A stretch of 64,000 nucleotides of DNA from an uncultured Erysipelotrichaceae bacterium (GCA_902798595.1 CADBXE010000002.1:166741-230740), one strand, 5' to 3'; counted from the stretch's first letter, positions 1-64,000 are shown. A program made the numbers and translations. The notes: generated by a model from the sequence alone, not told the origin.

Positions 1-189
1 AAAGAAGTTATCAATCTTCCAAAGGCCAAATGTGTCTCCATCGAAATGCTTTCAACCTTTGGTTGGGCTAAATATGCTGACACAAATATTGGCTTAGATC
101 AGTTCGGTGCTAGTGCTCCTGCTAAAGACGTCTTCAAGAAATTCAATTTCACTCCAGAATACGTTGCTAGCGTGGTTGAAAAACTTTAA
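1..189 (+). CDS. tkt: Transketolase, C-terminal fragment (truncated by the window start)
   Basis: Frame 1 translates by hand to ...VSIEMLSTFGWAKYADTNIGLDQFGASAPAKDVFKKFNFTPEYVASVVEKL*, the typical transketolase C-terminus. Confidence 0.9.
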   Translation, partial: KEVINLPKAKCVSIEMLSTFGWAKYADTNIGLDQFGASAPAKDVFKKFNFTPEYVASVVEKL

Positions 190-210
190 TCAAAACAAAA
201 TCAAACGATT

Positions 211-242
211 GAAAAGCGGAAATCCACCGCTTTTCTTTTTTT
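211..242 (+). terminator. Intrinsic terminator after tkt
   Basis: GAAAAGCGG-aaatcca-CCGCTTTTC stem followed by a T-tract. Confidence 0.8.
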
Positions 243-563
243 GTCTTCTCCACCACCACTCTTTTTTATATATAAAAAAGAAAATACATATATACCTTTT
301 CAAAGTCAATTGTTTTTTCATCTTTTTTGTCTCGAGGGAAAAAAAGAAAAAAGATTGACATGATTAGTCCCCTAGCTATCGTGTGCGCTCGCGCACGCTC
401 ATGCATTATGCTAATAGATTTTTGCTAGCTATTTTACAAGCAAAAAAAGAACAATTATTTTCTCTTGCTGGTAGCGGTGAAAGTGATTATAATTCAGCAC
501 TCTTATTTTTTTACCCTTTGCTAAACGAATATATTTACTATATATTATTAGTAGGTAAGGTTT

Positions 564-905
564 ATGGCAGACTACGTCTATATTGAAAATTACGCTAACA
601 AAGGAAAGATTGGTATCTCCATCAATGTCTTTGACAACTTGGTGACCAATGCTTTAAGCAACATTTCTGGTATTTCTATGAGCAGTGCTCATATGAAGCG
701 TAATCAAAAGATTCGTTTAAATAGACCAGTTCAAACAACCATTAGACACGGCATCGTGCATGTTTGGGTGGCTGTGGATGTTGCTAAGGGTACCAATTTG
801 CAAGATGTTACTCGTAATATCCAAGAAGAAATCACTAACGCTTTCTTAATGACCACTGAACAAGTGCCATTTGATGTCGCCGTCAATGTCATATCAATTA
901 TTTAA
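564..905 (+). CDS. Asp23/Gls24 family protein (YqhY-like)
   Basis: Size, GKIGISINVF...AVDVAKG...V.VNV pattern, and conserved position before nusB. Confidence 0.8.
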   Translation: MADYVYIENYANKGKIGISINVFDNLVTNALSNISGISMSSAHMKRNQKIRLNRPVQTTIRHGIVHVWVAVDVAKGTNLQDVTRNIQEEITNAFLMTTEQVPFDVAVNVISII

Positions 906-924
906 CTAAATAAACGCTTTTTTT

Positions 925-1347
925 ATGGAAAAAATATCTCGCAATCAAGAAAACTTTATAATCATGACCGTCATCTATGACGAAATTGCCGACCAGGTTG
1001 CTGGTAGAGAACATAACTTTCGTGATGTTGATGAAATCATCACTGAAATGACAGAGGACCCACGTCCATTTAAACAACACAGTAACTACGTCCAAAACAT
1101 GATTTCTTCAGTTTTGAATAACTATGGTTCAATCATCTCCGCTTTCCAACCACATTTGAGAAACTGGAAATGGGAAAGATTACCATTACTTACACAGTCA
1201 GTGTTATTAATGAGTTACGCGCATTTCTACTATGTAGAAAAGATTGATAAGCGCATCGTCATCAATACCGCAGTGGAACTCGCTAAAAAGTATATCGAAG
1301 AAAAACAGGCCAAATTCATTAACGCAATATTAGACGAGGTGCTCTAA
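925..1347 (+). CDS. nusB: Transcription antitermination factor NusB
   Basis: WKWERLP...IVINTAVELAKKY...KFINAILD motifs. Confidence 0.92.
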   Translation: MEKISRNQENFIIMTVIYDEIADQVAGREHNFRDVDEIITEMTEDPRPFKQHSNYVQNMISSVLNNYGSIISAFQPHLRNWKWERLPLLTQSVLLMSYAHFYYVEKIDKRIVINTAVELAKKYIEEKQAKFINAILDEVL

Positions 1348-2486
1348 TGAATAGTGATCGCCCAGTCTTCACCGTCAGCGATATTAATCAATACATCAAA
1401 GCCGTCCTCAGCAACGATGAGAACTTAAAGTTCATCTATGTGAAAGGCGAAATCTCTAATTTTAAAATGGCAAGCAACGGTCATTTTTATTTTTCTTTGA
1501 AGGACGATAAGTCATTAATTGGTGCGATGATGTTTTCAAACTATGCTTCTAAATGTAATTTCAAGCCGGAAAACGGCCAAGAAGTTGTGGCTTTTGGTTC
1601 TATTGATGCATATCCAGGAAGAGGCACTTATCAAATCATTGTTTATCAAATGGAAGAAGTTGGAGCAGGCGCTCAACTCTTAGAATTAGAAAAGCTTAAA
1701 AAGAAACTCCTAGAAGAAGGTTTGTTTGACGAATCTAGAAAAAGAAAGATAAATCTTTACCCAAACGCTATTGGTGTCATTACCGCTCCTAATAGCGCCG
1801 CAATTAAGGACATTTTGTTTAATCTTAAGCGCAGATATCCAATCGCAGATATTTACGTCTTCTATAGTGCTGTTCAAGGGGAAAACGCCCCTAAAGAATT
1901 GCTTAAAGCATTCGAATTAAGCCAAACATATCCTTTGGATACATTACTCATTGGCCGTGGAGGCGGCGCTAGTGAGGATTTAAGCGCTTTTAACGATGAG
2001 AAACTGGTGAGGGCGATTGCTAATAGTAAGATGCCTGTTATCGCCTGTGTAGGCCATGAAATTGATTCTACCTTAGTAGACTTTGTGGCGGATAAGCGCG
2101 CTAGTACACCAACAGGAGCTGCAGAGTTGGCCACAATTGACCGTAGAGAGATAGAAGAAAAGTTATCCTTCTCCTTACAGGATATGGAAGAAAGCCTTAA
2201 ACAAAGAATTCAAGACATGAAAGACGATTTATCTTCTTACAAAGAAGATTTAGACTTAGAGATTCGTCAATTAGTGGCCCATTATAGCCAATTGCTAGAT
2301 CAAAAGAAAGCCACATTAGAGGCTCTTAATCCAAATAATGTTATTAAACGTGGTTTCTCTTTAACAGTCGATGAAGAAGGAAAACCAGTCAGCGATATTA
2401 AAACAGTGAAAAAAGGTCAAAAGATTAAGACCATCTTAAAAGATGGAATCATCAATAGTGAAGTTATCAATACGGAGGAAAAATAG
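1347..2486 (+). CDS. xseA: Exodeoxyribonuclease VII large subunit
   Basis: GEISNF..NGHFYFSLKD, GRGGGASEDL, VGHEID, ASTPTGAAE motifs. Confidence 0.96.
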   Translation: MNSDRPVFTVSDINQYIKAVLSNDENLKFIYVKGEISNFKMASNGHFYFSLKDDKSLIGAMMFSNYASKCNFKPENGQEVVAFGSIDAYPGRGTYQIIVYQMEEVGAGAQLLELEKLKKKLLEEGLFDESRKRKINLYPNAIGVITAPNSAAIKDILFNLKRRYPIADIYVFYSAVQGENAPKELLKAFELSQTYPLDTLLIGRGGGASEDLSAFNDEKLVRAIANSKMPVIACVGHEIDSTLVDFVADKRASTPTGAAELATIDRREIEEKLSFSLQDMEESLKQRIQDMKDDLSSYKEDLDLEIRQLVAHYSQLLDQKKATLEALNPNNVIKRGFSLTVDEEGKPVSDIKTVKKGQKIKTILKDGIINSEVINTEEK

Positions 2487-2487
2487 T

Positions 2488-2679
2488 ATGGCAGAGAAAT
2501 TTGATTTTGAAAAAGAGATGAAAAGATTAGACGAAATCGTCGCTAATATCTCATCAGAAAAACTCCCATTAGATGAATGCTTAGCCCTCTATAAAGAAGG
2601 TCAAGAGATCGTCAAAAAGTTAGAAAAAGCCCTCAAAGAAGCTGAAGAAAAGGTCGAAAAAGTCATCGAAAACAAATAA
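2488..2679 (+). CDS. xseB: Exodeoxyribonuclease VII small subunit
   Basis: FEKEMKRLDEIV...LPLDECLALYKEG; start reassigned to ATG 2488 behind a GGAGG SD. Confidence 0.93.
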   Translation: MAEKFDFEKEMKRLDEIVANISSEKLPLDECLALYKEGQEIVKKLEKALKEAEEKVEKVIENK

Positions 2680-2729
2680 ATCTATTAGTGGTTTATTAGT
2701 TTTTATTTAGTACATATAATACTTTGTAT

Positions 2730-2760
2730 TAGAAATATTATCCTGTGAAAGCAGGATTTT
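2730..2760 (+). terminator. Probable terminator after xseB
   Basis: ATCCTG-tgaaag-CAGGAT hairpin (2740-2757) followed by TTT. Confidence 0.55.
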
Positions 2761-2777
2761 ATTATGCTTATTATTTT

Positions 2778-2808
2778 AGTTAACATAATCCTTGTACGCG
2801 TATATAAT
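2778..2808 (+). promoter_or_regulatory. SigA-type promoter of dinB-xerD-deoB, with the -35 inside a copy of the dif XerD arm
   Basis: TTAACA (2780-2785), 17 bp, TATAAT (2803-2808). AGTTAACATAA (2778-2788) is identical to 7003-7013. Confidence 0.65.
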
Positions 2809-2814
2809 GTAGAT

Positions 2815-4002
2815 ATGAGTAAGGTTATCGTCCATATTGACTTGAATGCATTTTTTGCTAGATGCGAAGAAATCAAAGATCCATCATTAGAGAATAAACC
2901 TGTCGCTATTGGTCATGATGGTAGAGGCGGTATCGTTTCTACATGTTCCTATGCAGCGCGCAAACATGGCGTTTCTAGCGCAATGCCTATGTTTAAGGCG
3001 AGACAGCTTTGCCCAAACCTTATCGTTATTCCTGGTGATTATCATTATTACTCAGCGATGAGTAAGAAGTTCTTTAACTTTGTTAGAAGATATACAAAAC
3101 TAGTGGAACCTGCTTCTGTGGATGAATGTTTTGCGGACTTTACAGACGCAGTTAAAGGACAAAGCAATGTCATTGTTTTCTTCAGAAAGTTACAAACAGA
3201 TTTATTCAAAGAAACAGGTCTTAAATGTTCTATTGGCGTTTCCACAACTAGATTCTTAGCGAAGATGGCCAGTGACTATCAAAAACCAATGGGCTTAACA
3301 ATTATTCGTAAAAGGGACATCGAAAATATATTGTTCCCACTAAAAGTGGATTCGATGTTTGGCGTTGGCAAAAGAACCGCGCCAAGATTAAAGAACGTTG
3401 GCATTAAAACAATTGGTGAATTATATAGAAAACTCGAAGCGGATGACGAAGAAGTTAAAAACATCTGTGGAAAATTCTTTTATACACTCAAAGAGTGGCT
3501 TGAAGGTAAAGGCTCTGATGAAATTGAAATCGAGAAATGGGATCCGAAGTCTATTGGTAATTCCACAACATTGCCATACGACACAGATAGCGCTGTTGAA
3601 ATTAAGAAACATTTCTTATCTTTAGCGAAGGAAGTGTCAGAAAGAGCGCAAAGAGAAGATAAACTAGGCCACACGATACAAATTGTGGTAAAAGACCAAA
3701 CCTTTAAATCATTTAATAAATCTACGACTTTAGAGAATCCTACAAATAAGTGGCAGGTAATTTATGATTACGCATGTTCTTTGTACGATAAGAATTTTAC
3801 CAATTTAACGCTTAGACTCGTCGGAATCACTTTGCAAAACCTTATCGACTACACCGATATGGCGGTGCAAATGTCATTATTCGACTATTCTAGGCACGAA
3901 GAGGAAAGCAAAACTAAATTACTCATTAATGAACTGAATCGTTCCTTAAAGAAGCCATTATTAAAAAGAGCAAGCGAGGTGAAAAAGAATGGAAATCGTT
4001 GA
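2815..4002 (+). CDS. dinB: DNA polymerase IV
   Basis: HIDLNAFFA, TCSYAARKHGV, SVDECF, LAKMASD..KP motifs; likely start ATG 2815. Confidence 0.95.
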   Translation: MSKVIVHIDLNAFFARCEEIKDPSLENKPVAIGHDGRGGIVSTCSYAARKHGVSSAMPMFKARQLCPNLIVIPGDYHYYSAMSKKFFNFVRRYTKLVEPASVDECFADFTDAVKGQSNVIVFFRKLQTDLFKETGLKCSIGVSTTRFLAKMASDYQKPMGLTIIRKRDIENILFPLKVDSMFGVGKRTAPRLKNVGIKTIGELYRKLEADDEEVKNICGKFFYTLKEWLEGKGSDEIEIEKWDPKSIGNSTTLPYDTDSAVEIKKHFLSLAKEVSERAQREDKLGHTIQIVVKDQTFKSFNKSTTLENPTNKWQVIYDYACSLYDKNFTNLTLRLVGITLQNLIDYTDMAVQMSLFDYSRHEEESKTKLLINELNRSLKKPLLKRASEVKKNGNR

Positions 4003-4864
4003 TGCGATTGATTTGTTTCATCAATATGTTCTCGTCGAGAAAGGTCTTTCTCCTCAGACTTGGATCTCTTATTTAGAAGACTTGCAAGCCTTCTTTAACT
4101 ATTTCAATGACAAGAAAGATACCGGAGATTTATTAGAAACAGATTTATACGAGTTTTTGAAGTTTGAACTCTCATTAGGCAAATCAGTTTCTACTGCTTT
4201 AAGAAGATTATCTTCCACAAGAAGCTTCTATCTTTTTCTTAAGAAAGAAGGATATTTTGATGGCAACATTCCAGAAATTGAAACGCCGAAGAAACCTAAA
4301 CATCTCCCTAATTGTTTAAGCGAAGAAGAGATTGACCGCTTATTAGAAGCCCCAGACATGGAATCTCCTTCAGGGGTTAGAGACAGAGCGATGCTTGAAA
4401 CAATGTACGCTTCAGGCTTACGCGTCAGTGAATTAATAAATCTTAAAAAGGGACAAGTGAATCTCACTAAAGGAATCATTACCGTTTTCGGTAAAGGAGC
4501 CAAAGAAAGAAAGGTTCCAATTGCAGAATACGCTATCGATTTCATTAGAAAATATGTCAATGAAGTGAGAAACAAAAGCGAACACAAAAATAGCGAATAT
4601 CTATTTTTAAATAGAAGCGGTGATAAACTCAGTCGTATTTACTTCTTTAAGCAAGTGCGTAAGTATGCTGAACTAGCAGGTATTGAAATGACAATATCGC
4701 CACATACGCTTAGGCACTCATTCGCAACACACCTCCTCAATCACGGAGCTCAGCTCAGGATGGTGCAAGGCATGCTTGGGCATACCAATATCGCCACCAC
4801 ACAAATATATACACATGTTTCTAGCGAGAAACTTAAATCAGATTATGATAAGATAATGAAGTGA
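3989..4864 (+). CDS. xerD: Tyrosine recombinase XerD (RipX-like)
   Basis: RDRAMLETMYASGLRVSEL, GKGAKER, PHTLRHSFATHLL, LGH...TTQIYTHV; lies next to deoB as in Bacillus ripX-drm. Confidence 0.9.
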   Translation: MEIVDAIDLFHQYVLVEKGLSPQTWISYLEDLQAFFNYFNDKKDTGDLLETDLYEFLKFELSLGKSVSTALRRLSSTRSFYLFLKKEGYFDGNIPEIETPKKPKHLPNCLSEEEIDRLLEAPDMESPSGVRDRAMLETMYASGLRVSELINLKKGQVNLTKGIITVFGKGAKERKVPIAEYAIDFIRKYVNEVRNKSEHKNSEYLFLNRSGDKLSRIYFFKQVRKYAELAGIEMTISPHTLRHSFATHLLNHGAQLRMVQGMLGHTNIATTQIYTHVSSEKLKSDYDKIMK

Positions 4865-4873
4865 GGAAATCAT

Positions 4874-6076
4874 ATGAATAATTACAAATATAAAAGAATA
4901 TTTGTCATCGTTGCTGATTCTATGGGAACCGGCTATTTAGATGACGCAGACAAATTCGGGGACAAAGGAAGTAATACCTTGCTCCACATTGGCGAAAAGA
5001 TGCCAAACGGATTAAATGTTCCTAATTTAAATAAATTAGGTTTAGGCGACTTAGACCCAATCAAAGGTACAAGTAAGGTTGATCATCCACAAGCTTATGT
5101 GTCTAAAGCCAGAGAAGTAAGCAATGGCAAAGACACAATGACAGGTCACTGGGAAATTATGGGTATCAACACACAAGTTCCATTCCAAACGTTTACTGAT
5201 ACCGGCTTCCCAAAAGAGCTCATTGATGAATTAGAAAAAAGAACTGGTCACAAAGTGATTGGTAACAAAGCTGCTTCTGGTACAGAAATCTTAGTGGAAC
5301 TCGGCGAAGAACAATGCCGTGATAATTCTTTAATCGTTTATACTTCTAGCGACTCTGTTTTACAAATCGCCGCTCATGAAGAAGTTACTGGTTTACAAGA
5401 ACTCTATAGATGCTGTGATATAGCTAGAGAAATTTGTATGAAACCAGAATGGATGGTAGGAAGAATCATTGCTCGTCCATACATTGGCACAGATAAAACC
5501 AACTTTAAGCGTGTAACAGGCCATAGACACGACATCGCTCTCAAGCCAAGCGCTCCAACAGTTATGAATGTTTTGCAAGATAATGGCTTCATGACAAGCT
5601 GTGTCGGTAAAATCGGTGACATTTTCGACATGTATGGCGTCGTTAAGACACAAAAAACTGTCTCTAACGAGGATGGTATGGATAAGACCATAGAAGAGGC
5701 TAAAAACCACGATTTCACTGGTCTCTGCTTTGTTAACTTAGTGGAATTTGATAGCGAATATGGCCATAGACGTAATCCAATCGGTTATGGCGAATGCATT
5801 GAAAGATTCGATAAGAGAGTCGGGGAACTCATTCCTTTCTTAAAAGACGATGACTTATTAATCATTACTGCGGATCATGGTAACGATCCAACTTGGACTG
5901 GCACCGATCACACAAGAGAAAAAATACCTCTTCTCATTTATAGCAAGAGTCTCAAAAATGGTGGATATTACCCAGAAAGAATGTCTTTCGGTGACATCGG
6001 AGCCACAATTCTTAAAAACTTTAACATCAAAAAACCTGCTCATTTATTGGGTGAACCAATTGAAGAGTTGTTCTAA
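4874..6076 (+). CDS. deoB: Phosphopentomutase
   Basis: VADSMGTG, GKDTMTGHWE, DSEYGHRR, TADHGNDPT, DHTRE motifs. Confidence 0.96.
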   Translation: MNNYKYKRIFVIVADSMGTGYLDDADKFGDKGSNTLLHIGEKMPNGLNVPNLNKLGLGDLDPIKGTSKVDHPQAYVSKAREVSNGKDTMTGHWEIMGINTQVPFQTFTDTGFPKELIDELEKRTGHKVIGNKAASGTEILVELGEEQCRDNSLIVYTSSDSVLQIAAHEEVTGLQELYRCCDIAREICMKPEWMVGRIIARPYIGTDKTNFKRVTGHRHDIALKPSAPTVMNVLQDNGFMTSCVGKIGDIFDMYGVVKTQKTVSNEDGMDKTIEEAKNHDFTGLCFVNLVEFDSEYGHRRNPIGYGECIERFDKRVGELIPFLKDDDLLIITADHGNDPTWTGTDHTREKIPLLIYSKSLKNGGYYPERMSFGDIGATILKNFNIKKPAHLLGEPIEELF

Positions 6077-6100
6077 TATACAAGTATATTAGAAAATTAT

Positions 6101-6133
6101 GAAAAAAGACCTAATTTCTAGGGTCTTTTTTCA
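6101..6133 (+). terminator. Terminator after deoB
   Basis: GAAAAAAGACCT...GGGTCTTTTTTC hairpin. Confidence 0.8.
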
Positions 6134-6229
6134 TTTTATTTTGTACTTTATTTGCGTCATAAATGAGCGTATGGTTGTAAACGTTGCGTGCTATAGGCGC
6201 ACATGTAAAATATTGAAAGGAAAGAAACT

Positions 6230-6865
6230 ATGACCGAAGAAAAAGAAATTGAAATACAAGAAATCGAAGGAGATAAAAAGGAAGAAGCCCTTGTAAAAGA
6301 TAAAGGACTTTATTTTAGAAAGCGCGAAGCTGAGTTGGATCAACGCTATTTAAAAGGTGATGAATTGCTTGATATGCAAGAATACATCAACAATCATATT
6401 TATTTTTACCGCCAATTCGTCCCATTCTTTGACGTGAGGCCAGGAGAAATCTATTACGCTGATTTCCCAGTCGGTTTCGGCGCAGAAATTCATGGCAAAC
6501 ATCCTGTTGTGGTTTTACATAGATCGCCTTGTAAGAACCCAATGATTACAGTTGTTCCATTAACAAGCGGATCATGTCATGAGATGAGCGATGTTGATTT
6601 AGGAATTATCGAAGGTTTGGCAAAAGGAAGTAAGCATTCAGTCGCCGTTATTAATCAGACAAGATCGATTGATAAAAGAAGAATCGTTCCAGAGTACGCA
6701 ATTAAGATTTTAAGAGAACGCGAAGCCACCGAACCAATCGAACCAAGCACAAGAACTAAGGTTTGCTCAGTTAAGGTACGTAGGTTAGAGCCAAGAAAGT
6801 TTGCTTTATTAAGAAGAAAGGTTGACTGGTACATTAACGATAACAACATCAATAAAGATAAATAG
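6230..6865 (+). CDS. PemK/MazF-family toxin-like protein with N-terminal extension
   Basis: GEIYYADF..G.EIHGKHPVVVL...VVPLTS...NQTRSIDKRRI. Confidence 0.82.
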   Translation: MTEEKEIEIQEIEGDKKEEALVKDKGLYFRKREAELDQRYLKGDELLDMQEYINNHIYFYRQFVPFFDVRPGEIYYADFPVGFGAEIHGKHPVVVLHRSPCKNPMITVVPLTSGSCHEMSDVDLGIIEGLAKGSKHSVAVINQTRSIDKRRIVPEYAIKILREREATEPIEPSTRTKVCSVKVRRLEPRKFALLRRKVDWYINDNNINKDK

Positions 6866-6920
6866 TGATTAGTAGTTTTCCAGTAGTTTTAAAATTGCTA
6901 GAAAATGTAGATAAATCGAC

Positions 6921-6971
6921 AGACAGTTATATTGTATGCCGCAAACATATTCGTATAACTGTCTTTATTTT
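6921..6971 (+). terminator. Long hairpin / probable terminator after the mazF-like gene
   Basis: AGACAGTTATA (6921-6931) pairs with TATAACTGTCT (6954-6964), followed by TTATTTT. Confidence 0.6.
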
Positions 6972-7002
6972 ACTACGTAACATCTTTATTTTAATCATGT
7001 CT

Positions 7003-7030
7003 AGTTAACATAATGGCAATTATGCGAAGT
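7003..7030 (-). other. dif-like Xer recombination site
   Basis: Minus strand reads ACTTCGCATAA-TTGCCA-TTATGTTAACT (11-6-11), close to B. subtilis ACTTCCTAGAA-TATATA-TTATGTAAACT and E. coli GGTGCGCATAA-TGTATA-TTATGTTAAAT. It is intergenic and sits where gene orientation converges. Confidence 0.85.
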
Positions 7031-7051
7031 ATATATAAAAGAGGAAATTGA

Positions 7052-7084
7052 TGTGGATATTGTGGAAAAGTCAGTTTATCCACA
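7052..7084. promoter_or_regulatory. Cluster of three DnaA-box-like 9-mers
   Basis: TGTGGATAT (7052-7060), TGTGGAAAA (7061-7069) and a perfect TTATCCACA (7076-7084). Confidence 0.65.
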
Positions 7085-7242
7085 CTTTACACTATTCACG
7101 GATCAAATATCTAAAATCAGCGGTTCTATTAATTGCCTATTTTAGTCATTTTGAATAATTTATCATCAGAATGTAAGTTAAGACAAGCCAAAAATAAAGG
7201 CCTCATTTCTGAGACCTAATTGTTCATGATTTTGTGTTGATT

Positions 7243-8322
7243 TTAGAGGTTCAAATAGTATGCAAAACAGTCTGCGGTGAACCTGTTATCCACCATTTTA
7301 TCCTTGCTTATGAGGAAGTCTCTATTGGCTTTTAGGACTGTGATAAATCCTTTTTCAAAGTCTTCATACATGGCCTTAATAAGGTCGCTTGAATCGTATG
7401 GACGAGTTGGCTCGATCTTGTCTGAGACGAAAACAAGCTTCTCTAACCAGCCCATTTTCTTCCTTCCGGTCGTATGATATTTAATTGCATCCAGTATTTC
7501 AGGGTCTGCAACGCCAAATTTGTCACGGGCCACCATTGCGCCTAAGAATTGATGATAGGCATAAGCACCTATATCTAAGAATCCTGGATAGAATTCCTTC
7601 ATCATCCTTAAGGATTCTTCATCATTGATTCCTTTAGCGATGTCATGGAGAATACCAGCGACGTAAGCTTTAGAAAAGTCTAAATGATGATGCATCGCTA
7701 ATTGGTAAGCCATATGAGCAACGGATTTGGAATGTCTGAAGCGGCTTTCTTTTAAGAGAGGTTTGACTTTCTTAATGAAATATAGTTCGTTATCTTCGAT
7801 ATATCTGATGACATCTTCTTGAAGATATGCGCTTCTTAGTTCTCTGATATCAGATGATGAAACGTCGACTGTAGGACCAGAAATAGCAATCATGTGGTAT
7901 TTATCCACATTTACCTGATTAAGCTCGTATTTTGGCCTTTCATAATAGATTATTTGGGTATTTTTAGCGATTTCTTCTGGCTTTGCCCATTCATGGAAGG
8001 CATTGACTTGGTCTTGGCCGATTAAAAAGTAGAGCTTATCGTTTGGATATTTCTTTTTAAAATACTCTACGGTTTGATAAGAACGAGGTTGTTCGGCTTG
8101 ATCAAGTTCAAAAGTATCCACGCTAAAGCCTGGGATATCTTTAATGGCGATGCTCACCATTGCTAATTTGTGTTCTTGATTGATAGATGAACTCTTCCAA
8201 ACAGCGATTTTTGCGGGCACGAAAACTACTTCACCAGGATATGTCTTCTGAGCCATGATGGCCATATTGATATGTCCTAGATGAATGGGATCGAAACCAC
8301 CACCGAAAATAATTCTGTTCAT
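7243..8322 (-). CDS. nadD: NadD nicotinate-nucleotide adenylyltransferase fused to a YqeK HD-domain Ap4A hydrolase
   Basis: GGGFDPIHLGH and VSSSDIR, followed by RFRHS...GILHDIAK...YHTTG...SDKIEPTR. Confidence 0.92.
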   Translation of the reverse strand: MNRIIFGGGFDPIHLGHINMAIMAQKTYPGEVVFVPAKIAVWKSSSINQEHKLAMVSIAIKDIPGFSVDTFELDQAEQPRSYQTVEYFKKKYPNDKLYFLIGQDQVNAFHEWAKPEEIAKNTQIIYYERPKYELNQVNVDKYHMIAISGPTVDVSSSDIRELRSAYLQEDVIRYIEDNELYFIKKVKPLLKESRFRHSKSVAHMAYQLAMHHHLDFSKAYVAGILHDIAKGINDEESLRMMKEFYPGFLDIGAYAYHQFLGAMVARDKFGVADPEILDAIKYHTTGRKKMGWLEKLVFVSDKIEPTRPYDSSDLIKAMYEDFEKGFITVLKANRDFLISKDKMVDNRFTADCFAYYLNL

Positions 8323-8609
8323 TAGATTTTGATTTTTGGATTCTCTTTATTCCTACGGAATAGGATAATAACTCTACCCATCACATGAACGAGTTCGGCA
8401 TTTAACTTATTAGAAATGTCAATCGCGATTTCCATGATTGGTAAGGAACAACCTTTCATGACATCGATTTTGATTAATTCATGTGCAGTTAAAGCTTTAT
8501 CAAGCATGCTGATAAGAGTTTCAGAAATTTCATTTTTACCGATTTGGTAACGAATTGTAAGTGTGGACGCTAATGCTTTTAGGTCACGTTTTTGTTTTGG
8601 TGTTAACAT
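8322..8609 (-). CDS. yhbY: YhbY/CRM RNA-binding protein
   Basis: LTPKQKRDLKALA, QIGKN, HELIKI, GRVIILFR. Confidence 0.92.
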   Translation of the reverse strand: MLTPKQKRDLKALASTLTIRYQIGKNEISETLISMLDKALTAHELIKIDVMKGCSLPIMEIAIDISNKLNAELVHVMGRVIILFRRNKENPKIKI

Positions 8610-8612
8610 ATT

Positions 8613-9767
8613 TTACTTTCTAATCTTTGCTAAACTTTCTCTAATAGAGACGCCCTTTGGTAAGCGGACACGGATCATTTGTCCTTGGGCAACGAATGAC
8701 AACCAGCCTAAACCTTCAATAGCGATGTCATGCCATTTGTTATCGTTTTCCATAGCGAATTCAAACATATCATAGTCTAAGAAACTAACCAATCTTTCAG
8801 AAACTGGTCTAGCAAAACGACGAATGTTATTTTCGTTGATGGCGTCATCAAGCTTCTTGCATTGAACTTTCTTTGTTTCCACGCCTTCAGCGGCATAGAA
8901 ACGATAGCTACCTGTCTTACCTTTAATAACTTCAAAGGCTGCTAAGGAGCCAACCATAAGGGCTTCACCTGCGCTCATCATACGATTGGTCACCTTAATG
9001 GCTTTCTTTGGAGTAATTTGTCTAATGACATCTTTCTCTAATCTGCCTTGAGCAGATGTTGTTTGAGAAATACCTGGTAATTCATAGAAGAATGATGAAC
9101 GGGATAATGGGATTTCAAGCACACTGACACTAGTACCTGGGTAGGTGATGGTCTTGATTTGACGTGTGGTCTTGTTTTCAAAACCTTTCATGGCTTTGTT
9201 AATAATGGATGTTTTACCAGAGGTAGAATTACCAATCATGTAAACGTCATGACCTTTTCTGGCGGTATTCATTGCTTCAATCAAACCTTTTGAATCATCA
9301 GTTGGATTCGCTTTGTTGTTGGAACCATATAATTTGACACTCTTTGGTTTGATGCCATATTCGTTAAATCTTTCAGTTAAGTAGGCTACTAAGGAATCGT
9401 CTTTCATGTTGATTGGGAATAAGTCGCGCTTTGTGCCCACAACTGTAAGATTAAGTTTCTTAACTTTCTTAGCGATTTCGCTATTCAATTGGCCATTAAA
9501 TGAGAACAAATCGACAACCCAAATAATGTATGCATCTGTAGCGCATGCATCATCAAGTATTTTTAATACTTCTTTGTCTACTTCTTGTTCAAGTTCGCTG
9601 TTGTTAAAAGCCTTCATTGTCTCAAAACATTTATCACAGTAAATGATTTGGATTGGCGTGGCACGGTGTAATGATTCAGGAATGATATAACCCTTTTCAT
9701 CCTCATTTTCGCATTGCAAAATGGCACCGCAGTGATAACAACGTAATACTCTATTGCTCTTGCCCAT
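8613..9767 (-). CDS. yqeH: Ribosome-biogenesis circularly permuted GTPase YqeH (divergent)
   Basis: CYHCG..Q/CDKC zinc finger, TKRDL, GNSTSGKTS, PGTS; yqeG-yqeH synteny. Confidence 0.88.
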   Translation of the reverse strand: MGKSNRVLRCYHCGAILQCENEDEKGYIIPESLHRATPIQIIYCDKCFETMKAFNNSELEQEVDKEVLKILDDACATDAYIIWVVDLFSFNGQLNSEIAKKVKKLNLTVVGTKRDLFPINMKDDSLVAYLTERFNEYGIKPKSVKLYGSNNKANPTDDSKGLIEAMNTARKGHDVYMIGNSTSGKTSIINKAMKGFENKTTRQIKTITYPGTSVSVLEIPLSRSSFFYELPGISQTTSAQGRLEKDVIRQITPKKAIKVTNRMMSAGEALMVGSLAAFEVIKGKTGSYRFYAAEGVETKKVQCKKLDDAINENNIRRFARPVSERLVSFLDYDMFEFAMENDNKWHDIAIEGLGWLSFVAQGQMIRVRLPKGVSIRESLAKIRK

Positions 9768-10287
9768 ATTTTGTCCTCCAATCTGGCATTTTGCCTTTTT
9801 TAACTAGATGTCTTCGAATCGGTCTATCTAATAGACGATTGAAATGTGTGGTGAATTGATCTTCTTTGACAACCTTCTCGGTCAACACGACACGGATATG
9901 TGCGCCTTTGGCAGCGAGAACATCAGTCATAAGTTGATCGCCAACAAGCATGGTTTCTTCTGGCTTGTAATCATTTTCCTTAAGGAACTTTTTAATTTTC
10001 CCTGAAAAAGGCTTACGCGCAGAATTGATACAAGGGCAATTGGCTGCGGCGGCGTATGTTCTCACACGCTTCCCACGATTGTTAGAAACAATAATGACCT
10101 TGAGACCACTTTCTTTAAGAGCGTTAAGTTGCTTAACAGCTCTTTCTGTTGGCAGAGATAAACGATAACTGTCCAACGTATTGTCCAAGTCTATTAAAAG
10201 GACACTAACGCCTTGTTTCTTGAAGAAATCTACTGGGATTTCAAATATTGATTGAGCGTGTGCGAAGGGAATGAATTTGTTGAACAT
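9751..10287 (-). CDS. yqeG: YqeG family HAD IIIA phosphatase
   Basis: DLDNTL, VSNN, ARKP, VGDQLMTDV. Confidence 0.92.
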   Translation of the reverse strand: MFNKFIPFAHAQSIFEIPVDFFKKQGVSVLLIDLDNTLDSYRLSLPTERAVKQLNALKESGLKVIIVSNNRGKRVRTYAAAANCPCINSARKPFSGKIKKFLKENDYKPEETMLVGDQLMTDVLAAKGAHIRVVLTEKVVKEDQFTTHFNRLLDRPIRRHLVKKGKMPDWRTKYGQEQ

Positions 10288-10379
10288 ATTTATCTACATA
10301 TAAATAATAACCGATTTTCTTCCTTAATGTGAGAACTATTAAATAATTCTCACAAGCAATAAGCCGTTTCTGTCACATT

Positions 10380-10404
10380 AAAAAAGCCTCTTCTCGAGGC
10401 TCTT
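10380..10404 (-). terminator. Terminator after parC
   Basis: AGCCTC...GAGGCT hairpin with a U-tract on the minus strand. Confidence 0.75.
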
Positions 10405-10479
10405 ATCTTGTTAATTGCTTTGATATATAACAAAGTTATATTCTTTACTAGTTTATTACTAGATATCTACTTTATTGAA

Positions 10480-13110
10480 TTACTCGTCCAAATCGTCAAA
10501 AATAGAGATTTGTTCAAAGCCTTCTTTTTCTTCCTTTTCTTCTGGAACGTTGATTTCTTCCTGGATTTCATCCTCAGAATCATTTTCCATAACAGGTCTT
10601 TCTTTTTCCTTGATGGTAATTGGGTGAGAAACAGTCTTCTTATTAATGATTTCAATATTAGTGTCTATGACACTATCAACTGTTGTCTTGCTTGGAATAT
10701 CAATATTCTTCTTTGCATATTTAGCAAGATCAGTGAGATAGAAATCAGTTAATTCGAACTCAAAGTATTCATTCGTAGACATGAAGAGATTTATTTCCAA
10801 TAAATCTGACTTATTCACCAACTTAAAGGCACTGACAACGTGATGTACGTCGCTCTTGAAACACGGCATAACTGTTTGGACCTTGCCCAATCTAGCGGTT
10901 AGATTTACGTGTGCATTATCGAAAATTCGATAATGGCCTTTATCGGTGAATAGGATGACTTTATTCTTTTCTTCTTCATCAAAAGCGATTAACGCTACTG
11001 CGTTATTCTTGCCTAAGCCAGCGACGGATTTCACACCACCAGCTTTGCTAGAAAGAACAGATAATTCGTTTTCATTGAAGTATGTAACATTGCCATTACT
11101 TGTTATTACAAGTAAGTTACTATTTCCGCTTAAGATTTGGATATCGCTTACTTCATCACCGTTGAGAAGTCTCATATTGCGTATAGGACGCGTGCGTTTT
11201 CCTTTTTCTATCATACTTAAAGGCATACGTTTAATTTGTCCAAATTTGGTCAAAACACCGAGATAAATATCATCTCTGAAGTCACTAACAGCAATGCCTT
11301 TGATGATTTTTTCACCTTGATTTAAGGTTGAGAAGGTATTGATATGGTCACCTTCATCTTTCCATCTGTTCTCTGGCAATTTGTGGACTGGAATACAAAT
11401 ATAGTTACCTTGATTTGTAAAACAAATCAGATAATCGGTTGTATTAATCAAACCTTGAGCTATTAATTCATCTCCGTCCTTTAAACCTGGAAGAGGATTA
11501 TCGCCGCTGCTGCGATATGACTTGAGTGTAGATCTCTTCACATAACCATCGCGTGTAAGAGCCACCATCACATCGTCTTTAGCGATTAATTCACGTTTAT
11601 CAATCGGGGCAATTTCTTCTTTTTCTTGAATTGCCGTCCTTCTATCATCGCCATACTTGTCCGCGATAGCTTTTAGTTCACGAACTAAAACACGGTTAAG
11701 TTTGCTCTCATCTTCAAGTATTCCTTTAAGTGTTTCAATGTCTTTAAGGAGCTGCACTTTTTCATTTTCTAAAGTAACTTCATCGGTGTGAGATAACTTA
11801 TATAATGGCATGGTCACAATAGCTTCTGCTTGTTCATTAGAAAATCCATAACGGGCCATTAAGTTGACTTTAGAATCCGCTTTATCTTTACTCTTTTTGA
11901 TGATTTCCACGACCTCATTAATGTTTAAGGAAGCTTGAATTAATCCTTCAACAATATGGAGTCTAGCTTGGAATTTTTCTAGATCAAATCTGCTTCTTCT
12001 TGTTACAACATCAACTTGGTGAGCGATGTAAGCATCAACATAAGTTAAAAGATTTAATGTCTTTGGTCTACCATCAACAATAGCCACCATATTAGTGCTA
12101 TAAGATGAAACGAGACCAGTTTTATTATTTAAGTATTGTAAAAGCAAATCAACTTTTGCATCTTTTTTGCAATCGATGACGATTCTAATACCTTTCCAGT
12201 CAGATTCATCACGGACTTCTAAAAGACCATCAACTGCTTTGCTGTGGATAATCTTATCAATTTCAAAAACCAATTGATTCTTTTGAGTTTTATATGGAAT
12301 TTCAGTAATGACAATCTGTTGATTGTCTTTGTTTTGTACAATCTCTTCTTTACTGGCGATTTCAATACGTCCACGACCAGTTAAATAGATACTTTTAAGA
12401 CCTTCGCTTTCATAGATGATACCGCCACCTGGGAAGTCTGGGCCTAAGACAAATTGCATTAAGTCTTCGATAGTTGCGGTCTTATGACCAATGCGATAAA
12501 TAACTGCATCAATAATCTCTTTGAGATTATGCGGTGGGATTTCTGTCGCCATACCAACAGCGATACCTTCTGTACCATTAACGAATAAATTAGGGAATCT
12601 AGCAGGTAAAATAGTTGGCTCAAATTCGGTATCATCGAAGTTAAGTTGCATATCAACTGTTTTCTTATCGATTTCACGAACAAGTTCATTAGAAATCTCG
12701 CTTAAACGAGATTCAGTATAACGATAAGCCGCTGGGGAGTCGCCATCGATAGAACCGTTATTGCCTTGGAAGTCAATTAAAGGATATCTAATCTTCCAAT
12801 CTTGGCTCATTCTTGCTAAGGCTTCATAAATGGATGTATCACCATGTGGGTGGAATGTACCCATAACCGCACCAACGGTATGAGCGCACTTTCTAGTAGG
12901 TTTATTAAAAACATTGTTGTTTTTAAACATTGTGAAAATAATACGTCTTTGAACCGGCTTTAAACCATCTCTAACATCTGGAATAGCACGATCTTGAATA
13001 ACGTATTTAGCGTAAGTTGCGTAACGGTCGCCCATCACGTCTTCCATCGGTTGTACGGAGATGTTTTCAACGTAATTTTCTTCGACTAAATCAATCTTTT
13101 TTCTAGCCAT
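10480..13110 (-). CDS. parC: DNA topoisomerase IV subunit A
   Basis: [36 protein letters not shown]; plsY-parE-parC synteny. Confidence 0.93.
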
Positions 13111-13113
13111 AGA

Positions 13114-15057
13114 TTACTTGACCTCCTTGATGAAAGTATCGACTTTATTGAAATCAACGTTCTCTTCAACCCACGCTCTTCTAATGCCAGCGTCACGGCC
13201 CATTAAAACGGTAACTCTCTTTTCTGCTAAGAATGGATCATCGATTTCGACACGGACTAATAATCTAGTCTTTGGATCCATTGTGGTTTCTTTTAATTGG
13301 ATAGCGTCCATTTCACCAAGACCTTTATATCTGGAGACCTTGTAACCGCCACCAACTTTCTTTTTGGCTTGTTCCAAGCCATCATCATCCCAAGCATATT
13401 CTTGGATGACCTTTTTGCCATCTTCTTTATAGACACGATAAAGAGGTGGAACAGCAATATAAACATGACCAGATGTGATTAATTGACGCATATAATGGTA
13501 GAAGAACGTTAATAATAACGTTTGGATGTGCGCACCATCAGTATCAGCATCGGTCATGATGATGATTTTGCCATATTTAATATCGTCTAAATCGAAGTTT
13601 TGACCAAAACCCGCACCAATGGTATTAATAATGGTTGCGATTTCTTCGTTATGTACTAATTTTTCCATAGAAATGGAGTCTGTGTTAAGTGGTTTACCAC
13701 GTAGTGGTAAGATTGCTTGGTGGAGTCTATCTCTACCTTTCTTAGCGGTACCACCAGCGGAATCACCTTCAACGATAAATAATTCGTTTTTGGCGTATTC
13801 TTTGCTTTGTGCTGGGGTTAATTTATCACTTAAAATGACTTCTTGCTTTGGTTTTTTGTTGTTTCTCGCTTCTTCTTTAGCTTTTCTAGCGGCTAATCTC
13901 GCATTTTGAGACGCAACACACTTATTGATGAAGTTGATTGTGAATTCTTTGTTTTCTAAAAGATAATAAGTAAACTTATTATAAATAAAGTTAGAGACTA
14001 CAGAAGCTGCTTGTGGAGTGCCTAATTTGCCTTTGGTTTGGCCTTCAAATTCAAGCAAAGCTTCTGGAATTTTTAAGGATACAACAGCAGTTAAACCCTC
14101 TCTAATATCACTACCTTCGAGCTTTTTGCCCTTGGTTAATTTGTATTGTTCAGCGAAATCGTTAACAGCTTTAGCGATACCAGTTCTAAAACCAGTTTCA
14201 TGTGTACCACCATCTCTTGTTCTTACGTTATTAACGTAAGAGTAGATTGTTTCGTTGTAATCTTCGCTGCAGTATTGTAAAGCGATCTCAATGTCGATTT
14301 GTGTTTCTTCATCGGTATCCGCAAAGCTGATCACAGGTGACATTGGTTGTTTATTGATATTGACGTTATTGATGTATTCCACTAAGCCGTTTTCATACAA
14401 AAAGTTCTGAACTTGTCCGGTCTTTTCATCAGTTAAGACAAATTCCACGCCTTTCATTAAGAAGGCACTTTCTTGTAAGTGGCTAGCGATTGTGTCCCAT
14501 TTGAATTCAACGGTTGAGAAAATAGTTGCGTCTGGTTTAAATCTCACTAAAGTACCGTGTTTCTTACATGTGCCTACAACTTCAAGAGGAACGGCAAGAT
14601 TACCACCATTTTCGAATTTTAGGTGATAAATATTGCCTTCTTGATAGACATTAATGTCTATCCATTCACTTAAAGCATTAGTAACAGAAGCACCAACACC
14701 ATGTAAACCAGCAGCAGATTTATAAACAGCATTGTTAAATTTGCCACCTGCGTGGAGTTCAGTAAAAACAACTTCGACTGCTGGTCGACCAGTTTCTTTA
14801 TTGATACCCACAGGAATGCCACGACCTTCATCAAGGACACTAATGGAACCGTCTTTATGCATGGTGACGCAAATTTTCTTACCATAACCAGATAAGGCTT
14901 CGTCCACTGCATTATCGACAACTTCCCAGACTAGGTGATGGAGGCCAGCACTATTGGTTGAACCAATGTACATAGCAGGTCTTTTGCGGACACCTTCAAG
15001 GCCCTTCATCACATGAATATCATCAGCTGTATATGTTGTTTTTTTGATATCAGACAC
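13114..15057 (-). CDS. parE: DNA topoisomerase IV subunit B
   Basis: VRKRPAMYIGST, EVVDNAVDE, VEGDSAGG, PLRGK, MTDADTDG. Start is probably GTG 15057; the ORF is open to 15075. Confidence 0.93.
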   Translation of the reverse strand: MSDIKKTTYTADDIHVMKGLEGVRKRPAMYIGSTNSAGLHHLVWEVVDNAVDEALSGYGKKICVTMHKDGSISVLDEGRGIPVGINKETGRPAVEVVFTELHAGGKFNNAVYKSAAGLHGVGASVTNALSEWIDINVYQEGNIYHLKFENGGNLAVPLEVVGTCKKHGTLVRFKPDATIFSTVEFKWDTIASHLQESAFLMKGVEFVLTDEKTGQVQNFLYENGLVEYINNVNINKQPMSPVISFADTDEETQIDIEIALQYCSEDYNETIYSYVNNVRTRDGGTHETGFRTGIAKAVNDFAEQYKLTKGKKLEGSDIREGLTAVVSLKIPEALLEFEGQTKGKLGTPQAASVVSNFIYNKFTYYLLENKEFTINFINKCVASQNARLAARKAKEEARNNKKPKQEVILSDKLTPAQSKEYAKNELFIVEGDSAGGTAKKGRDRLHQAILPLRGKPLNTDSISMEKLVHNEEIATIINTIGAGFGQNFDLDDIKYGKIIIMTDADTDGAHIQTLLLTFFYHYMRQLITSGHVYIAVPPLYRVYKEDGKKVIQEYAWDDDGLEQAKKKVGGGYKVSRYKGLGEMDAIQLKETTMDPKTRLLVRVEIDDPFLAEKRVTVLMGRDAGIRRAWVEENVDFNKVDTFIKEVK

Positions 15058-15153
15058 TATATTTTCCCTTTGCAAGACTTAATTATATACAAATTAAGTT
15101 GCAAATATAAAGCAATTTTGTAGAATATAAAGGTGCGATTTGGAGGTACAAAA

Positions 15154-15933
15154 ATGAATATATTTGTAAATATATTGGTGCCAATCATTTGTTTGCTAAT
15201 TGGTTACCTTATGGGAAGCGCAAACATCTCAATTCCATTAGGAAAAATGGTCTTTAAACAAGATCCACGTGACTACGGATCGCATAATCCAGGCGCTACC
15301 AACTGTGGTCGCTTGTGGGGCAAAAAATACTTCCTTATCGTTTTCTTCTTCGATGTATTTAAAACAATCTCACCACTTTATATCTGTTGGGCGATTTTGA
15401 CATTCGTTCCACTTAATAATGGTTTACCATTATTACCAAACGCTTCCGCTATGTATGCTGGTAACGTTGATGGCTACATGATTCAATGGCCAGTCTATTG
15501 GGTCGCTGTTATCGGTGCTATGTTTGGTGGTATTTATCCATGTTTCATTGGATTTAAAGGTGGTAAAGCTGCCTCTTGTATGGTAGGAATTACCTTGACT
15601 ACATCTTGGCTTTTTGGTGTGATTGGTGCTCTTTCTTATTACATCACATTGAAGAAATCTGGCTATGTCTCATTAGCCTCCATCATCACTTCTATTCTCA
15701 ATGCAATTGTGACTTGGATCTGGGCAATTCTCTTATTGCTCAAGGTCATTCCAGTCGGTACTTATTGGCAATTCTTTGTTAACTGGGGACCAATGCTTTA
15801 CTGCAATTTCGTCTACGCTATCTTGATGACAATTATCAGTGTAGTTTTGACCATCAGACACCGAACAAACATCGGAAGAATTAAGAACGGAACCGAAAGA
15901 AAAATTACTTGGATGAAAGTACAAAGCAAGTAA
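15154..15933 (+). CDS. plsY: Glycerol-3-phosphate acyltransferase PlsY
   Basis: GYLMGS, GSHNPGATN, FKGGKAA, IRHRTNIGRIKNGTE; GGAGG SD before ATG 15154. Confidence 0.92.
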   Translation: MNIFVNILVPIICLLIGYLMGSANISIPLGKMVFKQDPRDYGSHNPGATNCGRLWGKKYFLIVFFFDVFKTISPLYICWAILTFVPLNNGLPLLPNASAMYAGNVDGYMIQWPVYWVAVIGAMFGGIYPCFIGFKGGKAASCMVGITLTTSWLFGVIGALSYYITLKKSGYVSLASIITSILNAIVTWIWAILLLLKVIPVGTYWQFFVNWGPMLYCNFVYAILMTIISVVLTIRHRTNIGRIKNGTERKITWMKVQSK

Positions 15934-15969
15934 TTAACTAGTAGACTTAATAACTATGTTATTATAGAC

Positions 15970-16000
15970 AAAAGCACTCGGTTAGGAGTGCTTTATTTTT
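15970..16000 (+). terminator. Terminator after plsY
   Basis: AAAGCACTC-ggttag-GAGTGCTTT followed by a T-tract. Confidence 0.75.
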
Positions 16001-16113
16001 TATGCTGCTTTAGCTCCTATTAAATTTATAAATATAGGAATAATACGGAAGGTCTCTTTATCGATTCTAGGCAACAAAAAAGCGCTCGTTGGAGCGCTAT
16101 TTGTTTCGTTCAA

Positions 16114-16338
16114 TTATTTTCCTTGATTCATGTTTCTCATGATTTCACGGATTTGTTTTTCGCTTGGTGTACGACCCATGCTTCTGAACATAGCGCGAAT
16201 CATTTTCTCATTCATAGGAGGATTTTCTCTGAGTTGCTTTTGGAAGATGTAACGAGTTACAAAGAAGCCTGCAACTGCACCACCAATAATCGCTAAGACA
16301 ATCCAGAGAATGAATTGCCAGATTTGGATTTCGAACAT
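16114..16338 (-). CDS. yneF: YneF family small membrane protein
   Basis: TM helix followed by ENPPMNEKMIRAM..MGRTPSEKQI. Confidence 0.9.
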   Translation of the reverse strand: MFEIQIWQFILWIVLAIIGGAVAGFFVTRYIFQKQLRENPPMNEKMIRAMFRSMGRTPSEKQIREIMRNMNQGK

Positions 16339-16353
16339 ATCTCAATCCACCTA

Positions 16354-16891
16354 TTAGGCTCTACCGTCGTATTCGCCGTTGTCTGTGCGAACAAGAACTT
16401 CTTCGCCTTCTTCAATGAATAATGGAACTCTGACAACTAAGCCTGTTTCTAATGTAGCTGGCTTTGTTGGTTTGTTGACTGTGTCACCTCTGACGCCTGG
16501 ATCACATTGTGTAATCTTTAATGTGACTTTAGCTGGTAAGTTAACACCAAGGATTTCGCCATCATAGGAAGTGATTTCCACGACTTCGTCGCCTTTTAAG
16601 AATTGTTTTTCCCATTGGAGACGTTCAGCTGGGATTTCAACTTGTTCATAAGTTTCTTGATCCATGAAGACAAAGAAATCACCGCTGTCATAGAGATATT
16701 GCATTTGTCTCTTGTCTAAACGAACGTTTTCAACCATGTAACCAGAGTTACGAGCTAATTCGTTGATTGTGCCTGTACGGACGTTTTTAACTTTGACCTT
16801 AGCAACCATCTTTCTCATCGCAGTTTTATTTAATAAAATATCTAAAACTTGGTATAAATTGTTTTGGTCTTAATTCTGTAACATTAACCAT
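16354..16891 (-). pseudogene. efp: Elongation factor P, frameshifted as assembled (about 20-nt deletion near 16864)
   Basis: SD and ATG 16891 give MVNVTELRP; another frame continues NNLYQVLDILLNKTAMRKMVAKVKVKNVRTG...PGVRGDT...VPLFIEEGE. Total length is 538 nt, against 558 nt for a 185-aa EF-P. Confidence 0.85.
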
Positions 16892-16944
16892 ATAATTTAT
16901 CTTTCCTTTCAATAAATTTCCTTGAATATTATATCAAATATTCA

Positions 16945-17577
16945 TTATTTGACAAATGGATTTACTCTTCGCTCAATTTCAAGCGTTGAGGAAGGACCAT
17001 GTCCTCCGTAGATTTTTGTTTTATCAGGTAAGGCTAATACTTTAGCCATAGAGTTTCTTAATCCTTTCGGCATTGCACTTGGCAAATCACTGCGGCCTAT
17101 TCCGTGCATGATGATAAAATCACCAGTAAATAAGACCCCACTTTCTTTTAAGTAAAAACAAACTGAACCAGCAGTGTGATATGGAACGGTGATGACCTTA
17201 ATATCTTCACTTAAAAAGTGAAGAAATTCATTATCCGCTAATGTAATGGCCTTGCTTTTAACAACGACATGTTCACCTAAAAAATCAGAACAATTTGCGT
17301 AGGTATCAGTTAGCTTATCTTCATCATCAAAGCCGATATAAAGAGGCGCTTTAAAAGCATTCACTAAAGTATCCACTCCACGCATGTGATCAACATGTCC
17401 ATGGGTTAACAAGACTGCTTTGAGTTTGAGGTTGTTTTTCTTTATATAATTAACGATTCCGGGATAATCTTTTGCAGGATCAATGACAACACAGTTGTTT
17501 TCTGAGTCACTTAAAAGATACGTATTCGCATACAATTCATCAACCATTTCATAAATGAAAGGTACAACATTAATCAT
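16945..17577 (-). CDS. MBL-fold metallo-hydrolase (YqgX/glyoxalase II-like)
   Basis: THGHVDH, HTAGS, FTGD, GRSDL, GHG; start position uncertain. Confidence 0.88.
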   Translation of the reverse strand: MINVVPFIYEMVDELYANTYLLSDSENNCVVIDPAKDYPGIVNYIKKNNLKLKAVLLTHGHVDHMRGVDTLVNAFKAPLYIGFDDEDKLTDTYANCSDFLGEHVVVKSKAITLADNEFLHFLSEDIKVITVPYHTAGSVCFYLKESGVLFTGDFIIMHGIGRSDLPSAMPKGLRNSMAKVLALPDKTKIYGGHGPSSTLEIERRVNPFVK

Positions 17578-17583
17578 AAGCAC

Positions 17584-17606
17584 AAAAAAATAGGCGCAAG
17601 CCTATT
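17584..17606 (-). terminator. Terminator after rpmG
   Basis: AATAGGC-ttgc-GCCTATT followed by a U-run on the minus strand. Confidence 0.75.
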
Positions 17607-17761
17607 ATTTCTTTTTCTCACGATGGAGAGTAACTTTTTTGCAACGTGGGCAATACTTCTTTAATTCTAAACGATCAGCGTGTTTCTTTTTATTTTTAAT
17701 TTTCCTCGCCACATTCTGTGCATTTAAGTGTTAATGAGATTCTATCATCTTTGCTTGCCAT
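17605..17761 (-). pseudogene. rpmG: 50S ribosomal protein L33 (zinc-binding type), frameshifted as assembled (about 11-nt deletion near 17698)
   Basis: Absent from the ORF track. MASKDDRISLTLKCTECGEEN* in one frame, then KNKKKHADRLELKKYCPRCKKVTLHREKKK* in the +1 frame; GAAGGAG SD. Confidence 0.88.
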
Positions 17762-17858
17762 TTGATTTTCTCCTTCAAAGTCGCTTAAATATCTTACCAC
17801 AGGTAAAATATAATGCAAATATATTTTTTACTAATAAACTAGGTTATAATAGCAGCAT

Positions 17859-18908
17859 ATGAAACGAACAGAAACCAAACAAGTTAAAATTGGTCGTCTT
17901 ACAATAGGCGGACAAAATAAAGTTTTAATCCAATCGATGTGCAAGCACAAGACCTCTCATATCGATGAAGTAGTAAAAGAAATCAATGAATGCGAAGCAT
18001 TAGGCGCAGATTTAATGCGCTTATCAGTCTTAGATGAAGAAGACGCTCAAGCATTTAAAGAAATCAAAAAACAAGTGAAGATTCCTCTTATCGCAGACAT
18101 CCACTTCAATCCAGATTTTGCCATAACGGCAATTAAAAATGGAGTGAATAAGATAAGACTTAACCCAGGTAACATTAACGATGAGACAAAGATTAAGGAA
18201 ATTGTTGAGCTCGCTAAAAAGAAAAACGTTGCCATTCGAGTGGGTGCTAATTCTGGATCAGTAAACCCAGATGTTGATAAATTTGACATCCCTTTATCTC
18301 ATAAATTAGTGTTTTCTGTTAAAAAGCATGTCGAAATATTAGAAAAATACGATTTCCATAACATCGTCATCTCTTTGAAAGCCAGCAATGTGAAAGAAAC
18401 AATTGATGCTTATCGAATTGCTAGTGAATTATTCCCGTATCCACTGCACATCGGTCTGACCGAAGCGGGTCCTTTAGATATTTCTCTAATAAGAAGCACC
18501 GCTGCTTTATCACCTCTTCTTTTAGAAGGTATCGGAGATACAATCAGAATTTCCATTACCGGTAGAGCGCAAGATGAAGTTATCGCTGCAAAACGCTTAT
18601 TGCATGACTGTGGTTTATACGATAATTATCCTACATTAGTGTCATGTCCAACATGCGGAAGAACACAAGTTAATGTGCAAGAATTAGGCAAAAAGGTATT
18701 CAAATACTTAGAAGATAACAGTATCAATCTTCATGTTGCTTGCATGGGTTGTGTTGTTAATGGCCCAGGCGAAGCTAAAGGCGCGGATATTGGCATTGCG
18801 GGTGGCAAAGGCCAATATGTCATCTTTAAGAAAGGTGTCGTCATAAAAAAAGTGTCAGAAGCCGAAGCCTATGACGCTTTAATAGAAGAAATTAATAAAT
18901 TACGCTAG
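17859..18908 (+). CDS. ispG: (E)-4-hydroxy-3-methylbut-2-enyl-diphosphate synthase
   Basis: IQSM, IADIHF, RLNPGNI, HIGLTEAG, GIGDTIRIS, SCPTCGR, MGCVVNGPGE. Confidence 0.96.
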   Translation: MKRTETKQVKIGRLTIGGQNKVLIQSMCKHKTSHIDEVVKEINECEALGADLMRLSVLDEEDAQAFKEIKKQVKIPLIADIHFNPDFAITAIKNGVNKIRLNPGNINDETKIKEIVELAKKKNVAIRVGANSGSVNPDVDKFDIPLSHKLVFSVKKHVEILEKYDFHNIVISLKASNVKETIDAYRIASELFPYPLHIGLTEAGPLDISLIRSTAALSPLLLEGIGDTIRISITGRAQDEVIAAKRLLHDCGLYDNYPTLVSCPTCGRTQVNVQELGKKVFKYLEDNSINLHVACMGCVVNGPGEAKGADIGIAGGKGQYVIFKKGVVIKKVSEAEAYDALIEEINKLR

Positions 18909-19790
18909 ATATTTATCTTTCCAGCCTTCAATGAATTTCTCGTCCCTTAACATTCTGATTTCATCAGAGTAAGGGGCTTTTTCATTAATATAAGGTGTTT
19001 CTAAGATTTTTGGAATGTTTCTTAATAATGGATGATTTGCCATTTTGCACAAAGCTTCGAAACCAATCTCGCCATAGCCGATATTCTCATGACGATCCTT
19101 ATGCGCCCCTCTAATGTTCTTAGAATCATTAAGATGAACCACTAAAAGGCGGTTTAGACCGATGATTTGATCAAACTCGGCTAATAACTCATCTGGATTA
19201 TTAACGTTGTAGCCTGCGTCGTGAACGTGGCATGTATCAAGGCAAACGCCCAAACGGTCAGTGTGCTTGCATGTATCGAGAATTGTTTTAACGTCTTCAA
19301 AGCATGTTCCAATCTCAGAACCTTTGCCCGCCATAGTTTCTATGGCGATTTTGACATCAGTGCCATCTTGAGAAAGAACAATATCTAAGTTCTCTGCTAA
19401 AGTCTTGATAGCTTCTTCAGCACCCAAACCTAAATGGTTGCCTGGATGTAAAACAATCATCTTAGCACCAAAGGCAGCTGTTCTTCTTAGTTCATTGATT
19501 AATGTCTTATTTGTTAACTCTAACAAGTCAGGACGATTCTTGCTGGCGGGATTGATAATGTAAGGAGCATGAACCACGATATGGTTTTCATCAAAGCCTT
19601 GCTCTTTGAGCAAAGCGCGTCCTTCTTCAATCTTTAATTCATTTAAAGGTTTACGGTAAGAGTTTTGTGGCGCACCAGTATAAAACATAAAAGCAGTCGA
19701 ACCATAACTCAACGCTTCTTTAACGCTACCTAGATAGTAATCAGGGGCGTTCATGCCAACATGGGAACCAATTAATAAGTCTTTAGCCAT
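18900..19790 (-). CDS. nfo: Endonuclease IV
   Basis: VHAPYIIN, LHPG, ETMAGKG, CLDTCH, HLNDSK, DRHENIG, ILETP. Confidence 0.96.
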   Translation of the reverse strand: MAKDLLIGSHVGMNAPDYYLGSVKEALSYGSTAFMFYTGAPQNSYRKPLNELKIEEGRALLKEQGFDENHIVVHAPYIINPASKNRPDLLELTNKTLINELRRTAAFGAKMIVLHPGNHLGLGAEEAIKTLAENLDIVLSQDGTDVKIAIETMAGKGSEIGTCFEDVKTILDTCKHTDRLGVCLDTCHVHDAGYNVNNPDELLAEFDQIIGLNRLLVVHLNDSKNIRGAHKDRHENIGYGEIGFEALCKMANHPLLRNIPKILETPYINEKAPYSDEIRMLRDEKFIEGWKDKYLA

Positions 19791-19791
19791 A

Positions 19792-20268
19792 TTATTTCTC
19801 GATTCTAATATCTTTAATTACCACTGTTTCAAGTGGTCTATCGTTTGGGCTTGTTCTCACTGATGCAATAGCATCAACGACTTCGATACCAGAGATGACA
19901 CGACCGAAAGCAGCATATTGGCCGTCCAAGAAATCCCCATCCTTATGCATAATGAAGAATTGACTACCAGCGGAGTTAGGATCCATCGCTCTAGCCATTG
20001 AGATAACGCCTCTCTTATGAGAGATAGGGTTATTAACGCCGTTAGCAGCGAACTCACCTTTAATACAATAGCCAGGACCACCTGTGCCATTTCCCTTTGG
20101 GCAACCGCCTTGAATCATGAAGCCTTTGATGACTCTATGGAATGTTAAACCTTTGTAAAAGCCTTTTTCAGCGAGCTTCACAAAGTTATCAACGGTTAAT
20201 GGCGCATGTTCTCTATCCAATTCGACTTCTATAGTGCCAAATTTGTTAATTTCAATGATTACTTTCAT
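19792..20268 (-). CDS. ppiB: Cyclophilin-type peptidyl-prolyl isomerase
   Basis: [26 protein letters not shown]. Confidence 0.93.
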
Positions 20269-20315
20269 TTTTGATAATCTCCTTATATCAAAGATATATA
20301 TTTACTAACTATCTA

Positions 20316-21089
20316 CTATAATATTACTTCAGGCATTTCCTCATGATCGACCATTAATACGTTCAAAGTTGGGTCGATTTCTAAGAGGATTTTCTTCATC
20401 TGTGGCATGAAAATCTTCTCAACTTCATGTGGAACATCTAAGTAATTGAAATGTTCGTTAACGATTGCGCGTCTTACATGATGAGGAGCGTCACCGGATA
20501 TGTAAATATCACAGCCTTCGTCTCTAGCGATGAACCAGTCACGTGAACCGCCACCACCGATAATGCTGACTTTCTTAACTGTCGTGTTGCCTTCCTTGAT
20601 TAATAAACCATAATCTACGTCTAATCTTGCTTTGGCAAACTTAGCGAATTCATCGATAGGCATAGCTTCTTTGAGTTCACCAACACGCATGCAAAAGTCT
20701 TTTTCTTCAGGGCAATAAACGTTTTCTAGGCCTAAAGCTTCTGCTAAGGCATCATTCATACCATCTTTGCCGCTATCGAAGTTTGTGTGCATGCTATAGA
20801 CTGGTACACCCAAGGCGTCAATCTCGTTACACAATTGTTCTTTGAGCTTATCCCATTTAAAAACCTTGGCTTTAGTACCGTAGATGAATGGATGGTGAGT
20901 GATAATTAAATCTGGTTTATTTTCCTTTACAAAAGGAAGCACTTGATAATCAAAGTCTAAGCAAAGAAGGATATTATGCACTTCTTCAGGTAGCTTACCT
21001 GTCATAAGACCAACATGGTCATGATAAAACTTCGCGTAGCGTTTAGGGAAACGTTTAGAAAGCTTTAAAAGAAGTTTTCTCGTATTCAT
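20316..21089 (-). CDS. Nif3-like dinuclear metal-center protein
   Basis: DHVGL, IITHHP, MHTNFD, YISGD..HH, H..E; follows trmK. Confidence 0.92.
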   Translation of the reverse strand: MNTRKLLLKLSKRFPKRYAKFYHDHVGLMTGKLPEEVHNILLCLDFDYQVLPFVKENKPDLIITHHPFIYGTKAKVFKWDKLKEQLCNEIDALGVPVYSMHTNFDSGKDGMNDALAEALGLENVYCPEEKDFCMRVGELKEAMPIDEFAKFAKARLDVDYGLLIKEGNTTVKKVSIIGGGGSRDWFIARDEGCDIYISGDAPHHVRRAIVNEHFNYLDVPHEVEKIFMPQMKKILLEIDPTLNVLMVDHEEMPEVIL

Positions 21090-21748
21090 AAGTATCTCTC
21101 CAATTTATGCTTCTCAGCATTAAGAGTGTCGATTCTCGTTTGCGGTAAATTACCACTAGCGATAATGTTATCAATCTCGCTTATGCGAGTTTGATATTTC
21201 TCTTTAAATGTCGCTGATTTCTCACGTCTTAAGATTGGTCCAAATTCTAAGTCTTCTTCACCAATAATGGCTTGGTCTGCTCTCACGAACTTGATGATTT
21301 CATAAAATATGTCATCTTCCTTGACAATCTTTTCATCAGCAATGGCAAAGCCCATCATGCAGATTTCTTTTCTTGCTGTTGGAACAGCGTTGTGTGCATC
21401 AATGATAATTGTTTGCACTCTAACAAGCTTTTCTGGATGTGCTTTTAAGATATTGACGATATTTAATCCACCCATACCCGCGATTACAATGGTACCAACA
21501 TCACGTGTGATGTCCTTAATACCATCGCTGAAAAGGGGAGTAATCTTATCGTTAACGTGATATCTGATAAGATTACTTCTTAATCTTTCAAATGGTCCTT
21601 CTTTGTTTTCCACAGCGTAGCCTTTAGTAACAATACCGGATTCAACAAGAGCAATCATGAGTTTACCATGATCACTACCGATATCGGCCACCACTGATTT
21701 TGGGACCATATCATGAATGATACGCAAGCGTTTGGATAATTTAATCAT
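21086..21748 (-). CDS. trmK: tRNA (adenine22-N1)-methyltransferase
   Basis: LSKRL, VADIGSDHG, IAGMGG, YEII. Confidence 0.92.
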   Translation of the reverse strand: MIKLSKRLRIIHDMVPKSVVADIGSDHGKLMIALVESGIVTKGYAVENKEGPFERLRSNLIRYHVNDKITPLFSDGIKDITRDVGTIVIAGMGGLNIVNILKAHPEKLVRVQTIIIDAHNAVPTARKEICMMGFAIADEKIVKEDDIFYEIIKFVRADQAIIGEEDLEFGPILRREKSATFKEKYQTRISEIDNIIASGNLPQTRIDTLNAEKHKLERYL

Positions 21749-23049
21749 TAAAGTTTTTCCTTATAGTCACCTAAGCGTTTTGAACGTGTTGGGTGTCTGA
21801 GTTTCTTAATGGCTTTGGCTTCGATTTGACGAATTCTTTCACGAGTAACACCGAATTCACGGCCCACTTCTTCAAGAGTTCTTGGTCTATTATCGTCTAA
21901 GCCATAACGGAGTCTGATGACTCTTTCTTCTCTATCGCTTAAATCCTTGAGGATGGAATAGAGTTCTTCTTTTAAAAGTTGTCTTGTTGTGAAGTCCACT
22001 GGTGATTCGCTTTCCTTATCTTCGATAAAGTCACCTAAGTGGGAATCATCTTCTTCACCGATTGGTGTTTCTAAGGAGACAGGCTCCATGGCGATACGTT
22101 GAATTTCACGAATACGCTTAGCGCTTAATTCACCGTTCATCGCTTCGCTGATTTCTTCAGCGGTTGGTTCACGACCATAATCTTGGATGAGTTGTCTTTG
22201 GATACGTGTCATCTTATTGATGGTTTCAACCATATGGACTGGAATACGAATGGTTCTGGCTTGGTCGGCAATCGCACGTGTAATAGCTTGACGAATCCAC
22301 CATGTCGCATATGTGGAGAATTTATAACCCTTTGTGTAGTCGAATTTGTCAACGGCTTTCATTAAACCGAGGTTACCTTCTTGAATTAAGTCCAAGAATA
22401 ACATACCACGACCCACATAGTGTTTGGCGATGTTGACGACTAAACGTAAGTTAGCGTTAATCAATGTTTGTTTAGCTTCTTCATCGCCATTTAAAATCTT
22501 TTTCGCTAAGATTGGTTCATCTTCCGCTTTTAAAAGATCATATTTGCCAATTTCTTTAAGATACATCTTAACAGAGTCGTTGATACGAACTTCACTACCT
22601 AAATAGTCAATATCGATATCTTCTTCTGCTTCTTCACCTTCTTCAGCAAAGAAGTCATCATCTGGCTCTTCGTCAAGATTCATCTTGCTTTCATCAAAGT
22701 CTTCAAAGTCTTCATCTTCATCTTCTTCATCAGAGATAACTTCGACACCGTTGTCTTTGAAGAAATTGATTAAGTCAGCAATTGTATCATCATCTAAATC
22801 GAATTGATTTAAAGCATCATAAATATCACTTTGGTCAATAATACCGGATGATTTAGCTTTCTTTAAGAGACTGTTTTTGATGTCATCTAAAGAAAGGATT
22901 TCACCATCGTCATCATAGATGCTTTTGACTTTCTTTTTCTTGTCGAGTTTTGGAGCGCTTGGTGCGCCTTCGCTCACTTTTGGGCGGCCTCTCTTTTTTG
23001 GCTTATCTTCTAAGACCGCTTCTGTTTGTTCTAATTTTTTTCTACCCAT
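21748..23049 (-). CDS. sigA: Primary sigma factor
   Basis: [40 protein letters not shown], region 4 TRERIRQIE. Confidence 0.97.
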
Positions 23050-23084
23050 AAATCAATGCCCCTTTCATTGGTTTAATTAATAAA

Positions 23085-24872
23085 TTAATGTTTTTTGCGA
23101 AGTCGACGCCTGTTATAGTCGGCGACAATTCGCGCTTGTTCCATCGGATCTTTTCCCTCTAAAGACTGATTGAGTGTATCGGATTCAAAGATTTTCTCTT
23201 TTTCTGTGTCGATAACTTGTTGTAAGTTATTTAATAACTCTTCATTGCAGATGTCTGGATGATTTCTTTCAAGATAGAGCTCACTTATCTTGTTAATTAA
23301 TTCATCCTTTTCTGGCAAGTCACTATTTTCCAGGGAGGAGATTAAGTCCACTGGAACGAAATCCTTTTGCTCTTTCGCATATTCTATGAGGTAATTTGCG
23401 ATGATGCGATATGTCTCATCATAGAAACCACCGATTTTTTGCTCGTAGAAGGCCACTGCTTCGCGATTTTGGAGCATTTGGTATAAAAGTTCACGCTCCG
23501 CAAATTCGAGCCTCCTGAGGACTTTTCTTTCAGGATGGTATTCTCTAATCATGTCGCGGAAATCAGTATTCTGTGGTTTCTTTCTCGCAGTTTTGAGAAT
23601 GTTCCTAATTGCCTCAGGTGCAAAACCGGTAATGTTTGCAAGTTTGTTAATATAGCTATCTAATTCAATCTGTGAACGGATAGCGAGTAAGACAGGAATA
23701 AATTCCTGGATTAACTGAGTTTTCTGTTCTGTGGTTTGAAGTGGATTGGTGTTTTTGTAGTAATTGAGAATAAAATCCACTCTGGAAATGAGTTTATTCA
23801 AATAAGCGTTAAGTGCCACCGCACCATCCTCATTGAGAATCTCATCTGGGTCCTTGGTGCTATTTTGGTTATCAACGATACGAACAGATAGACCGTTGTT
23901 CACCAAGTTATTAGCGATTTCCATGGTGGCTTTTTGACCAGGAAGATCACCATCAAGACAAAGTCTTATTTCAACATTCAATGATCTAAGCAGGCGAATG
24001 TGTTCTGCGGTTAAGGCAGTGCCCATTGTCGCAACACACGATTCCACGCCAATACGATATAAGGCATAGACATCCATGAAACCTTCTAAAACATAGACAT
24101 AACCAGCGATACGTGCTTTTTCTTTAGCGTTATTGTAGTTATAAAGAATGTTTGATTTATGAAATAAATAGGTTTCAGGAGAATTCACATATTTAGCTTC
24201 TGGACCATTGCCTAGTCTTCTAGCAGAATAGCCCACAACTTCTCCGTTCGCGTCCATAATCGGGAAGATAACTCTACCCGCATTACGGTCGCTGTAAGTG
24301 CCACTGTTAGAAGAAGCAATGCCAACATCTTCGATGGTCTTTAAGGAATGGCCTTTTTCTTCGAGGAAGCGGCATGTCGCCTTGCCATCTTTGAATGCAT
24401 AACCAAGTCGGAACTTGCTTCTTAAGTCAGCATCAAGGTGACGATTATTAAAATAATCAAGGCCAGCTTTTCCTTCAGGAGAGTTTAAAGCATATTGATA
24501 ATAAACTGTTAAATCATGAAGGCATTTAACAAGTGGTACTCTTTTCGGATCAACCACTTTAGTTTCGTGAATATCTTCTAGTCGTGGGTCGTGATAATCA
24601 CATATTTCTGCGACTTTCTTGACCGCTTCTCTAAAAGAGAGCTTCTCGTATTTCCTTACAAAACCAATGGCGTTACCGCTTGTGCCACACACAAAGCACT
24701 TGAAGATTTGTAGTTCAGGCGAGATGTGCATGGAAGGATTAGTGTCATCATGGAATGGGCATTTGGCGAGGTAATCTTTACCTTTTCTAATCACGGGTAA
24801 ATATGCAGATACCACTTTGACGATATCGGCATGCTTTAACACGTCATTAATTAAACTTTCATCAAACGCCAT
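23085..24872 (-). CDS. dnaG: DNA primase
   Basis: CPFHDD..PS, CFVC, KYVNSPET, EGFMD, DGDLPG. Confidence 0.96.
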   Translation of the reverse strand: MAFDESLINDVLKHADIVKVVSAYLPVIRKGKDYLAKCPFHDDTNPSMHISPELQIFKCFVCGTSGNAIGFVRKYEKLSFREAVKKVAEICDYHDPRLEDIHETKVVDPKRVPLVKCLHDLTVYYQYALNSPEGKAGLDYFNNRHLDADLRSKFRLGYAFKDGKATCRFLEEKGHSLKTIEDVGIASSNSGTYSDRNAGRVIFPIMDANGEVVGYSARRLGNGPEAKYVNSPETYLFHKSNILYNYNNAKEKARIAGYVYVLEGFMDVYALYRIGVESCVATMGTALTAEHIRLLRSLNVEIRLCLDGDLPGQKATMEIANNLVNNGLSVRIVDNQNSTKDPDEILNEDGAVALNAYLNKLISRVDFILNYYKNTNPLQTTEQKTQLIQEFIPVLLAIRSQIELDSYINKLANITGFAPEAIRNILKTARKKPQNTDFRDMIREYHPERKVLRRLEFAERELLYQMLQNREAVAFYEQKIGGFYDETYRIIANYLIEYAKEQKDFVPVDLISSLENSDLPEKDELINKISELYLERNHPDICNEELLNNLQQVIDTEKEKIFESDTLNQSLEGKDPMEQARIVADYNRRRLRKKH

Positions 24873-24919
24873 ATAATAAAATTATACTTTTCCTAACTTT
24901 TTACTAATTTTCTACTTGT

Positions 24920-26293
24920 TTAAAAGAAGACTTTTTCTTCCAAATAAGCCTTTAATTCACCAATTGGTAAACGGACTTGCTGCATGGAATCGCGTTCACG
25001 GATGGTGACCGCACCATCGTTTTCTGTATCAAAGTCGATAGTAATGCAGAAAGGAGTACCAATAGCATCTTGACGACGATAGCGTTTGCCAATGGAACCG
25101 GTATCATCGTAGATGACATTGAAGTACTTCGCTAAAGATTGTTCCACTTCACGAGCCTTTTCTTCGAGCTTTTTGCTTAATGGAAGAATCGCAGCTTTGT
25201 ATGGAGCGACGGCTGGAGAAAGGTGCATAACGATACGAGTATCGTTGTCACCAACTTGTTCTTCATCGTATGCATCACATAAGGTCATTAAAACCAAACG
25301 GTCTAAACCGACTGATGGTTCGATGCAGTATGGGATATATTTTTCGTTTGTTTCAGGATCTAAGTAATCTAAAGCTTCACCACTATACTTTGTATGACGA
25401 CCTAAATCGTAGTCAGTTCTATCAGCGATACCCCAAATTTCGCCCCAACCAAATGGGAAGAGATATTCGATATCTGTTGTGGCTTTACTATAGAAAGCTA
25501 ATTCTTCTTGTTCGTGGTCTCTATAACGGAGATGGTCTTTTCTGATTCCTAAGGAATCAACAAAGTCTAAGCAGTATTGTTTCCAATAAGCAAACCACTT
25601 TAAGTCATCACCTGGTTTGCAGAAAAATTCCATTTCCATTTGATCGAATTCACGAGTACGGAAAGTCATTTGTCCTGGAGTAATTTCATTTCTGAATGCA
25701 CGGCCAACGTTACAAATACCAATAGGTAATTTACGACGCGTTGCTCTCATAACATTCTTAAAGTTAACGAACATACCTTGAGCGGTTTCTGGTCTTAAAT
25801 AAACAACTGATTTGCTATCTTCAGTAACACCAATATGTGTTTTAAACATCATGTTAAATTGACGGATGTCTGTGAAGTTTTCACTACCACAGTTTGGACA
25901 TTTAACGTGATTATTTCTAATAAATTCCATCATTTGCTCGTTAGTCATACCATTGACATCGGCATCTGGGAATTCGCTTTCAATCAATTGATCGGCTCTA
26001 AAACGTTGTTTGCAATGTTTACAGTCGATAAGCGGATCGTTGAATGTGGCAACGTGACCAGTTGCTTCCCAAACCTTTGGGTTCATCATAATCGCGGCGT
26101 CAATACCAACGTTTGTGGTGCTTTCTTGAACGAACTTTTTCCACCACATTTTACGGATGTTTTGTTTGATTTCACTACCAATTGGGCCGTAGTCCCAAGT
26201 GTTGCTTAAACCACCATAAATCTCTGAACCTTGGAAATAGAAACCAGAGACAATGAAATGGTTACATAGTTTATCGAATTCAAATTTACTCAT
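24920..26293 (-). CDS. glyQS: Glycine--tRNA ligase (alpha2 type)
   Basis: [36 protein letters not shown]; start ATG 26293. Confidence 0.95.
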
Positions 26294-26384
26294 AATATGC
26301 TCCCTTAATAAATGCATGCATGAAGAATGCTATTATTTTCGTGAATTGTTGTCAACCTATTATGAGTGTTATTATGGACTTTTA

Positions 26385-27095
26385 TTATTCAATAAGCAAG
26401 CGAATGTTCTTGAAGCGATAACCAAACGCATCTTCAATATATTGCTGGAACTTGTTAAAAAGAACCATTGCGTCCGTTTTGTTATATTCCTTTTCTATCA
26501 AACTAAAATCAGGGCAATTAACGATGTCTCTTAAGAGAAGCATCTGTGTTTTGTTTAAATCGCGGCTCATATCAGTGTCATAACATTCCTGGCAAATAAA
26601 GCCACCATCTGTAAATGAGAAAGCAACAATGCCATTTCTTTTATCACAAAGCACGCACCTATTCACTTCGAGTTGGAATCCACCTAAGCGAATGATATGA
26701 CTCATCAAAAGGAGAAGAGTCATGAGCCAATCGTTTTTATTCTTGAGTGTTTCCACGGCTTTTTCCAAGTATGGAAACATAATGTATTGTTCCTCGCTTG
26801 GAAAGAGATTAAGAATCATCTCATCCATCAGCATAATGGCTCCTAAGTACTTCTCATCCATGTCAATTTTCAAAGAAGAAAAAAGAGGTTTGGAGTTTTT
26901 TAAAATCGGATGTTTAAAATCTCCATCCATTAATTCGATATCTGCAATAGTTAAAACATTGTTTAAAGCAGAGTTCTTGCTTTTTGGGTCTTTTATACCC
27001 CTCGCTAAAAAGGTCATTGTTTCCTCTTCGCTAATTGCAGTCACTATTGCATCTTTTTCTTTGTAAGGGTTAATTGATAGAACAATTATCTTCAT
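26385..27095 (-). CDS. recO: DNA repair protein RecO
   Basis: YKEKDAIV, ARG..., C..C/GGFICQEC; era-recO synteny. Confidence 0.88.
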   Translation of the reverse strand: MKIIVLSINPYKEKDAIVTAISEEETMTFLARGIKDPKSKNSALNNVLTIADIELMDGDFKHPILKNSKPLFSSLKIDMDEKYLGAIMLMDEMILNLFPSEEQYIMFPYLEKAVETLKNKNDWLMTLLLLMSHIIRLGGFQLEVNRCVLCDKRNGIVAFSFTDGGFICQECYDTDMSRDLNKTQMLLLRDIVNCPDFSLIEKEYNKTDAMVLFNKFQQYIEDAFGYRFKNIRLLIE

Positions 27096-27097
27096 TT

Positions 27098-27982
27098 TTA
27101 TTTTTCGTATTTATATCCATATTCTTTTAAAGAAGATGGAGCGTTTCTCCAATCTTCATCCACTTTTACTTTTAATTCTAAGTAAACGTGTTGATTTAAA
27201 AGACGTTCTATGCTTTGTCTAGCTTTGCTACCGATTTCTTTAATACGTTGTCCGCCTTTACCGATAACAATGCCTTTTTGACTATCTTTTTCAACGATAA
27301 TAGAGGCTAAGATTTGTAATGGTTTCTTTTCCCATTCAATGTGTTCCATATAGATGGCCACAGAATGTGGAACTTCTTCACGTAGTGATTTTAAAACCTT
27401 TTCACGGATGATTTCCTTAATGCGGAAAATTTCATCCTTGTCAGTAATCATTTCTGGTGGATAGTAAGCAGGACCTTCTGGTAATAAAGATGAAACATTT
27501 TTAATAATTTCATCAATGTTGAAGCCTTCTTTAGCAACAGTATCAATGAAAATCGCATCCTTAAAGAAAGAGCGATATGTTTTTTTCAACTCTTCTGTTT
27601 TATCAAGTCTCGCTAAATCGATTTTGTTAAAAACAATAATTAATGGACAATGATGAATATCCAAGTGATCAATGATATAGGTATCACCATCACCAAAAGG
27701 TTTTGAAGCGTCCACTACTAAGATGGCGACATCGACATCATGCGCAGCGCTATAGGCCATATTGTTCATTTCTTGACCTAATTGAGCTTTTGGTTTATGA
27801 ATACCTGGTGTATCAAGAAAAACGATTTGCGTATTCTCATCGTTATAAATACCAATAATATTGTTTCTTGTTGTTTGGGATTTATCAGTAACAATAGAAA
27901 CGTTGTGGTTGATTAAACCATTCAACAGAGTTGATTTGCCAACATTAGGACGGCCTAAGATGGCCACGAAACCGGACTTCAT
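27098..27982 (-). CDS. era: GTPase Era
   Basis: GRPNVGKSTL, QTTR, DTPG, NKID, KH domain VIGKGG. Confidence 0.97.
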   Translation of the reverse strand: MKSGFVAILGRPNVGKSTLLNGLINHNVSIVTDKSQTTRNNIIGIYNDENTQIVFLDTPGIHKPKAQLGQEMNNMAYSAAHDVDVAILVVDASKPFGDGDTYIIDHLDIHHCPLIIVFNKIDLARLDKTEELKKTYRSFFKDAIFIDTVAKEGFNIDEIIKNVSSLLPEGPAYYPPEMITDKDEIFRIKEIIREKVLKSLREEVPHSVAIYMEHIEWEKKPLQILASIIVEKDSQKGIVIGKGGQRIKEIGSKARQSIERLLNQHVYLELKVKVDEDWRNAPSSLKEYGYKYEK

Positions 27983-28383
27983 TACTTTAAATCATCTCCA
28001 GAAAAGGCGAATGGAAGAAGCTCATCGATATTGGTTTCTTTTAGATCACCCTTTAAATTTGCAAGAATAATCTCTCCATCTCTTGGAAAGAGTTCGCTAA
28101 TGACTTGGCGGCATGCACCGCATGGTGAGCATGGTTCATCTGTATCAGCGGCAATAGCTAAAGCAACAAAGTCTTCTTTTTTATAGCCGTTCATCATCGC
28201 GTTGTAAAGCGCGTTTCTTTCAGCGCACATGCACAAAGGATATGAGGAATTTTCAATATTCGCACCTTTAAACACCTTACCATCTTTACAGAGTAAAGCA
28301 GCACCTACTTTGAATTTAGAATATGGACTATAAGATAAGTTTCTCGTCTCAATTGCGGTATTCGCTAGTTCACTATTTTTCAT
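27982..28383 (-). CDS. cdd: Cytidine deaminase
   Basis: YSPYSKFKVGAA, CAERNA, PCGACRQ; start ATG 28383. Confidence 0.95.
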   Translation of the reverse strand: MKNSELANTAIETRNLSYSPYSKFKVGAALLCKDGKVFKGANIENSSYPLCMCAERNALYNAMMNGYKKEDFVALAIAADTDEPCSPCGACRQVISELFPRDGEIILANLKGDLKETNIDELLPFAFSGDDLK

Positions 28384-28390
28384 ATGCACC

Positions 28391-28834
28391 TCACGCCAAG
28401 ATTTGATCTTGCAAAGCAAACATTACTTTTTCATCTTCCTTAGTCATATGGTCATAGCCAAGAAGATGCAATAAGCCATGGACAAAAAGGAACTTTAATT
28501 CTCTGTCGAGGCTATGGCCATAAGCTAAAGCTTGTTCTCTAGCTTTATCAAAGGAAATGTAAATTTCACCGAGAACCACCATGGCATCTGACTGAAAGAT
28601 TTTATCTCTGTTTTCATCTCCATCTAAAAACGCAAAAGAGATGACATCAGTTGGACGGTCAATATGACGATATTCACGATTGATGTTATGAATGAATTCA
28701 TTATCTACAAAAGTCACGCTAATAAATGGATTAAAATGTAAATCCAAATGTTTGAGTGTCTTTTCTAATAATTGTTCATAAACAGATTGGTAATCGTTTA
28801 ATGACTCGTCGAAAGAATTAAAATCTAGTTCCAT
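28391..28834 (-). CDS. ybeY: rRNA maturation RNase YbeY
   Basis: PTDVISF, LGEI, HGLLHLLGYDH. Confidence 0.96.
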   Translation of the reverse strand: MELDFNSFDESLNDYQSVYEQLLEKTLKHLDLHFNPFISVTFVDNEFIHNINREYRHIDRPTDVISFAFLDGDENRDKIFQSDAMVVLGEIYISFDKAREQALAYGHSLDRELKFLFVHGLLHLLGYDHMTKEDEKVMFALQDQILA

Positions 28835-28853
28835 GATGAAATCATATCATTAT

Positions 28854-30068
28854 TCAGTGGTTTTTTCTATTAATTTCATCTAGATGAACAACATTGTTAA
28901 TTCTCGCTTTGCTAAGCAAGTTCTCCTCCACTCTAGTTTCATAGCTAAATATCGGGGCTAATGACTGATAGAGCAGCACACTCAAGCACATGTGAAAGAT
29001 GACGTTGGCGATACTGAAATTTCTCTCAATCAAACAAAGAATCACACTTGCGGATAACATGAAGAAACCCACCACGGCTTTTTTAGCGAATTCTAAGTAA
29101 GCATAGCGGTAGGATTTCAACTCCATTGTTTTAACCTTCAATTCTACACCATCAGCGTCATTAGTGGTTCTGAGGTCGTTTTCTTCTTGTGCGACGTCTT
29201 TAGCGATGACATTTTTGTAAGGGGTGAAGAAAAACGCATCGAGATAAGCACCTAACAAGGAAGCAATTATCAGAATCAGATAATTTAATGAGTTGATTAA
29301 TGAAATCGTGCAAATGAGAATGACAATGAGAGCCGAGAAGACTAAATTGAGGCCAATGCTCAGAGAGCATTTCTTATACTCTTGGCTGCGTTTATAAAAC
29401 TCAAAGAAGTTACGATTACGTACATATGGTAAAAATCTCCGGATATACCTGTCGTAGCGTTGCATGCGTTTGAGTAGTACGTAACGCAGAAGTATCTCGC
29501 TTATTAAGCTACCCGCGATAAAGAGGATTGGGTAGAGAAATCCACCACCAGGCTTCATGAAGAAGGTGGCAAGGCCGATAAATAACGCGGTAAGAGTTTG
29601 AAAAAGCGCTGATACAATTGTTCCTTTATAATCTTTTGTGTCTATCACGAAGTGAGGATAGGGTTTCCTCTCAAACGCATTAACACTGAGTAAAGTTCCA
29701 TCCCATATAGGAAGTAACTGGTTGAGCTTAAGCCAGTAGATTCCTTTAGCAGGATCGTGAACTTTGACGCGATTCCCTTTACGCTTACTAATTAAAAGGG
29801 CGTGTACAGTCTCGTTTGGATAAACAACGGTTAAAATCACAGGAAAGCTAGTAAGATGCCTCAAATCGTCTTTATCGTCATATTGCACCCCCATGAGGGT
29901 GACATCATAACGTTGAGCAAGGATGACGAGGTCTTGATAAGAGTATTGTCCATGATTCTCATCTTCATTTAGATAAAGGTAGCCTTCATCTTTGTGCACA
30001 ATGGCTAATAGCATTTTGACACACGCTACGCCACAGCTTGAATTACTTAATTGTGGGATATAGTACAT
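28854..30068 (-). CDS. C39 peptidase domain plus multi-TM membrane domain, with no ATPase domain
   Basis: Q....SCGVACVKM, HALLI and HDPAKG give a Cys-His-Asp triad; about 5-6 hydrophobic segments follow; no Walker A/B. Confidence 0.8.
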   Translation of the reverse strand: MYYIPQLSNSSCGVACVKMLLAIVHKDEGYLYLNEDENHGQYSYQDLVILAQRYDVTLMGVQYDDKDDLRHLTSFPVILTVVYPNETVHALLISKRKGNRVKVHDPAKGIYWLKLNQLLPIWDGTLLSVNAFERKPYPHFVIDTKDYKGTIVSALFQTLTALFIGLATFFMKPGGGFLYPILFIAGSLISEILLRYVLLKRMQRYDRYIRRFLPYVRNRNFFEFYKRSQEYKKCSLSIGLNLVFSALIVILICTISLINSLNYLILIIASLLGAYLDAFFFTPYKNVIAKDVAQEENDLRTTNDADGVELKVKTMELKSYRYAYLEFAKKAVVGFFMLSASVILCLIERNFSIANVIFHMCLSVLLYQSLAPIFSYETRVEENLLSKARINNVVHLDEINRKNH

Positions 30069-30073
30069 TTAAC

Positions 30074-30125
30074 ACCTCCTATAAACTAGTAGGAGTGCAA
30101 AATGATTTTTTTCCTAAAAAAGTTA
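30074..30125 (-). promoter_or_regulatory. Conserved 52-bp upstream element, copy 1 (before the C39 gene)
   Basis: 47 of 52 positions identical to 50284-50335 by hand alignment; contains a CTCCTA...TAGGAG inverted repeat over the SD. Confidence 0.85.
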
Positions 30126-30142
30126 TATATTTTTGAAAAGAA

Positions 30143-30168
30143 AATAAAAAACCGGATTAATCCGGTTT
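30143..30168 (-). terminator. Terminator after dnaJ
   Basis: AAACCGGAT-TA-ATCCGGTTT hairpin with a U-tract on the minus strand. Confidence 0.8.
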
Positions 30169-31303
30169 ATTTTTTGAAGATTTTTTTGAATTTCGCTAAT
30201 AACGAATCATCTTTGCCAATTTCTTGACGATATTGTGTTAATAGTTCTTTCTGCTTTCTATTTAATGAAGTTGGCATCTTAATATCCAAATGGAGGTATT
30301 GATCACCAGGTCTTCCGCTTCTTAAATCTTTCACGCCTTGACCACGCATCCTGAAGATTTGTCCAGGCTGTGTGCCAGCGGGAATATTAAGTGAAGCTTC
30401 TCCATAGACCGTTGGAACATCAACGCTTGTACCAAGTATCGCATCGATAAAATCAATAGGAACAGTTAAGTGGATGTCATTACCATCTCTTTTAAAGTAT
30501 TGATGTGGCTTGACGTTCACTTCAACGAATAAGTCACCATTAGGACCACCGTTAGCGCCTCTTTCGCCTAAACCTTGAACACGAATTTGTTGCCCGTTAT
30601 TGATACCGGCGATAATGTGAACTTTAATGTTCTTCTTTACACGGTTATAGCCTTTGCCACCGCAGTGTGGGCACGGATTGGTAATAATCTTGCCAGTGCC
30701 GTTACAGCGGGAACATGTTTCTTGTTGTTCGATGACGCCAAAGAGACTTCTTCTTTGTACACGTACAAAGCCATGACCACCACAGTTTGGACAGGTTTGA
30801 ACATCGCTTGGTGATTTAGCACCTGTACCATGGCAAGATGAACACTGTTCATCAACGGTCAAAGGTATTTCAATATCACGGCCTAAGATGGTGTCCATAA
30901 AGTCGACTTTAACACGCATAATTGCGTCGTTGCCTCTTCTTGGACCTGTGCTCGCTCTTTGAGAGCGGCGACCACCACCGAAGAACGATGAGAAGATATC
31001 GCCTAAGTCTACGCCATCCGCACCACCAAAGCCTCCGAATCCACCTTCGAATGGATTTGAACCTGGTTGACCCGCTCCTTGTTCGAAAGCGGCAAAGCCG
31101 AATTGGTCATAGGCACTTCTTTTTTGGTCATCGAAAAGAATGTCATAAGCTTCTTGTACTTCTTTAAACTTTTCCGCATCACCAGTTTCGTGGTTATCAG
31201 GATGGTATTTTTTAGCGAGTTTACGATAAGCACTTTTGATTTCGTCTTTAGACGCGCCTTTCGCGACACCTAAAACTTCGTAAAGATCTCTTTTATTTGC
31301 CAT
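30167..31303 (-). CDS. dnaJ: Chaperone DnaJ
   Basis: J domain HPD, G/F-rich region, four CxxCxGxG repeats. Confidence 0.97.
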
Positions 31304-31378
31304 GATATTCCTTCCTATTCACGCATAGAGGGGCCGAAGCCCCTACTAATGCCTGAAAACATTCTTAATAATTGATTA

Positions 31379-33208
31379 TTAGTTTTTGCTTGTGAAGTCA
31401 GCATCAACGACATCGTCTGGGTTTGTACCAGCGGTACCTTCGTTATTAGCTTGACCATTTGGTTGTGCGCCTTGGTTAGCTTGTGCTTGTTGCATATAAG
31501 CGGCAGCTTGTTCAAGTTCACTAATACGTTTTCTTAAAGTTTCCATATCGTTATTGTCTAACGCGGTCTTTAATTCATCACGTAATTTTTGTGTTTGTTC
31601 TTTTTGGCTTGGATCCATGTTGGCGCCTTTTTCTTGCATAGCGATGTCGATGTCGTTAATTAAGCTTTCAGCTTTATTACGGAGTTCGATTTCTTCTTTA
31701 CGCTTTGCATCTTCTTCAGCGTGAGCTTCGGCTTCCCTAACCATTCTATCGATATCTTCTTTGGAGAGACCGTTACTACCGGAGATGGTAATATTTTGTT
31801 CTTTTTGTGTATCTAAGTCTTTAGCGTTGACTTTAACGATACCATTAACGTCGATAGAGAAGGTAACTTCAATACGTGGTTCACCACGTCTTGCTGGCTT
31901 AATACCATTGAGTTGGAAGTGACCTAATAATTTGTTATCGTGGGCCATTGGTCTTTCACCTTGGTAAACCATGATATCAACGGCTGGTTGGTTATCAGCG
32001 GCTGTGGAGAAGACTTGGCTCTTTGTGGTTGGAATAGTTGTATTTCTTGTGATTAATGGAGTCATGACGCCACCTAAGGTTTCAATACCTAAGGTTAATG
32101 GAGTAACGTCGAGTAAGACTACGTCTTTGACATCACCAGAGACGACACCACCTTGGTAAGCCGCACCAATGGAAACAGCTTCATCTGGGTTGACGGATAA
32201 GTTTGGTTTCTTACCAGTTAATCTAGCCACTAATTCTTGAACGGCTGGCATACGGATGGAACCACCGATTAATAAGACTTGGTTGAGTTCGGAAGCACTC
32301 ATGTGAGCGTCGCTTAAGGCTCTTCTCACTGGTTCTTCACATCTATTTAATAAATGTCTTGTTAAGTCTTGGAATTTAGCACGTGTTAATGTGACTTCGA
32401 AGTTAACTGGACCAGCGGATGTCATGCTAATGAATGGTAAGGAGATAACTGTTTCCATAGAAGCAGAGAGTTCGATTTTCGCTTTTTCAGCAGCTTCTCT
32501 AATTCTTTGTAAGGAACCTTTATCTGTAATATCAACATTGGATTGAATTTTGATTTGGGCCTTGATCCAATCAGCAACGACTTGATCCCAGTCATCACCA
32601 CCGAGGTGGTTATCACCAGCAGTACTCACAACTTCGAATGTACCATCACCGATATCAAGGATGGAAACGTCGAATGTACCACCACCTAAGTCGAAGACTA
32701 AAATCTTTTCGGATTTATCGTTTTCTAAGCCGTAGGCTAAGGCGGCAGCGGTTGGTTCGTTAATAATACGAACGACATCTAAGCCAGCGATTTGACCAGC
32801 GTCTTTTGTCGCTTGTCTTTGGGCATCGTTGAAGTAAGCAGGAACAGTAATAACTGCTTTTTGGACTGATTGACCTAAGTGGGCTTCAGCGTATTTCTTC
32901 ATATAAGCAAGAATCTTTGCGGAGATTTCCTGTGGGGTGAATGATTTGTTCACACATTTAATGTTGACCTTTTCTGCACTACCCATAATTCTTTTAATGG
33001 ATGAGACAGTATCTGGGTTGGTGACAGCTTGTCTTTTCGCAGCGTTACCGACGATTTCTTCACCGTTTGCTTTAAAAGCAACGACGGATGGAGTTGTCAC
33101 TGTACCTTCTGGGTTTGGAATGACTTTGACAGTGCCATCAGCTTGTAAATAACTGACGACTGAGTTTGTGGTACCTAAGTCGATACCTAAGATAATTTCT
33201 TTTGCCAT
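31379..33208 (-). CDS. dnaK: Chaperone DnaK
   Basis: [25 protein letters not shown]. Confidence 0.98.
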
Positions 33209-33224
33209 AATTTATTTCCTCCTA

Positions 33225-33800
33225 TTAAGCGTCTGCTTTGACGCTTTCTTTTGGTTGTTCTTCTTTTTTGTTTTTGCTCACCGAGACTCTTGCAGGTCTA
33301 ATGAGACGTCCGTGTAATTCGTAGCCTTTGGCATACACTCTTGTGACGAGGTTTTCTTCGCCCTCTTGTTCTGTAGTGTCAACGGCATCCATTTTGTCAG
33401 CGGAGAATTTATCTCCCACCTTTGGCGCGTATTCTTTTACACCTTCATTTTCTAACGCACTCACGAAGTTACGATAGATGAATTGGAAACCCACTAAGTA
33501 GTTCTTAACTTCTGGGCTATTTGGTTCGGTTTCTAGCGCCATATGGAAGCTATCGAGTACTGGAAGTAATTCTTCGATAAATCCCATCGCACGATACTTC
33601 ATTGCTTCGGAATGTTCTTTTTCTAAGTTAGTACGTAAGTTCTTGGTATCAGCATAAGCACGGTAGTATTCATTTTTCCAATGATCCACTGCAGCATTTG
33701 CTTTAGCAAGTTCTTCTTCTAATTCTTGAATTCTTTTCTTGTCTTTGTTTTTTTCTTCTTTAACGGCTTCTTTTGCTTCTTGTTTTTCTTTATTAGGCAT
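33225..33800 (-). CDS. grpE: Nucleotide exchange factor GrpE
   Basis: ELLPVLDSF, KGYELHGRLIRPARVSV; operon position. Confidence 0.95.
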   Translation of the reverse strand: MPNKEKQEAKEAVKEEKNKDKKRIQELEEELAKANAAVDHWKNEYYRAYADTKNLRTNLEKEHSEAMKYRAMGFIEELLPVLDSFHMALETEPNSPEVKNYLVGFQFIYRNFVSALENEGVKEYAPKVGDKFSADKMDAVDTTEQEGEENLVTRVYAKGYELHGRLIRPARVSVSKNKKEEQPKESVKADA

Positions 33801-34836
33801 CGCCTTTACCTCCTTTGTTGTTTAATCCCTTAAAGTAATCAGTTAATGTTTCAGCGATGTACTCAAGAGCGCTTAACGCTTGGTCATAGTCGATTCTGGT
33901 TGGACCGAGCAATGTAATTGCGCGGTTTCCTTCTTCGCCAAGATCAATCTTTGCTGTCACCATTGAGACATCAGGATTGCCTTCGATATCACCGATACGA
34001 ATGATTCGGTCTTCGTCATCCTTTTTGATTTCATCTTTGACTTCTTTAAGGAGTTGTTGATCATTGAGAAGTTTGAATACTCTTTCAAGTTTCTCAGTAT
34101 CGTTTTTGTATTCTTCGTGATTGAATAACTCATCTCTACCATAGAGGCTTAAACGGTCACTAGCGAAGCGCATGAATGTTTCAAGCAAAGCTTGGTAAAC
34201 AAGGTCATGGCCGACGATGTAATCGTTAAGGACTGGTTTAAGAGCTTCAGTCTTTTCAACAAGTTCAACGATTGGTGTACCTTTTAATCTGTCATTAAGT
34301 AAGGACACACAGTTGACGATTTCGCCCGCTTTTAAATTTTCAGGAACGATGAAGGTTTTGTTTTCAACATAGCCTTTATCAGTCACGAAGATTGCGGTAA
34401 TTGTGTTATCAGAGATCTGCACCATTTGGATAGAGGCGAGCTTTTCTTTGTTTTCATCTGGACCCATAACGACAGTCACTAAGTTAGTCATATGAGATAA
34501 AATCTCACAACTTTCCTTAATAACCGCATCAATAGATTTGACTTTTTGGTCTAAAACAGTTTGAATGCTGTTCTTTAATTGTTCATTAACAGAACCGTCT
34601 CTAAGCTTTTCGCAGTAGTATCTATATCCTTGAGCGGATGGAACTCTACCACTACTAGAATGGGTCTTTTCGATTAAGCCCATTTTTTCAAGAGCAAACA
34701 TTTCATTTCTAATTGTCGCGGAAGAATAAGGAAGTTTGTATTCTTCGATGAGGGTGTGAGAGCCAACTGGTTGCGCATTCTTAATAAAGTATTCAACGAT
34801 GTATTTTAAAATCGTATCACTACGGTTAAGAGCCAT
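33793..34836 (-). CDS. hrcA: Heat-inducible repressor HrcA
   Basis: PVGS, SSATIRNEM, HSSSGRVPS, LGPTRIDY. Confidence 0.95.
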   Translation of the reverse strand: MALNRSDTILKYIVEYFIKNAQPVGSHTLIEEYKLPYSSATIRNEMFALEKMGLIEKTHSSSGRVPSAQGYRYYCEKLRDGSVNEQLKNSIQTVLDQKVKSIDAVIKESCEILSHMTNLVTVVMGPDENKEKLASIQMVQISDNTITAIFVTDKGYVENKTFIVPENLKAGEIVNCVSLLNDRLKGTPIVELVEKTEALKPVLNDYIVGHDLVYQALLETFMRFASDRLSLYGRDELFNHEEYKNDTEKLERVFKLLNDQQLLKEVKDEIKKDDEDRIIRIGDIEGNPDVSMVTAKIDLGEEGNRAITLLGPTRIDYDQALSALEYIAETLTDYFKGLNNKGGKGDA

Positions 34837-34852
34837 GGTTTTCTCCTCCTTT

Positions 34853-34925
34853 TTAGCACTCTATCTCTTTCTGTGCTAACTACATTTTACTGAATTAATT
34901 AGCACTGTCAAGCAATATCTGCTAA
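34853..34925. promoter_or_regulatory. Two CIRCE elements overlapping the hrcA promoter
   Basis: TTAGCACTC-N9-CTGTGCTAA (34853-34879) and TTAGCACTG-N9-ATCTGCTAA (34899-34925); minus-strand TTGACA (34911-34906), 16 bp, TAAAAT (34889-34884). Confidence 0.9.
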
Positions 34926-34975
34926 TTTTTTAATTTATATTTATATAGAATAAGGATTTATAGGTGAATAGGTAT

Positions 34976-34997
34976 AAAAAAGCGGGAAAACCCGCTC
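34976..34997 (-). terminator. Terminator after hemW
   Basis: AGCGGG-tttt-CCCGCT followed by a U-run on the minus strand. Confidence 0.75.
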
Positions 34998-35018
34998 TGT
35001 TTTAGCCAGTTTTTAGCC

Positions 35019-36083
35019 TTAAATCAGCTGCAAAATGATGGTATCGAGGATCATCATACCCTCATAAGTCGGGCATAATCTATCACCTTGTTTTTCTAGA
35101 TAGCCATCCTTAATCAAAGAGGCAATTTCTTTCTCTTTGTTTTTTAATAGTGACAAGGAGATTCCTTCTTTTGTTCTGAGGTTTAGCATCACTTGATAAG
35201 TGAAGATATCTTTATCAGTTACTTCTTCTTTATCCTGGATATATTCACCTTTTAGGTATTTATCTAAGTTAACTGTGTTTTTATAACGAAGATTACCAAT
35301 ATATCCAGAGGCTCCTAAGCCCACTCCATAGTATTGTTTGTTCCTCCAATATGTGAGGTTGTGTTCGGATTGATAACCCGGTAAACACCAGTTAGAAACT
35401 TCGTAATGTTCGAATCCCTTTTCTTTTAGAAAATTATGGACGATATCATAGTTTTTACGCATCAAATCATCATTCATTTCTCTAAAACCTTGATTGAATA
35501 AAACTGTATGGGGATGAATGGTTAAGGCGTAGCAGGACATATGCTTAACGCCTAAGGATGTGAGATTTTCTAAATCTCTTTTCAAAAGAGTCTCACTACT
35601 ATGCGGTAAGCCAAGAATTAGATCAACGTTAATATTATCGATCTTATTTTCTTTTAAAAGATTAATTGCCTTAACCACGTCTTCATAGCTGTGTTGACGG
35701 TTAATAGCCTTTAAGACTTTTGAATCTGTGCTTTGCACCCCTAAGGAGATGCGATTAACACCATATTGTTTTGAAAGTTTGATTTTGCTTTCACTTAATG
35801 ATTCAGGATTAGCCTCAAAAGTATACTCTTTTACACCTTTGGTATATGGTTTAATAATCTCCAATAGCTCTAAGAACAAATCATCTTCTAAGGCGGTTGG
35901 GGTTCCACCACCGACATAGATAGTTTTAAGTTCCCCAATTTGATATGAAATCAGTTCTTCTTTGAGCTTTTCTAAATATTTAACAGCGAACATACGAAAA
36001 TACTGCAACTTAGTAAAGTCGCAGTAATCGCAAATATTTTCGCAGAAAGGTATGTGAATATATAGAGAAGCTGGTTTATTCAT
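35019..36083 (-). CDS. hemW: Radical SAM heme chaperone HemW (HemN-like)
   Basis: LYIHIPFCENICDYCDF, GGGTPT, YEVSN, HNLTYW; start ATG 36083. Confidence 0.92.
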   Translation of the reverse strand: MNKPASLYIHIPFCENICDYCDFTKLQYFRMFAVKYLEKLKEELISYQIGELKTIYVGGGTPTALEDDLFLELLEIIKPYTKGVKEYTFEANPESLSESKIKLSKQYGVNRISLGVQSTDSKVLKAINRQHSYEDVVKAINLLKENKIDNINVDLILGLPHSSETLLKRDLENLTSLGVKHMSCYALTIHPHTVLFNQGFREMNDDLMRKNYDIVHNFLKEKGFEHYEVSNWCLPGYQSEHNLTYWRNKQYYGVGLGASGYIGNLRYKNTVNLDKYLKGEYIQDKEEVTDKDIFTYQVMLNLRTKEGISLSLLKNKEKEIASLIKDGYLEKQGDRLCPTYEGMMILDTIILQLI

Positions 36084-36291
36084 CTTCCTTATATTTCGCA
36101 ATTTCTTCCGCCGCTTGTTCGTCTTCCACATCTTGGAGGACACGGCTTAATTCGTCTTTAAGAATTTCTTCATCGCTTGGTTTTTCTTCCTTAAGTCTTG
36201 GTCTTAAAATACGATAGATAATGAAAGCCACGATGGCAATAACCGCTGTGACAGCAATAACGATAAGTAATATGAGTAATCCTTCTGGCAT
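36076..36291 (-). CDS. Small single-pass membrane protein, hypothetical
   Basis: AAGGAG SD, N-terminal TM helix, acidic tail; overlaps the hemW start. Confidence 0.7.
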   Translation of the reverse strand: MPEGLLILLIVIAVTAVIAIVAFIIYRILRPRLKEEKPSDEEILKDELSRVLQDVEDEQAAEEIAKYKEDE

Positions 36292-36303
36292 GATAATAGC
36301 TCC

Positions 36304-37794
36304 TTATTCTCTTTCAACTGGAATATAAACGTATTTATTTTTAATCTTTTCTTTGCGATAGTAAAGAAGTTCTGCTAAATGATCCATTGATGTACGAGCG
36401 GTTTCATAGGCACAATGGAGGCTCTTCTTATATTGCGCGATGGTATATTTTTTACCTTTTGTGCAATGTCTAGCATAGAATTTGGCTTCGCCTTTTTTCA
36501 GTTCAGGATCTCTTTCTAAGAGGTCTTGTTCTAGAAGAACAGCTTGCTTTTCATCTAACGCAACAGGAATATAAGCAACAGCAAGTTCTTCTTGCACATA
36601 AGTCACTTTGACAGTCTTTTTCTTTGGTGTTTCAACAGCAACCACTTCCCGTGGTTCTTCACGAGTTTTTTCAACTTGTTGAACTGGTGCTGGAGCGGCT
36701 TCTTCTACTTTTTCTTCCGCTTCTTCGGCGAAGAGATCCATAGTTTCTACTCTTGCTGGCTCTGGAATCTCGACTTCTTGAATTGGTTTTTCTTCATCAA
36801 CTTGATAGAAATCAGCGCGCATTTCTGCGACCTTCGCAGTAGCGATATCATCTAAGAATGTATCGCAGTACTTGCTTAAGTATTTGAAAGCATAATCAAC
36901 GAAATATGTGACGTCAGCAGTCTTTTGTACTTCCACATAAATACGAGCGGCTTCTTCTTTTGGTAAAAGTAAGAGCTTTTCAAATGGAAGCATGACAACA
37001 GAATCACCAAATGCCTCGTGCGCTAATACGGCTTTAGCCATTAAAACGGCCATTTCCTCAGAATAATTAGCGAACGGTTTAACAAAGTTAATATAGAAGA
37101 AAGTAATGGTAGCTTTTAAGGATGTTGGTAATGTGGAGCTGTTAATGAATGTGAATAAACTGTTCATCATAGGTCCAATTAAGTTAACAGGCGCAGATGT
37201 GTATACACGGTCAATAAGGACACGATTTTCTGGATTTCTATCTTCACTTGTACGATAGAAAGTAACCAATTCTTCTGTGCCTAGGAGTTTAGCATAGAGT
37301 TCAGCAAGAAAATCTTCATCAATTGCATTGACATATGCACGCCTAATGTAGTTTAATGCTTGAAGGTAGTTCACCAAAACCATGTTTGTTGGAATTGCGC
37401 TTACTATTTCATTACGCATAACGCTATCGATAAAATCTTCGCCCACGTGTAATTGTTCGAATTCATTCAAGATGTTAAGAACTTCTTTTTTAAAGGTGTA
37501 GTCAACATTCTTAAATTGTTTCGTGTTAGGCGCGAGCATCATGCATTCGCGATTAACTCTAAGAAGTTTGGCTTCTAAGTTATTGACTAAGCTATTGATG
37601 GCTGGACAGCCACAGAACAAGAGCATGTTCTTTTCAATAGTTCTGATTGATAAATAGTGATAAAAATTGGAGCGATATGAAAGAATGTTGCTCCAAAATG
37701 GATCGACTGAAGAGACTTTAAGTTCACGACCAACTTCTAATTTGGTGGCATATTTGTCTTCAGTAAAACGCATCGCATAATCATTGCCTGCCAT
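36304..37794 (-). CDS. Fic-fold protein with degenerate active site and C-terminal winged HTH
   Basis: NYLQAL...ELYAKL...YRT helices; KPFANYSEEMA in place of HPFxDGNGRxxR; C-terminal YTIAQY....CAYETARTSMDHL. Confidence 0.7.
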   Translation of the reverse strand: MAGNDYAMRFTEDKYATKLEVGRELKVSSVDPFWSNILSYRSNFYHYLSIRTIEKNMLLFCGCPAINSLVNNLEAKLLRVNRECMMLAPNTKQFKNVDYTFKKEVLNILNEFEQLHVGEDFIDSVMRNEIVSAIPTNMVLVNYLQALNYIRRAYVNAIDEDFLAELYAKLLGTEELVTFYRTSEDRNPENRVLIDRVYTSAPVNLIGPMMNSLFTFINSSTLPTSLKATITFFYINFVKPFANYSEEMAVLMAKAVLAHEAFGDSVVMLPFEKLLLLPKEEAARIYVEVQKTADVTYFVDYAFKYLSKYCDTFLDDIATAKVAEMRADFYQVDEEKPIQEVEIPEPARVETMDLFAEEAEEKVEEAAPAPVQQVEKTREEPREVVAVETPKKKTVKVTYVQEELAVAYIPVALDEKQAVLLEQDLLERDPELKKGEAKFYARHCTKGKKYTIAQYKKSLHCAYETARTSMDHLAELLYYRKEKIKNKYVYIPVERE

Positions 37795-37878
37795 ATAAAA
37801 GTACCTCTTTATACTTCTATATTACAGGAAGTAGATTTTATTGCAAATAATTTATTCTAAAAAACTACTAATTTTAAA

Positions 37879-39696
37879 CTAGTTATCTTCTTCTTCGTCA
37901 ATGGAAAGAATACTCATAAATGCTTCTTGTGGCACTTCAACAGAGCCAACTTTCTTCATTCTCTTCTTACCTTCTTTTTGCTTTTCGAGAAGTTTCTTCT
38001 TACGAGAGATATCACCACCATAGCACTTTGCTAAGACGTCTTTTCTCACAGCCTTAACATCGCATCTAGCAATGACTTTGCCACCGATTGCGGCTTGGAT
38101 TGGAATCTCGAATTGTTGACGAGGAATAACTGTTTTAATCTTACGGATAATACCTAAACCACGATGATAACCATCTGGACGATAGATAATGCTACTAAGA
38201 GCGTCCACAATTTGTCCATTAAGCAAAATATCAAGTTTGACTAGGTCAGCGCGCTTATAATCGCTGAAATCATAGTCAAATGAGGCATAGCCTTTTGTGT
38301 AGCTCTTGAGTTTATCAAAGAAGTTATAAACGATTTCACTTAATGGCAATTCATAGGTTAATACCATACGTGTATCATCGAAGTAATCTAAGTTCTCGTA
38401 AATGCCTCTTCTTTCACGGCATAATTCCATGATTGGGCCAATATATTCTTTTGGCGTCATGATATTAGCTTTGATGTAAGGCTCTTCTATGAATGAAATC
38501 TTGCTAGCGTCAGGAAGTTTGCTTGGGTTATCTAAGTTGATAACTTCTCCGTCTGTCATGTGAACTTTATAAATAACGGAAGGTGCGGTTAAAATGAGAT
38601 CGAGATTATATTCTCTTTCTAATCTTTCTTGTACGACGTCCATATGCAATAAACCTAAGAAACCACATCTAAAGCCAAAGCCTAAGGCTTGGCTTGTTTC
38701 AGCTGTAAATTGCAAAGAAGCATCATTTAATGTGAGTTTTTCTAAGGCTTCTTTTAAAGCCTGATAATCATCACTATCGACAGGATAAAGGCCGCAATAA
38801 ACCATTGGATTCATAATACGATAACCTGGTAAGGCTTCTTTAGCAGGGTTCTCAACAAGGGTAACCGTATCACCAGGATGGACATCTTTGATGTCTTTAA
38901 TCTGCGCAGCGATATAACCGACTTGTCCAGCTTCTAAGGTATCGGTTTTAACTTCCTTAGGTGTTCTGATGCCAAGTTCGATAACTTGATATTCTTTATT
39001 GGCTTGCATTAAGCGAATCTTATCGCCAACTTTGACAGAACCGTCTTTGATTCTTACTAAAACAATGACACCTCTATATGGGTCATAGTAACTATCAAAG
39101 ATTAAAGCCTTTAAAGGAGCCTTCAAGTCTCCATGAGGAGCGGGAACACCTTTGACAATAGCTTCCAATAATTCGTGTACGTGTAAGCCTGTTTTTGCAC
39201 TAACTTCAATGGCTTCATCGCAAGGAATGCCAATCTTCTTTTCGATTTCTTGCTTAGCCATATCAACGTTAGCAGATGGTAAATCAACTTTGTTGATAAC
39301 TGGTAAAATTTCTAAATCATTGTCGACTGCCAAATAGGCGTTAGCGAGCGTTTGTGCTTCTACGCCTTGTGTGGCATCCACAACTAAAAGAGCGCCTTCG
39401 CAAGCAGCTAATGAGCGGGATACCTCATATGTGAAGTCGACGTGTCCGGGAGTATCGATGAGATTGAAGATGTATTCTTCACCATCATCTGCTTTATATG
39501 ACAAGGTCACAGCGTTTAACTTAATAGTGATACCTCTTTCTCTTTCTAAGTCCATAGAATCGAGAATTTGGTCTTTCATTTCTCTAAGTTCCACCGCTCC
39601 GGTCAATTCTAAAATACGATCCGCTAATGTGGATTTGCCATGGTCAATATGAGCAATGATTGAAAAGTTTCTGATTTTTTTCTGAGAAAAATCCAT
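37879..39696 (-). CDS. lepA: Elongation factor 4
   Basis: [46 protein letters not shown]. Confidence 0.98.
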
Positions 39697-39698
39697 AT

Positions 39699-40088
39699 TT
39701 ATTGAACACTAGATGAACTGCTACTTGTAGCAGATTCGATTGATGAAATAGTTGGTAAGATAAAGACCAACGCAATAGCGGTCACAATAATCACAAGAGA
39801 GACCACTAAAAGAACGATGTTATACCATTTCTTGCCCACTAATTTAAAAAGCGGAATTTCAAATGGTAATGAAACAATGGAAGAAATGACTGCACCACCG
39901 GCAAGTAAAATCGCATAGATGTAAATGAAAACACCACCGAGTGCGTCGCCAACATCAGCGTCTGGCTTAAATAACGCGTTACACGAAGCTGCAATGAACA
40001 ATGATTCGCCAGTTAGGAATAAAGCAGCGACAGTTACGAAAATGCATGAAAAAACGATGAGTGTTTTACTACTTTTCTTCATTTTCAT
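39699..40088 (-). CDS. Hypothetical membrane protein (about 3 TM)
   Basis: Hydrophobic ORF in operon orientation with a GAGGAG SD. Confidence 0.65.
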
Positions 40089-40584
40089 TTATCTCCTCTG
40101 GAGTGGCTTCCTCCGAAGCTTCTTCTTTTTTCTCTTCCTCTTCGTCAACTTCCACGACAGCTTCTAAGATGCCTGGAATTGGACGATAGAAATGATAAAC
40201 GCCTTCAAAAATGTAGCAAAGGCATAAATAAGAAATAGCGATTGGGAAACCGAGACGGAACACCATCGGATTACTTGGTTGAGCAATGATGCAATAAAGG
40301 TCAAAAGTCACCAAATAGATACCGACAGGTAAATGTAAGGTCTTATCAAGCAAGGAAATTCTTGGTCTTCTTTTTTTGGACAAAAGAGCCCATAAGAAAT
40401 CCACGATGACCCATGTACCACCGAAAACTGTTATCCAGTTAAGGACCAAATGACGTGTGGCGTTATAAGGAATAACTCCTGTAAATTTTAAGATAGCAAC
40501 GACTAAAAAAGCGATTGCAATGATAATTAACTCACCGCTATAGATGAGTTTTGCTTTTGTTAAAGCGTCTAATTTCTTTTTCAT
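40069..40584 (-). CDS. Hypothetical membrane protein (about 4 TM, acidic tail)
   Basis: Hydrophobic ORF; TGcTAAGAT 7 nt before ATG 40584 (alternative ATG at 40590). Confidence 0.7.
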   Translation of the reverse strand: MKKKLDALTKAKLIYSGELIIIAIAFLVVAILKFTGVIPYNATRHLVLNWITVFGGTWVIVDFLWALLSKKRRPRISLLDKTLHLPVGIYLVTFDLYCIIAQPSNPMVFRLGFPIAISYLCLCYIFEGVYHFYRPIPGILEAVVEVDEEEEKKEEASEEATPEEINENEEK

Positions 40585-40608
40585 GGTCATTATCTTAGCA
40601 TTAAATAG

Positions 40609-42939
40609 TTATTTAATAAAGAAATCTTGCAAAATATCACTCACTTCTTTTGGAGAGAATGCGACTTCATATTGTCGCCACTCAGCTTTGAATAAATCGC
40701 GATACTCGTTATTAAGGTACCTTTCATCGATTAATAAAACTGCACCTTTATCAGTTTCACTTCTGATAACTCGACCTAAAGCTTGCATGACTTTATTCAT
40801 GCCTGGATTAAGATAAGCGTAGTTATAACCAGATTGTTCTTTTTTATCGTAATAAGCGGATATTTGATTACTCACAAAATTAATCTTCGGCATACCAATG
40901 CCCACAATTACCGCGCCGATAAGGCGATCACTGACAAGGTCAATACCTTCGCCAAACGCGCCTCCAACAATAACGAACCCTAAGGTTGTTCTTTCCGGAT
41001 TTGGCTTAAAGTTAGCCAAGAAGATTTCCTTATCTTCGTCAGCCATATCCTTTTGTTGTTCGAAAACATCTATACCTTCTAAATCAATATAGGGCATGAG
41101 GTTTGACAAGTACTCGTAGCTTGGCAAGAAAATGAAATAATTACCAACTTTGTTGGAGATAAAACTCTTAATATAATCGGCAACTTTTTGATATGACGTT
41201 CCCCTATTCTTGTATCTAATAGAGACATTAGGGGCGATAATAATCTTAAGATTATTGATTGGGAAAGGCGAAGGAAGAATGAGCTGAGCATCATCTTTCT
41301 TACCGCCGAGCATATCGACGTAGTAGTCAATCGGGGAAAGAGTCGCTGAGAAAAGAACACTACCTCTGAGATTCTTTAAAGAACCCGCAAGAAATGAAGA
41401 TGCATCCAAACACGCTAAATGAATAATTGTGTCATCCTTAGTGATTTGATAGTAGCAGAGGTAATGATTATTGAAGAACTCGAGCATCTTGTTAAAACGG
41501 TTAACACTAAGGTAGAAGTTCAAGAGTTCTTTGGTCATCTCTTTATTTTCGTTTTTATTAACATCTTGCATTGTGGTGATAAACGAAGAGATGGTCTTGT
41601 AGGAATATTCATACAAATCATCTAAAACATGATCGCCTTCTTCACCCACATATTCTTTAAACATCTTATTCATTTTGGACATCGCAAGTTTAAGTTTATG
41701 GAGTTTACTATGGCGTACAGACTTACGCGCCTCTAAGAAATCTTTGTAGGATAACGAAGCGCTGTACATATCTCGGCTTCTATCCACTAAGTTGTGTGCT
41801 TCGTCGACTAAAACAAGATAGGAAGAAGTATCTTCATCAAAATAACGCTTCATATACGAGATTGGATCGAACAGATAGTTATAGTCACAGATAATGACAT
41901 CCATAAATAAAGACAGGTCCAATTCAAATTCGAATGGGCAAATTTGATTCTCATACGCTATTTGGTTAATAGTGTTTAAATCAAAGTCATCATATGTTAA
42001 AAGACAGTATCTTAAAACCGTTTGGATTTTATCATAATAATGCTTGGTATATGGACATTCTTCTGGATTACAAGCCGAGCCTTTGCAAAAGCAGACTTTA
42101 TCTTTTGCAGTAATGATAATATCACTTAGTGATAAGCCACTGTCTTTCAAGACTTTAATTGCGTTATGAGCAGCTTCTTTGCCGCTTGTTTTAGCGGTTA
42201 GATAGAAAACTTTACTATTCTCATCATCTCTTATCGCTTTAATAAATGGAAACAAGGTGGACATAGTTTTACCAATGCCTGTAGGTGCTTCTACAAACAA
42301 ACGTCCACGCTTCTTCGTAATGGCATAAGCGTATTTAGCGAGTTCCCTTTGTCCCTGACGATAATTTTTGAATGGGAATTTGAGCTTATCAATGCTCTCA
42401 TCTCTTTTCTTGTTTTTATTAAAAATGATGTTGTAAAACGCCAGATATTCATTAAGAAGTTTAACGACAAACTGCTCTAATTCTAAAATGTTAAAATGAT
42501 AGGAATCGATGAGTTGTTCTTTTTCTTTTCCTTGTCTAATGTAAGTTAACTTGATACCGATATAATCAAGTTTTGTGAGCTTTGCGAACATGTAGGCATA
42601 ACACTTCGCTTGCCCTAAATGCCATTCAAGATTATCATCGTGAAATATCTTGAGATCTTCCACTGTTGTCTTAATTTCATCAATCACATATTCGGTTTCG
42701 CTTCTTTTGATAATGCCATCCGCTCTACCTTCTAAAACGATATTCACTTCATCGATGTTGAAAGACATCTTTAAAGGAAATTCAGACATGTAGTTTGAAG
42801 ATTGTTTGGATTGATATGCGCTATGGAGACGACTTCCTTCTGCCATTGATGAACGATTAAAAACACGATTATCGATATCGCCTGTTCTTAATAAAAAGTC
42901 CACCAATTGGTGTACGCTAAGAGTTAAGTATTTCTCCAT
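40609..42939 (-). CDS. DinG/XPD-family Fe-S helicase with N-terminal PD-(D/E)XK nuclease domain
   Basis: GRADGII...IDEIKT...QAKCY; APTGIGKT; Cys cluster; VDEAHNL; FSATL; QALGRVIRS. Confidence 0.88.
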   Translation of the reverse strand: MEKYLTLSVHQLVDFLLRTGDIDNRVFNRSSMAEGSRLHSAYQSKQSSNYMSEFPLKMSFNIDEVNIVLEGRADGIIKRSETEYVIDEIKTTVEDLKIFHDDNLEWHLGQAKCYAYMFAKLTKLDYIGIKLTYIRQGKEKEQLIDSYHFNILELEQFVVKLLNEYLAFYNIIFNKNKKRDESIDKLKFPFKNYRQGQRELAKYAYAITKKRGRLFVEAPTGIGKTMSTLFPFIKAIRDDENSKVFYLTAKTSGKEAAHNAIKVLKDSGLSLSDIIITAKDKVCFCKGSACNPEECPYTKHYYDKIQTVLRYCLLTYDDFDLNTINQIAYENQICPFEFELDLSLFMDVIICDYNYLFDPISYMKRYFDEDTSSYLVLVDEAHNLVDRSRDMYSASLSYKDFLEARKSVRHSKLHKLKLAMSKMNKMFKEYVGEEGDHVLDDLYEYSYKTISSFITTMQDVNKNENKEMTKELLNFYLSVNRFNKMLEFFNNHYLCYYQITKDDTIIHLACLDASSFLAGSLKNLRGSVLFSATLSPIDYYVDMLGGKKDDAQLILPSPFPINNLKIIIAPNVSIRYKNRGTSYQKVADYIKSFISNKVGNYFIFLPSYEYLSNLMPYIDLEGIDVFEQQKDMADEDKEIFLANFKPNPERTTLGFVIVGGAFGEGIDLVSDRLIGAVIVGIGMPKINFVSNQISAYYDKKEQSGYNYAYLNPGMNKVMQALGRVIRSETDKGAVLLIDERYLNNEYRDLFKAEWRQYEVAFSPKEVSDILQDFFIK

Positions 42940-43877
42940 TAGTCAAATTTCGCGCCTAAAAGGTTCTGATTACCATTGATAAAGGAACGGTAGTCCATTC
43001 TCTTCTTACCTTCTTTTTGTAGTTCTAAAATGGCTAATTGGCCATCTTTTAATTGCACTAGTAAGGCGTGTTTATCCGCTTGGACAATTGTGCCCACTGG
43101 AGCGGTGGCTAAATTATTAGCCATTTTGGCTTTAAAGATTTTAATCTTTTGATTGTTTAAATACAGATAAGCACCTGGCTCATCGCTCAAGCCTCTAATC
43201 CAACCATAAATTTGTTCTAAGTTCATGTTTAAATCAAGCTTTTCTTGTTCAGGCTTAATTAAAGAACAGAATGTCACTTCGTTTTCATTTTGTTCTTCGC
43301 CCTTAAGTTCACCATTTATATATAAAGGTAATAGTTCAATCGCTAATTCTTTGGCGGCATCTCTTATCTTATTAAATAAAGAGGTAGAGTTATCATCTTC
43401 AGTGATAACAACTTCTTTCTTACCAAACATTCTACCAGCGTCCATTGCTTTAACCATTTCCATCAGAGTCACACCAGTGACTTTTTCATTATTAATTAAA
43501 GCAGTTTGGATTGGAGAAGCACCTCTTAACTTAGGAAGTAAGGAACCATGGAGGTTTAAGCAGCCTAAACGAGGAATATCTAAAAAACCTTGAGGAACGA
43601 TTTGTCCATAGGCAAGAGTAATAACTAAATCAACTTTGAGATTATCCATAAAGGAATAATCAGCACGGATTTTCACAGGTTGAAAGACCGGAATGTTGTA
43701 TTTTTCTGCAACTAACTTAGTTGGCACTTTCTCAATAATGCCTTTACGGCCCACAGGGTGATCTGGTTGACAAACAAGGCCCACAAAGTGATAACCATCG
43801 AGTATTAACGCTTCAAAGACATCAGCGCTGATTGAGGGAGTACCCATAAATAAGAGATTAATATCTTTCTTTTCCAT
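42939..43877 (-). CDS. fmt: Methionyl-tRNA formyltransferase
   Basis: FMGTP, QPD..VGR, NLHGSLLPKLRGASPI, MDAG. Confidence 0.96.
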   Translation of the reverse strand: MEKKDINLLFMGTPSISADVFEALILDGYHFVGLVCQPDHPVGRKGIIEKVPTKLVAEKYNIPVFQPVKIRADYSFMDNLKVDLVITLAYGQIVPQGFLDIPRLGCLNLHGSLLPKLRGASPIQTALINNEKVTGVTLMEMVKAMDAGRMFGKKEVVITEDDNSTSLFNKIRDAAKELAIELLPLYINGELKGEEQNENEVTFCSLIKPEQEKLDLNMNLEQIYGWIRGLSDEPGAYLYLNNQKIKIFKAKMANNLATAPVGTIVQADKHALLVQLKDGQLAILELQKEGKKRMDYRSFINGNQNLLGAKFD

Positions 43878-43924
43878 ATGGAAATATTATACAAAACGAC
43901 GCATTTTTTTGCTACTATATGAAC

Positions 43925-44362
43925 ATGAAAATTTTATTAGTCAGTGATTCGCATAGTGATTATGCTTCTTTAGACCGTTTAGCGGCGATGTATCCAGAGA
44001 TGGACTTATACTTGCACGCAGGCGATAGTGAACAGGATGAGTGGTCGATCAAGCCCTTTATCTCTGTTAGAGGCAACTGCGACCACTACTATGACTTCCC
44101 AATTTTCTTAATAATTCCTTCGCCATATGGAAATATTTTTGTCCAACACCTCCCTTTTATTTCAAAAAGTGTCATTGCTGAACATAACGCAAAGATTGTC
44201 ATACATGGCCACACACATACTCGTAGAAATGAAATGAAGAATGGTATATTATATGTAAATCCGGGAGCAATCAGCTATGCCCGGGATAAGTTTGATGGCA
44301 GTTACGCCATCCTCGATATTGAAAGCAATCATGTAGACATTAAATTCTACACGTTAAAATAA
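43925..44362 (+). CDS. YfcE/YsnB family metallophosphoesterase
   Basis: SDSH, HAGD, VRGNCD, HGHTH, NPG; start probably ATG 43925. Confidence 0.9.
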   Translation: MKILLVSDSHSDYASLDRLAAMYPEMDLYLHAGDSEQDEWSIKPFISVRGNCDHYYDFPIFLIIPSPYGNIFVQHLPFISKSVIAEHNAKIVIHGHTHTRRNEMKNGILYVNPGAISYARDKFDGSYAILDIESNHVDIKFYTLK

Positions 44363-44372
44363 AGGAACTCAT

Positions 44373-46352
44373 ATGAAAATCAACAAAGACTTAATCGCCC
44401 AATACGTTCAGGGCGCAGCGGCTTTACTTAAGACTTCTCGCCGTTTTAGCAACATCTATCAACAAATGATGAATCAAAACAAAAAGAGAGTCTACGCCGA
44501 ATTTTTCAATTTGAACAACAGAATTAAAAGCTATAAATATAGCAAGATGGATGAAAACGTTAAAAAATACGCCCTTTATCTATCTAATAAGATTAAAAAG
44601 GAAGGCACAAATCGTGTCATTTTAAAGGTAGCAAACTCTCCAACATGGGGTGAATTATTCTGGGCCTTATTAATGGCTGGCTTTGTTCCAATGTTGGTGG
44701 ACGCTAAATTACCAAGAGAAAATGTTATTAATTTAGGCAATCAAGGCAAAGCCATTGCTATTATTAGCGATGATAATAACGAATATTCACTTAACAAAGT
44801 TAGAGTGGATAATATCCTACAAAACTCAAAAGAACCAATGACAAATCCTTCTTGGGCGGATGAAGTTTTGTTCTCTTCTAGTGGCACAACTGGTGATGCA
44901 AAACTCATGGTTTTCAACGGTGAAAACTTTGTCAATCAAGTGTGCTGCTCGTTAGATATGCCAAATGAAAGTTTGACCATTATGTATCCTAAGAAAGTTG
45001 GCAAAATTAAGATCTTAGCGATGATTCCATTTCACCATATCTTTGGCTTTGTCGCCGTTTTCTTGTGGTACACATTCTATGGCACAACTTTAGTCTTCCC
45101 AAAGAGCAATACTCCAACTGATTTATTATCAATTTGCCAAAAAACAGGCATTACTCACGTCTATAGTGTCCCATTATTCTGGGATTCACTAGCATTGTCT
45201 ATCAAGCGTAAATTTGCTTTGCAAAGCCCTGAAAAACAAAAGCTTTTAGAAAAGATGATGGCTTATAACTTAGGCGAAATGAGCGCCGAAGAAGCTGGTT
45301 TCGCTAGCAAAAAGATTGTTAGTGATAAAGTCAAAGGCAACATCTTAGGCAAACATGTTAAATACTGTATCTCTGGTGGCGGTTATCTCTCTAACGAAAC
45401 CTTAAGAGCGGTTAACGGCTTAGGGTATCCTCTCTATAATGGTTATGGTATGACCGAAATCGGTGTTACTTCCGTTGAACTTTCTCCAGATGTTAAACAA
45501 AGATTATTAGGCTATATCGGTAAACCACTCCATGGTGTGGAATACAAAGTCAGCGAAGAGAACAACGAACTCTTAGTGAAATCTCCTACAATTCATATTA
45601 GAGAAATTATCGCTGGCGTGGAAAAAGAAACAGTTTTAGATAACGGTTACTTCCATACAGGCGACATCGTTAATAAAGAAGCCACTGGTTATGTGATGAA
45701 GGGCAGAATGAAAGACGTCATCATCAACGCTAATGGCGAAAATATCTTCCCAGATGAACTTGAAATCTACTTCAAAGATTTACCAAGTGTCACTAACTTA
45801 TCCGTCTTAGGCGTCATCAACAAAGACAAAGCCTTACGCGAAGACATTGTCTTAGTCTTAGAACTCGATGACAAGACCGACGAAGCTACACTTAAAGAAA
45901 TCGAAGATACTGTGAAGAGTATAAAACTTCCTCATGACACAAAGATTGACGCTATCTACTTAGCAAAGAACCGTTTGCCTATGGCAAATAACATGAAAGT
46001 TAAGAGATTCGCCATCAAGAAAGAAATTGAGAATGGTTCTAATAAGTATGTCTTAATTAACCAAAAGAAAGTGTCTTCCAAAGTGAGAAAGTTCTCCAAA
46101 GAAACATTAGAAAACGTTCTTCCAAAAGTGAGAGCCTTATTCTCCAAAATCTTAGTCCTTCCAGCCTTTAAGATTGACGATGAAGATCACTGGATCAATG
46201 ACTTAGGTGGTGACTCCATGAACTATGTTGAATTAGTCCAAGAAATGGACAGAGAATTCGACATCGAAGTTCCTGAAGAACAATATGGTAAACTCACCTG
46301 CGTTAACGATTTCGTGGAAGAAATCGCTCGTATCTTAAAAGAAAAGAAATAA
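44373..46352 (+). CDS. Adenylate-forming acyl ligase fused to a C-terminal acyl carrier protein
   Basis: SSGTTGDAK, GYGMTE, YFHTGD, GRMKD..NGENIFP, MKVKR; ACP motif DLGGDSMNYVEL. Confidence 0.88.
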   Translation: MKINKDLIAQYVQGAAALLKTSRRFSNIYQQMMNQNKKRVYAEFFNLNNRIKSYKYSKMDENVKKYALYLSNKIKKEGTNRVILKVANSPTWGELFWALLMAGFVPMLVDAKLPRENVINLGNQGKAIAIISDDNNEYSLNKVRVDNILQNSKEPMTNPSWADEVLFSSSGTTGDAKLMVFNGENFVNQVCCSLDMPNESLTIMYPKKVGKIKILAMIPFHHIFGFVAVFLWYTFYGTTLVFPKSNTPTDLLSICQKTGITHVYSVPLFWDSLALSIKRKFALQSPEKQKLLEKMMAYNLGEMSAEEAGFASKKIVSDKVKGNILGKHVKYCISGGGYLSNETLRAVNGLGYPLYNGYGMTEIGVTSVELSPDVKQRLLGYIGKPLHGVEYKVSEENNELLVKSPTIHIREIIAGVEKETVLDNGYFHTGDIVNKEATGYVMKGRMKDVIINANGENIFPDELEIYFKDLPSVTNLSVLGVINKDKALREDIVLVLELDDKTDEATLKEIEDTVKSIKLPHDTKIDAIYLAKNRLPMANNMKVKRFAIKKEIENGSNKYVLINQKKVSSKVRKFSKETLENVLPKVRALFSKILVLPAFKIDDEDHWINDLGGDSMNYVELVQEMDREFDIEVPEEQYGKLTCVNDFVEEIARILKEKK

Positions 46353-46415
46353 ATAATTGCATTATTTGCCGAATTTTGTTAAGATTACACTCGGCACTAG
46401 AAAAGAGGTAACTTT

Positions 46416-46679
46416 ATGGCTAACATAAAATCACAAATCAAACGTATCAAAACCAACGAAAAAGCTCGTCAAAGAAATGCATCCGCCAAAAGCGCTATCC
46501 GTACTTCTATTAAGAAAGTCAAATTAGCCGTTGAAGCGAAAGATTTAGCTAAGGCCGAAGAATTAATGAATGCGGCTTTCCGTTTAATTGATAAATCCGT
46601 GAGTGATGGTATTCAACACAAGAATACTGCTGCAAGACAAAAAGGCGAACTTTCTCGCTTAGTCAACACACTCAGATAA
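46416..46679 (+). CDS. rpsT: 30S ribosomal protein S20
   Basis: MANIKSQIKR...HKNTAAR. Confidence 0.97.
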   Translation: MANIKSQIKRIKTNEKARQRNASAKSAIRTSIKKVKLAVEAKDLAKAEELMNAAFRLIDKSVSDGIQHKNTAARQKGELSRLVNTLR

Positions 46680-47660
46680 TTACTTTCTCTTGAAATTAAT
46701 TAAGAACAGTTCGAAACTGTAATAGCGGTCCACAAGACCGCTTTTAATTTGCCAGTCTAACTGATATAAGTCTTCTAAAGTTTGTAATATACGTTTGCCA
46801 GAGATTACAAAACTATTCTTTCTAAGAATCTTAGCTCTAATAGGATTAATGCTTAATTCCTTAGCGATATCATCTGGCCCATAACTATGTCTCGCAAGAT
46901 ATGAGACTCTATTTAATAATCTAAATTGATTAGCAATCATGCTAATTAAAGTCACGGGTTCAACATTGCTGCTCTTAAGGTCACGGAACAACGCGACAGC
47001 GTCCATGTTTCTTTCATCCACTAAATAGTTATAAAGCATGAAGGCATTTTCTTCTAAAGGACGAGTAACCATCATAGTGACATCACTAAAAGTGATGTGA
47101 TTAGTGTATAACGCTAATTTACTACCATTATTGAATAAGGAAGCATAATCACCTTCAGTTCTTCTAGCGAGTTCATTAACTGCGTCACTATCAATAACAG
47201 TGTCAGGCCACTTTTCAGAGAAGTAATGTTTCACAACATCATTCCACTGCTCTTGTTTTGGTTCAGTAAGGACCACTATTTGGCCATTCTTTTCAATTAA
47301 TTGGTTTATTTCGCTCTTCTTATCTAAATCACTTTCACTAGTGTTCACTAAAAAGATCAAATCACAATCTGGGTTTGGGTTAGCTAAATAATTCTTTAAT
47401 GATTCGTAATCTTGTTCGCTTTCGATTTTGTTTCTGCCCTTTTCCTTTAATAAGAAATAAGGAGTATCAACGATGACCGCTTTGGAATCGTAGCCTAAAG
47501 GCATGTAGTTAGCCTCACTAACGATTTCTTGAATTGGGGTCATTGTCGCATCAAACTTCACGAAATTCATCGCATCCATCTCTTTAAGGGACTTCTTAAC
47601 GATGCTTTTCATTTGGCTCTTTAAACGAATGTTTTGCTTGCCACTGATAAGATAAATCAT
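46680..47660 (-). CDS. holA: DNA polymerase III delta subunit
   Basis: MIYLISG, P....K.VIV, D.QIKSG; comEC-holA/rpsT synteny. Confidence 0.9.
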   Translation of the reverse strand: MIYLISGKQNIRLKSQMKSIVKKSLKEMDAMNFVKFDATMTPIQEIVSEANYMPLGYDSKAVIVDTPYFLLKEKGRNKIESEQDYESLKNYLANPNPDCDLIFLVNTSESDLDKKSEINQLIEKNGQIVVLTEPKQEQWNDVVKHYFSEKWPDTVIDSDAVNELARRTEGDYASLFNNGSKLALYTNHITFSDVTMMVTRPLEENAFMLYNYLVDERNMDAVALFRDLKSSNVEPVTLISMIANQFRLLNRVSYLARHSYGPDDIAKELSINPIRAKILRKNSFVISGKRILQTLEDLYQLDWQIKSGLVDRYYSFELFLINFKRK

Positions 47661-47721
47661 GAAATCATTATAAAATATTTTATATTTTGTAACTAGATAA
47701 TCTTTAAAAAGTCGTCATTAG

Positions 47722-49731
47722 TTAAATGGCAAACTCTTTATATGTAATCGTTCCTTCAATATCCGTTCTTCTAATTTCGATATTGTGTCTATTTAACGTA
47801 GTCACGACACTTTTAGAAGGATGACCAAATTTATTGTTCTTGCCACAAGAGACAATCGCAGTTTTTGGATGCATATAAGTAATGAACTCATCACACGATG
47901 ATGTGTCGGAGCCATGATGGCCCACTTTTAAGATATCGCAAGGAATTGATTCATAATCTCTGATTATCTTCTTCTCCACCCAGCTAGGAGCGTCACCCAT
48001 AACGACAAAGTCTTTGTTAAGAATATGGAAAGAAAGCACTAAGGAACGATCGTTTTCTTCGTTACTCGTTGTTCCATATGTGTTGTAGTTATTGAATGTA
48101 AGATGACCAACACTAATTGGGAAAGAGGAATAATAGTCATAAACATGGTCTACTCGATATTCCTTTTGTAAGTTTTCTAACGCTCCATAATGGTCATAGT
48201 CATAATGGGTGATGAATACACTATCGATTTTATAAATCCGTTTCTTTCTTAAATAAGGAATAAGATTGTTATTAGCGACGTCGCTATAAGTTAAGCCACC
48301 TGTATCAATCATAATGACTTTATCGTGCTCTCTAATTAAAGTGCAGTCTCCTTGGCCGACATTAACAAAAGACACTTCGTTTGTTAACCTATTGTTTAGC
48401 GGAATTGCGTGCACTAGAGCGATACTAATGAGTCCAATAGATAAACCTCTTTCAATCTGTCTAAAACCAAGGGATAAATAATATAAATACACCACATAGA
48501 TAAAATAGTAAATTAGAAGCACTATCTCTGGTAGATCAGGAAGATATGGTCCGAAAGATAAACTCTTAATTCCAGTAATATATCCTCTTAGTAAAAAAAT
48601 GAATAGTTTATCAAAAGCGTATATCGGTAACCTAAAGAAGCAAAGCAAAGATGTCACACCAATCAATAAGAATAAAGGTGTTGAAATTATCTGAAGAGGA
48701 AACGCAAAAATTACCATTTTATGGTAATAAGCAATTTCAAAAGGAATAAAGAATAGGTATATCGTTAACGCTTTAAAGAAATAAGCCCGATATTTATTAT
48801 CGATGTATATATCCTTAATTAAATAAGAAACAATCGGAATCATAAAACCCAGAATAAAGCTATCTTGGTACGCTAAAAAGTGATCAAACAGCAAACACAA
48901 TATACCCGCCAGTGAGATAACTTCCAGATAAGTAAACTTCTTTTTAAGTGGGTATTTATTTATCCATTTTAATAGCAAAAGAAAAACTACACGTATAACG
49001 CTAAATTTTGGTATCGTAAATACCATATAAATTGCTAGAAGCGAGATAGTTATTAGCTCAGCATGTTTATCCTTCAAAAACAAACCTAATAGATAATTTA
49101 GTATAAGCGCGAATAAGCCTACATAAAACCCACTCGCCGATAGAAACCTAGATAAATGTAGATTGCTAATGCGGTTGCTTGTTTCGCTTTCTTCTCCATC
49201 AGAAAAGAGAATCGATCCAACTATCGCTCTTTCTTCTTTATTAAAATGACTAAGTGCTTTATTCCTTGCTTCGTTAATCCTTATGAAGTTACGCCACTTA
49301 ACATTGATATGCTTTGCGTTCAACGAATGAAAGACACCCTTGTTATTCAAATATTCTTTAAAATCAAATCCTGATTCTAATGTGGCGAAATCTAATTCTT
49401 CCTTTTTGCCTTCAATAGAAATGTAATCGCCCAAATCATAAGTGTGACCTTTGGAATAAACGTAGAGTCTTTCACCTCCACTGTTTAGGAGGAAGTAGTT
49501 TTCTTTTGCAGTATATACAAAACCTGAATAAGTTGTCTTGCTATATGAGATATTGACAAAAGAAAGACCAAAGCCTAGAACTACCCCTCCCAAGGAGATA
49601 AATAAAGGTATCAGCTTGAACCTTTTATATATAAAGAGAAGAAATATAGCGGTCACTAATAAAAGTATAAATATAGACCTAGTAAGAACGTTACCTAGAT
49701 AAAAACCAATAAAGAAAAGGAAAATAATCAC
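47722..49731 (-). CDS. comEC: DNA uptake channel ComEC (competence plus MBL domains)
   Basis: FDFKEYL, multiple TM segments, VGQGDC, IDTGG, THYDYDH, KVGHHGS, NKFGHP. Confidence 0.92.
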   Translation of the reverse strand: MIIFLFFIGFYLGNVLTRSIFILLLVTAIFLLFIYKRFKLIPLFISLGGVVLGFGLSFVNISYSKTTYSGFVYTAKENYFLLNSGGERLYVYSKGHTYDLGDYISIEGKKEELDFATLESGFDFKEYLNNKGVFHSLNAKHINVKWRNFIRINEARNKALSHFNKEERAIVGSILFSDGEESETSNRISNLHLSRFLSASGFYVGLFALILNYLLGLFLKDKHAELITISLLAIYMVFTIPKFSVIRVVFLLLLKWINKYPLKKKFTYLEVISLAGILCLLFDHFLAYQDSFILGFMIPIVSYLIKDIYIDNKYRAYFFKALTIYLFFIPFEIAYYHKMVIFAFPLQIISTPLFLLIGVTSLLCFFRLPIYAFDKLFIFLLRGYITGIKSLSFGPYLPDLPEIVLLIYYFIYVVYLYYLSLGFRQIERGLSIGLISIALVHAIPLNNRLTNEVSFVNVGQGDCTLIREHDKVIMIDTGGLTYSDVANNNLIPYLRKKRIYKIDSVFITHYDYDHYGALENLQKEYRVDHVYDYYSSFPISVGHLTFNNYNTYGTTSNEENDRSLVLSFHILNKDFVVMGDAPSWVEKKIIRDYESIPCDILKVGHHGSDTSSCDEFITYMHPKTAIVSCGKNNKFGHPSKSVVTTLNRHNIEIRRTDIEGTITYKEFAI

Positions 49732-50273
49732 TGATGAAGAATGACGTAATTACGAACCTTGTGATAGGTCGCGTTGCCAATGCCGTAAACGTTCAATAAG
49801 TCCTCAACGGTATTAAAAATACCGTTTTCGGTACGATAAGAGACAATTGAACTAGCAATGGATGTGGTAATACCAGTTACGCTCATCAATGTTTGAGCGT
49901 CATCTTGGTTGATGTTTACTTTGCTGATTTCGCTCTTTGAACAAATATCGTTTTCATCAAACTTGCTAGCAATGTAATAAGTTGTGCCCGCTTTTAATTT
50001 AGCGGTCTCGTAGAACGCTAATTCATCTGCGTTAGCGGTTGTTCCACCTGCGGCCTCTAATAAGTCATGCATGGTTATTCCATCGCTTAGAACATATGTT
50101 CCTGCTTTGTAAACCTCGCCTTCAATCGTGTACTTACTACCGTTTTGGTTCGACACTTCGGTGATGTTATTGCTATTCGCAGTTCCTACTGGATTTAAAT
50201 CTGGATCAATGACTAAAAAACCAATGATGACGATGAAAGCCACAACCGTCACGCCAATTAAAATTTTTAACAT
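49728..50273 (-). CDS. comEA: DNA receptor ComEA
   Basis: N-terminal TM, SLBB (GEV..AGTY...AAGG), HhH region (KVNIN...DLLNVYGIG). Confidence 0.9.
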   Translation of the reverse strand: MLKILIGVTVVAFIVIIGFLVIDPDLNPVGTANSNNITEVSNQNGSKYTIEGEVYKAGTYVLSDGITMHDLLEAAGGTTANADELAFYETAKLKAGTTYYIASKFDENDICSKSEISKVNINQDDAQTLMSVTGITTSIASSIVSYRTENGIFNTVEDLLNVYGIGNATYHKVRNYVILHQ

Positions 50274-50283
50274 AAAAAATAAA

Positions 50284-50335
50284 ACCTCCTATAAATAAGT
50301 AGGAGGTCAAATTGATTTTTTTCCTAAAAAAGTTA
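50284..50335 (-). promoter_or_regulatory. Conserved 52-bp upstream element, copy 2 (before comEA); its hairpin may also terminate greA
   Basis: Minus strand TAACTTTTTTAGGAAAAAAATCAATTTGACCTCCTACTTATTTATAGGAGGT, followed by TTTATTTTTT-ATG. Confidence 0.85.
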
Positions 50336-50344
50336 ATTATTTAA

Positions 50345-50818
50345 CTATTTAACTTCGATTTTTAAGATTTCAACCTTGTAAGTCTTGATAGCTTTGACTT
50401 CGATGATGTCACCAGCGCTCTTACCGGTTAAGGCTTCACCTAATGGGCAGGAATTGGAAATCTTGCCGTTGACTGGGTCAGATTCAACTGTACCAACAAT
50501 CATGTATGAAGCTTCTTTATTGTTATCTAAGAAACGGATTGTAACTGTAGAACCTAAGCCAACTTTCTTAGAATTTGTTTTGCTTTCTTCAATAATTTCA
50601 GCATTCGCTAAAATGTTTTCGATTTCTTTAATACGACCTTCGACTTCGGCTTGTTTGCCTCTTGCAGCGTCGTAGTCAGCGTTTTCAGATAAGTCGCCTT
50701 GAGCACGAGCTTCAGCTAATTGTCTCTTAACTTCTTCACGAGCTTCATCGACTAAATACTTTAATTCATCTTGTAATTTTTTGTAACCAGCTTTGGTAAG
50801 TTTTTGTTTGTCTGCCAT
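50345..50818 (-). CDS. greA: Transcription elongation factor GreA
   Basis: ARAQGDLSENADY, ISNSCPLGEAL. Confidence 0.96.
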   Translation of the reverse strand: MADKQKLTKAGYKKLQDELKYLVDEAREEVKRQLAEARAQGDLSENADYDAARGKQAEVEGRIKEIENILANAEIIEESKTNSKKVGLGSTVTIRFLDNNKEASYMIVGTVESDPVNGKISNSCPLGEALTGKSAGDIIEVKAIKTYKVEILKIEVK

Positions 50819-51014
50819 ATAATTACCTCATTTCTGCAAGCGATATTATATCAATATCGCATCAATAATGCTATGTTTTTGTTTTATCAAATTCTCGAAG
50901 AAGACCCCTATCTTCTATAAGTAGGGGATGAATTTGAGCAAATTAATAATGTCGCAGCGGCTTCCATCTCGTTAATCTATTAGGCATAATTTTCGATAAA
51001 TAGTGAATCAATTA

Positions 51015-51043
51015 TTGTAATTATATCAACAAGTTGATATAAT
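51015..51043 (+). promoter_or_regulatory. tnpB promoter containing a perfect inverted repeat
   Basis: TTGTAA, 17 bp, TATAAT; ATTATATCAAC-AA-GTTGATATAAT (51020-51043). Confidence 0.65.
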
Positions 51044-51123
51044 ATTATTAGGAAATATTGATGTGGGGAATGAAAATGCATTTAGCATTTATTTCCCTTT
51101 TCTTATATTTCGAAAGGATAAGT

Positions 51124-52272
51124 ATGATTAAGACAGTTAAAAGAACATATCGCTTTAGAATCTATCCTAATCCTTCTCAAAAAGAATTAATTGAGAAAAC
51201 TTTAGGGTGTTCTCGTCAAGTTTATAACGACTTCCTTTCGATGTGCATTGAATCTTATGAACTTGATCATAATAGGATAGTTAATAAGTATGATTTAATT
51301 AAGCTTCTTCCTGAATATAAAAAGACATTCCCATATTTAAAAGAAGTTGATTCTATTGCGCTTCAGCAAACAGTTATCCATTTATATGATGCCTATATGA
51401 ATTTCTTTAGACATAATGCTGAATTCCCAAAATTTAAAAAGAAAAAGAATGATTATGGTTATACGACCATGAGTACAAATAACTCTATTCGTTTCATTGA
51501 GGATGATATCCAAATCCCAAAACTAGGTAGAGTTAAAGTAAAACTTCATCGCTATTTACCAGAATCATTTAAATTCACAATGGTCAGTGTTTCTAGAAAA
51601 GGTAAATACTACTATGTCTCTTTATTAGGAGAAGAAGAATACTTTGACTATGGAGAATACATCAAGGAATCTCTAGACCATAATAATTCCATTGGATTAG
51701 ATTTTTCTTTATCTCATCTCTTCGTTGATAGTAACGGTAGTCACTTAGATATGCCGACTTATTATCAAGATTCTCTAACTAAATTAGCAAGAGAGCAAAG
51801 AAAGCTATCCCACATGAAGAAAGATTCATCTCATTATCAAAAACAATTAATGAGAATTAAAAATCTTCATGAACATATTGCTAATCAAAGAAAAGATTTT
51901 CTTCATAAGGCAAGTAGAAAACTCGCTAATACTTATGATTATGTCTTTGTCGAAAATCTAGACCTACAAGAAATGAGTGAAAGAAGAGATAAGTTAAAAC
52001 TAGGTATTTCTATATTTGATTTAGGATATGGGACTTTCCTTAATTACCTATCCTATAAGCTAAAGTGGCTAAATAAGAGATTAATCAAAGTTGATAGATA
52101 TTTTCCTAGTAGTCAACTTTGTTCAGCCTGTAACTATCGAAAAAGCGATTTAGCACTTAATCAAAGGAGTTGGGTTTGTCCTGAATGCGGAACAAAACAT
52201 AACCGCGACTATAATGCGGCGATCAACATCAAAAAAGAAGGAATAAGAATGATCCTTAATCCTTCTAATTAA
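51124..52272 (+). CDS. tnpB: RNA-guided endonuclease TnpB
   Basis: TYRFRIYP HTH; RuvC residues IGLDF, VFVENL, RDYNAAINI; CSAC/CPEC zinc ribbon; GAAAGGA SD before ATG 51124. Confidence 0.95.
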   Translation: MIKTVKRTYRFRIYPNPSQKELIEKTLGCSRQVYNDFLSMCIESYELDHNRIVNKYDLIKLLPEYKKTFPYLKEVDSIALQQTVIHLYDAYMNFFRHNAEFPKFKKKKNDYGYTTMSTNNSIRFIEDDIQIPKLGRVKVKLHRYLPESFKFTMVSVSRKGKYYYVSLLGEEEYFDYGEYIKESLDHNNSIGLDFSLSHLFVDSNGSHLDMPTYYQDSLTKLAREQRKLSHMKKDSSHYQKQLMRIKNLHEHIANQRKDFLHKASRKLANTYDYVFVENLDLQEMSERRDKLKLGISIFDLGYGTFLNYLSYKLKWLNKRLIKVDRYFPSSQLCSACNYRKSDLALNQRSWVCPECGTKHNRDYNAAINIKKEGIRMILNPSN

Positions 52273-52430
52273 TCTCAATCTAAACAAGTTCGGATATCTT
52301 ATAATAAAATATCCTTAACCGAGGGACTCTCGGGGATAGCCCATTGATACTGAATTCATTAGAGTTCTTGAGTGGGAAGCCCCCATCTTCTATAAGTGGG
52401 GGAGGATGTCACTTGTCGGATTGCTTCAAT
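52273..52430 (+). ncRNA. Putative TnpB omegaRNA scaffold (5' end unknown) with guide starting at 52413
   Basis: ACCGAGGGACTCTCGGGGATAGCC hairpin, right-end hairpin and TCAC end; predicted guide TTGTCGGATTGCTTCAA... comes from the flanking host DNA. Confidence 0.7.
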
Positions 52431-52690
52431 TCTTGGATTTTTGGATCGTCTTGCCAAGCGTTGAAAACTTCTTCCACTTCTTCGTATTCTTCGTCATCTT
52501 CAATTGGCTCTAATTCGCCACTTTCAAGATATCTCATCACAACAACTTCTTCGTCCTTATCTTCAGTGTCATAGAAGAAAACATAGGAAGTGCCTCTTTC
52601 TTCGTTATCATAAGTGAAAAGGATTTGCATTAAGTGTTCTTTACCTTCGTTATCAGTAACAACCATTTGCTTTTCGTTTTTAATTTCCAT
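52409..52690 (-). CDS. DUF1292 (YrzB-like) protein
   Basis: Acidic protein with D.EG.E...ILFT and L.PIEDDEEYE.VEEV; follows ruvX. Confidence 0.88.
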   Translation of the reverse strand: MEIKNEKQMVVTDNEGKEHLMQILFTYDNEERGTSYVFFYDTEDKDEEVVVMRYLESGELEPIEDDEEYEEVEEVFNAWQDDPKIQELKQSDK

Positions 52691-52692
52691 AA

Positions 52693-53118
52693 TTAGTTTC
52701 CTTTCATTCGTAAGTATGTATCCAAGATGACACAGGCAGCAATCTTATCAACATTATCTTTTCTTTGTTGATGATTCATACCTCTATCGGAGATGAAATT
52801 GTTCGCTGTGACACTTGATAATCTCTCATCCATTGTATCTATGTTCAATGATGGTTTTTCTTTCTTTAAATCATCGATAAAACGTAAAACGTTTTGGCTC
52901 ATCTCACTTTGTTCGCCAGATAAATGCAAAGGCATACCAATAACGATGTCATTGATCATCATCTTTTCTGATAATTCGATAACATGTTTTCTCGCTACGA
53001 TATATTGATTTCTATCGAAGCGGAATGTCTCTAAACCGTGCACAAAACCGAGAGCGTCATTATAAGCTACTCCGAGTGTTTTTGTTCCTAAATCTAAAGC
53101 GAGATATTTTTTAACCAC
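52693..53118 (-). CDS. ruvX: RuvX/YqgF family nuclease
   Basis: LALDLGTKTLGVA, VIGMP, DERLSS, DKIAACVIL. Confidence 0.94.
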   Translation of the reverse strand: MVKKYLALDLGTKTLGVAYNDALGFVHGLETFRFDRNQYIVARKHVIELSEKMMINDIVIGMPLHLSGEQSEMSQNVLRFIDDLKKEKPSLNIDTMDERLSSVTANNFISDRGMNHQQRKDNVDKIAACVILDTYLRMKGN

Positions 53119-53175
53119 GTTAATATATTAACAAGTTATAAAAATTAACGTTAGATAATTATTTATAAAATATGC

Positions 53176-53805
53176 TTAATCTTCTACTTCAATAACCATT
53201 GGTTTGCGCAAATCTTGGTCGAAAACTAATTCACATTCACTATATGTGATATCTTTATCTAACCAAACATAGCCCGCTTCATAGAGAACGTCCGTAGTAA
53301 ACGATTTGCCGCTAGCGCCTGGACTATTTGAATCAAACATAAAGCCATGCATATAAAGAACATCATTCTTTAAATAAACGGCATCAAAATAAAGATCATA
53401 GTTACCACTTCCTAAAGTGATTTCTTCAGTTAATAAGAGGTTCTTATTTTGAAATTCATCTTCTTGTAAATTCTTTAAAAATTCAATTGTTTCGTTGTAA
53501 CGACCATATTCCGCTTTTACTTCAAGTTCGTTAGCAAAACTAATCGCACTTTGATAATTATCAAAAAGTACATTTTTATTATCGTCTTTATCTCTTAATT
53601 CTTGACGAGATGTCAAACTATTAGGATGAGTATTAAGTTTATAAGAATCATTAAGTCCAAGAGCATCTAATTCTGGAGTGGGATTAGGTTCATAGCAAGA
53701 GCAATAAGCCGTGCGTTTTCCTTTTTTAGAAGAACCATCAGGTCCATAAATTGTGCAGCTGCATAAACTGAGTAATGCAATAGTCAGACAAACGATTTTT
53801 TTCAT
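53176..53805 (-). CDS. Hypothetical lipoprotein
   Basis: MKK-hydrophobic-LSLCSC lipobox; GAGGTG SD. Confidence 0.7.
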   Translation of the reverse strand: MKKIVCLTIALLSLCSCTIYGPDGSSKKGKRTAYCSCYEPNPTPELDALGLNDSYKLNTHPNSLTSRQELRDKDDNKNVLFDNYQSAISFANELEVKAEYGRYNETIEFLKNLQEDEFQNKNLLLTEEITLGSGNYDLYFDAVYLKNDVLYMHGFMFDSNSPGASGKSFTTDVLYEAGYVWLDKDITYSECELVFDQDLRKPMVIEVED

Positions 53806-53856
53806 ATCTTTTCACCTCTCACCAATTAAGACGATTATAAAATAGAAAACCGCTAG

Positions 53857-53890
53857 AAAAAAACTGGATGATTTATTTCACCCAGTCTTT
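53857..53890 (-). terminator. Terminator after alaS
   Basis: ACTGGGTGA...TCATCCAGT hairpin with a U-tract on the minus strand. Confidence 0.7.
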
Positions 53891-53893
53891 TTA

Positions 53894-56488
53894 TTACTTA
53901 ATGAGAAGTTTTTTAGCTTCGTCAATCTTTGTGATATCTCTACCAGCGCCACTAGCGAGGTCTGGACGACCACCACCGGAACCACCGAGTAAGGAAGCGA
54001 TGTCTTTAACTAACTTACCAGCGAGATAACCTTTTTCATTAGCGACTTTAGAAGCACCGACAACAACTGGATAACCACCATTTTCTTCGCCCACTAAAGC
54101 GATGAGGTAATTATCTTTATTAGACTTAAGGCTATCAATGATCTTTAATAAGGAATCACGCTTTTGATCTTTTAAGTATTTGAATAATACCACTAAGCCA
54201 TCTTGTTCCACGAATTCATTAGCGAGGTTACCACTTGTAGCGTTCGCTAATTTTTGTTTTAAGGTTTCGGCTTCTTTACGATAAGCATCCTTTTCCGCTT
54301 GTAAGCCTTTGAGTTTAGCTGGAACATCATAGATGGAACCAATACCTAATAAGTCACGGCTTTGGGCTAAGACGTTTTCTCTCTTCTTTAAGAGTTCATA
54401 AGCACCGAAAGAGGTTCTGGCTTGAATTCTTCTAATACCCGCAGCGACAGATTCTTCGTATTCAATAACGAAGACACCGATATCGCTGGTGTTAGTAACG
54501 TGGGTACCACCACAGAATTCTTTAGAGACGTCACCAAAGGTGACAACTCTAACTGTATCGCCATATTTATCATCAAATAAGGCTTTAGCGCCCATCTTTT
54601 TAGCTTCTTCGATTGGAAGGACAAATGTTTCTTCCTTAATCGCTTGAGCGATGTATTGGTTAACTTTTCTTTCAACTTCTGCGATTTGTTCTGGAGTCAT
54701 CTTTTGGAAGTGATTGAAGTCAAAGTGAGAATATTCTTCGTTCACATAAGAACCATGTTGAGCGATATGGTCACCTAAGACTTCAGTTAAGGCTTGTTGT
54801 AATAAATGGACTGATGAGTGGTTTCTAGCGATTAAAGTACGACGGAATTCATCAATCTTCGCTGTAACTTTGTCACCTACTTTCACTTCACCGAACATCA
54901 CCTTCACAGAATGTAAGTGTTGCTTGTTAGGCGCTTTAATGACGTTAGTGACTTTCATGGAGACATTGTTATTTTCAATAACACCTGTATCCGCGACTTG
55001 ACCACCGCTTTCAGCGTAGAAGTTTGTTTCATCTAAGATGATTTCGCCTTCATCGTCTAAGCTATCAACTTTATTACCATCTTTGAAACAGGCCACAACT
55101 GTCGCTTCAATTGGTGCGCTACCATAGTTGAATTTAGAAGCAACTTTGCAGTTCATTAAATCAATCGCTTGCTTGTTCATGGATTGTTGGTCACCACGTG
55201 CGGTTCTCGCTCTTTCTCTTTGCTCTTTCATGAGCTTTTCGAATTCTTCGAGATCCACTTTGATGCCTTGTTCTTCACAAATCTCGATTGTTAATTCTTT
55301 TGGGAAACCGAATGTATCGTAGAGTTTGAAGACATCAGCACCACTGACGGCTTTGTTATCTTTGATAAGTTTCATTAATAAGGCTTCGCCATTTGTTAAA
55401 GTCTTAATGAATTTTTCTTCTTCCGCTTTCACAATCTTAGCGACAAATTCTTGTTTATTTAATAAATAAGGATAATAGTCTTGCATGTTGTTAGCGACGA
55501 CACTAACGAGTTCAAATAAGAATGGTTTTTCCATGCCTAAGAGTTTGCCATATCTGACCGCTCTTCTGAGTAATCTACGTAAAACGTAGCCTCTACCTTC
55601 ATTAGAGAACGATTCACCATCCGCTAAAGCGAAGGTAATTGTTCTAATGTGGTCAGCGATAACTCTAAAGGCACGCATATTATCCGCGTATTTTTTACCA
55701 CTGATTTGTTCAGTCTTTTGAATCATTGGCCAGAATAAGTCTGTTTCGTAGCAGGTATCTGTACCTTGGATGACGGTAACGAATCTTTCTAAACCCGCAC
55801 CGGTATCGATGTTCTTACTTGGTAATTCTTTGTATTCACTTCTCTTTTTACCAATTTCACTGTTGAATTGAGAGAAGACGATATTCCAAATTTCAACGAA
55901 TCTGAAGTTTGGTAAATCTTCAATTAAAAGCTTTAGGCCAACACCTTCTGGATCGAACTTTTCACCTCTATCAAAGTGAATTTCTGTATCAGGACCACAT
56001 GGACCTTCACCGATTTCCCAGAAGTTATCTTCTTTAATAATTAAATGGTCTTCAGGCACACCAGCATCCATCCAGCATTTCTTTGTTTCTAAATCATCTG
56101 GGTGATAGGTGACATAAAGTTTTTCCTTTGGAAAATTGAACCATTTTTCGCTGGTGAGCATTTCCCAAGCCCATGGAATAACTTCTTTTCTAAAGTAGTC
56201 ACCAATGGAGAAGTTACCTAACATTTCAAAGAAAGTTAAGTGAGTGGCATCGCCAACGTTTTCAATGTCATTTGTTCTAATACATTTTTGGGCGTTGGTA
56301 ATTCTTCTACTGACTGGGATTTCACTACCATCAAAATATTTCTTTAAGGCCGCAACACCAGCGTTGATCCATAACAAAGTTGGGTCGTTCTTTGGAATTA
56401 AAGAAGAACCTGGCTCGATATGGTGACCTTTACTGGCGAAGAAGTCTAACCACATTCTACGAATGTCTTTGGATTGCATGTACTTCAT
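53894..56488 (-). CDS. alaS: Alanine--tRNA ligase
   Basis: TFFEMLGNFS, GPCGP, DTGAGLER, HxxxH (NHSSVH), EFCGGTH, GGSGGG. Confidence 0.98.
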   Translation of the reverse strand: MKYMQSKDIRRMWLDFFASKGHHIEPGSSLIPKNDPTLLWINAGVAALKKYFDGSEIPVSRRITNAQKCIRTNDIENVGDATHLTFFEMLGNFSIGDYFRKEVIPWAWEMLTSEKWFNFPKEKLYVTYHPDDLETKKCWMDAGVPEDHLIIKEDNFWEIGEGPCGPDTEIHFDRGEKFDPEGVGLKLLIEDLPNFRFVEIWNIVFSQFNSEIGKKRSEYKELPSKNIDTGAGLERFVTVIQGTDTCYETDLFWPMIQKTEQISGKKYADNMRAFRVIADHIRTITFALADGESFSNEGRGYVLRRLLRRAVRYGKLLGMEKPFLFELVSVVANNMQDYYPYLLNKQEFVAKIVKAEEEKFIKTLTNGEALLMKLIKDNKAVSGADVFKLYDTFGFPKELTIEICEEQGIKVDLEEFEKLMKEQRERARTARGDQQSMNKQAIDLMNCKVASKFNYGSAPIEATVVACFKDGNKVDSLDDEGEIILDETNFYAESGGQVADTGVIENNNVSMKVTNVIKAPNKQHLHSVKVMFGEVKVGDKVTAKIDEFRRTLIARNHSSVHLLQQALTEVLGDHIAQHGSYVNEEYSHFDFNHFQKMTPEQIAEVERKVNQYIAQAIKEETFVLPIEEAKKMGAKALFDDKYGDTVRVVTFGDVSKEFCGGTHVTNTSDIGVFVIEYEESVAAGIRRIQARTSFGAYELLKKRENVLAQSRDLLGIGSIYDVPAKLKGLQAEKDAYRKEAETLKQKLANATSGNLANEFVEQDGLVVLFKYLKDQKRDSLLKIIDSLKSNKDNYLIALVGEENGGYPVVVGASKVANEKGYLAGKLVKDIASLLGGSGGGRPDLASGAGRDITKIDEAKKLLIK

Positions 56489-56499
56489 AAAATACCTCC

Positions 56500-56722
56500 A
56501 AATAAATAAAAAGTACCTCTTCTAAGGAACGGATTTCTCCGCGGTACCATCCTTATTCTCTCAATAATGTTGAGAGCACTTATTTAAGAATAAATCGTTA
56601 TTCTAACGTCGGCATTACCCGAAACTTCGGAAGTGGCTTTCCATTACGCTCCTGTATCCTTTTCACCGCTAGATACTCGCTACTAGGTTAATAGATGGAT
56701 TGGCTTCCTGCTTTGCGACATT
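56500..56722 (-). promoter_or_regulatory. T-box riboswitch (Ala) in the alaS leader
   Basis: Minus strand has a GGAAG...CTTCC stem I base with GAAA-GCC-A specifier (Ala), T-box AAGGATGGTACCGCG, and a downstream terminator with U-tract. Ends are approximate. Confidence 0.88.
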
Positions 56723-56754
56723 AATTTATCATAAACTAATGATAAAAACTATAA

Positions 56755-57867
56755 CTATTTGATAACTTTATCAATTAAGCCACCACCGAGACAAATATCT
56801 CCGTCGTAAATGACAGCAGCTTGGCCTGGTGTGACCGCTTTGATTGGCTCCACAAATGTTAAAGTGATTTGATCATCATTAATATCCGAAATAATGACTG
56901 GATTATCGGCTTGACGATATCTAAATTTAGCGTTTAATCTTTGATTAATTTCTGGCTTCTTACTAATCCAGTTTAAATTAGTGACTGTACAGCTTCTGGA
57001 ATATAAATAACTGCTTTCATCACCACTAGCGACATAGACAATATTCTTTTTGATGTCTTTATCAACGACAAACCAGCCTTTGGCTTCTTCTCCATGGATT
57101 CCACCGATGCCTAGGCCTTTTCTTTGACCGATTGTGTAATACATCGCGCCTTCGTGCTCACCGATTTTGCGGTTGTGTTCGATATCAACGATGTCACCTT
57201 TTTGAGCAGGGATGTAATTCTTTAAGAAGTCTTTAAAGTTTCTTTCACCAATAAAGCAGATACCAGTGCTATCTTTTTTGTCCATAACTGATTCTAAATC
57301 GAGTTCATGGGCAATTCTTCTAACTTCTGGCTTATCAATATCCCCTAATGGGAATAAGCAGAAAGATAATTGTTCTTGGCTGATTTGACTTAAGAAGTAT
57401 GTTTGATCTTTGTTTTTATCAAAACTCTTAAGCAAATACGCTACACCATCTTTATCAATACGCTTGGCGTAATGCCCCATTGCAATGGCATCATAGCCAT
57501 GTTCTTTAGCGTACTTTAAGAATGGTCCAAATTTAATGTATTTGTTGCAGAAAATGTCTGGATTAGGAGTTCTACCACATTCATATTCTTTGATAAGGTA
57601 AGTAAAAACGTTATCCCAGTACTCTTTGATATAATCAATTCTTAGTAATTTGATGCCTAATTTATCGGCAACTTTTTGGGCGTCATCATAGTCTTTTTCT
57701 TGTGGACATTGGTCATTGTTAATTGTGGGATTACCAAGGTAGTCACCATTCGCTAAAGCATCCCAGTTACGCATAAAGCAACCGGTTACTTCATGACCCG
57801 CTTTTAAAAGGAGATAAGCGGAAACCGCACTATCAACACCACCAGAAAGACCTAATAACACCTTCAT
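56755..57867 (-). CDS. mnmA: tRNA 2-thiouridylase MnmA
   Basis: GLSGGVDS, TPNPDIFCN, KDQTYFL, DSTGICFIGE, YTIGQRKG, TPGQ. Confidence 0.97.
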   Translation of the reverse strand: MKVLLGLSGGVDSAVSAYLLLKAGHEVTGCFMRNWDALANGDYLGNPTINNDQCPQEKDYDDAQKVADKLGIKLLRIDYIKEYWDNVFTYLIKEYECGRTPNPDIFCNKYIKFGPFLKYAKEHGYDAIAMGHYAKRIDKDGVAYLLKSFDKNKDQTYFLSQISQEQLSFCLFPLGDIDKPEVRRIAHELDLESVMDKKDSTGICFIGERNFKDFLKNYIPAQKGDIVDIEHNRKIGEHEGAMYYTIGQRKGLGIGGIHGEEAKGWFVVDKDIKKNIVYVASGDESSYLYSRSCTVTNLNWISKKPEINQRLNAKFRYRQADNPVIISDINDDQITLTFVEPIKAVTPGQAAVIYDGDICLGGGLIDKVIK

Positions 57868-57868
57868 A

Positions 57869-58321
57869 TTATTTAAATAATTCCTCACTATCTAAGACAA
57901 TTGTAAACGGTCCATCATTTACACTACTTACTTTCATGTCAGCGCCAAAGATACCTGTGGCAATTGGACCATGTTTGGCTTCTAAAGCTTTATTGAAATA
58001 AGCATATAATTCTTTAGCTTGATCAGGTTTCATCGCGTTAACGAACGATGGTCTTCTACCACCAGTCACATCCGCATATAAAGTGAATTGACTGACTGAC
58101 ATAATTTGACCATTTACGTCATTTAAAGAGAGGTTTGTTAAACCCCTGTCATCACAGAAAACTCTTAAAGCTAGAATCTTATCAATCATCTTGTCGACAA
58201 TGGCTTGAGTGTCGGTATGAGTAAAGCCCACGAGCAAACAAAAGCCACGATCAATCTTGCTATAAAGTTGACCATCAATAGTGACTGATGCATTTAAAAC
58301 TGTCGTTAATACAACTCTCAT
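57869..58321 (-). CDS. dtd: D-aminoacyl-tRNA deacylase
   Basis: VSQFTL, GRRPSF, FGADM, NDGPFT. Confidence 0.95.
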   Translation of the reverse strand: MRVVLTTVLNASVTIDGQLYSKIDRGFCLLVGFTHTDTQAIVDKMIDKILALRVFCDDRGLTNLSLNDVNGQIMSVSQFTLYADVTGGRRPSFVNAMKPDQAKELYAYFNKALEAKHGPIATGIFGADMKVSSVNDGPFTIVLDSEELFK

Positions 58322-58322
58322 T

Positions 58323-59630
58323 TTATTGAATAACTTCTAAGACAACTTTTGGCTTTTCAACGAATTCTTTACTAATTTCAAAAGCATTGAAAACGTTCTT
58401 TGCCACCCTATTAATTAAGGTAACATTCTTGTTAGAATGTAAGTAACATAAGACTTCGCCTTCTTTGACGTAGTCGCCAATCTTCTTATTGAGCATAATA
58501 CCAGCGGACATATCGATAACATCATCAAGAGTTTCTCTACCACCACCTAAAGTCATGGAAGATAAGCCAATTTCTAAAGCGTTAATGCCTTTAACATAGC
58601 CTTCTTCTTGAGCATAGATTGGAATGATGTTCTTAGCCATGTTGAACTTTTCAGGATGTAAGATATATTCGACATCGCCTCCTTGAGCCGCGACCATTTC
58701 TAAGAACTTATTGAAAGCGGAGCCATCTTTAATGCATTCTTCAAGCATTTTACGACCTTCTTCATAGTCCTTACAGATATGTGCTTGCTCAAGCATGATG
58801 CTACCTGCAATATAACAAAGTTCCATTAAATCTTCTGGGCCTTCACCATGTAAAGCAGCAATTGCTTCTTTAACCTCTAATGCATTACCAACCGCTAAAC
58901 CCAAAGGTTCGTTCATGTTGGATAAAACAGCACGTGTATCACGTTTCAAGCCATTACCGATTTTAACCATTAGTTTAGCTAAAACTCTGGCTTGGTTAAT
59001 ATCTTTCATAAAGGCACCATTGCCTAAAGTAACATCGAGCAAAATAGCATCTGTACCTGCTGCTAACTTTTTAGACATAACAGAAGCAGCAATTAAAGGA
59101 ATGGATTCAACTGTACCTGTGACGTCTCTAAGAGCGTACATCTTTTTATCGGCAGGCACTAAAGATTGTGTTTGGCCTGCGATAGCGATACCGATTTTAT
59201 TGACTTGGTTAATGAAACGATCGCCATTAACTTGGATAGTTAAACCAGGAATGGATTCTAATTTATCTAATGTACCACCGGTATGGCCTAAACCACGGCC
59301 ACTTAATTTAGCGAATGTCGCCCCGCAAGCGGCAACCATTGGTCCAAGGACCAAGGATGTTTTATCGCCAACACCACCAGTACTATGCTTATCTACTTTG
59401 ACACCTTTAAGGTTAGATAAGTCTAATGTTTCACCCGAGTGTTCCATTAAGTCGGTTAAATTAATAACTTCTTCTTCGGTCATGCCTTTAAACAAGATTG
59501 CCATATTCATTGCGCTGACTTGATAATCAGGGACAATGCCATTGACGTATCCATCAATCCAGAACGCAATCTCTTCGCGCGTTAAAGCGTGACCTTCACG
59601 TTTTTTGATAATTAAATCTACCATTCTCAT
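58323..59630 (-). CDS. pdp: Pyrimidine-nucleoside phosphorylase
   Basis: DKHSTGGVGDK, SGRGLGHTGGTLDKLE, YALRDVT; GAGGTG SD before ATG 59630. Confidence 0.96.
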   Translation of the reverse strand: MRMVDLIIKKREGHALTREEIAFWIDGYVNGIVPDYQVSAMNMAILFKGMTEEEVINLTDLMEHSGETLDLSNLKGVKVDKHSTGGVGDKTSLVLGPMVAACGATFAKLSGRGLGHTGGTLDKLESIPGLTIQVNGDRFINQVNKIGIAIAGQTQSLVPADKKMYALRDVTGTVESIPLIAASVMSKKLAAGTDAILLDVTLGNGAFMKDINQARVLAKLMVKIGNGLKRDTRAVLSNMNEPLGLAVGNALEVKEAIAALHGEGPEDLMELCYIAGSIMLEQAHICKDYEEGRKMLEECIKDGSAFNKFLEMVAAQGGDVEYILHPEKFNMAKNIIPIYAQEEGYVKGINALEIGLSSMTLGGGRETLDDVIDMSAGIMLNKKIGDYVKEGEVLCYLHSNKNVTLINRVAKNVFNAFEISKEFVEKPKVVLEVIQ

Positions 59631-59720
59631 AAGAAACACCTCACTTTTATAGTTTATCATAAAAAAGGATTTTTTATAATAGCCTTAAAATGGCCCTATT
59701 TCAATAACTTTTAACAATAT

Positions 59721-60971
59721 TTACTGAAGAAATAGGCTAACGTAATCATCTATTACTTGTTGATAATGCTGAGCTTGTTTTTCGATGTATTTTGGATACG
59801 CTGCCTTGAGGCATTCTTTTTGCTCTAGCATAGATTCAGGAAGAAATTCCCAAATTGGATAGCTTTCAACCTGTCTAATTCGCGTACCAGATTCTACCGA
59901 TGTGCCCTTTCCAAGTTTTGTTACTAAGTTTGGATAGGGAGAAAAATCTATACCTATTGGCACAGAGGCAACTGGGAGGCCAGTGGTACTTGCGTTTTTG
60001 ATCTCGGCATCAATATCTTCTTCATTAACGCCAAGGTATTTATATAACGAGAAATTCGCTTTTGTTTCATATTCCTCATATGTTTTAGATTCGATTCCTG
60101 ACATAAGGGTAGAATCTAATTCGTTTTTAAGAGCGGTTCCATCGACTTCGTTCATATTGCGCTTTTTAGAAGTGAGATAGTATGAAAGGCAAATACTTCT
60201 TCCGTATTCAGTAGCCCAAGCGACATGTGTTCCGTAATAGCTGAATATTCTCAAAAAGTCTTTTTCATTATTGCTTTGATAAGCCTCATTTACATCTAAG
60301 ATAAAGTCTCCGTCTAAATGTTGAGTGTATTCTTCCTTTTCGGTTTCATAGTCACCATAAGAAGAACGGTAACAGGATGCCATTATTTCACAATCATATA
60401 ATAAAATTGTATTGCCACGATATTTCTCTAGCTCAAATCTACGGCCTATAGATGCTTTATAATGATCCAAAGGAAGATCTAGATTTGTAGTGATATTCAT
60501 ATTGTCACCGATAGCGGTATAGTCGTTAATCATCAACGAATTGATTCTAATCACAGGCTTATCATCTTCACCTGAGTAAGCAATTGTACTATTTTTGTTT
60601 TTTACCCAATCATATTCAAAAAGCGATAATCTATTTTCTTGAATACCAAATTTAAAAGGATCGTTTGCGGTTATGTCATATGTTCTTAAATGATCACCAT
60701 TATATGGAGTGGGAAGCATAAAGCTGTCTGCTTCATAGCTATAAGGAGTAACTGTTGCTGGTTTAGAAGAAGTTAATGATGTTTCTACACTTGAACTAGT
60801 GAGGCTGCTACTGGTTGTAGTTTTGTTTTCAGATGAAGTTGATTCTTCATTATTTGAATCAGAATAAGAAATCACCAAAGTATCATGTCCACCTGTAGCG
60901 ACATGTTCAATTGTCCCACAGCTAGTAACGAGTAAAGGTATTACCAATAACAAGCTTTTCTTAAACGACAT
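59721..60971 (-). CDS. Lipoprotein with a putative MACPF domain
   Basis: LLVTSC lipobox, Ser/Thr-rich linker, L..DF...FSYYGTHVAWATEYGR resembling the MACPF signature (Y/W)G(T/S)H(F/Y)x6GG, C-terminal PIWEFL. Confidence 0.6.
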   Translation of the reverse strand: MSFKKSLLLVIPLLVTSCGTIEHVATGGHDTLVISYSDSNNEESTSSENKTTTSSSLTSSSVETSLTSSKPATVTPYSYEADSFMLPTPYNGDHLRTYDITANDPFKFGIQENRLSLFEYDWVKNKNSTIAYSGEDDKPVIRINSLMINDYTAIGDNMNITTNLDLPLDHYKASIGRRFELEKYRGNTILLYDCEIMASCYRSSYGDYETEKEEYTQHLDGDFILDVNEAYQSNNEKDFLRIFSYYGTHVAWATEYGRSICLSYYLTSKKRNMNEVDGTALKNELDSTLMSGIESKTYEEYETKANFSLYKYLGVNEEDIDAEIKNASTTGLPVASVPIGIDFSPYPNLVTKLGKGTSVESGTRIRQVESYPIWEFLPESMLEQKECLKAAYPKYIEKQAQHYQQVIDDYVSLFLQ

Positions 60972-61151
60972 ATTAATCCTCCTTATACTCCGCTACTATG
61001 TAGCATAATGATAAGTGTATAGGTTTTATAAAAGATGTAAATAAAAAATAGAGAATAGTTACTAAACATCATATTTTTTAAGCTTTTGTTACTGTTTTTA
61101 ATCATCTGTGGTGCATTGTCAATCAAGACCATATTGATGTAAGATTATCTC

Positions 61152-62432
61152 GTGGAATTTTTAAACCATTTAAAAACATACCTAACAGATGAACAAATTG
61201 AAGCGTTAAATCGTTCTCTAGAAGGAGAAAGCCAACACGCTCTTCTTTTAAACGAAGAAAAGATGAGCCAGGAAACTTTGCTCAAGATTTACCCATCTTT
61301 AAAAAGACATCCAATTATTCCTAATGCTTTTTTATACAATAAAAACGAGCTCGAATTAGGAAAGAGTGTTTATCATGAATTAGGTTGTTTTTATCTTCAA
61401 GAACCAAGCGCGATGCTTCCAGCCTTTCTTCTCAAACCAAAAGAAGGCGAAATTGTTTTAGATTTATGCGCAGCTCCTGGTGGTAAAAGCATGCAGGCTT
61501 CTTTACTCATGAAGAATACTGGCTTAATTGTCGCTAATGATTTGGCAAGAACACGCGCTTACGCTATCAGTGAGAACGCCGAAAGAATGGGAAGAGGAAA
61601 TCTTCTCATTGTTAATAACGATTTCTCTAGTATTTATCAACACTATTTGAATACATTCGATAGAATTATTTTAGACGCTCCATGCTCTGGATCAGGAATG
61701 TTTAGAAAACAGAGTGAAATGAAAGATGATTGGTCTTACGCTAAAGTCACTAAGTATGCCGAAATCCAAAAAGAGCTAATCTTATATGCTTATAAAATGC
61801 TTAAAGAAGGTGGCGAAATGGTCTATTCAACTTGCTCATTTTCCTATGAAGAAGATGAAGAAGTTGTTGATTATTTATTAAATAACACTGACGCTACTAT
61901 CAAGCAAATAGAGGTTAATCCTTTATACTTTGTTAATCCTAACAAACCATTAGGTATTCATCTCTTGCCTTCTATGTTTCCAGGTGAAGGTCACTACGTC
62001 TGTTTGATTAAAAAGCCAGGCGAACTTAAAGAAACAAATGTGAAACTTTCAAAGAGTAAGCTTTCATTTGAGTTACCAACCAATGGCTACCAAGTAATGC
62101 AAAAGTATGGTGGCTATTTGTATCTCATAAACAAAGAATTTAACTATAAATACTTGAGTATCGTGAGAAACGGTGTCAAAGTGGGACAAGTAGATAAAAA
62201 CGATATTCGCTTTGATTACCACTACGCCCACTTTGTTAACGAGTTTCCAAACATTTTAGAGATTAATCTAGATGAACTTAAAAAATACTATCTTGGTGAA
62301 AGCATTAATAAAAGTGTCTCTAAAGGTTATATTCTTTTAAAATACGAAGGAATCAATGTCGACATCGCTAAAAGCGATGGACGCATCGTTAAAAACCGTT
62401 TGCCCAAAGGATTACGTAAAAAACTATCTTAA
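61152..62432 (+). CDS. rsmF: RsmF/NOL1-NOP2 family RNA m5C methyltransferase
   Basis: YLQEPSAM, LDLCAAPGGKS, DAPCSGSGMFRK, YSTCSF, C-terminal KNRLPKGLR. Confidence 0.88.
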   Translation: MEFLNHLKTYLTDEQIEALNRSLEGESQHALLLNEEKMSQETLLKIYPSLKRHPIIPNAFLYNKNELELGKSVYHELGCFYLQEPSAMLPAFLLKPKEGEIVLDLCAAPGGKSMQASLLMKNTGLIVANDLARTRAYAISENAERMGRGNLLIVNNDFSSIYQHYLNTFDRIILDAPCSGSGMFRKQSEMKDDWSYAKVTKYAEIQKELILYAYKMLKEGGEMVYSTCSFSYEEDEEVVDYLLNNTDATIKQIEVNPLYFVNPNKPLGIHLLPSMFPGEGHYVCLIKKPGELKETNVKLSKSKLSFELPTNGYQVMQKYGGYLYLINKEFNYKYLSIVRNGVKVGQVDKNDIRFDYHYAHFVNEFPNILEINLDELKKYYLGESINKSVSKGYILLKYEGINVDIAKSDGRIVKNRLPKGLRKKLS

Positions 62433-63217
62433 ATAATCATGTTGAAGCGATAGTTCTTTTCTTTCGCTTCGCTCATTGTCTTGTGATCAAGAGGTCTCAA
62501 GTGATATGTGATTTCCTTTTGAATCATCTTTCTGGTAAGCTCTGCTAGATCAGATGTATTCAAATTGGCATATTCTTCTTTTTTGATAGGCTTTAAGAAA
62601 GAAACATAGACTGGATATCTTCTAAACTGTGGTTTCATCTTTAAAACACGATATGTGCCCCAAATGGCAGCGGGTAAAATCGTTGATTCAGATTTAATAG
62701 CTGGTCTAAATGTCCCATGATGGAATTCGCCAACTGGTAATTGTTGGTCATGAATTCTTGTACCTTCTGGGAAAATCATCCAGTTTCTTTCTTTTTTCTT
62801 TAAGTCGTCTTCGACTTGGAGCATCACTTTCAGTGATTGTCTCAAATTATCGCGTTCAATTGTCTTAACATCAAGCGCTTTAATCGCGGTCTTAAGAAGC
62901 GGCACTTTATTAAGCTCATCTTTGCCCACGAATGTGGTTGGAGTAGGAATAGCCACTAAGAAAGGTAATGGATCAAAAGCGGACATATGATTGCTCACTA
63001 AAAAGAATGTTTCATCTTGTGGAATGTTTTCTAAACCAAAGAACTTTAAATCCACCTGCAAAGCATCAGATGTTTGTTTAGAGATTTTTCTAAACTTAGC
63101 GTGACGTAATGGGAATGGATATCTTTCTAAATGTTTTGCCCATCTAGCGAACGTGAAAAGACAGGCCCCTACTAGGCGACCACCAACTCTTAACACGGCT
63201 CTTGAATAATGAAACAT
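62429..63217 (-). CDS. plsC: 1-acyl-sn-glycerol-3-phosphate acyltransferase
   Basis: NHMSAFD (HX4D) and FPEGTR. Confidence 0.88.
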   Translation of the reverse strand: MFHYSRAVLRVGGRLVGACLFTFARWAKHLERYPFPLRHAKFRKISKQTSDALQVDLKFFGLENIPQDETFFLVSNHMSAFDPLPFLVAIPTPTTFVGKDELNKVPLLKTAIKALDVKTIERDNLRQSLKVMLQVEDDLKKKERNWMIFPEGTRIHDQQLPVGEFHHGTFRPAIKSESTILPAAIWGTYRVLKMKPQFRRYPVYVSFLKPIKKEEYANLNTSDLAELTRKMIQKEITYHLRPLDHKTMSEAKEKNYRFNMII

Positions 63218-63222
63218 AAACT

Positions 63223-63513
63223 TTACTTGTTGTGAATTGCGAGATTAGACGGGAAGTGACGCACTTGCTCCGCTAGTACATATAATCCTAATTCAGGATT
63301 GTGTTCGATTCTACCAAAAATGCAAACAAAGTGACCATTAGGTATTTTCGTCAAGGGGTTGCATTTGCTTCTGTCCCAGTACATACATGGGATTTTACTG
63401 ATTGTAACCTTTTCTTCAAAGGCGTCCGTCGTTTCTAAATTAATTAAACGGAATGTTGGATGTTCTGACAAGATATCATCCGCTTGTCCTAGAAGGGACA
63501 CTGTAGAAATCAT
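63223..63513 (-). CDS. Hypothetical small protein, SSB-like OB fold
   Basis: V.LLGQ...IPCMYW...G.FVCIFGRI...YVLAEQV.F pattern; GAAAGGAGG SD before ATG 63513. Confidence 0.5.
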   Translation of the reverse strand: MISTVSLLGQADDILSEHPTFRLINLETTDAFEEKVTISKIPCMYWDRSKCNPLTKIPNGHFVCIFGRIEHNPELGLYVLAEQVRHFPSNLAIHNK

Positions 63514-63540
63514 ATTGATTTCCTCCTTTCTCAAGCATTA

Positions 63541-63999
63541 TTACCTATAGAGAAGTAACAATGACGATCCTGGAAGGAAACTATTCTTAATGTTAATTTT
63601 GTTCTTTAAATCCGCTCCATCGATGACGGTATAGTAATCATCCAATTCAAATGAAATCTTTTCTCCTGTCGGATTGATGAGGATAACAAATTCTTTTTCA
63701 TTACAGACAACGTTTTTCCCCTTACACGATAAAACGTAAATGCCATTATCCCAATGGGATATTTCGAAAAAGCCTTTCATTTCTTGAGCGGTAGTAAGAC
63801 GAGTATAAGCTAGTTTCTTACGCAGGATATTGAATAGGCGGAAACGATTGACCATGTCAAAGCGTTCGTCAATAAGACGGTAGTTGAGATTATTAACCCC
63901 AAGAGTCTTGTAGGTATTGTCTAGTCCATCTTTACTTTGACCAATTTCTTGGCCGGCATGGAAAAAAGGAATACCAAATGATAGAAGAAGAATTTGATT
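63541..63999 (-). CDS. GH13 type I pullulanase-like enzyme, C-terminal fragment (runs off the window end)
   Basis: Hand extension upstream of the listed ORF gives NQILLLSFGIPFFHAGQEIGQSKDGLDNTY...VNNLNY, typical of pullulanases. Confidence 0.8.
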   Translation of the reverse strand, partial: NQILLLSFGIPFFHAGQEIGQSKDGLDNTYKTLGVNNLNYRLIDERFDMVNRFRLFNILRKKLAYTRLTTAQEMKGFFEISHWDNGIYVLSCKGKNVVCNEKEFVILINPTGEKISFELDDYYTVIDGADLKNKINIKNSFLPGSSLLLLYR

Positions 64000-64000
64000 G

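Follow-up and report, generated by a model that had tools for sequence, protein, structure and literature searches.

The window analysed here is a 64,000-nucleotide stretch of DNA from an uncultured Erysipelotrichaceae bacterium (GCA_902798595.1 CADBXE010000002.1:166741-230740) which carries, on its minus strand, two closely similar elements, one upstream of the comEA-comEC operon and the other upstream of a gene encoding a protein with a C39 peptidase domain. The features of the two loci are as follows.

46680-47660: holA, downstream of comEC (DNA polymerase III delta match)
47722..50273, minus strand: comEA-comEC operon behind the box (comEA 49728-50273, comEC 47722-49731; Pfam)
50274..50282, minus strand: T-tract TTATTTTTT, after the hairpin and before the ATG of comEA (50273), read from the sequence and by terminator scan
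50283..50308, minus strand: comEA box hairpin, GACCTCCTA / loop CTTATTTA / TAGGAGGTT, terminator-like with 9 pairs, its 3' arm containing the comEA SD
50296..50301, minus strand: comEA box -10-like element TACTTA (TAYTWR), 18 nt past AGGAAA, with no overlapping sigma-70-type pair
50320..50335, minus strand: comEA box T-run and -35-like element TAACTTTTTTAGGAAA (AGGAAA at 50325..50320), identical in both window copies
50345..50818, minus strand: greA, the co-directional upstream gene (GreA_GreB_N 1.3e-26, GreA_GreB 5.9e-22)
28854..30068, minus strand: C39 gene, its 404-aa product having a membrane part and, at the N terminus, a C39 peptidase domain (Peptidase_C39 2.2e-14)
30074..30097, minus strand: C39 box hairpin, CTCCTA / loop CTAGTTTA / TAGGAG with outer pairs, its 3' arm being the SD, with no T-tract after it
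30086..30091, minus strand: C39 box -10-like element TACTAG, its position fixed as in the other copies
30110..30125, minus strand: C39 box T-run and -35-like element (AGGAAA at 30115..30110), kept before the ortholog in the genus
30149..30168, minus strand: dnaJ intrinsic terminator, upstream of the C39 box, terminator-like with 8 pairs and a T-run

ComEA contained HHH_3 (1.2e-18) and SLBB (1.6e-7) domains and ComEC contained Competence (1.6e-10) and Lactamase_B (7.2e-16) domains by Pfam, and domain searches confirmed the genes upstream of the two elements as greA and dnaJ, as an earlier sequence-only reading had named them. The 404-aa C39 protein lacks an ABC ATPase domain, and its similarity to a mycoplasma family of peptidase-domain ABC transporters was weak (3.2e-7, far under the cut-off of that family).

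Minus-strand positions 30125..30074 and 50335..50284 were identical at 47 of 52 positions with each copy ending in the SD of the downstream gene, reproducing the observation on which the sequence-only reading was built. In a repeat search of the window the similarity reached over 63 nt (30070-30132 and 50280-50342, 87% identical), and the first 23 bases of the element occurred exactly twice in the window versus not once in 100 dinucleotide-preserving shuffles. The SD TAGGAGGT is followed by GTTAA and the ATG at 30068 in the C39 copy, and by TTTATTTTTT and the ATG at 50273 in the comEA copy. The complementarity of CTCCTA to TAGGAG, which had also been pointed out, is present in both, the comEA copy folding more stably in ViennaRNA (-12.6 kcal/mol, z -5.4) than the C39 copy (-8.8 kcal/mol). 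The comEA hairpin, 10 nt past the greA stop, is followed by the T-tract as described and is terminator-like by consensus scan. The end of greA lies 19 nt before AGGA and greA has no terminator of its own; its transcripts would run into the comEA hairpin and T-tract.

A whole-genome scan with a position weight matrix of the element, the assembly being 77% complete, found 12 boxes with the layout T-run, AGGAAAAAAATCA, 11 nt, TAYTWR, loop and TAGGAGG. Eleven boxes scored 43-57 bits and the twelfth 28 bits, while the next matches reached 17 and 13 and the maximum in the reversed genome, used as control, was 10.8. All 12 boxes were intergenic and oriented toward the next gene, and at least six preceded canonical uptake or recombination genes. 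The genes preceded by a box included those for RecA (2e-137), DprA (9e-61), ComEA-ComEC, RadC (9e-26) and a ComFA-like helicase of the Zn-ribbon DEAD/ResIII type, together with a pilus-like operon containing a T2SSE ATPase (2e-23), the only secretion-ATPase gene of the assembly; the remaining boxes precede genes for several small proteins, two ABC proteins resembling MacB, and the C39 peptidase protein. A common box directly upstream of late competence and recombination operons is a feature shared with SigH/ComX-type promoters. The expectation that copies would be found before other competence genes held for dprA, recA and the comFA-like helicase but not for comG, as canonical comG genes were not seen in this 77% complete genome and the TadA/VirB11-like ATPase operon stands in their place. 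No box was found before ruvAB in the genome scan.

The AGGA core was invariant in all 12 copies, each of which (12/12 in this genome, G000) also contained TTAGGAAAA. TAYT started at +25 from the A of AGGA in 11/11 high-scoring copies while the 3' arm shifted by 1 nt, so that the only strictly fixed spacing was that from AGGA to TAYT and not that from AGGA to the stem. The -35 AGGAAA and the -10 near CCTACT proposed from the sequence both fit this one fixed spacing. At +26..+31 the boxes read AYTWRT, which was exactly ATTTAT in three of the 12 (the recA, 64-aa gene and comFA boxes), ACTTAT in three and AYTAGT in six. No sigma-70-type hexamer pair overlapping the comEA or the C39 box was found when both were scanned and the cin-box TACGAATA occurred in 0/12 boxes (nearest, TACTTATT, 5/8), in agreement with the earlier statement that SigA-type pairs and the cin-box are missing. 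The AGGA core of the SigH -35 is present in the boxes, with relatives in the genus carrying GGACAAA. Approximately 11 nt past the -35 nonamer, where a SigH -10 (GNNGAAT) would be placed, there was no GAAT and TAYTWR was found about 6 nt further on instead.

When upstream regions were read across the genus the box was kept before comEA in 23/23 genomes, before dprA in 21/21, before the C39 gene in 21/21 and before a gene of the MG284 family in 18/18. The -35 was AGGAAAA in some genomes of the genus and GGACAAA in others. Over the 27 nt of the -35 and spacer, identity was 77% between different genes of the same genome versus only 57% when orthologous boxes were compared across the two -35 groups, indicating that the -35 and spacer of the boxes evolve in concert within each genome. 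Recognition of two hexamers alone does not account for this conservation of the spacer inside a genome.

Ten of the 12 boxes folded at -8.8 kcal/mol or better, while 13.8% of control sequences (376 genes with a strong SD) reached -8, and in seven of the nine boxes lying immediately before a start codon the computed fold placed the SD in the 3' arm at -8.8 kcal/mol or stronger. A G+C-containing stem with a T-tract after a co-directional gene, the features of a Rho-independent terminator, was found in the comEA copy and in 8/12 boxes overall, the C39 copy lacking the T-tract. At each of these eight boxes a co-directional ORF ends 4-36 nt before AGGA, and seven of the eight ORFs lack a terminator of their own. 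The four boxes with no T-run are that of the C39 gene, which needs no T-tract because dnaJ has its own terminator, that of recA, and two with a divergent upstream gene; at recA and at loci with a divergent neighbour the hairpin with T-run was weak or missing. Among distinct sequences from the genus, the hairpin reached -8 or better for comEA in 19/20, dprA in 16/19, C39 in 16/18 and recA in 0/11, and a T5 run was present in 20/20, 18/19, 0/18 and 4/11, respectively. As the T-run hairpin tracks the end of a co-directional upstream gene it is most likely the terminator of the neighbour combined with an SD lock, and this dependence on gene context strengthened the earlier proposal of a terminator. 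Regions upstream of dprA from 29 further genera of the order had the SD within the 3' arm in 21/29 cases and folded at -8 or stronger in 19/29. One 151-nt metatranscriptome contig spanned the whole recA box with zero mismatches and must derive from read-through RNA or from contaminating DNA; the weakness of the hairpin at recA agrees with this, and the contig is silent on the start site, as the RNA runs examined were assembled contigs which cannot show 5' ends.

Taken together we consider it fairly probable that the element serves as promoter ('com-box') for a competence and recombination regulon in an uncultured rumen or gut lineage of Bacilli/Erysipelotrichales, made up of a box read by a sigma factor and an overlapping hairpin. 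The proposed lineage-specific promoter overlaps a hairpin which probably blocks stray transcripts from the upstream gene. An alternative sigma factor would most likely read the -35-like AGGAAA and the -10-like TAYTWR 18 nt downstream, and the C-rich stretch just before and overlapping the -10 would pair with the purine-rich TAGGAGG which is the SD. At boxes closely preceded by the end of a co-directional gene, hairpin and T-tract would serve as the intrinsic terminator of that gene, and in residual read-through transcripts the SD would be buried in the hairpin. Transcripts initiated at the box would begin about 7 nt past the -10, in the loop or 3' arm, and would therefore lack the 5' arm and be free for translation.

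A candidate sigma factor, of the SigH/ComX/ECF kind that the sequence-only reading had called for, was found in a 206-aa protein encoded after the SpoU/RlmB methylase gene (the rlmB-sigH position) and present in 23/23 genus genomes. An AF2 model of the protein (pLDDT 77.5) gave a B. subtilis SigH model as best Foldseek match (E 2.9e-5) and the other matches listed were sigma chains or RNA polymerase holoenzyme entries. The G000 protein had no match to Pfam or NCBIfam sigma models; the G005 ortholog matched TIGR02937 (5e-8, under cut-off) and was the only ortholog to do so. Identity between the G000 and G003 proteins was only 66%, and no com-box precedes the gene. This fast-evolving protein with a SigH-like fold is the candidate reader of the box.

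It is unlikely, in our estimate, that the main reader of the box is instead a DNA-binding activator working with SigA or with the SigH-like factor and not a dedicated sigma, the best candidate being a 107-aa protein of the MG284/MPN403 family contacting the -35 and the conserved spacer. The gene for this protein is the first behind the box of the pilus-like operon, which would give a positive feedback loop, and a box lay ahead of it in every genome that yielded the gene (18/18). The protein matched NF045770 (1.1e-16, 60.5 bits versus a cut-off of 37.3) and, weakly, the ArpU family, and its atlas neighbours include the phage late-regulator families DUF1492 and DUF722. That the whole -35 and spacer are homogenised within genomes also suggests a footprint longer than a hexamer, and there is a precedent in M. 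genitalium, where the small sigma-20-induced accessory proteins RrlA and RrlB are required for sigma-20 activity according to an excerpt of PMC6105099. The seven best VIA rows for its AF2 model (pLDDT 84) were all sigma region-4 domains at Z 5.5-6.5, although Z below 8 is the range of common helical arrangements and Foldseek gave no match at E <=0.001. The protein was, however, not found in 5/23 genus genomes, one of them 95% complete, while boxes were present in all, and the full-length sigma candidate is encoded in 23/23. SigA needs a T at the last position of the -10, which TAYTWR does not provide.

The promoter assignment may be right with the hairpin having no gating role, the upstream terminator being squeezed onto the SD in a compact genome and the complementarity elsewhere arising incidentally from a strong SD and a C-rich extended -10; we regard this, too, as improbable. 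Such an explanation is in keeping with the T-run tracking the co-directional upstream gene and with the outcome of most tests of the stem. RNAalifold on a MAFFT alignment predicted no consensus pair, let alone a covarying one, 76.7% of cells paired in a fixed-register stem versus 75.8% in shuffles (133/500 shuffles reached the native value) and 30/500 shuffles reached the fixed-register covariation score. In an arm-swap test chimeric arms nearly matched native ones (-10.4 versus -11.5 kcal/mol), although 0/5000 permutations reached the native value. Stem covariation is thus weak, the arm-swap is the only test favouring native arms, and most of the stem pairing may come from two conserved motifs, the C-rich stretch before the -10 and the SD. 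A gating role is favoured by the C39 hairpin, which is kept despite the dnaJ terminator and with no T-run, and by three boxes which retain the purine arm and T-run with the next start codon 80-450 nt away, so that the purine arm is not kept there as an SD. The recA boxes, in addition, show that the promoter can do without a CCTCC arm.

Attenuation is very unlikely. Transcription would then start upstream of the hairpin and stop at hairpin and T-tract unless a competence-specific antiterminator, RNA-binding or Q-like, intervened; 8/12 hairpins do resemble intrinsic terminators, and a phage antiterminator-Q family is among the weak atlas neighbours of the 107-aa protein (27% share). Conservation begins, however, only at the T-run before AGGA and the upstream ORFs, ending 4-36 nt before, share nothing else, which leaves no conserved promoter upstream of the hairpin. 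Furthermore, four boxes have no T-tract, two of these with weak stems, and the fixed distance is AGGA-TAYT and not AGGA-stem. A REP/MITE-like dispersed repeat or 'mobile promoter' with no specific link to competence, suggested by the 47/52 identity between non-homologous loci and by homogenisation within the genome, is made extremely unlikely by the fixed orientation of the 12 intergenic copies toward the next gene, at least six of them at canonical uptake or recombination genes, by the same genes bearing boxes in 18-23 genus genomes, and by there being no copies above 17 bits at random places.

Among known systems the box comes closest to the SigH/ComX promoters of competence genes and to the sigma-20 regulon of Mycoplasma. 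In the former (SigH com promoters of Listeria and Staphylococcus, the streptococcal cin-box) a dedicated, poorly conserved sigma is likewise encoded at the rlmB-sigH position and one short box directly precedes comE, dprA, recA, radC, comF and a pilus operon. The -35 of the box resembles that of Listeria SigH com genes, AAAGGAWTT or GAAGGACTT in the excerpted Table 2 of PMC4754846, with a common AGGA core, and an SD-sequestering inverted repeat similar to the box hairpin is described for S. aureus in part of PMC3486894, although located before sigH itself and not before the genes served by a box. Unlike the SigH/ComX promoters the box has no GAAT -10 at 11-12 nt and no TACGAATA, its TAYTWR lies about 18 nt past AGGAAA, its spacer is conserved within the genome, it is fused to an SD-containing hairpin often with a T-tract, and the pilus operon is TadA/VirB11-like and not comG. 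The sigma-20 (MG428/MPN626) promoter is given in an excerpt of PMC4446450 as TTGTCA-N18/19-ATTWAT in M. genitalium and TTGGCR-N18/19-ATTYAT in M. pneumoniae, compared with TTAGGA, or TTGGAC/TCGGAC in relatives, about 19-21 nt (according to where the hexamer boundaries are set) from AYTWRT here. Its regulon comprises recA, ruvAB, rrlA/B, MG_285/286, MG_389/390, MG_414, MG_010 and MG_412, with MG_390 a C39-type 'sunT' exporter gene (PMC6105099, Table 1 as excerpted). Judging from these excerpts recA, a C39-peptidase gene and an MG284-family gene are kinds common to both, the last by comparison with MG_285/286 whose numbers place them beside MG_284, and in both systems start sites lie near the start codon and small accessory proteins are induced, these two likenesses being predictions for the box-served genes. 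The term 'competence' does not occur in either sigma-20 study (PMC4446450, PMC6105099). The regulon described here differs in having a full DNA-uptake set (comEA/EC, dprA, comFA-like, pilus-like operon), different hexamers and no ruvAB box among those found in the scan.

The predicted fold also has a parallel in IS10/Tn10, where transcripts from the element's own promoter reportedly start inside an inverted repeat and escape. There the repeat buries the translation signals of outside transcripts, much as the SD would be buried here; this fold-back inhibition, a protection from external promoters, is attributed to Davis, Simons and Kleckner (1985) in an excerpt of PMC13181058. Unlike IS10/Tn10, the logic here would be that of a chromosomal regulon with 12 promoters, eight of which appear to have an intrinsic terminator added.

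The 52-bp element that the sequence-only reading had described upstream of comEA and of a C39 peptidase gene was confirmed by direct comparison on the minus strand, where 47 of 52 positions agree between window positions 30125..30074 and 50335..50284, and a repeat search of the window lengthened the match to 63 nt (87% identity). The first 23 bases of the element occur exactly twice in the window and not once in 100 shuffles of it. Each copy closes with TAGGAGG(T), which contains the SD of the next gene, the ATG following 5 or 10 bases on. The comEA box lies between greA and the genes for ComEA (HHH_3 1.2e-18, SLBB 1.6e-7), ComEC and holA, while the C39 box lies between dnaJ and the gene for a protein of 404 aa that carries a C39 peptidase domain (Pfam 2.2e-14). 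A consensus scan revealed no sigma-70-type hexamer pair over either box, as expected from the claim that neither copy carries a SigA-type promoter, and scored the hairpin of the comEA copy as terminator-like, again as proposed; it also placed a terminator of dnaJ 51 nt upstream of the C39 box. An Rfam search of window positions 1-64000 returned 0 families at the gathering score.

The assembly of the source genome (G000; 1.37 Mb, 25 contigs, 36.6% G+C, 77% complete), in which the window occupies C2:166741-230740, was examined by fuzzy search followed by a weight-matrix scan, with the reversed genome as control. The scan gave 12 copies of the element, here called the com-box, 11 of which scored 43-57 bits and the 12th 28 bits; the next-best scores were 17 and 13 bits and the maximum in the reversed genome was 10.8 bits. 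The parts of the box are ordered as a T-run, AGGAAAAAAATCA (containing the -35-like motif), 11 variable bases ending in CC, the -10-like TAYTWRTTWA and the purine arm TAG(G/A)(A/G)GG. In 11 of 11 high-scoring copies TAYT begins at +25 from the A of AGGA, whereas the position of the purine arm varies by one base among copies, so the rigid distance joins the promoter-like parts and not arms that would act independently of a protein. Canonical uptake or recombination genes stand behind at least six of the 12 boxes, and the prediction that further copies would precede competence genes thus held.

Genes behind the com-boxes of the source genome
recA (2e-137)
dprA (9e-61), then topA
comEA-comEC
122-aa protein, then a Zn-ribbon ResIII/DEAD helicase of ComFA type
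60-aa membrane peptide, then radC (9e-26)
G000:C7:28096-28419, outside the window (L006:7625-7948), minus strand: 107-aa MG284/MPN403-family protein, first gene behind the box, heading an operon with a T2SSE-family ATPase
C39 peptidase protein
two MacB-like ABC proteins
G000:C3:26521-28499 (L289:1120-3000): ASCH/PIN 626-aa protein, then a 125-aa ASCH protein, behind the 12th box (28 bits)
small proteins of 98, 64 and 37 aa

The T2SSE-family ATPase is the sole one in the assembly and is TadA/VirB11-like, matching ComGA only at 2.9e-17. Its operon runs from the 107-aa gene through a lipoprotein, the ATPase and two membrane proteins to a 55-aa pilin-like peptide. The 37-aa gene is located 450 nt before rpsF-ssb-rpsR, and a tie of its box to ssb is uncertain. 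Why the ASCH/PIN genes should be grouped with competence genes is not obvious.

For four genes, the box was present in every upstream region read within the genus, namely comEA (23/23, so that the element is conserved there in relatives, as the proposal requires), dprA (21/21), the C39 gene (21/21) and the MG284-family gene (18/18). The relatives retrieved with RecA are annotated as uncultured Bacilli, Bacillales or Erysipelotrichaceae MAGs, several of them as coming from rumen, goat, buffalo or horse-faeces samples. The -10-like part is constant across the genus as CCTAYT, and the -35-like part reads TTAGGAAAA in the source genome and four relatives and T(C/T)GGACAAA in most others, being aberrant in one relative, G007. 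Across the -35 and spacer together (27 nt), boxes that precede different genes of the same genome share 77% identity, whereas between the two -35 groups orthologous boxes share 57% and non-orthologous boxes 56%; four boxes of the relative G004 are nearly identical across these 27 nt and the orthologous boxes of other genomes differ. The boxes of one genome therefore evolve in concert, spacer included. Simple two-hexamer recognition does not explain this homogenisation of the spacer, which points to concerted evolution or to a long protein footprint.

In other families of the order an exact 15-mer search gave chance matches only, without the -10 or hairpin part. With a relaxed bipartite regex, 11 of 79 named relatives showed a box upstream of recA, compared with 0 of 79 reversed strings. 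Among the dprA upstream regions of 29 further genera of the order, 21 had the SD within the 3' arm of the predicted fold, 19 folded at -8 kcal/mol or stronger, and several contained TTAGGA-like elements further upstream. The architecture reaches more widely than the motif.

Ten of the 12 boxes of the source genome fold at -8.8 kcal/mol or better, whereas 376 control genes of this genome with a strong SD had a mean of -4.8, with 13.8% reaching -8. All eight boxes with both hairpin and T-run follow a co-directional ORF ending 4-36 nt before AGGA, and in seven of these eight cases the ORF lacks its own terminator. A T-run is absent from four boxes, namely those of the C39 gene, where the upstream dnaJ has its own terminator, and of recA, with a weak stem (-2.3), and two with a divergent upstream gene. 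Across the genus, a hairpin of -8 or stronger and a T5 run were present, respectively, in 19/20 and 20/20 regions for comEA, 16/19 and 18/19 for dprA, 16/18 and 0/18 for the C39 gene, 7/16 and 3/16 for the MG284-family gene, and 0/11 and 4/11 for recA; the rule that the T-tract tracks a co-directional upstream gene holds across the genus. In three boxes the purine arm and the T-run persist even with the next start codon far off, indicating that the arm is not kept solely as an SD.

RNAalifold analysis of 45 box sequences returned 0 consensus pairs because indels displace the arms in the MAFFT alignment. With a fixed register, 76.7% of cells were paired versus 75.8% in shuffles, 133 of 500 shuffles reaching the observed value, and the covariation score was attained by 30 of 500. 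When arms were swapped between boxes the native arms were better by 1.2 kcal/mol, and none of 5000 permutations attained the energy of the native arms. Covariation in the stem is thus weak, the RNAalifold and fixed-register results speak against a selected RNA structure, and much of the pairing may come from two conserved motifs. Transcript data consisted of Logan contigs, assembled from five RNA runs plus a further two whose type is not stated; four runs on the recA locus yielded fragmentary contigs which hold no start information and in which uncovered stretches are meaningless. A 151-nt metatranscriptome contig spans the recA box with a perfect match; it would fit read-through past the weak stem there, and it could also derive from DNA.

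The source genome encodes SigA and five paralogous ECF-like sigmas, the genes of which are located as follows.
G000:C1:153764, ECF-like sigma gene
G000:C6:34358, ECF-like sigma gene
G000:C16:1703, ECF-like sigma gene
G000:C16:29867, ECF-like sigma gene
G000:C3:10133-10627, ECF-like sigma gene

Every one of them is adjoined 3' by the gene of a large membrane protein (208-790 aa). The relative G005 (95% complete) has boxes and lacks these ECF-like sigma genes, which were therefore set aside as readers of the box. No match to ComK was found in the 77% complete source assembly. One weak sigma match (TIGR02937 5e-8, below cut-off) was obtained in G005, for the gene that immediately follows an rlmB-type methylase gene. 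Its counterpart in the source genome at C20:3995-4615 encodes 206 aa with 33.5% identity to the G005 protein (tblastn E 5e-35) and follows rlmB (SpoU_methylase 7e-44) downstream of cysS, which we take to be the conserved sigH position of Bacillota. Orthologs were present in 23 of 23 genus genomes. The protein evolves fast, being 66% identical between the source genome and its close relative G003, compared with 98% for ComEA of the same pair. No sigma model matched the source-genome protein in the comparison with sequence models; a profile of 18 orthologs weakly matched region 2 of solved sigmas, and the best Foldseek match of its AlphaFold model (pLDDT 77.5) was a B. subtilis SigH model (E 2.9e-5), with sigma chains and RNA polymerase holoenzyme entries ranking next. 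A SigH-type candidate of the kind anticipated does therefore exist, and this SigH-like protein is most likely the reader of the box.

A small hairpin was observed after the stop codon of rlmB and ahead of the SD of the SigH-like gene (G000:C20:4616-4645) and at the equivalent spot in the relatives G001, G003 and G008 (loci L290-L293), with arms which differ yet stay complementary (CCATC/GATGG in the source genome, ACAC(C)/(G)GTGT-type in the other three). By analogy with the inverted repeat that controls expression of S. aureus sigH, as described in passages of PMC3486894, it may control expression of the sigma.

The second candidate is the 107-aa protein (NF045770, 1.1e-16), the gene of which is itself box-driven. 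The seven best structural matches of its model (pLDDT 84) were sigma region-4 domains (Z 5.5-6.5), a modelled likeness that is only a lead, and homology searches retrieved unnamed proteins of similar size only. Complex prediction with the sigma candidate scored 0.00, which is no evidence either way. When recognition-helix residues were compared by eye with -35 type, both candidates changed in G007, where the -35 is aberrant, and the comparison does not discriminate between them.

In the mechanism we propose, the alternative sigma would bind AGGAAA and TAYTWR and transcription would start approximately 7 nt past the -10, either inside the loop or at the initial purines of TAGGAGG. The mRNA from the box's own promoter would carry the SD at its 5' end and lack the 5' arm. 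Transcripts from the upstream gene would carry both arms and would be terminated where a T-tract is present, and in those reading through, the SD would be paired in the hairpin. recA would be without the lock, housekeeping expression presumably being needed. We infer where transcription starts, that it depends on the sigma and that the SD is locked. The promoter and regulon part of the sequence-only reading has been largely borne out, and its gating part, a prediction, is plausible. The logic proposed, an escape from outside transcription, is the one reportedly described for IS10, in work cited in a passage of PMC13181058.

In function, and in where the sigma gene lies, the box is a SigH/ComX-type late-competence promoter, although in sequence it differs from SigH/ComX boxes in having neither GAAT nor TACGAATA. 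It matches the AGGA core of the -35 of Listeria SigH com promoters and differs in the -10, as far as these are set out in passages of PMC4754846. In the corresponding passages of PMC4446450 and PMC6105099, promoters of sigma-20 (MG428/MPN626), the sigma of the Mycoplasma recombination regulon, have a long spacer and an ATTWAT-like -10 which the box resembles, and the regulon shows some likeness in content, with recA, a C39-type exporter gene and genes numbered next to MG_284, of which the box-driven MG284-family gene is reminiscent. The word 'competence' occurs in neither of these two sigma-20 papers. No link of MG428 to competence was seen among the matches listed in the full-text literature, and full-text searches likewise yielded nothing on how competence is regulated in Erysipelotrichales or related rumen/gut Bacilli.

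It is conceivable, if rather doubtful, that the box, the sigma at the sigH position and the MG284-family protein with its region-4-like model together constitute the full, uptake-competent form of the Mycoplasma sigma-20 system. Sigma-20 would then be a sigma-H/ComX-family relic of natural competence. On the same reading every competence promoter of the lineage would be embedded in a hairpin acting as terminator and anti-SD, so that without firing of the sigma the uptake genes would be neither transcribed nor translated, and the 27-nt homogenisation would reflect reading of the spacer by a second protein, for which the MG284-family factor is the candidate. These sigma-20 parallels make the nature and origin of sigma-20-driven gene transfer a directly testable question. 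Competence regulation is known in detail for few cultured Bacillota only, and the box yields a ready-made regulon map of 12 promoters, a candidate master sigma for switching on transformation in hard-to-handle gut organisms, and a compact design in which a promoter is nested in the neighbour's terminator and an SD-burying hairpin.

A further box-driven family comprises small, very basic proteins of 98-128 aa that have an NPNP-like motif and match nothing in Pfam or NCBIfam.
G000:C9:34000-34296, family member
G000:C17:12031-12399, family member
G008:C36 (L213), family member
G008:C160 (L237), family member

In the source genome the 98-aa member and the unrelated box-driven 64-aa gene are each located just 5' of putative rRNA operons. 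G003 has one extra box before the gene of a 250-aa protein without a family match (C4:~3400-4172, L229) and another (C8:4861-5250, L238) before that of a 67-aa protein, a putative BrnA-type antitoxin judged by eye only. Extra boxes in so close a relative indicate that the regulon gains and loses members between species.
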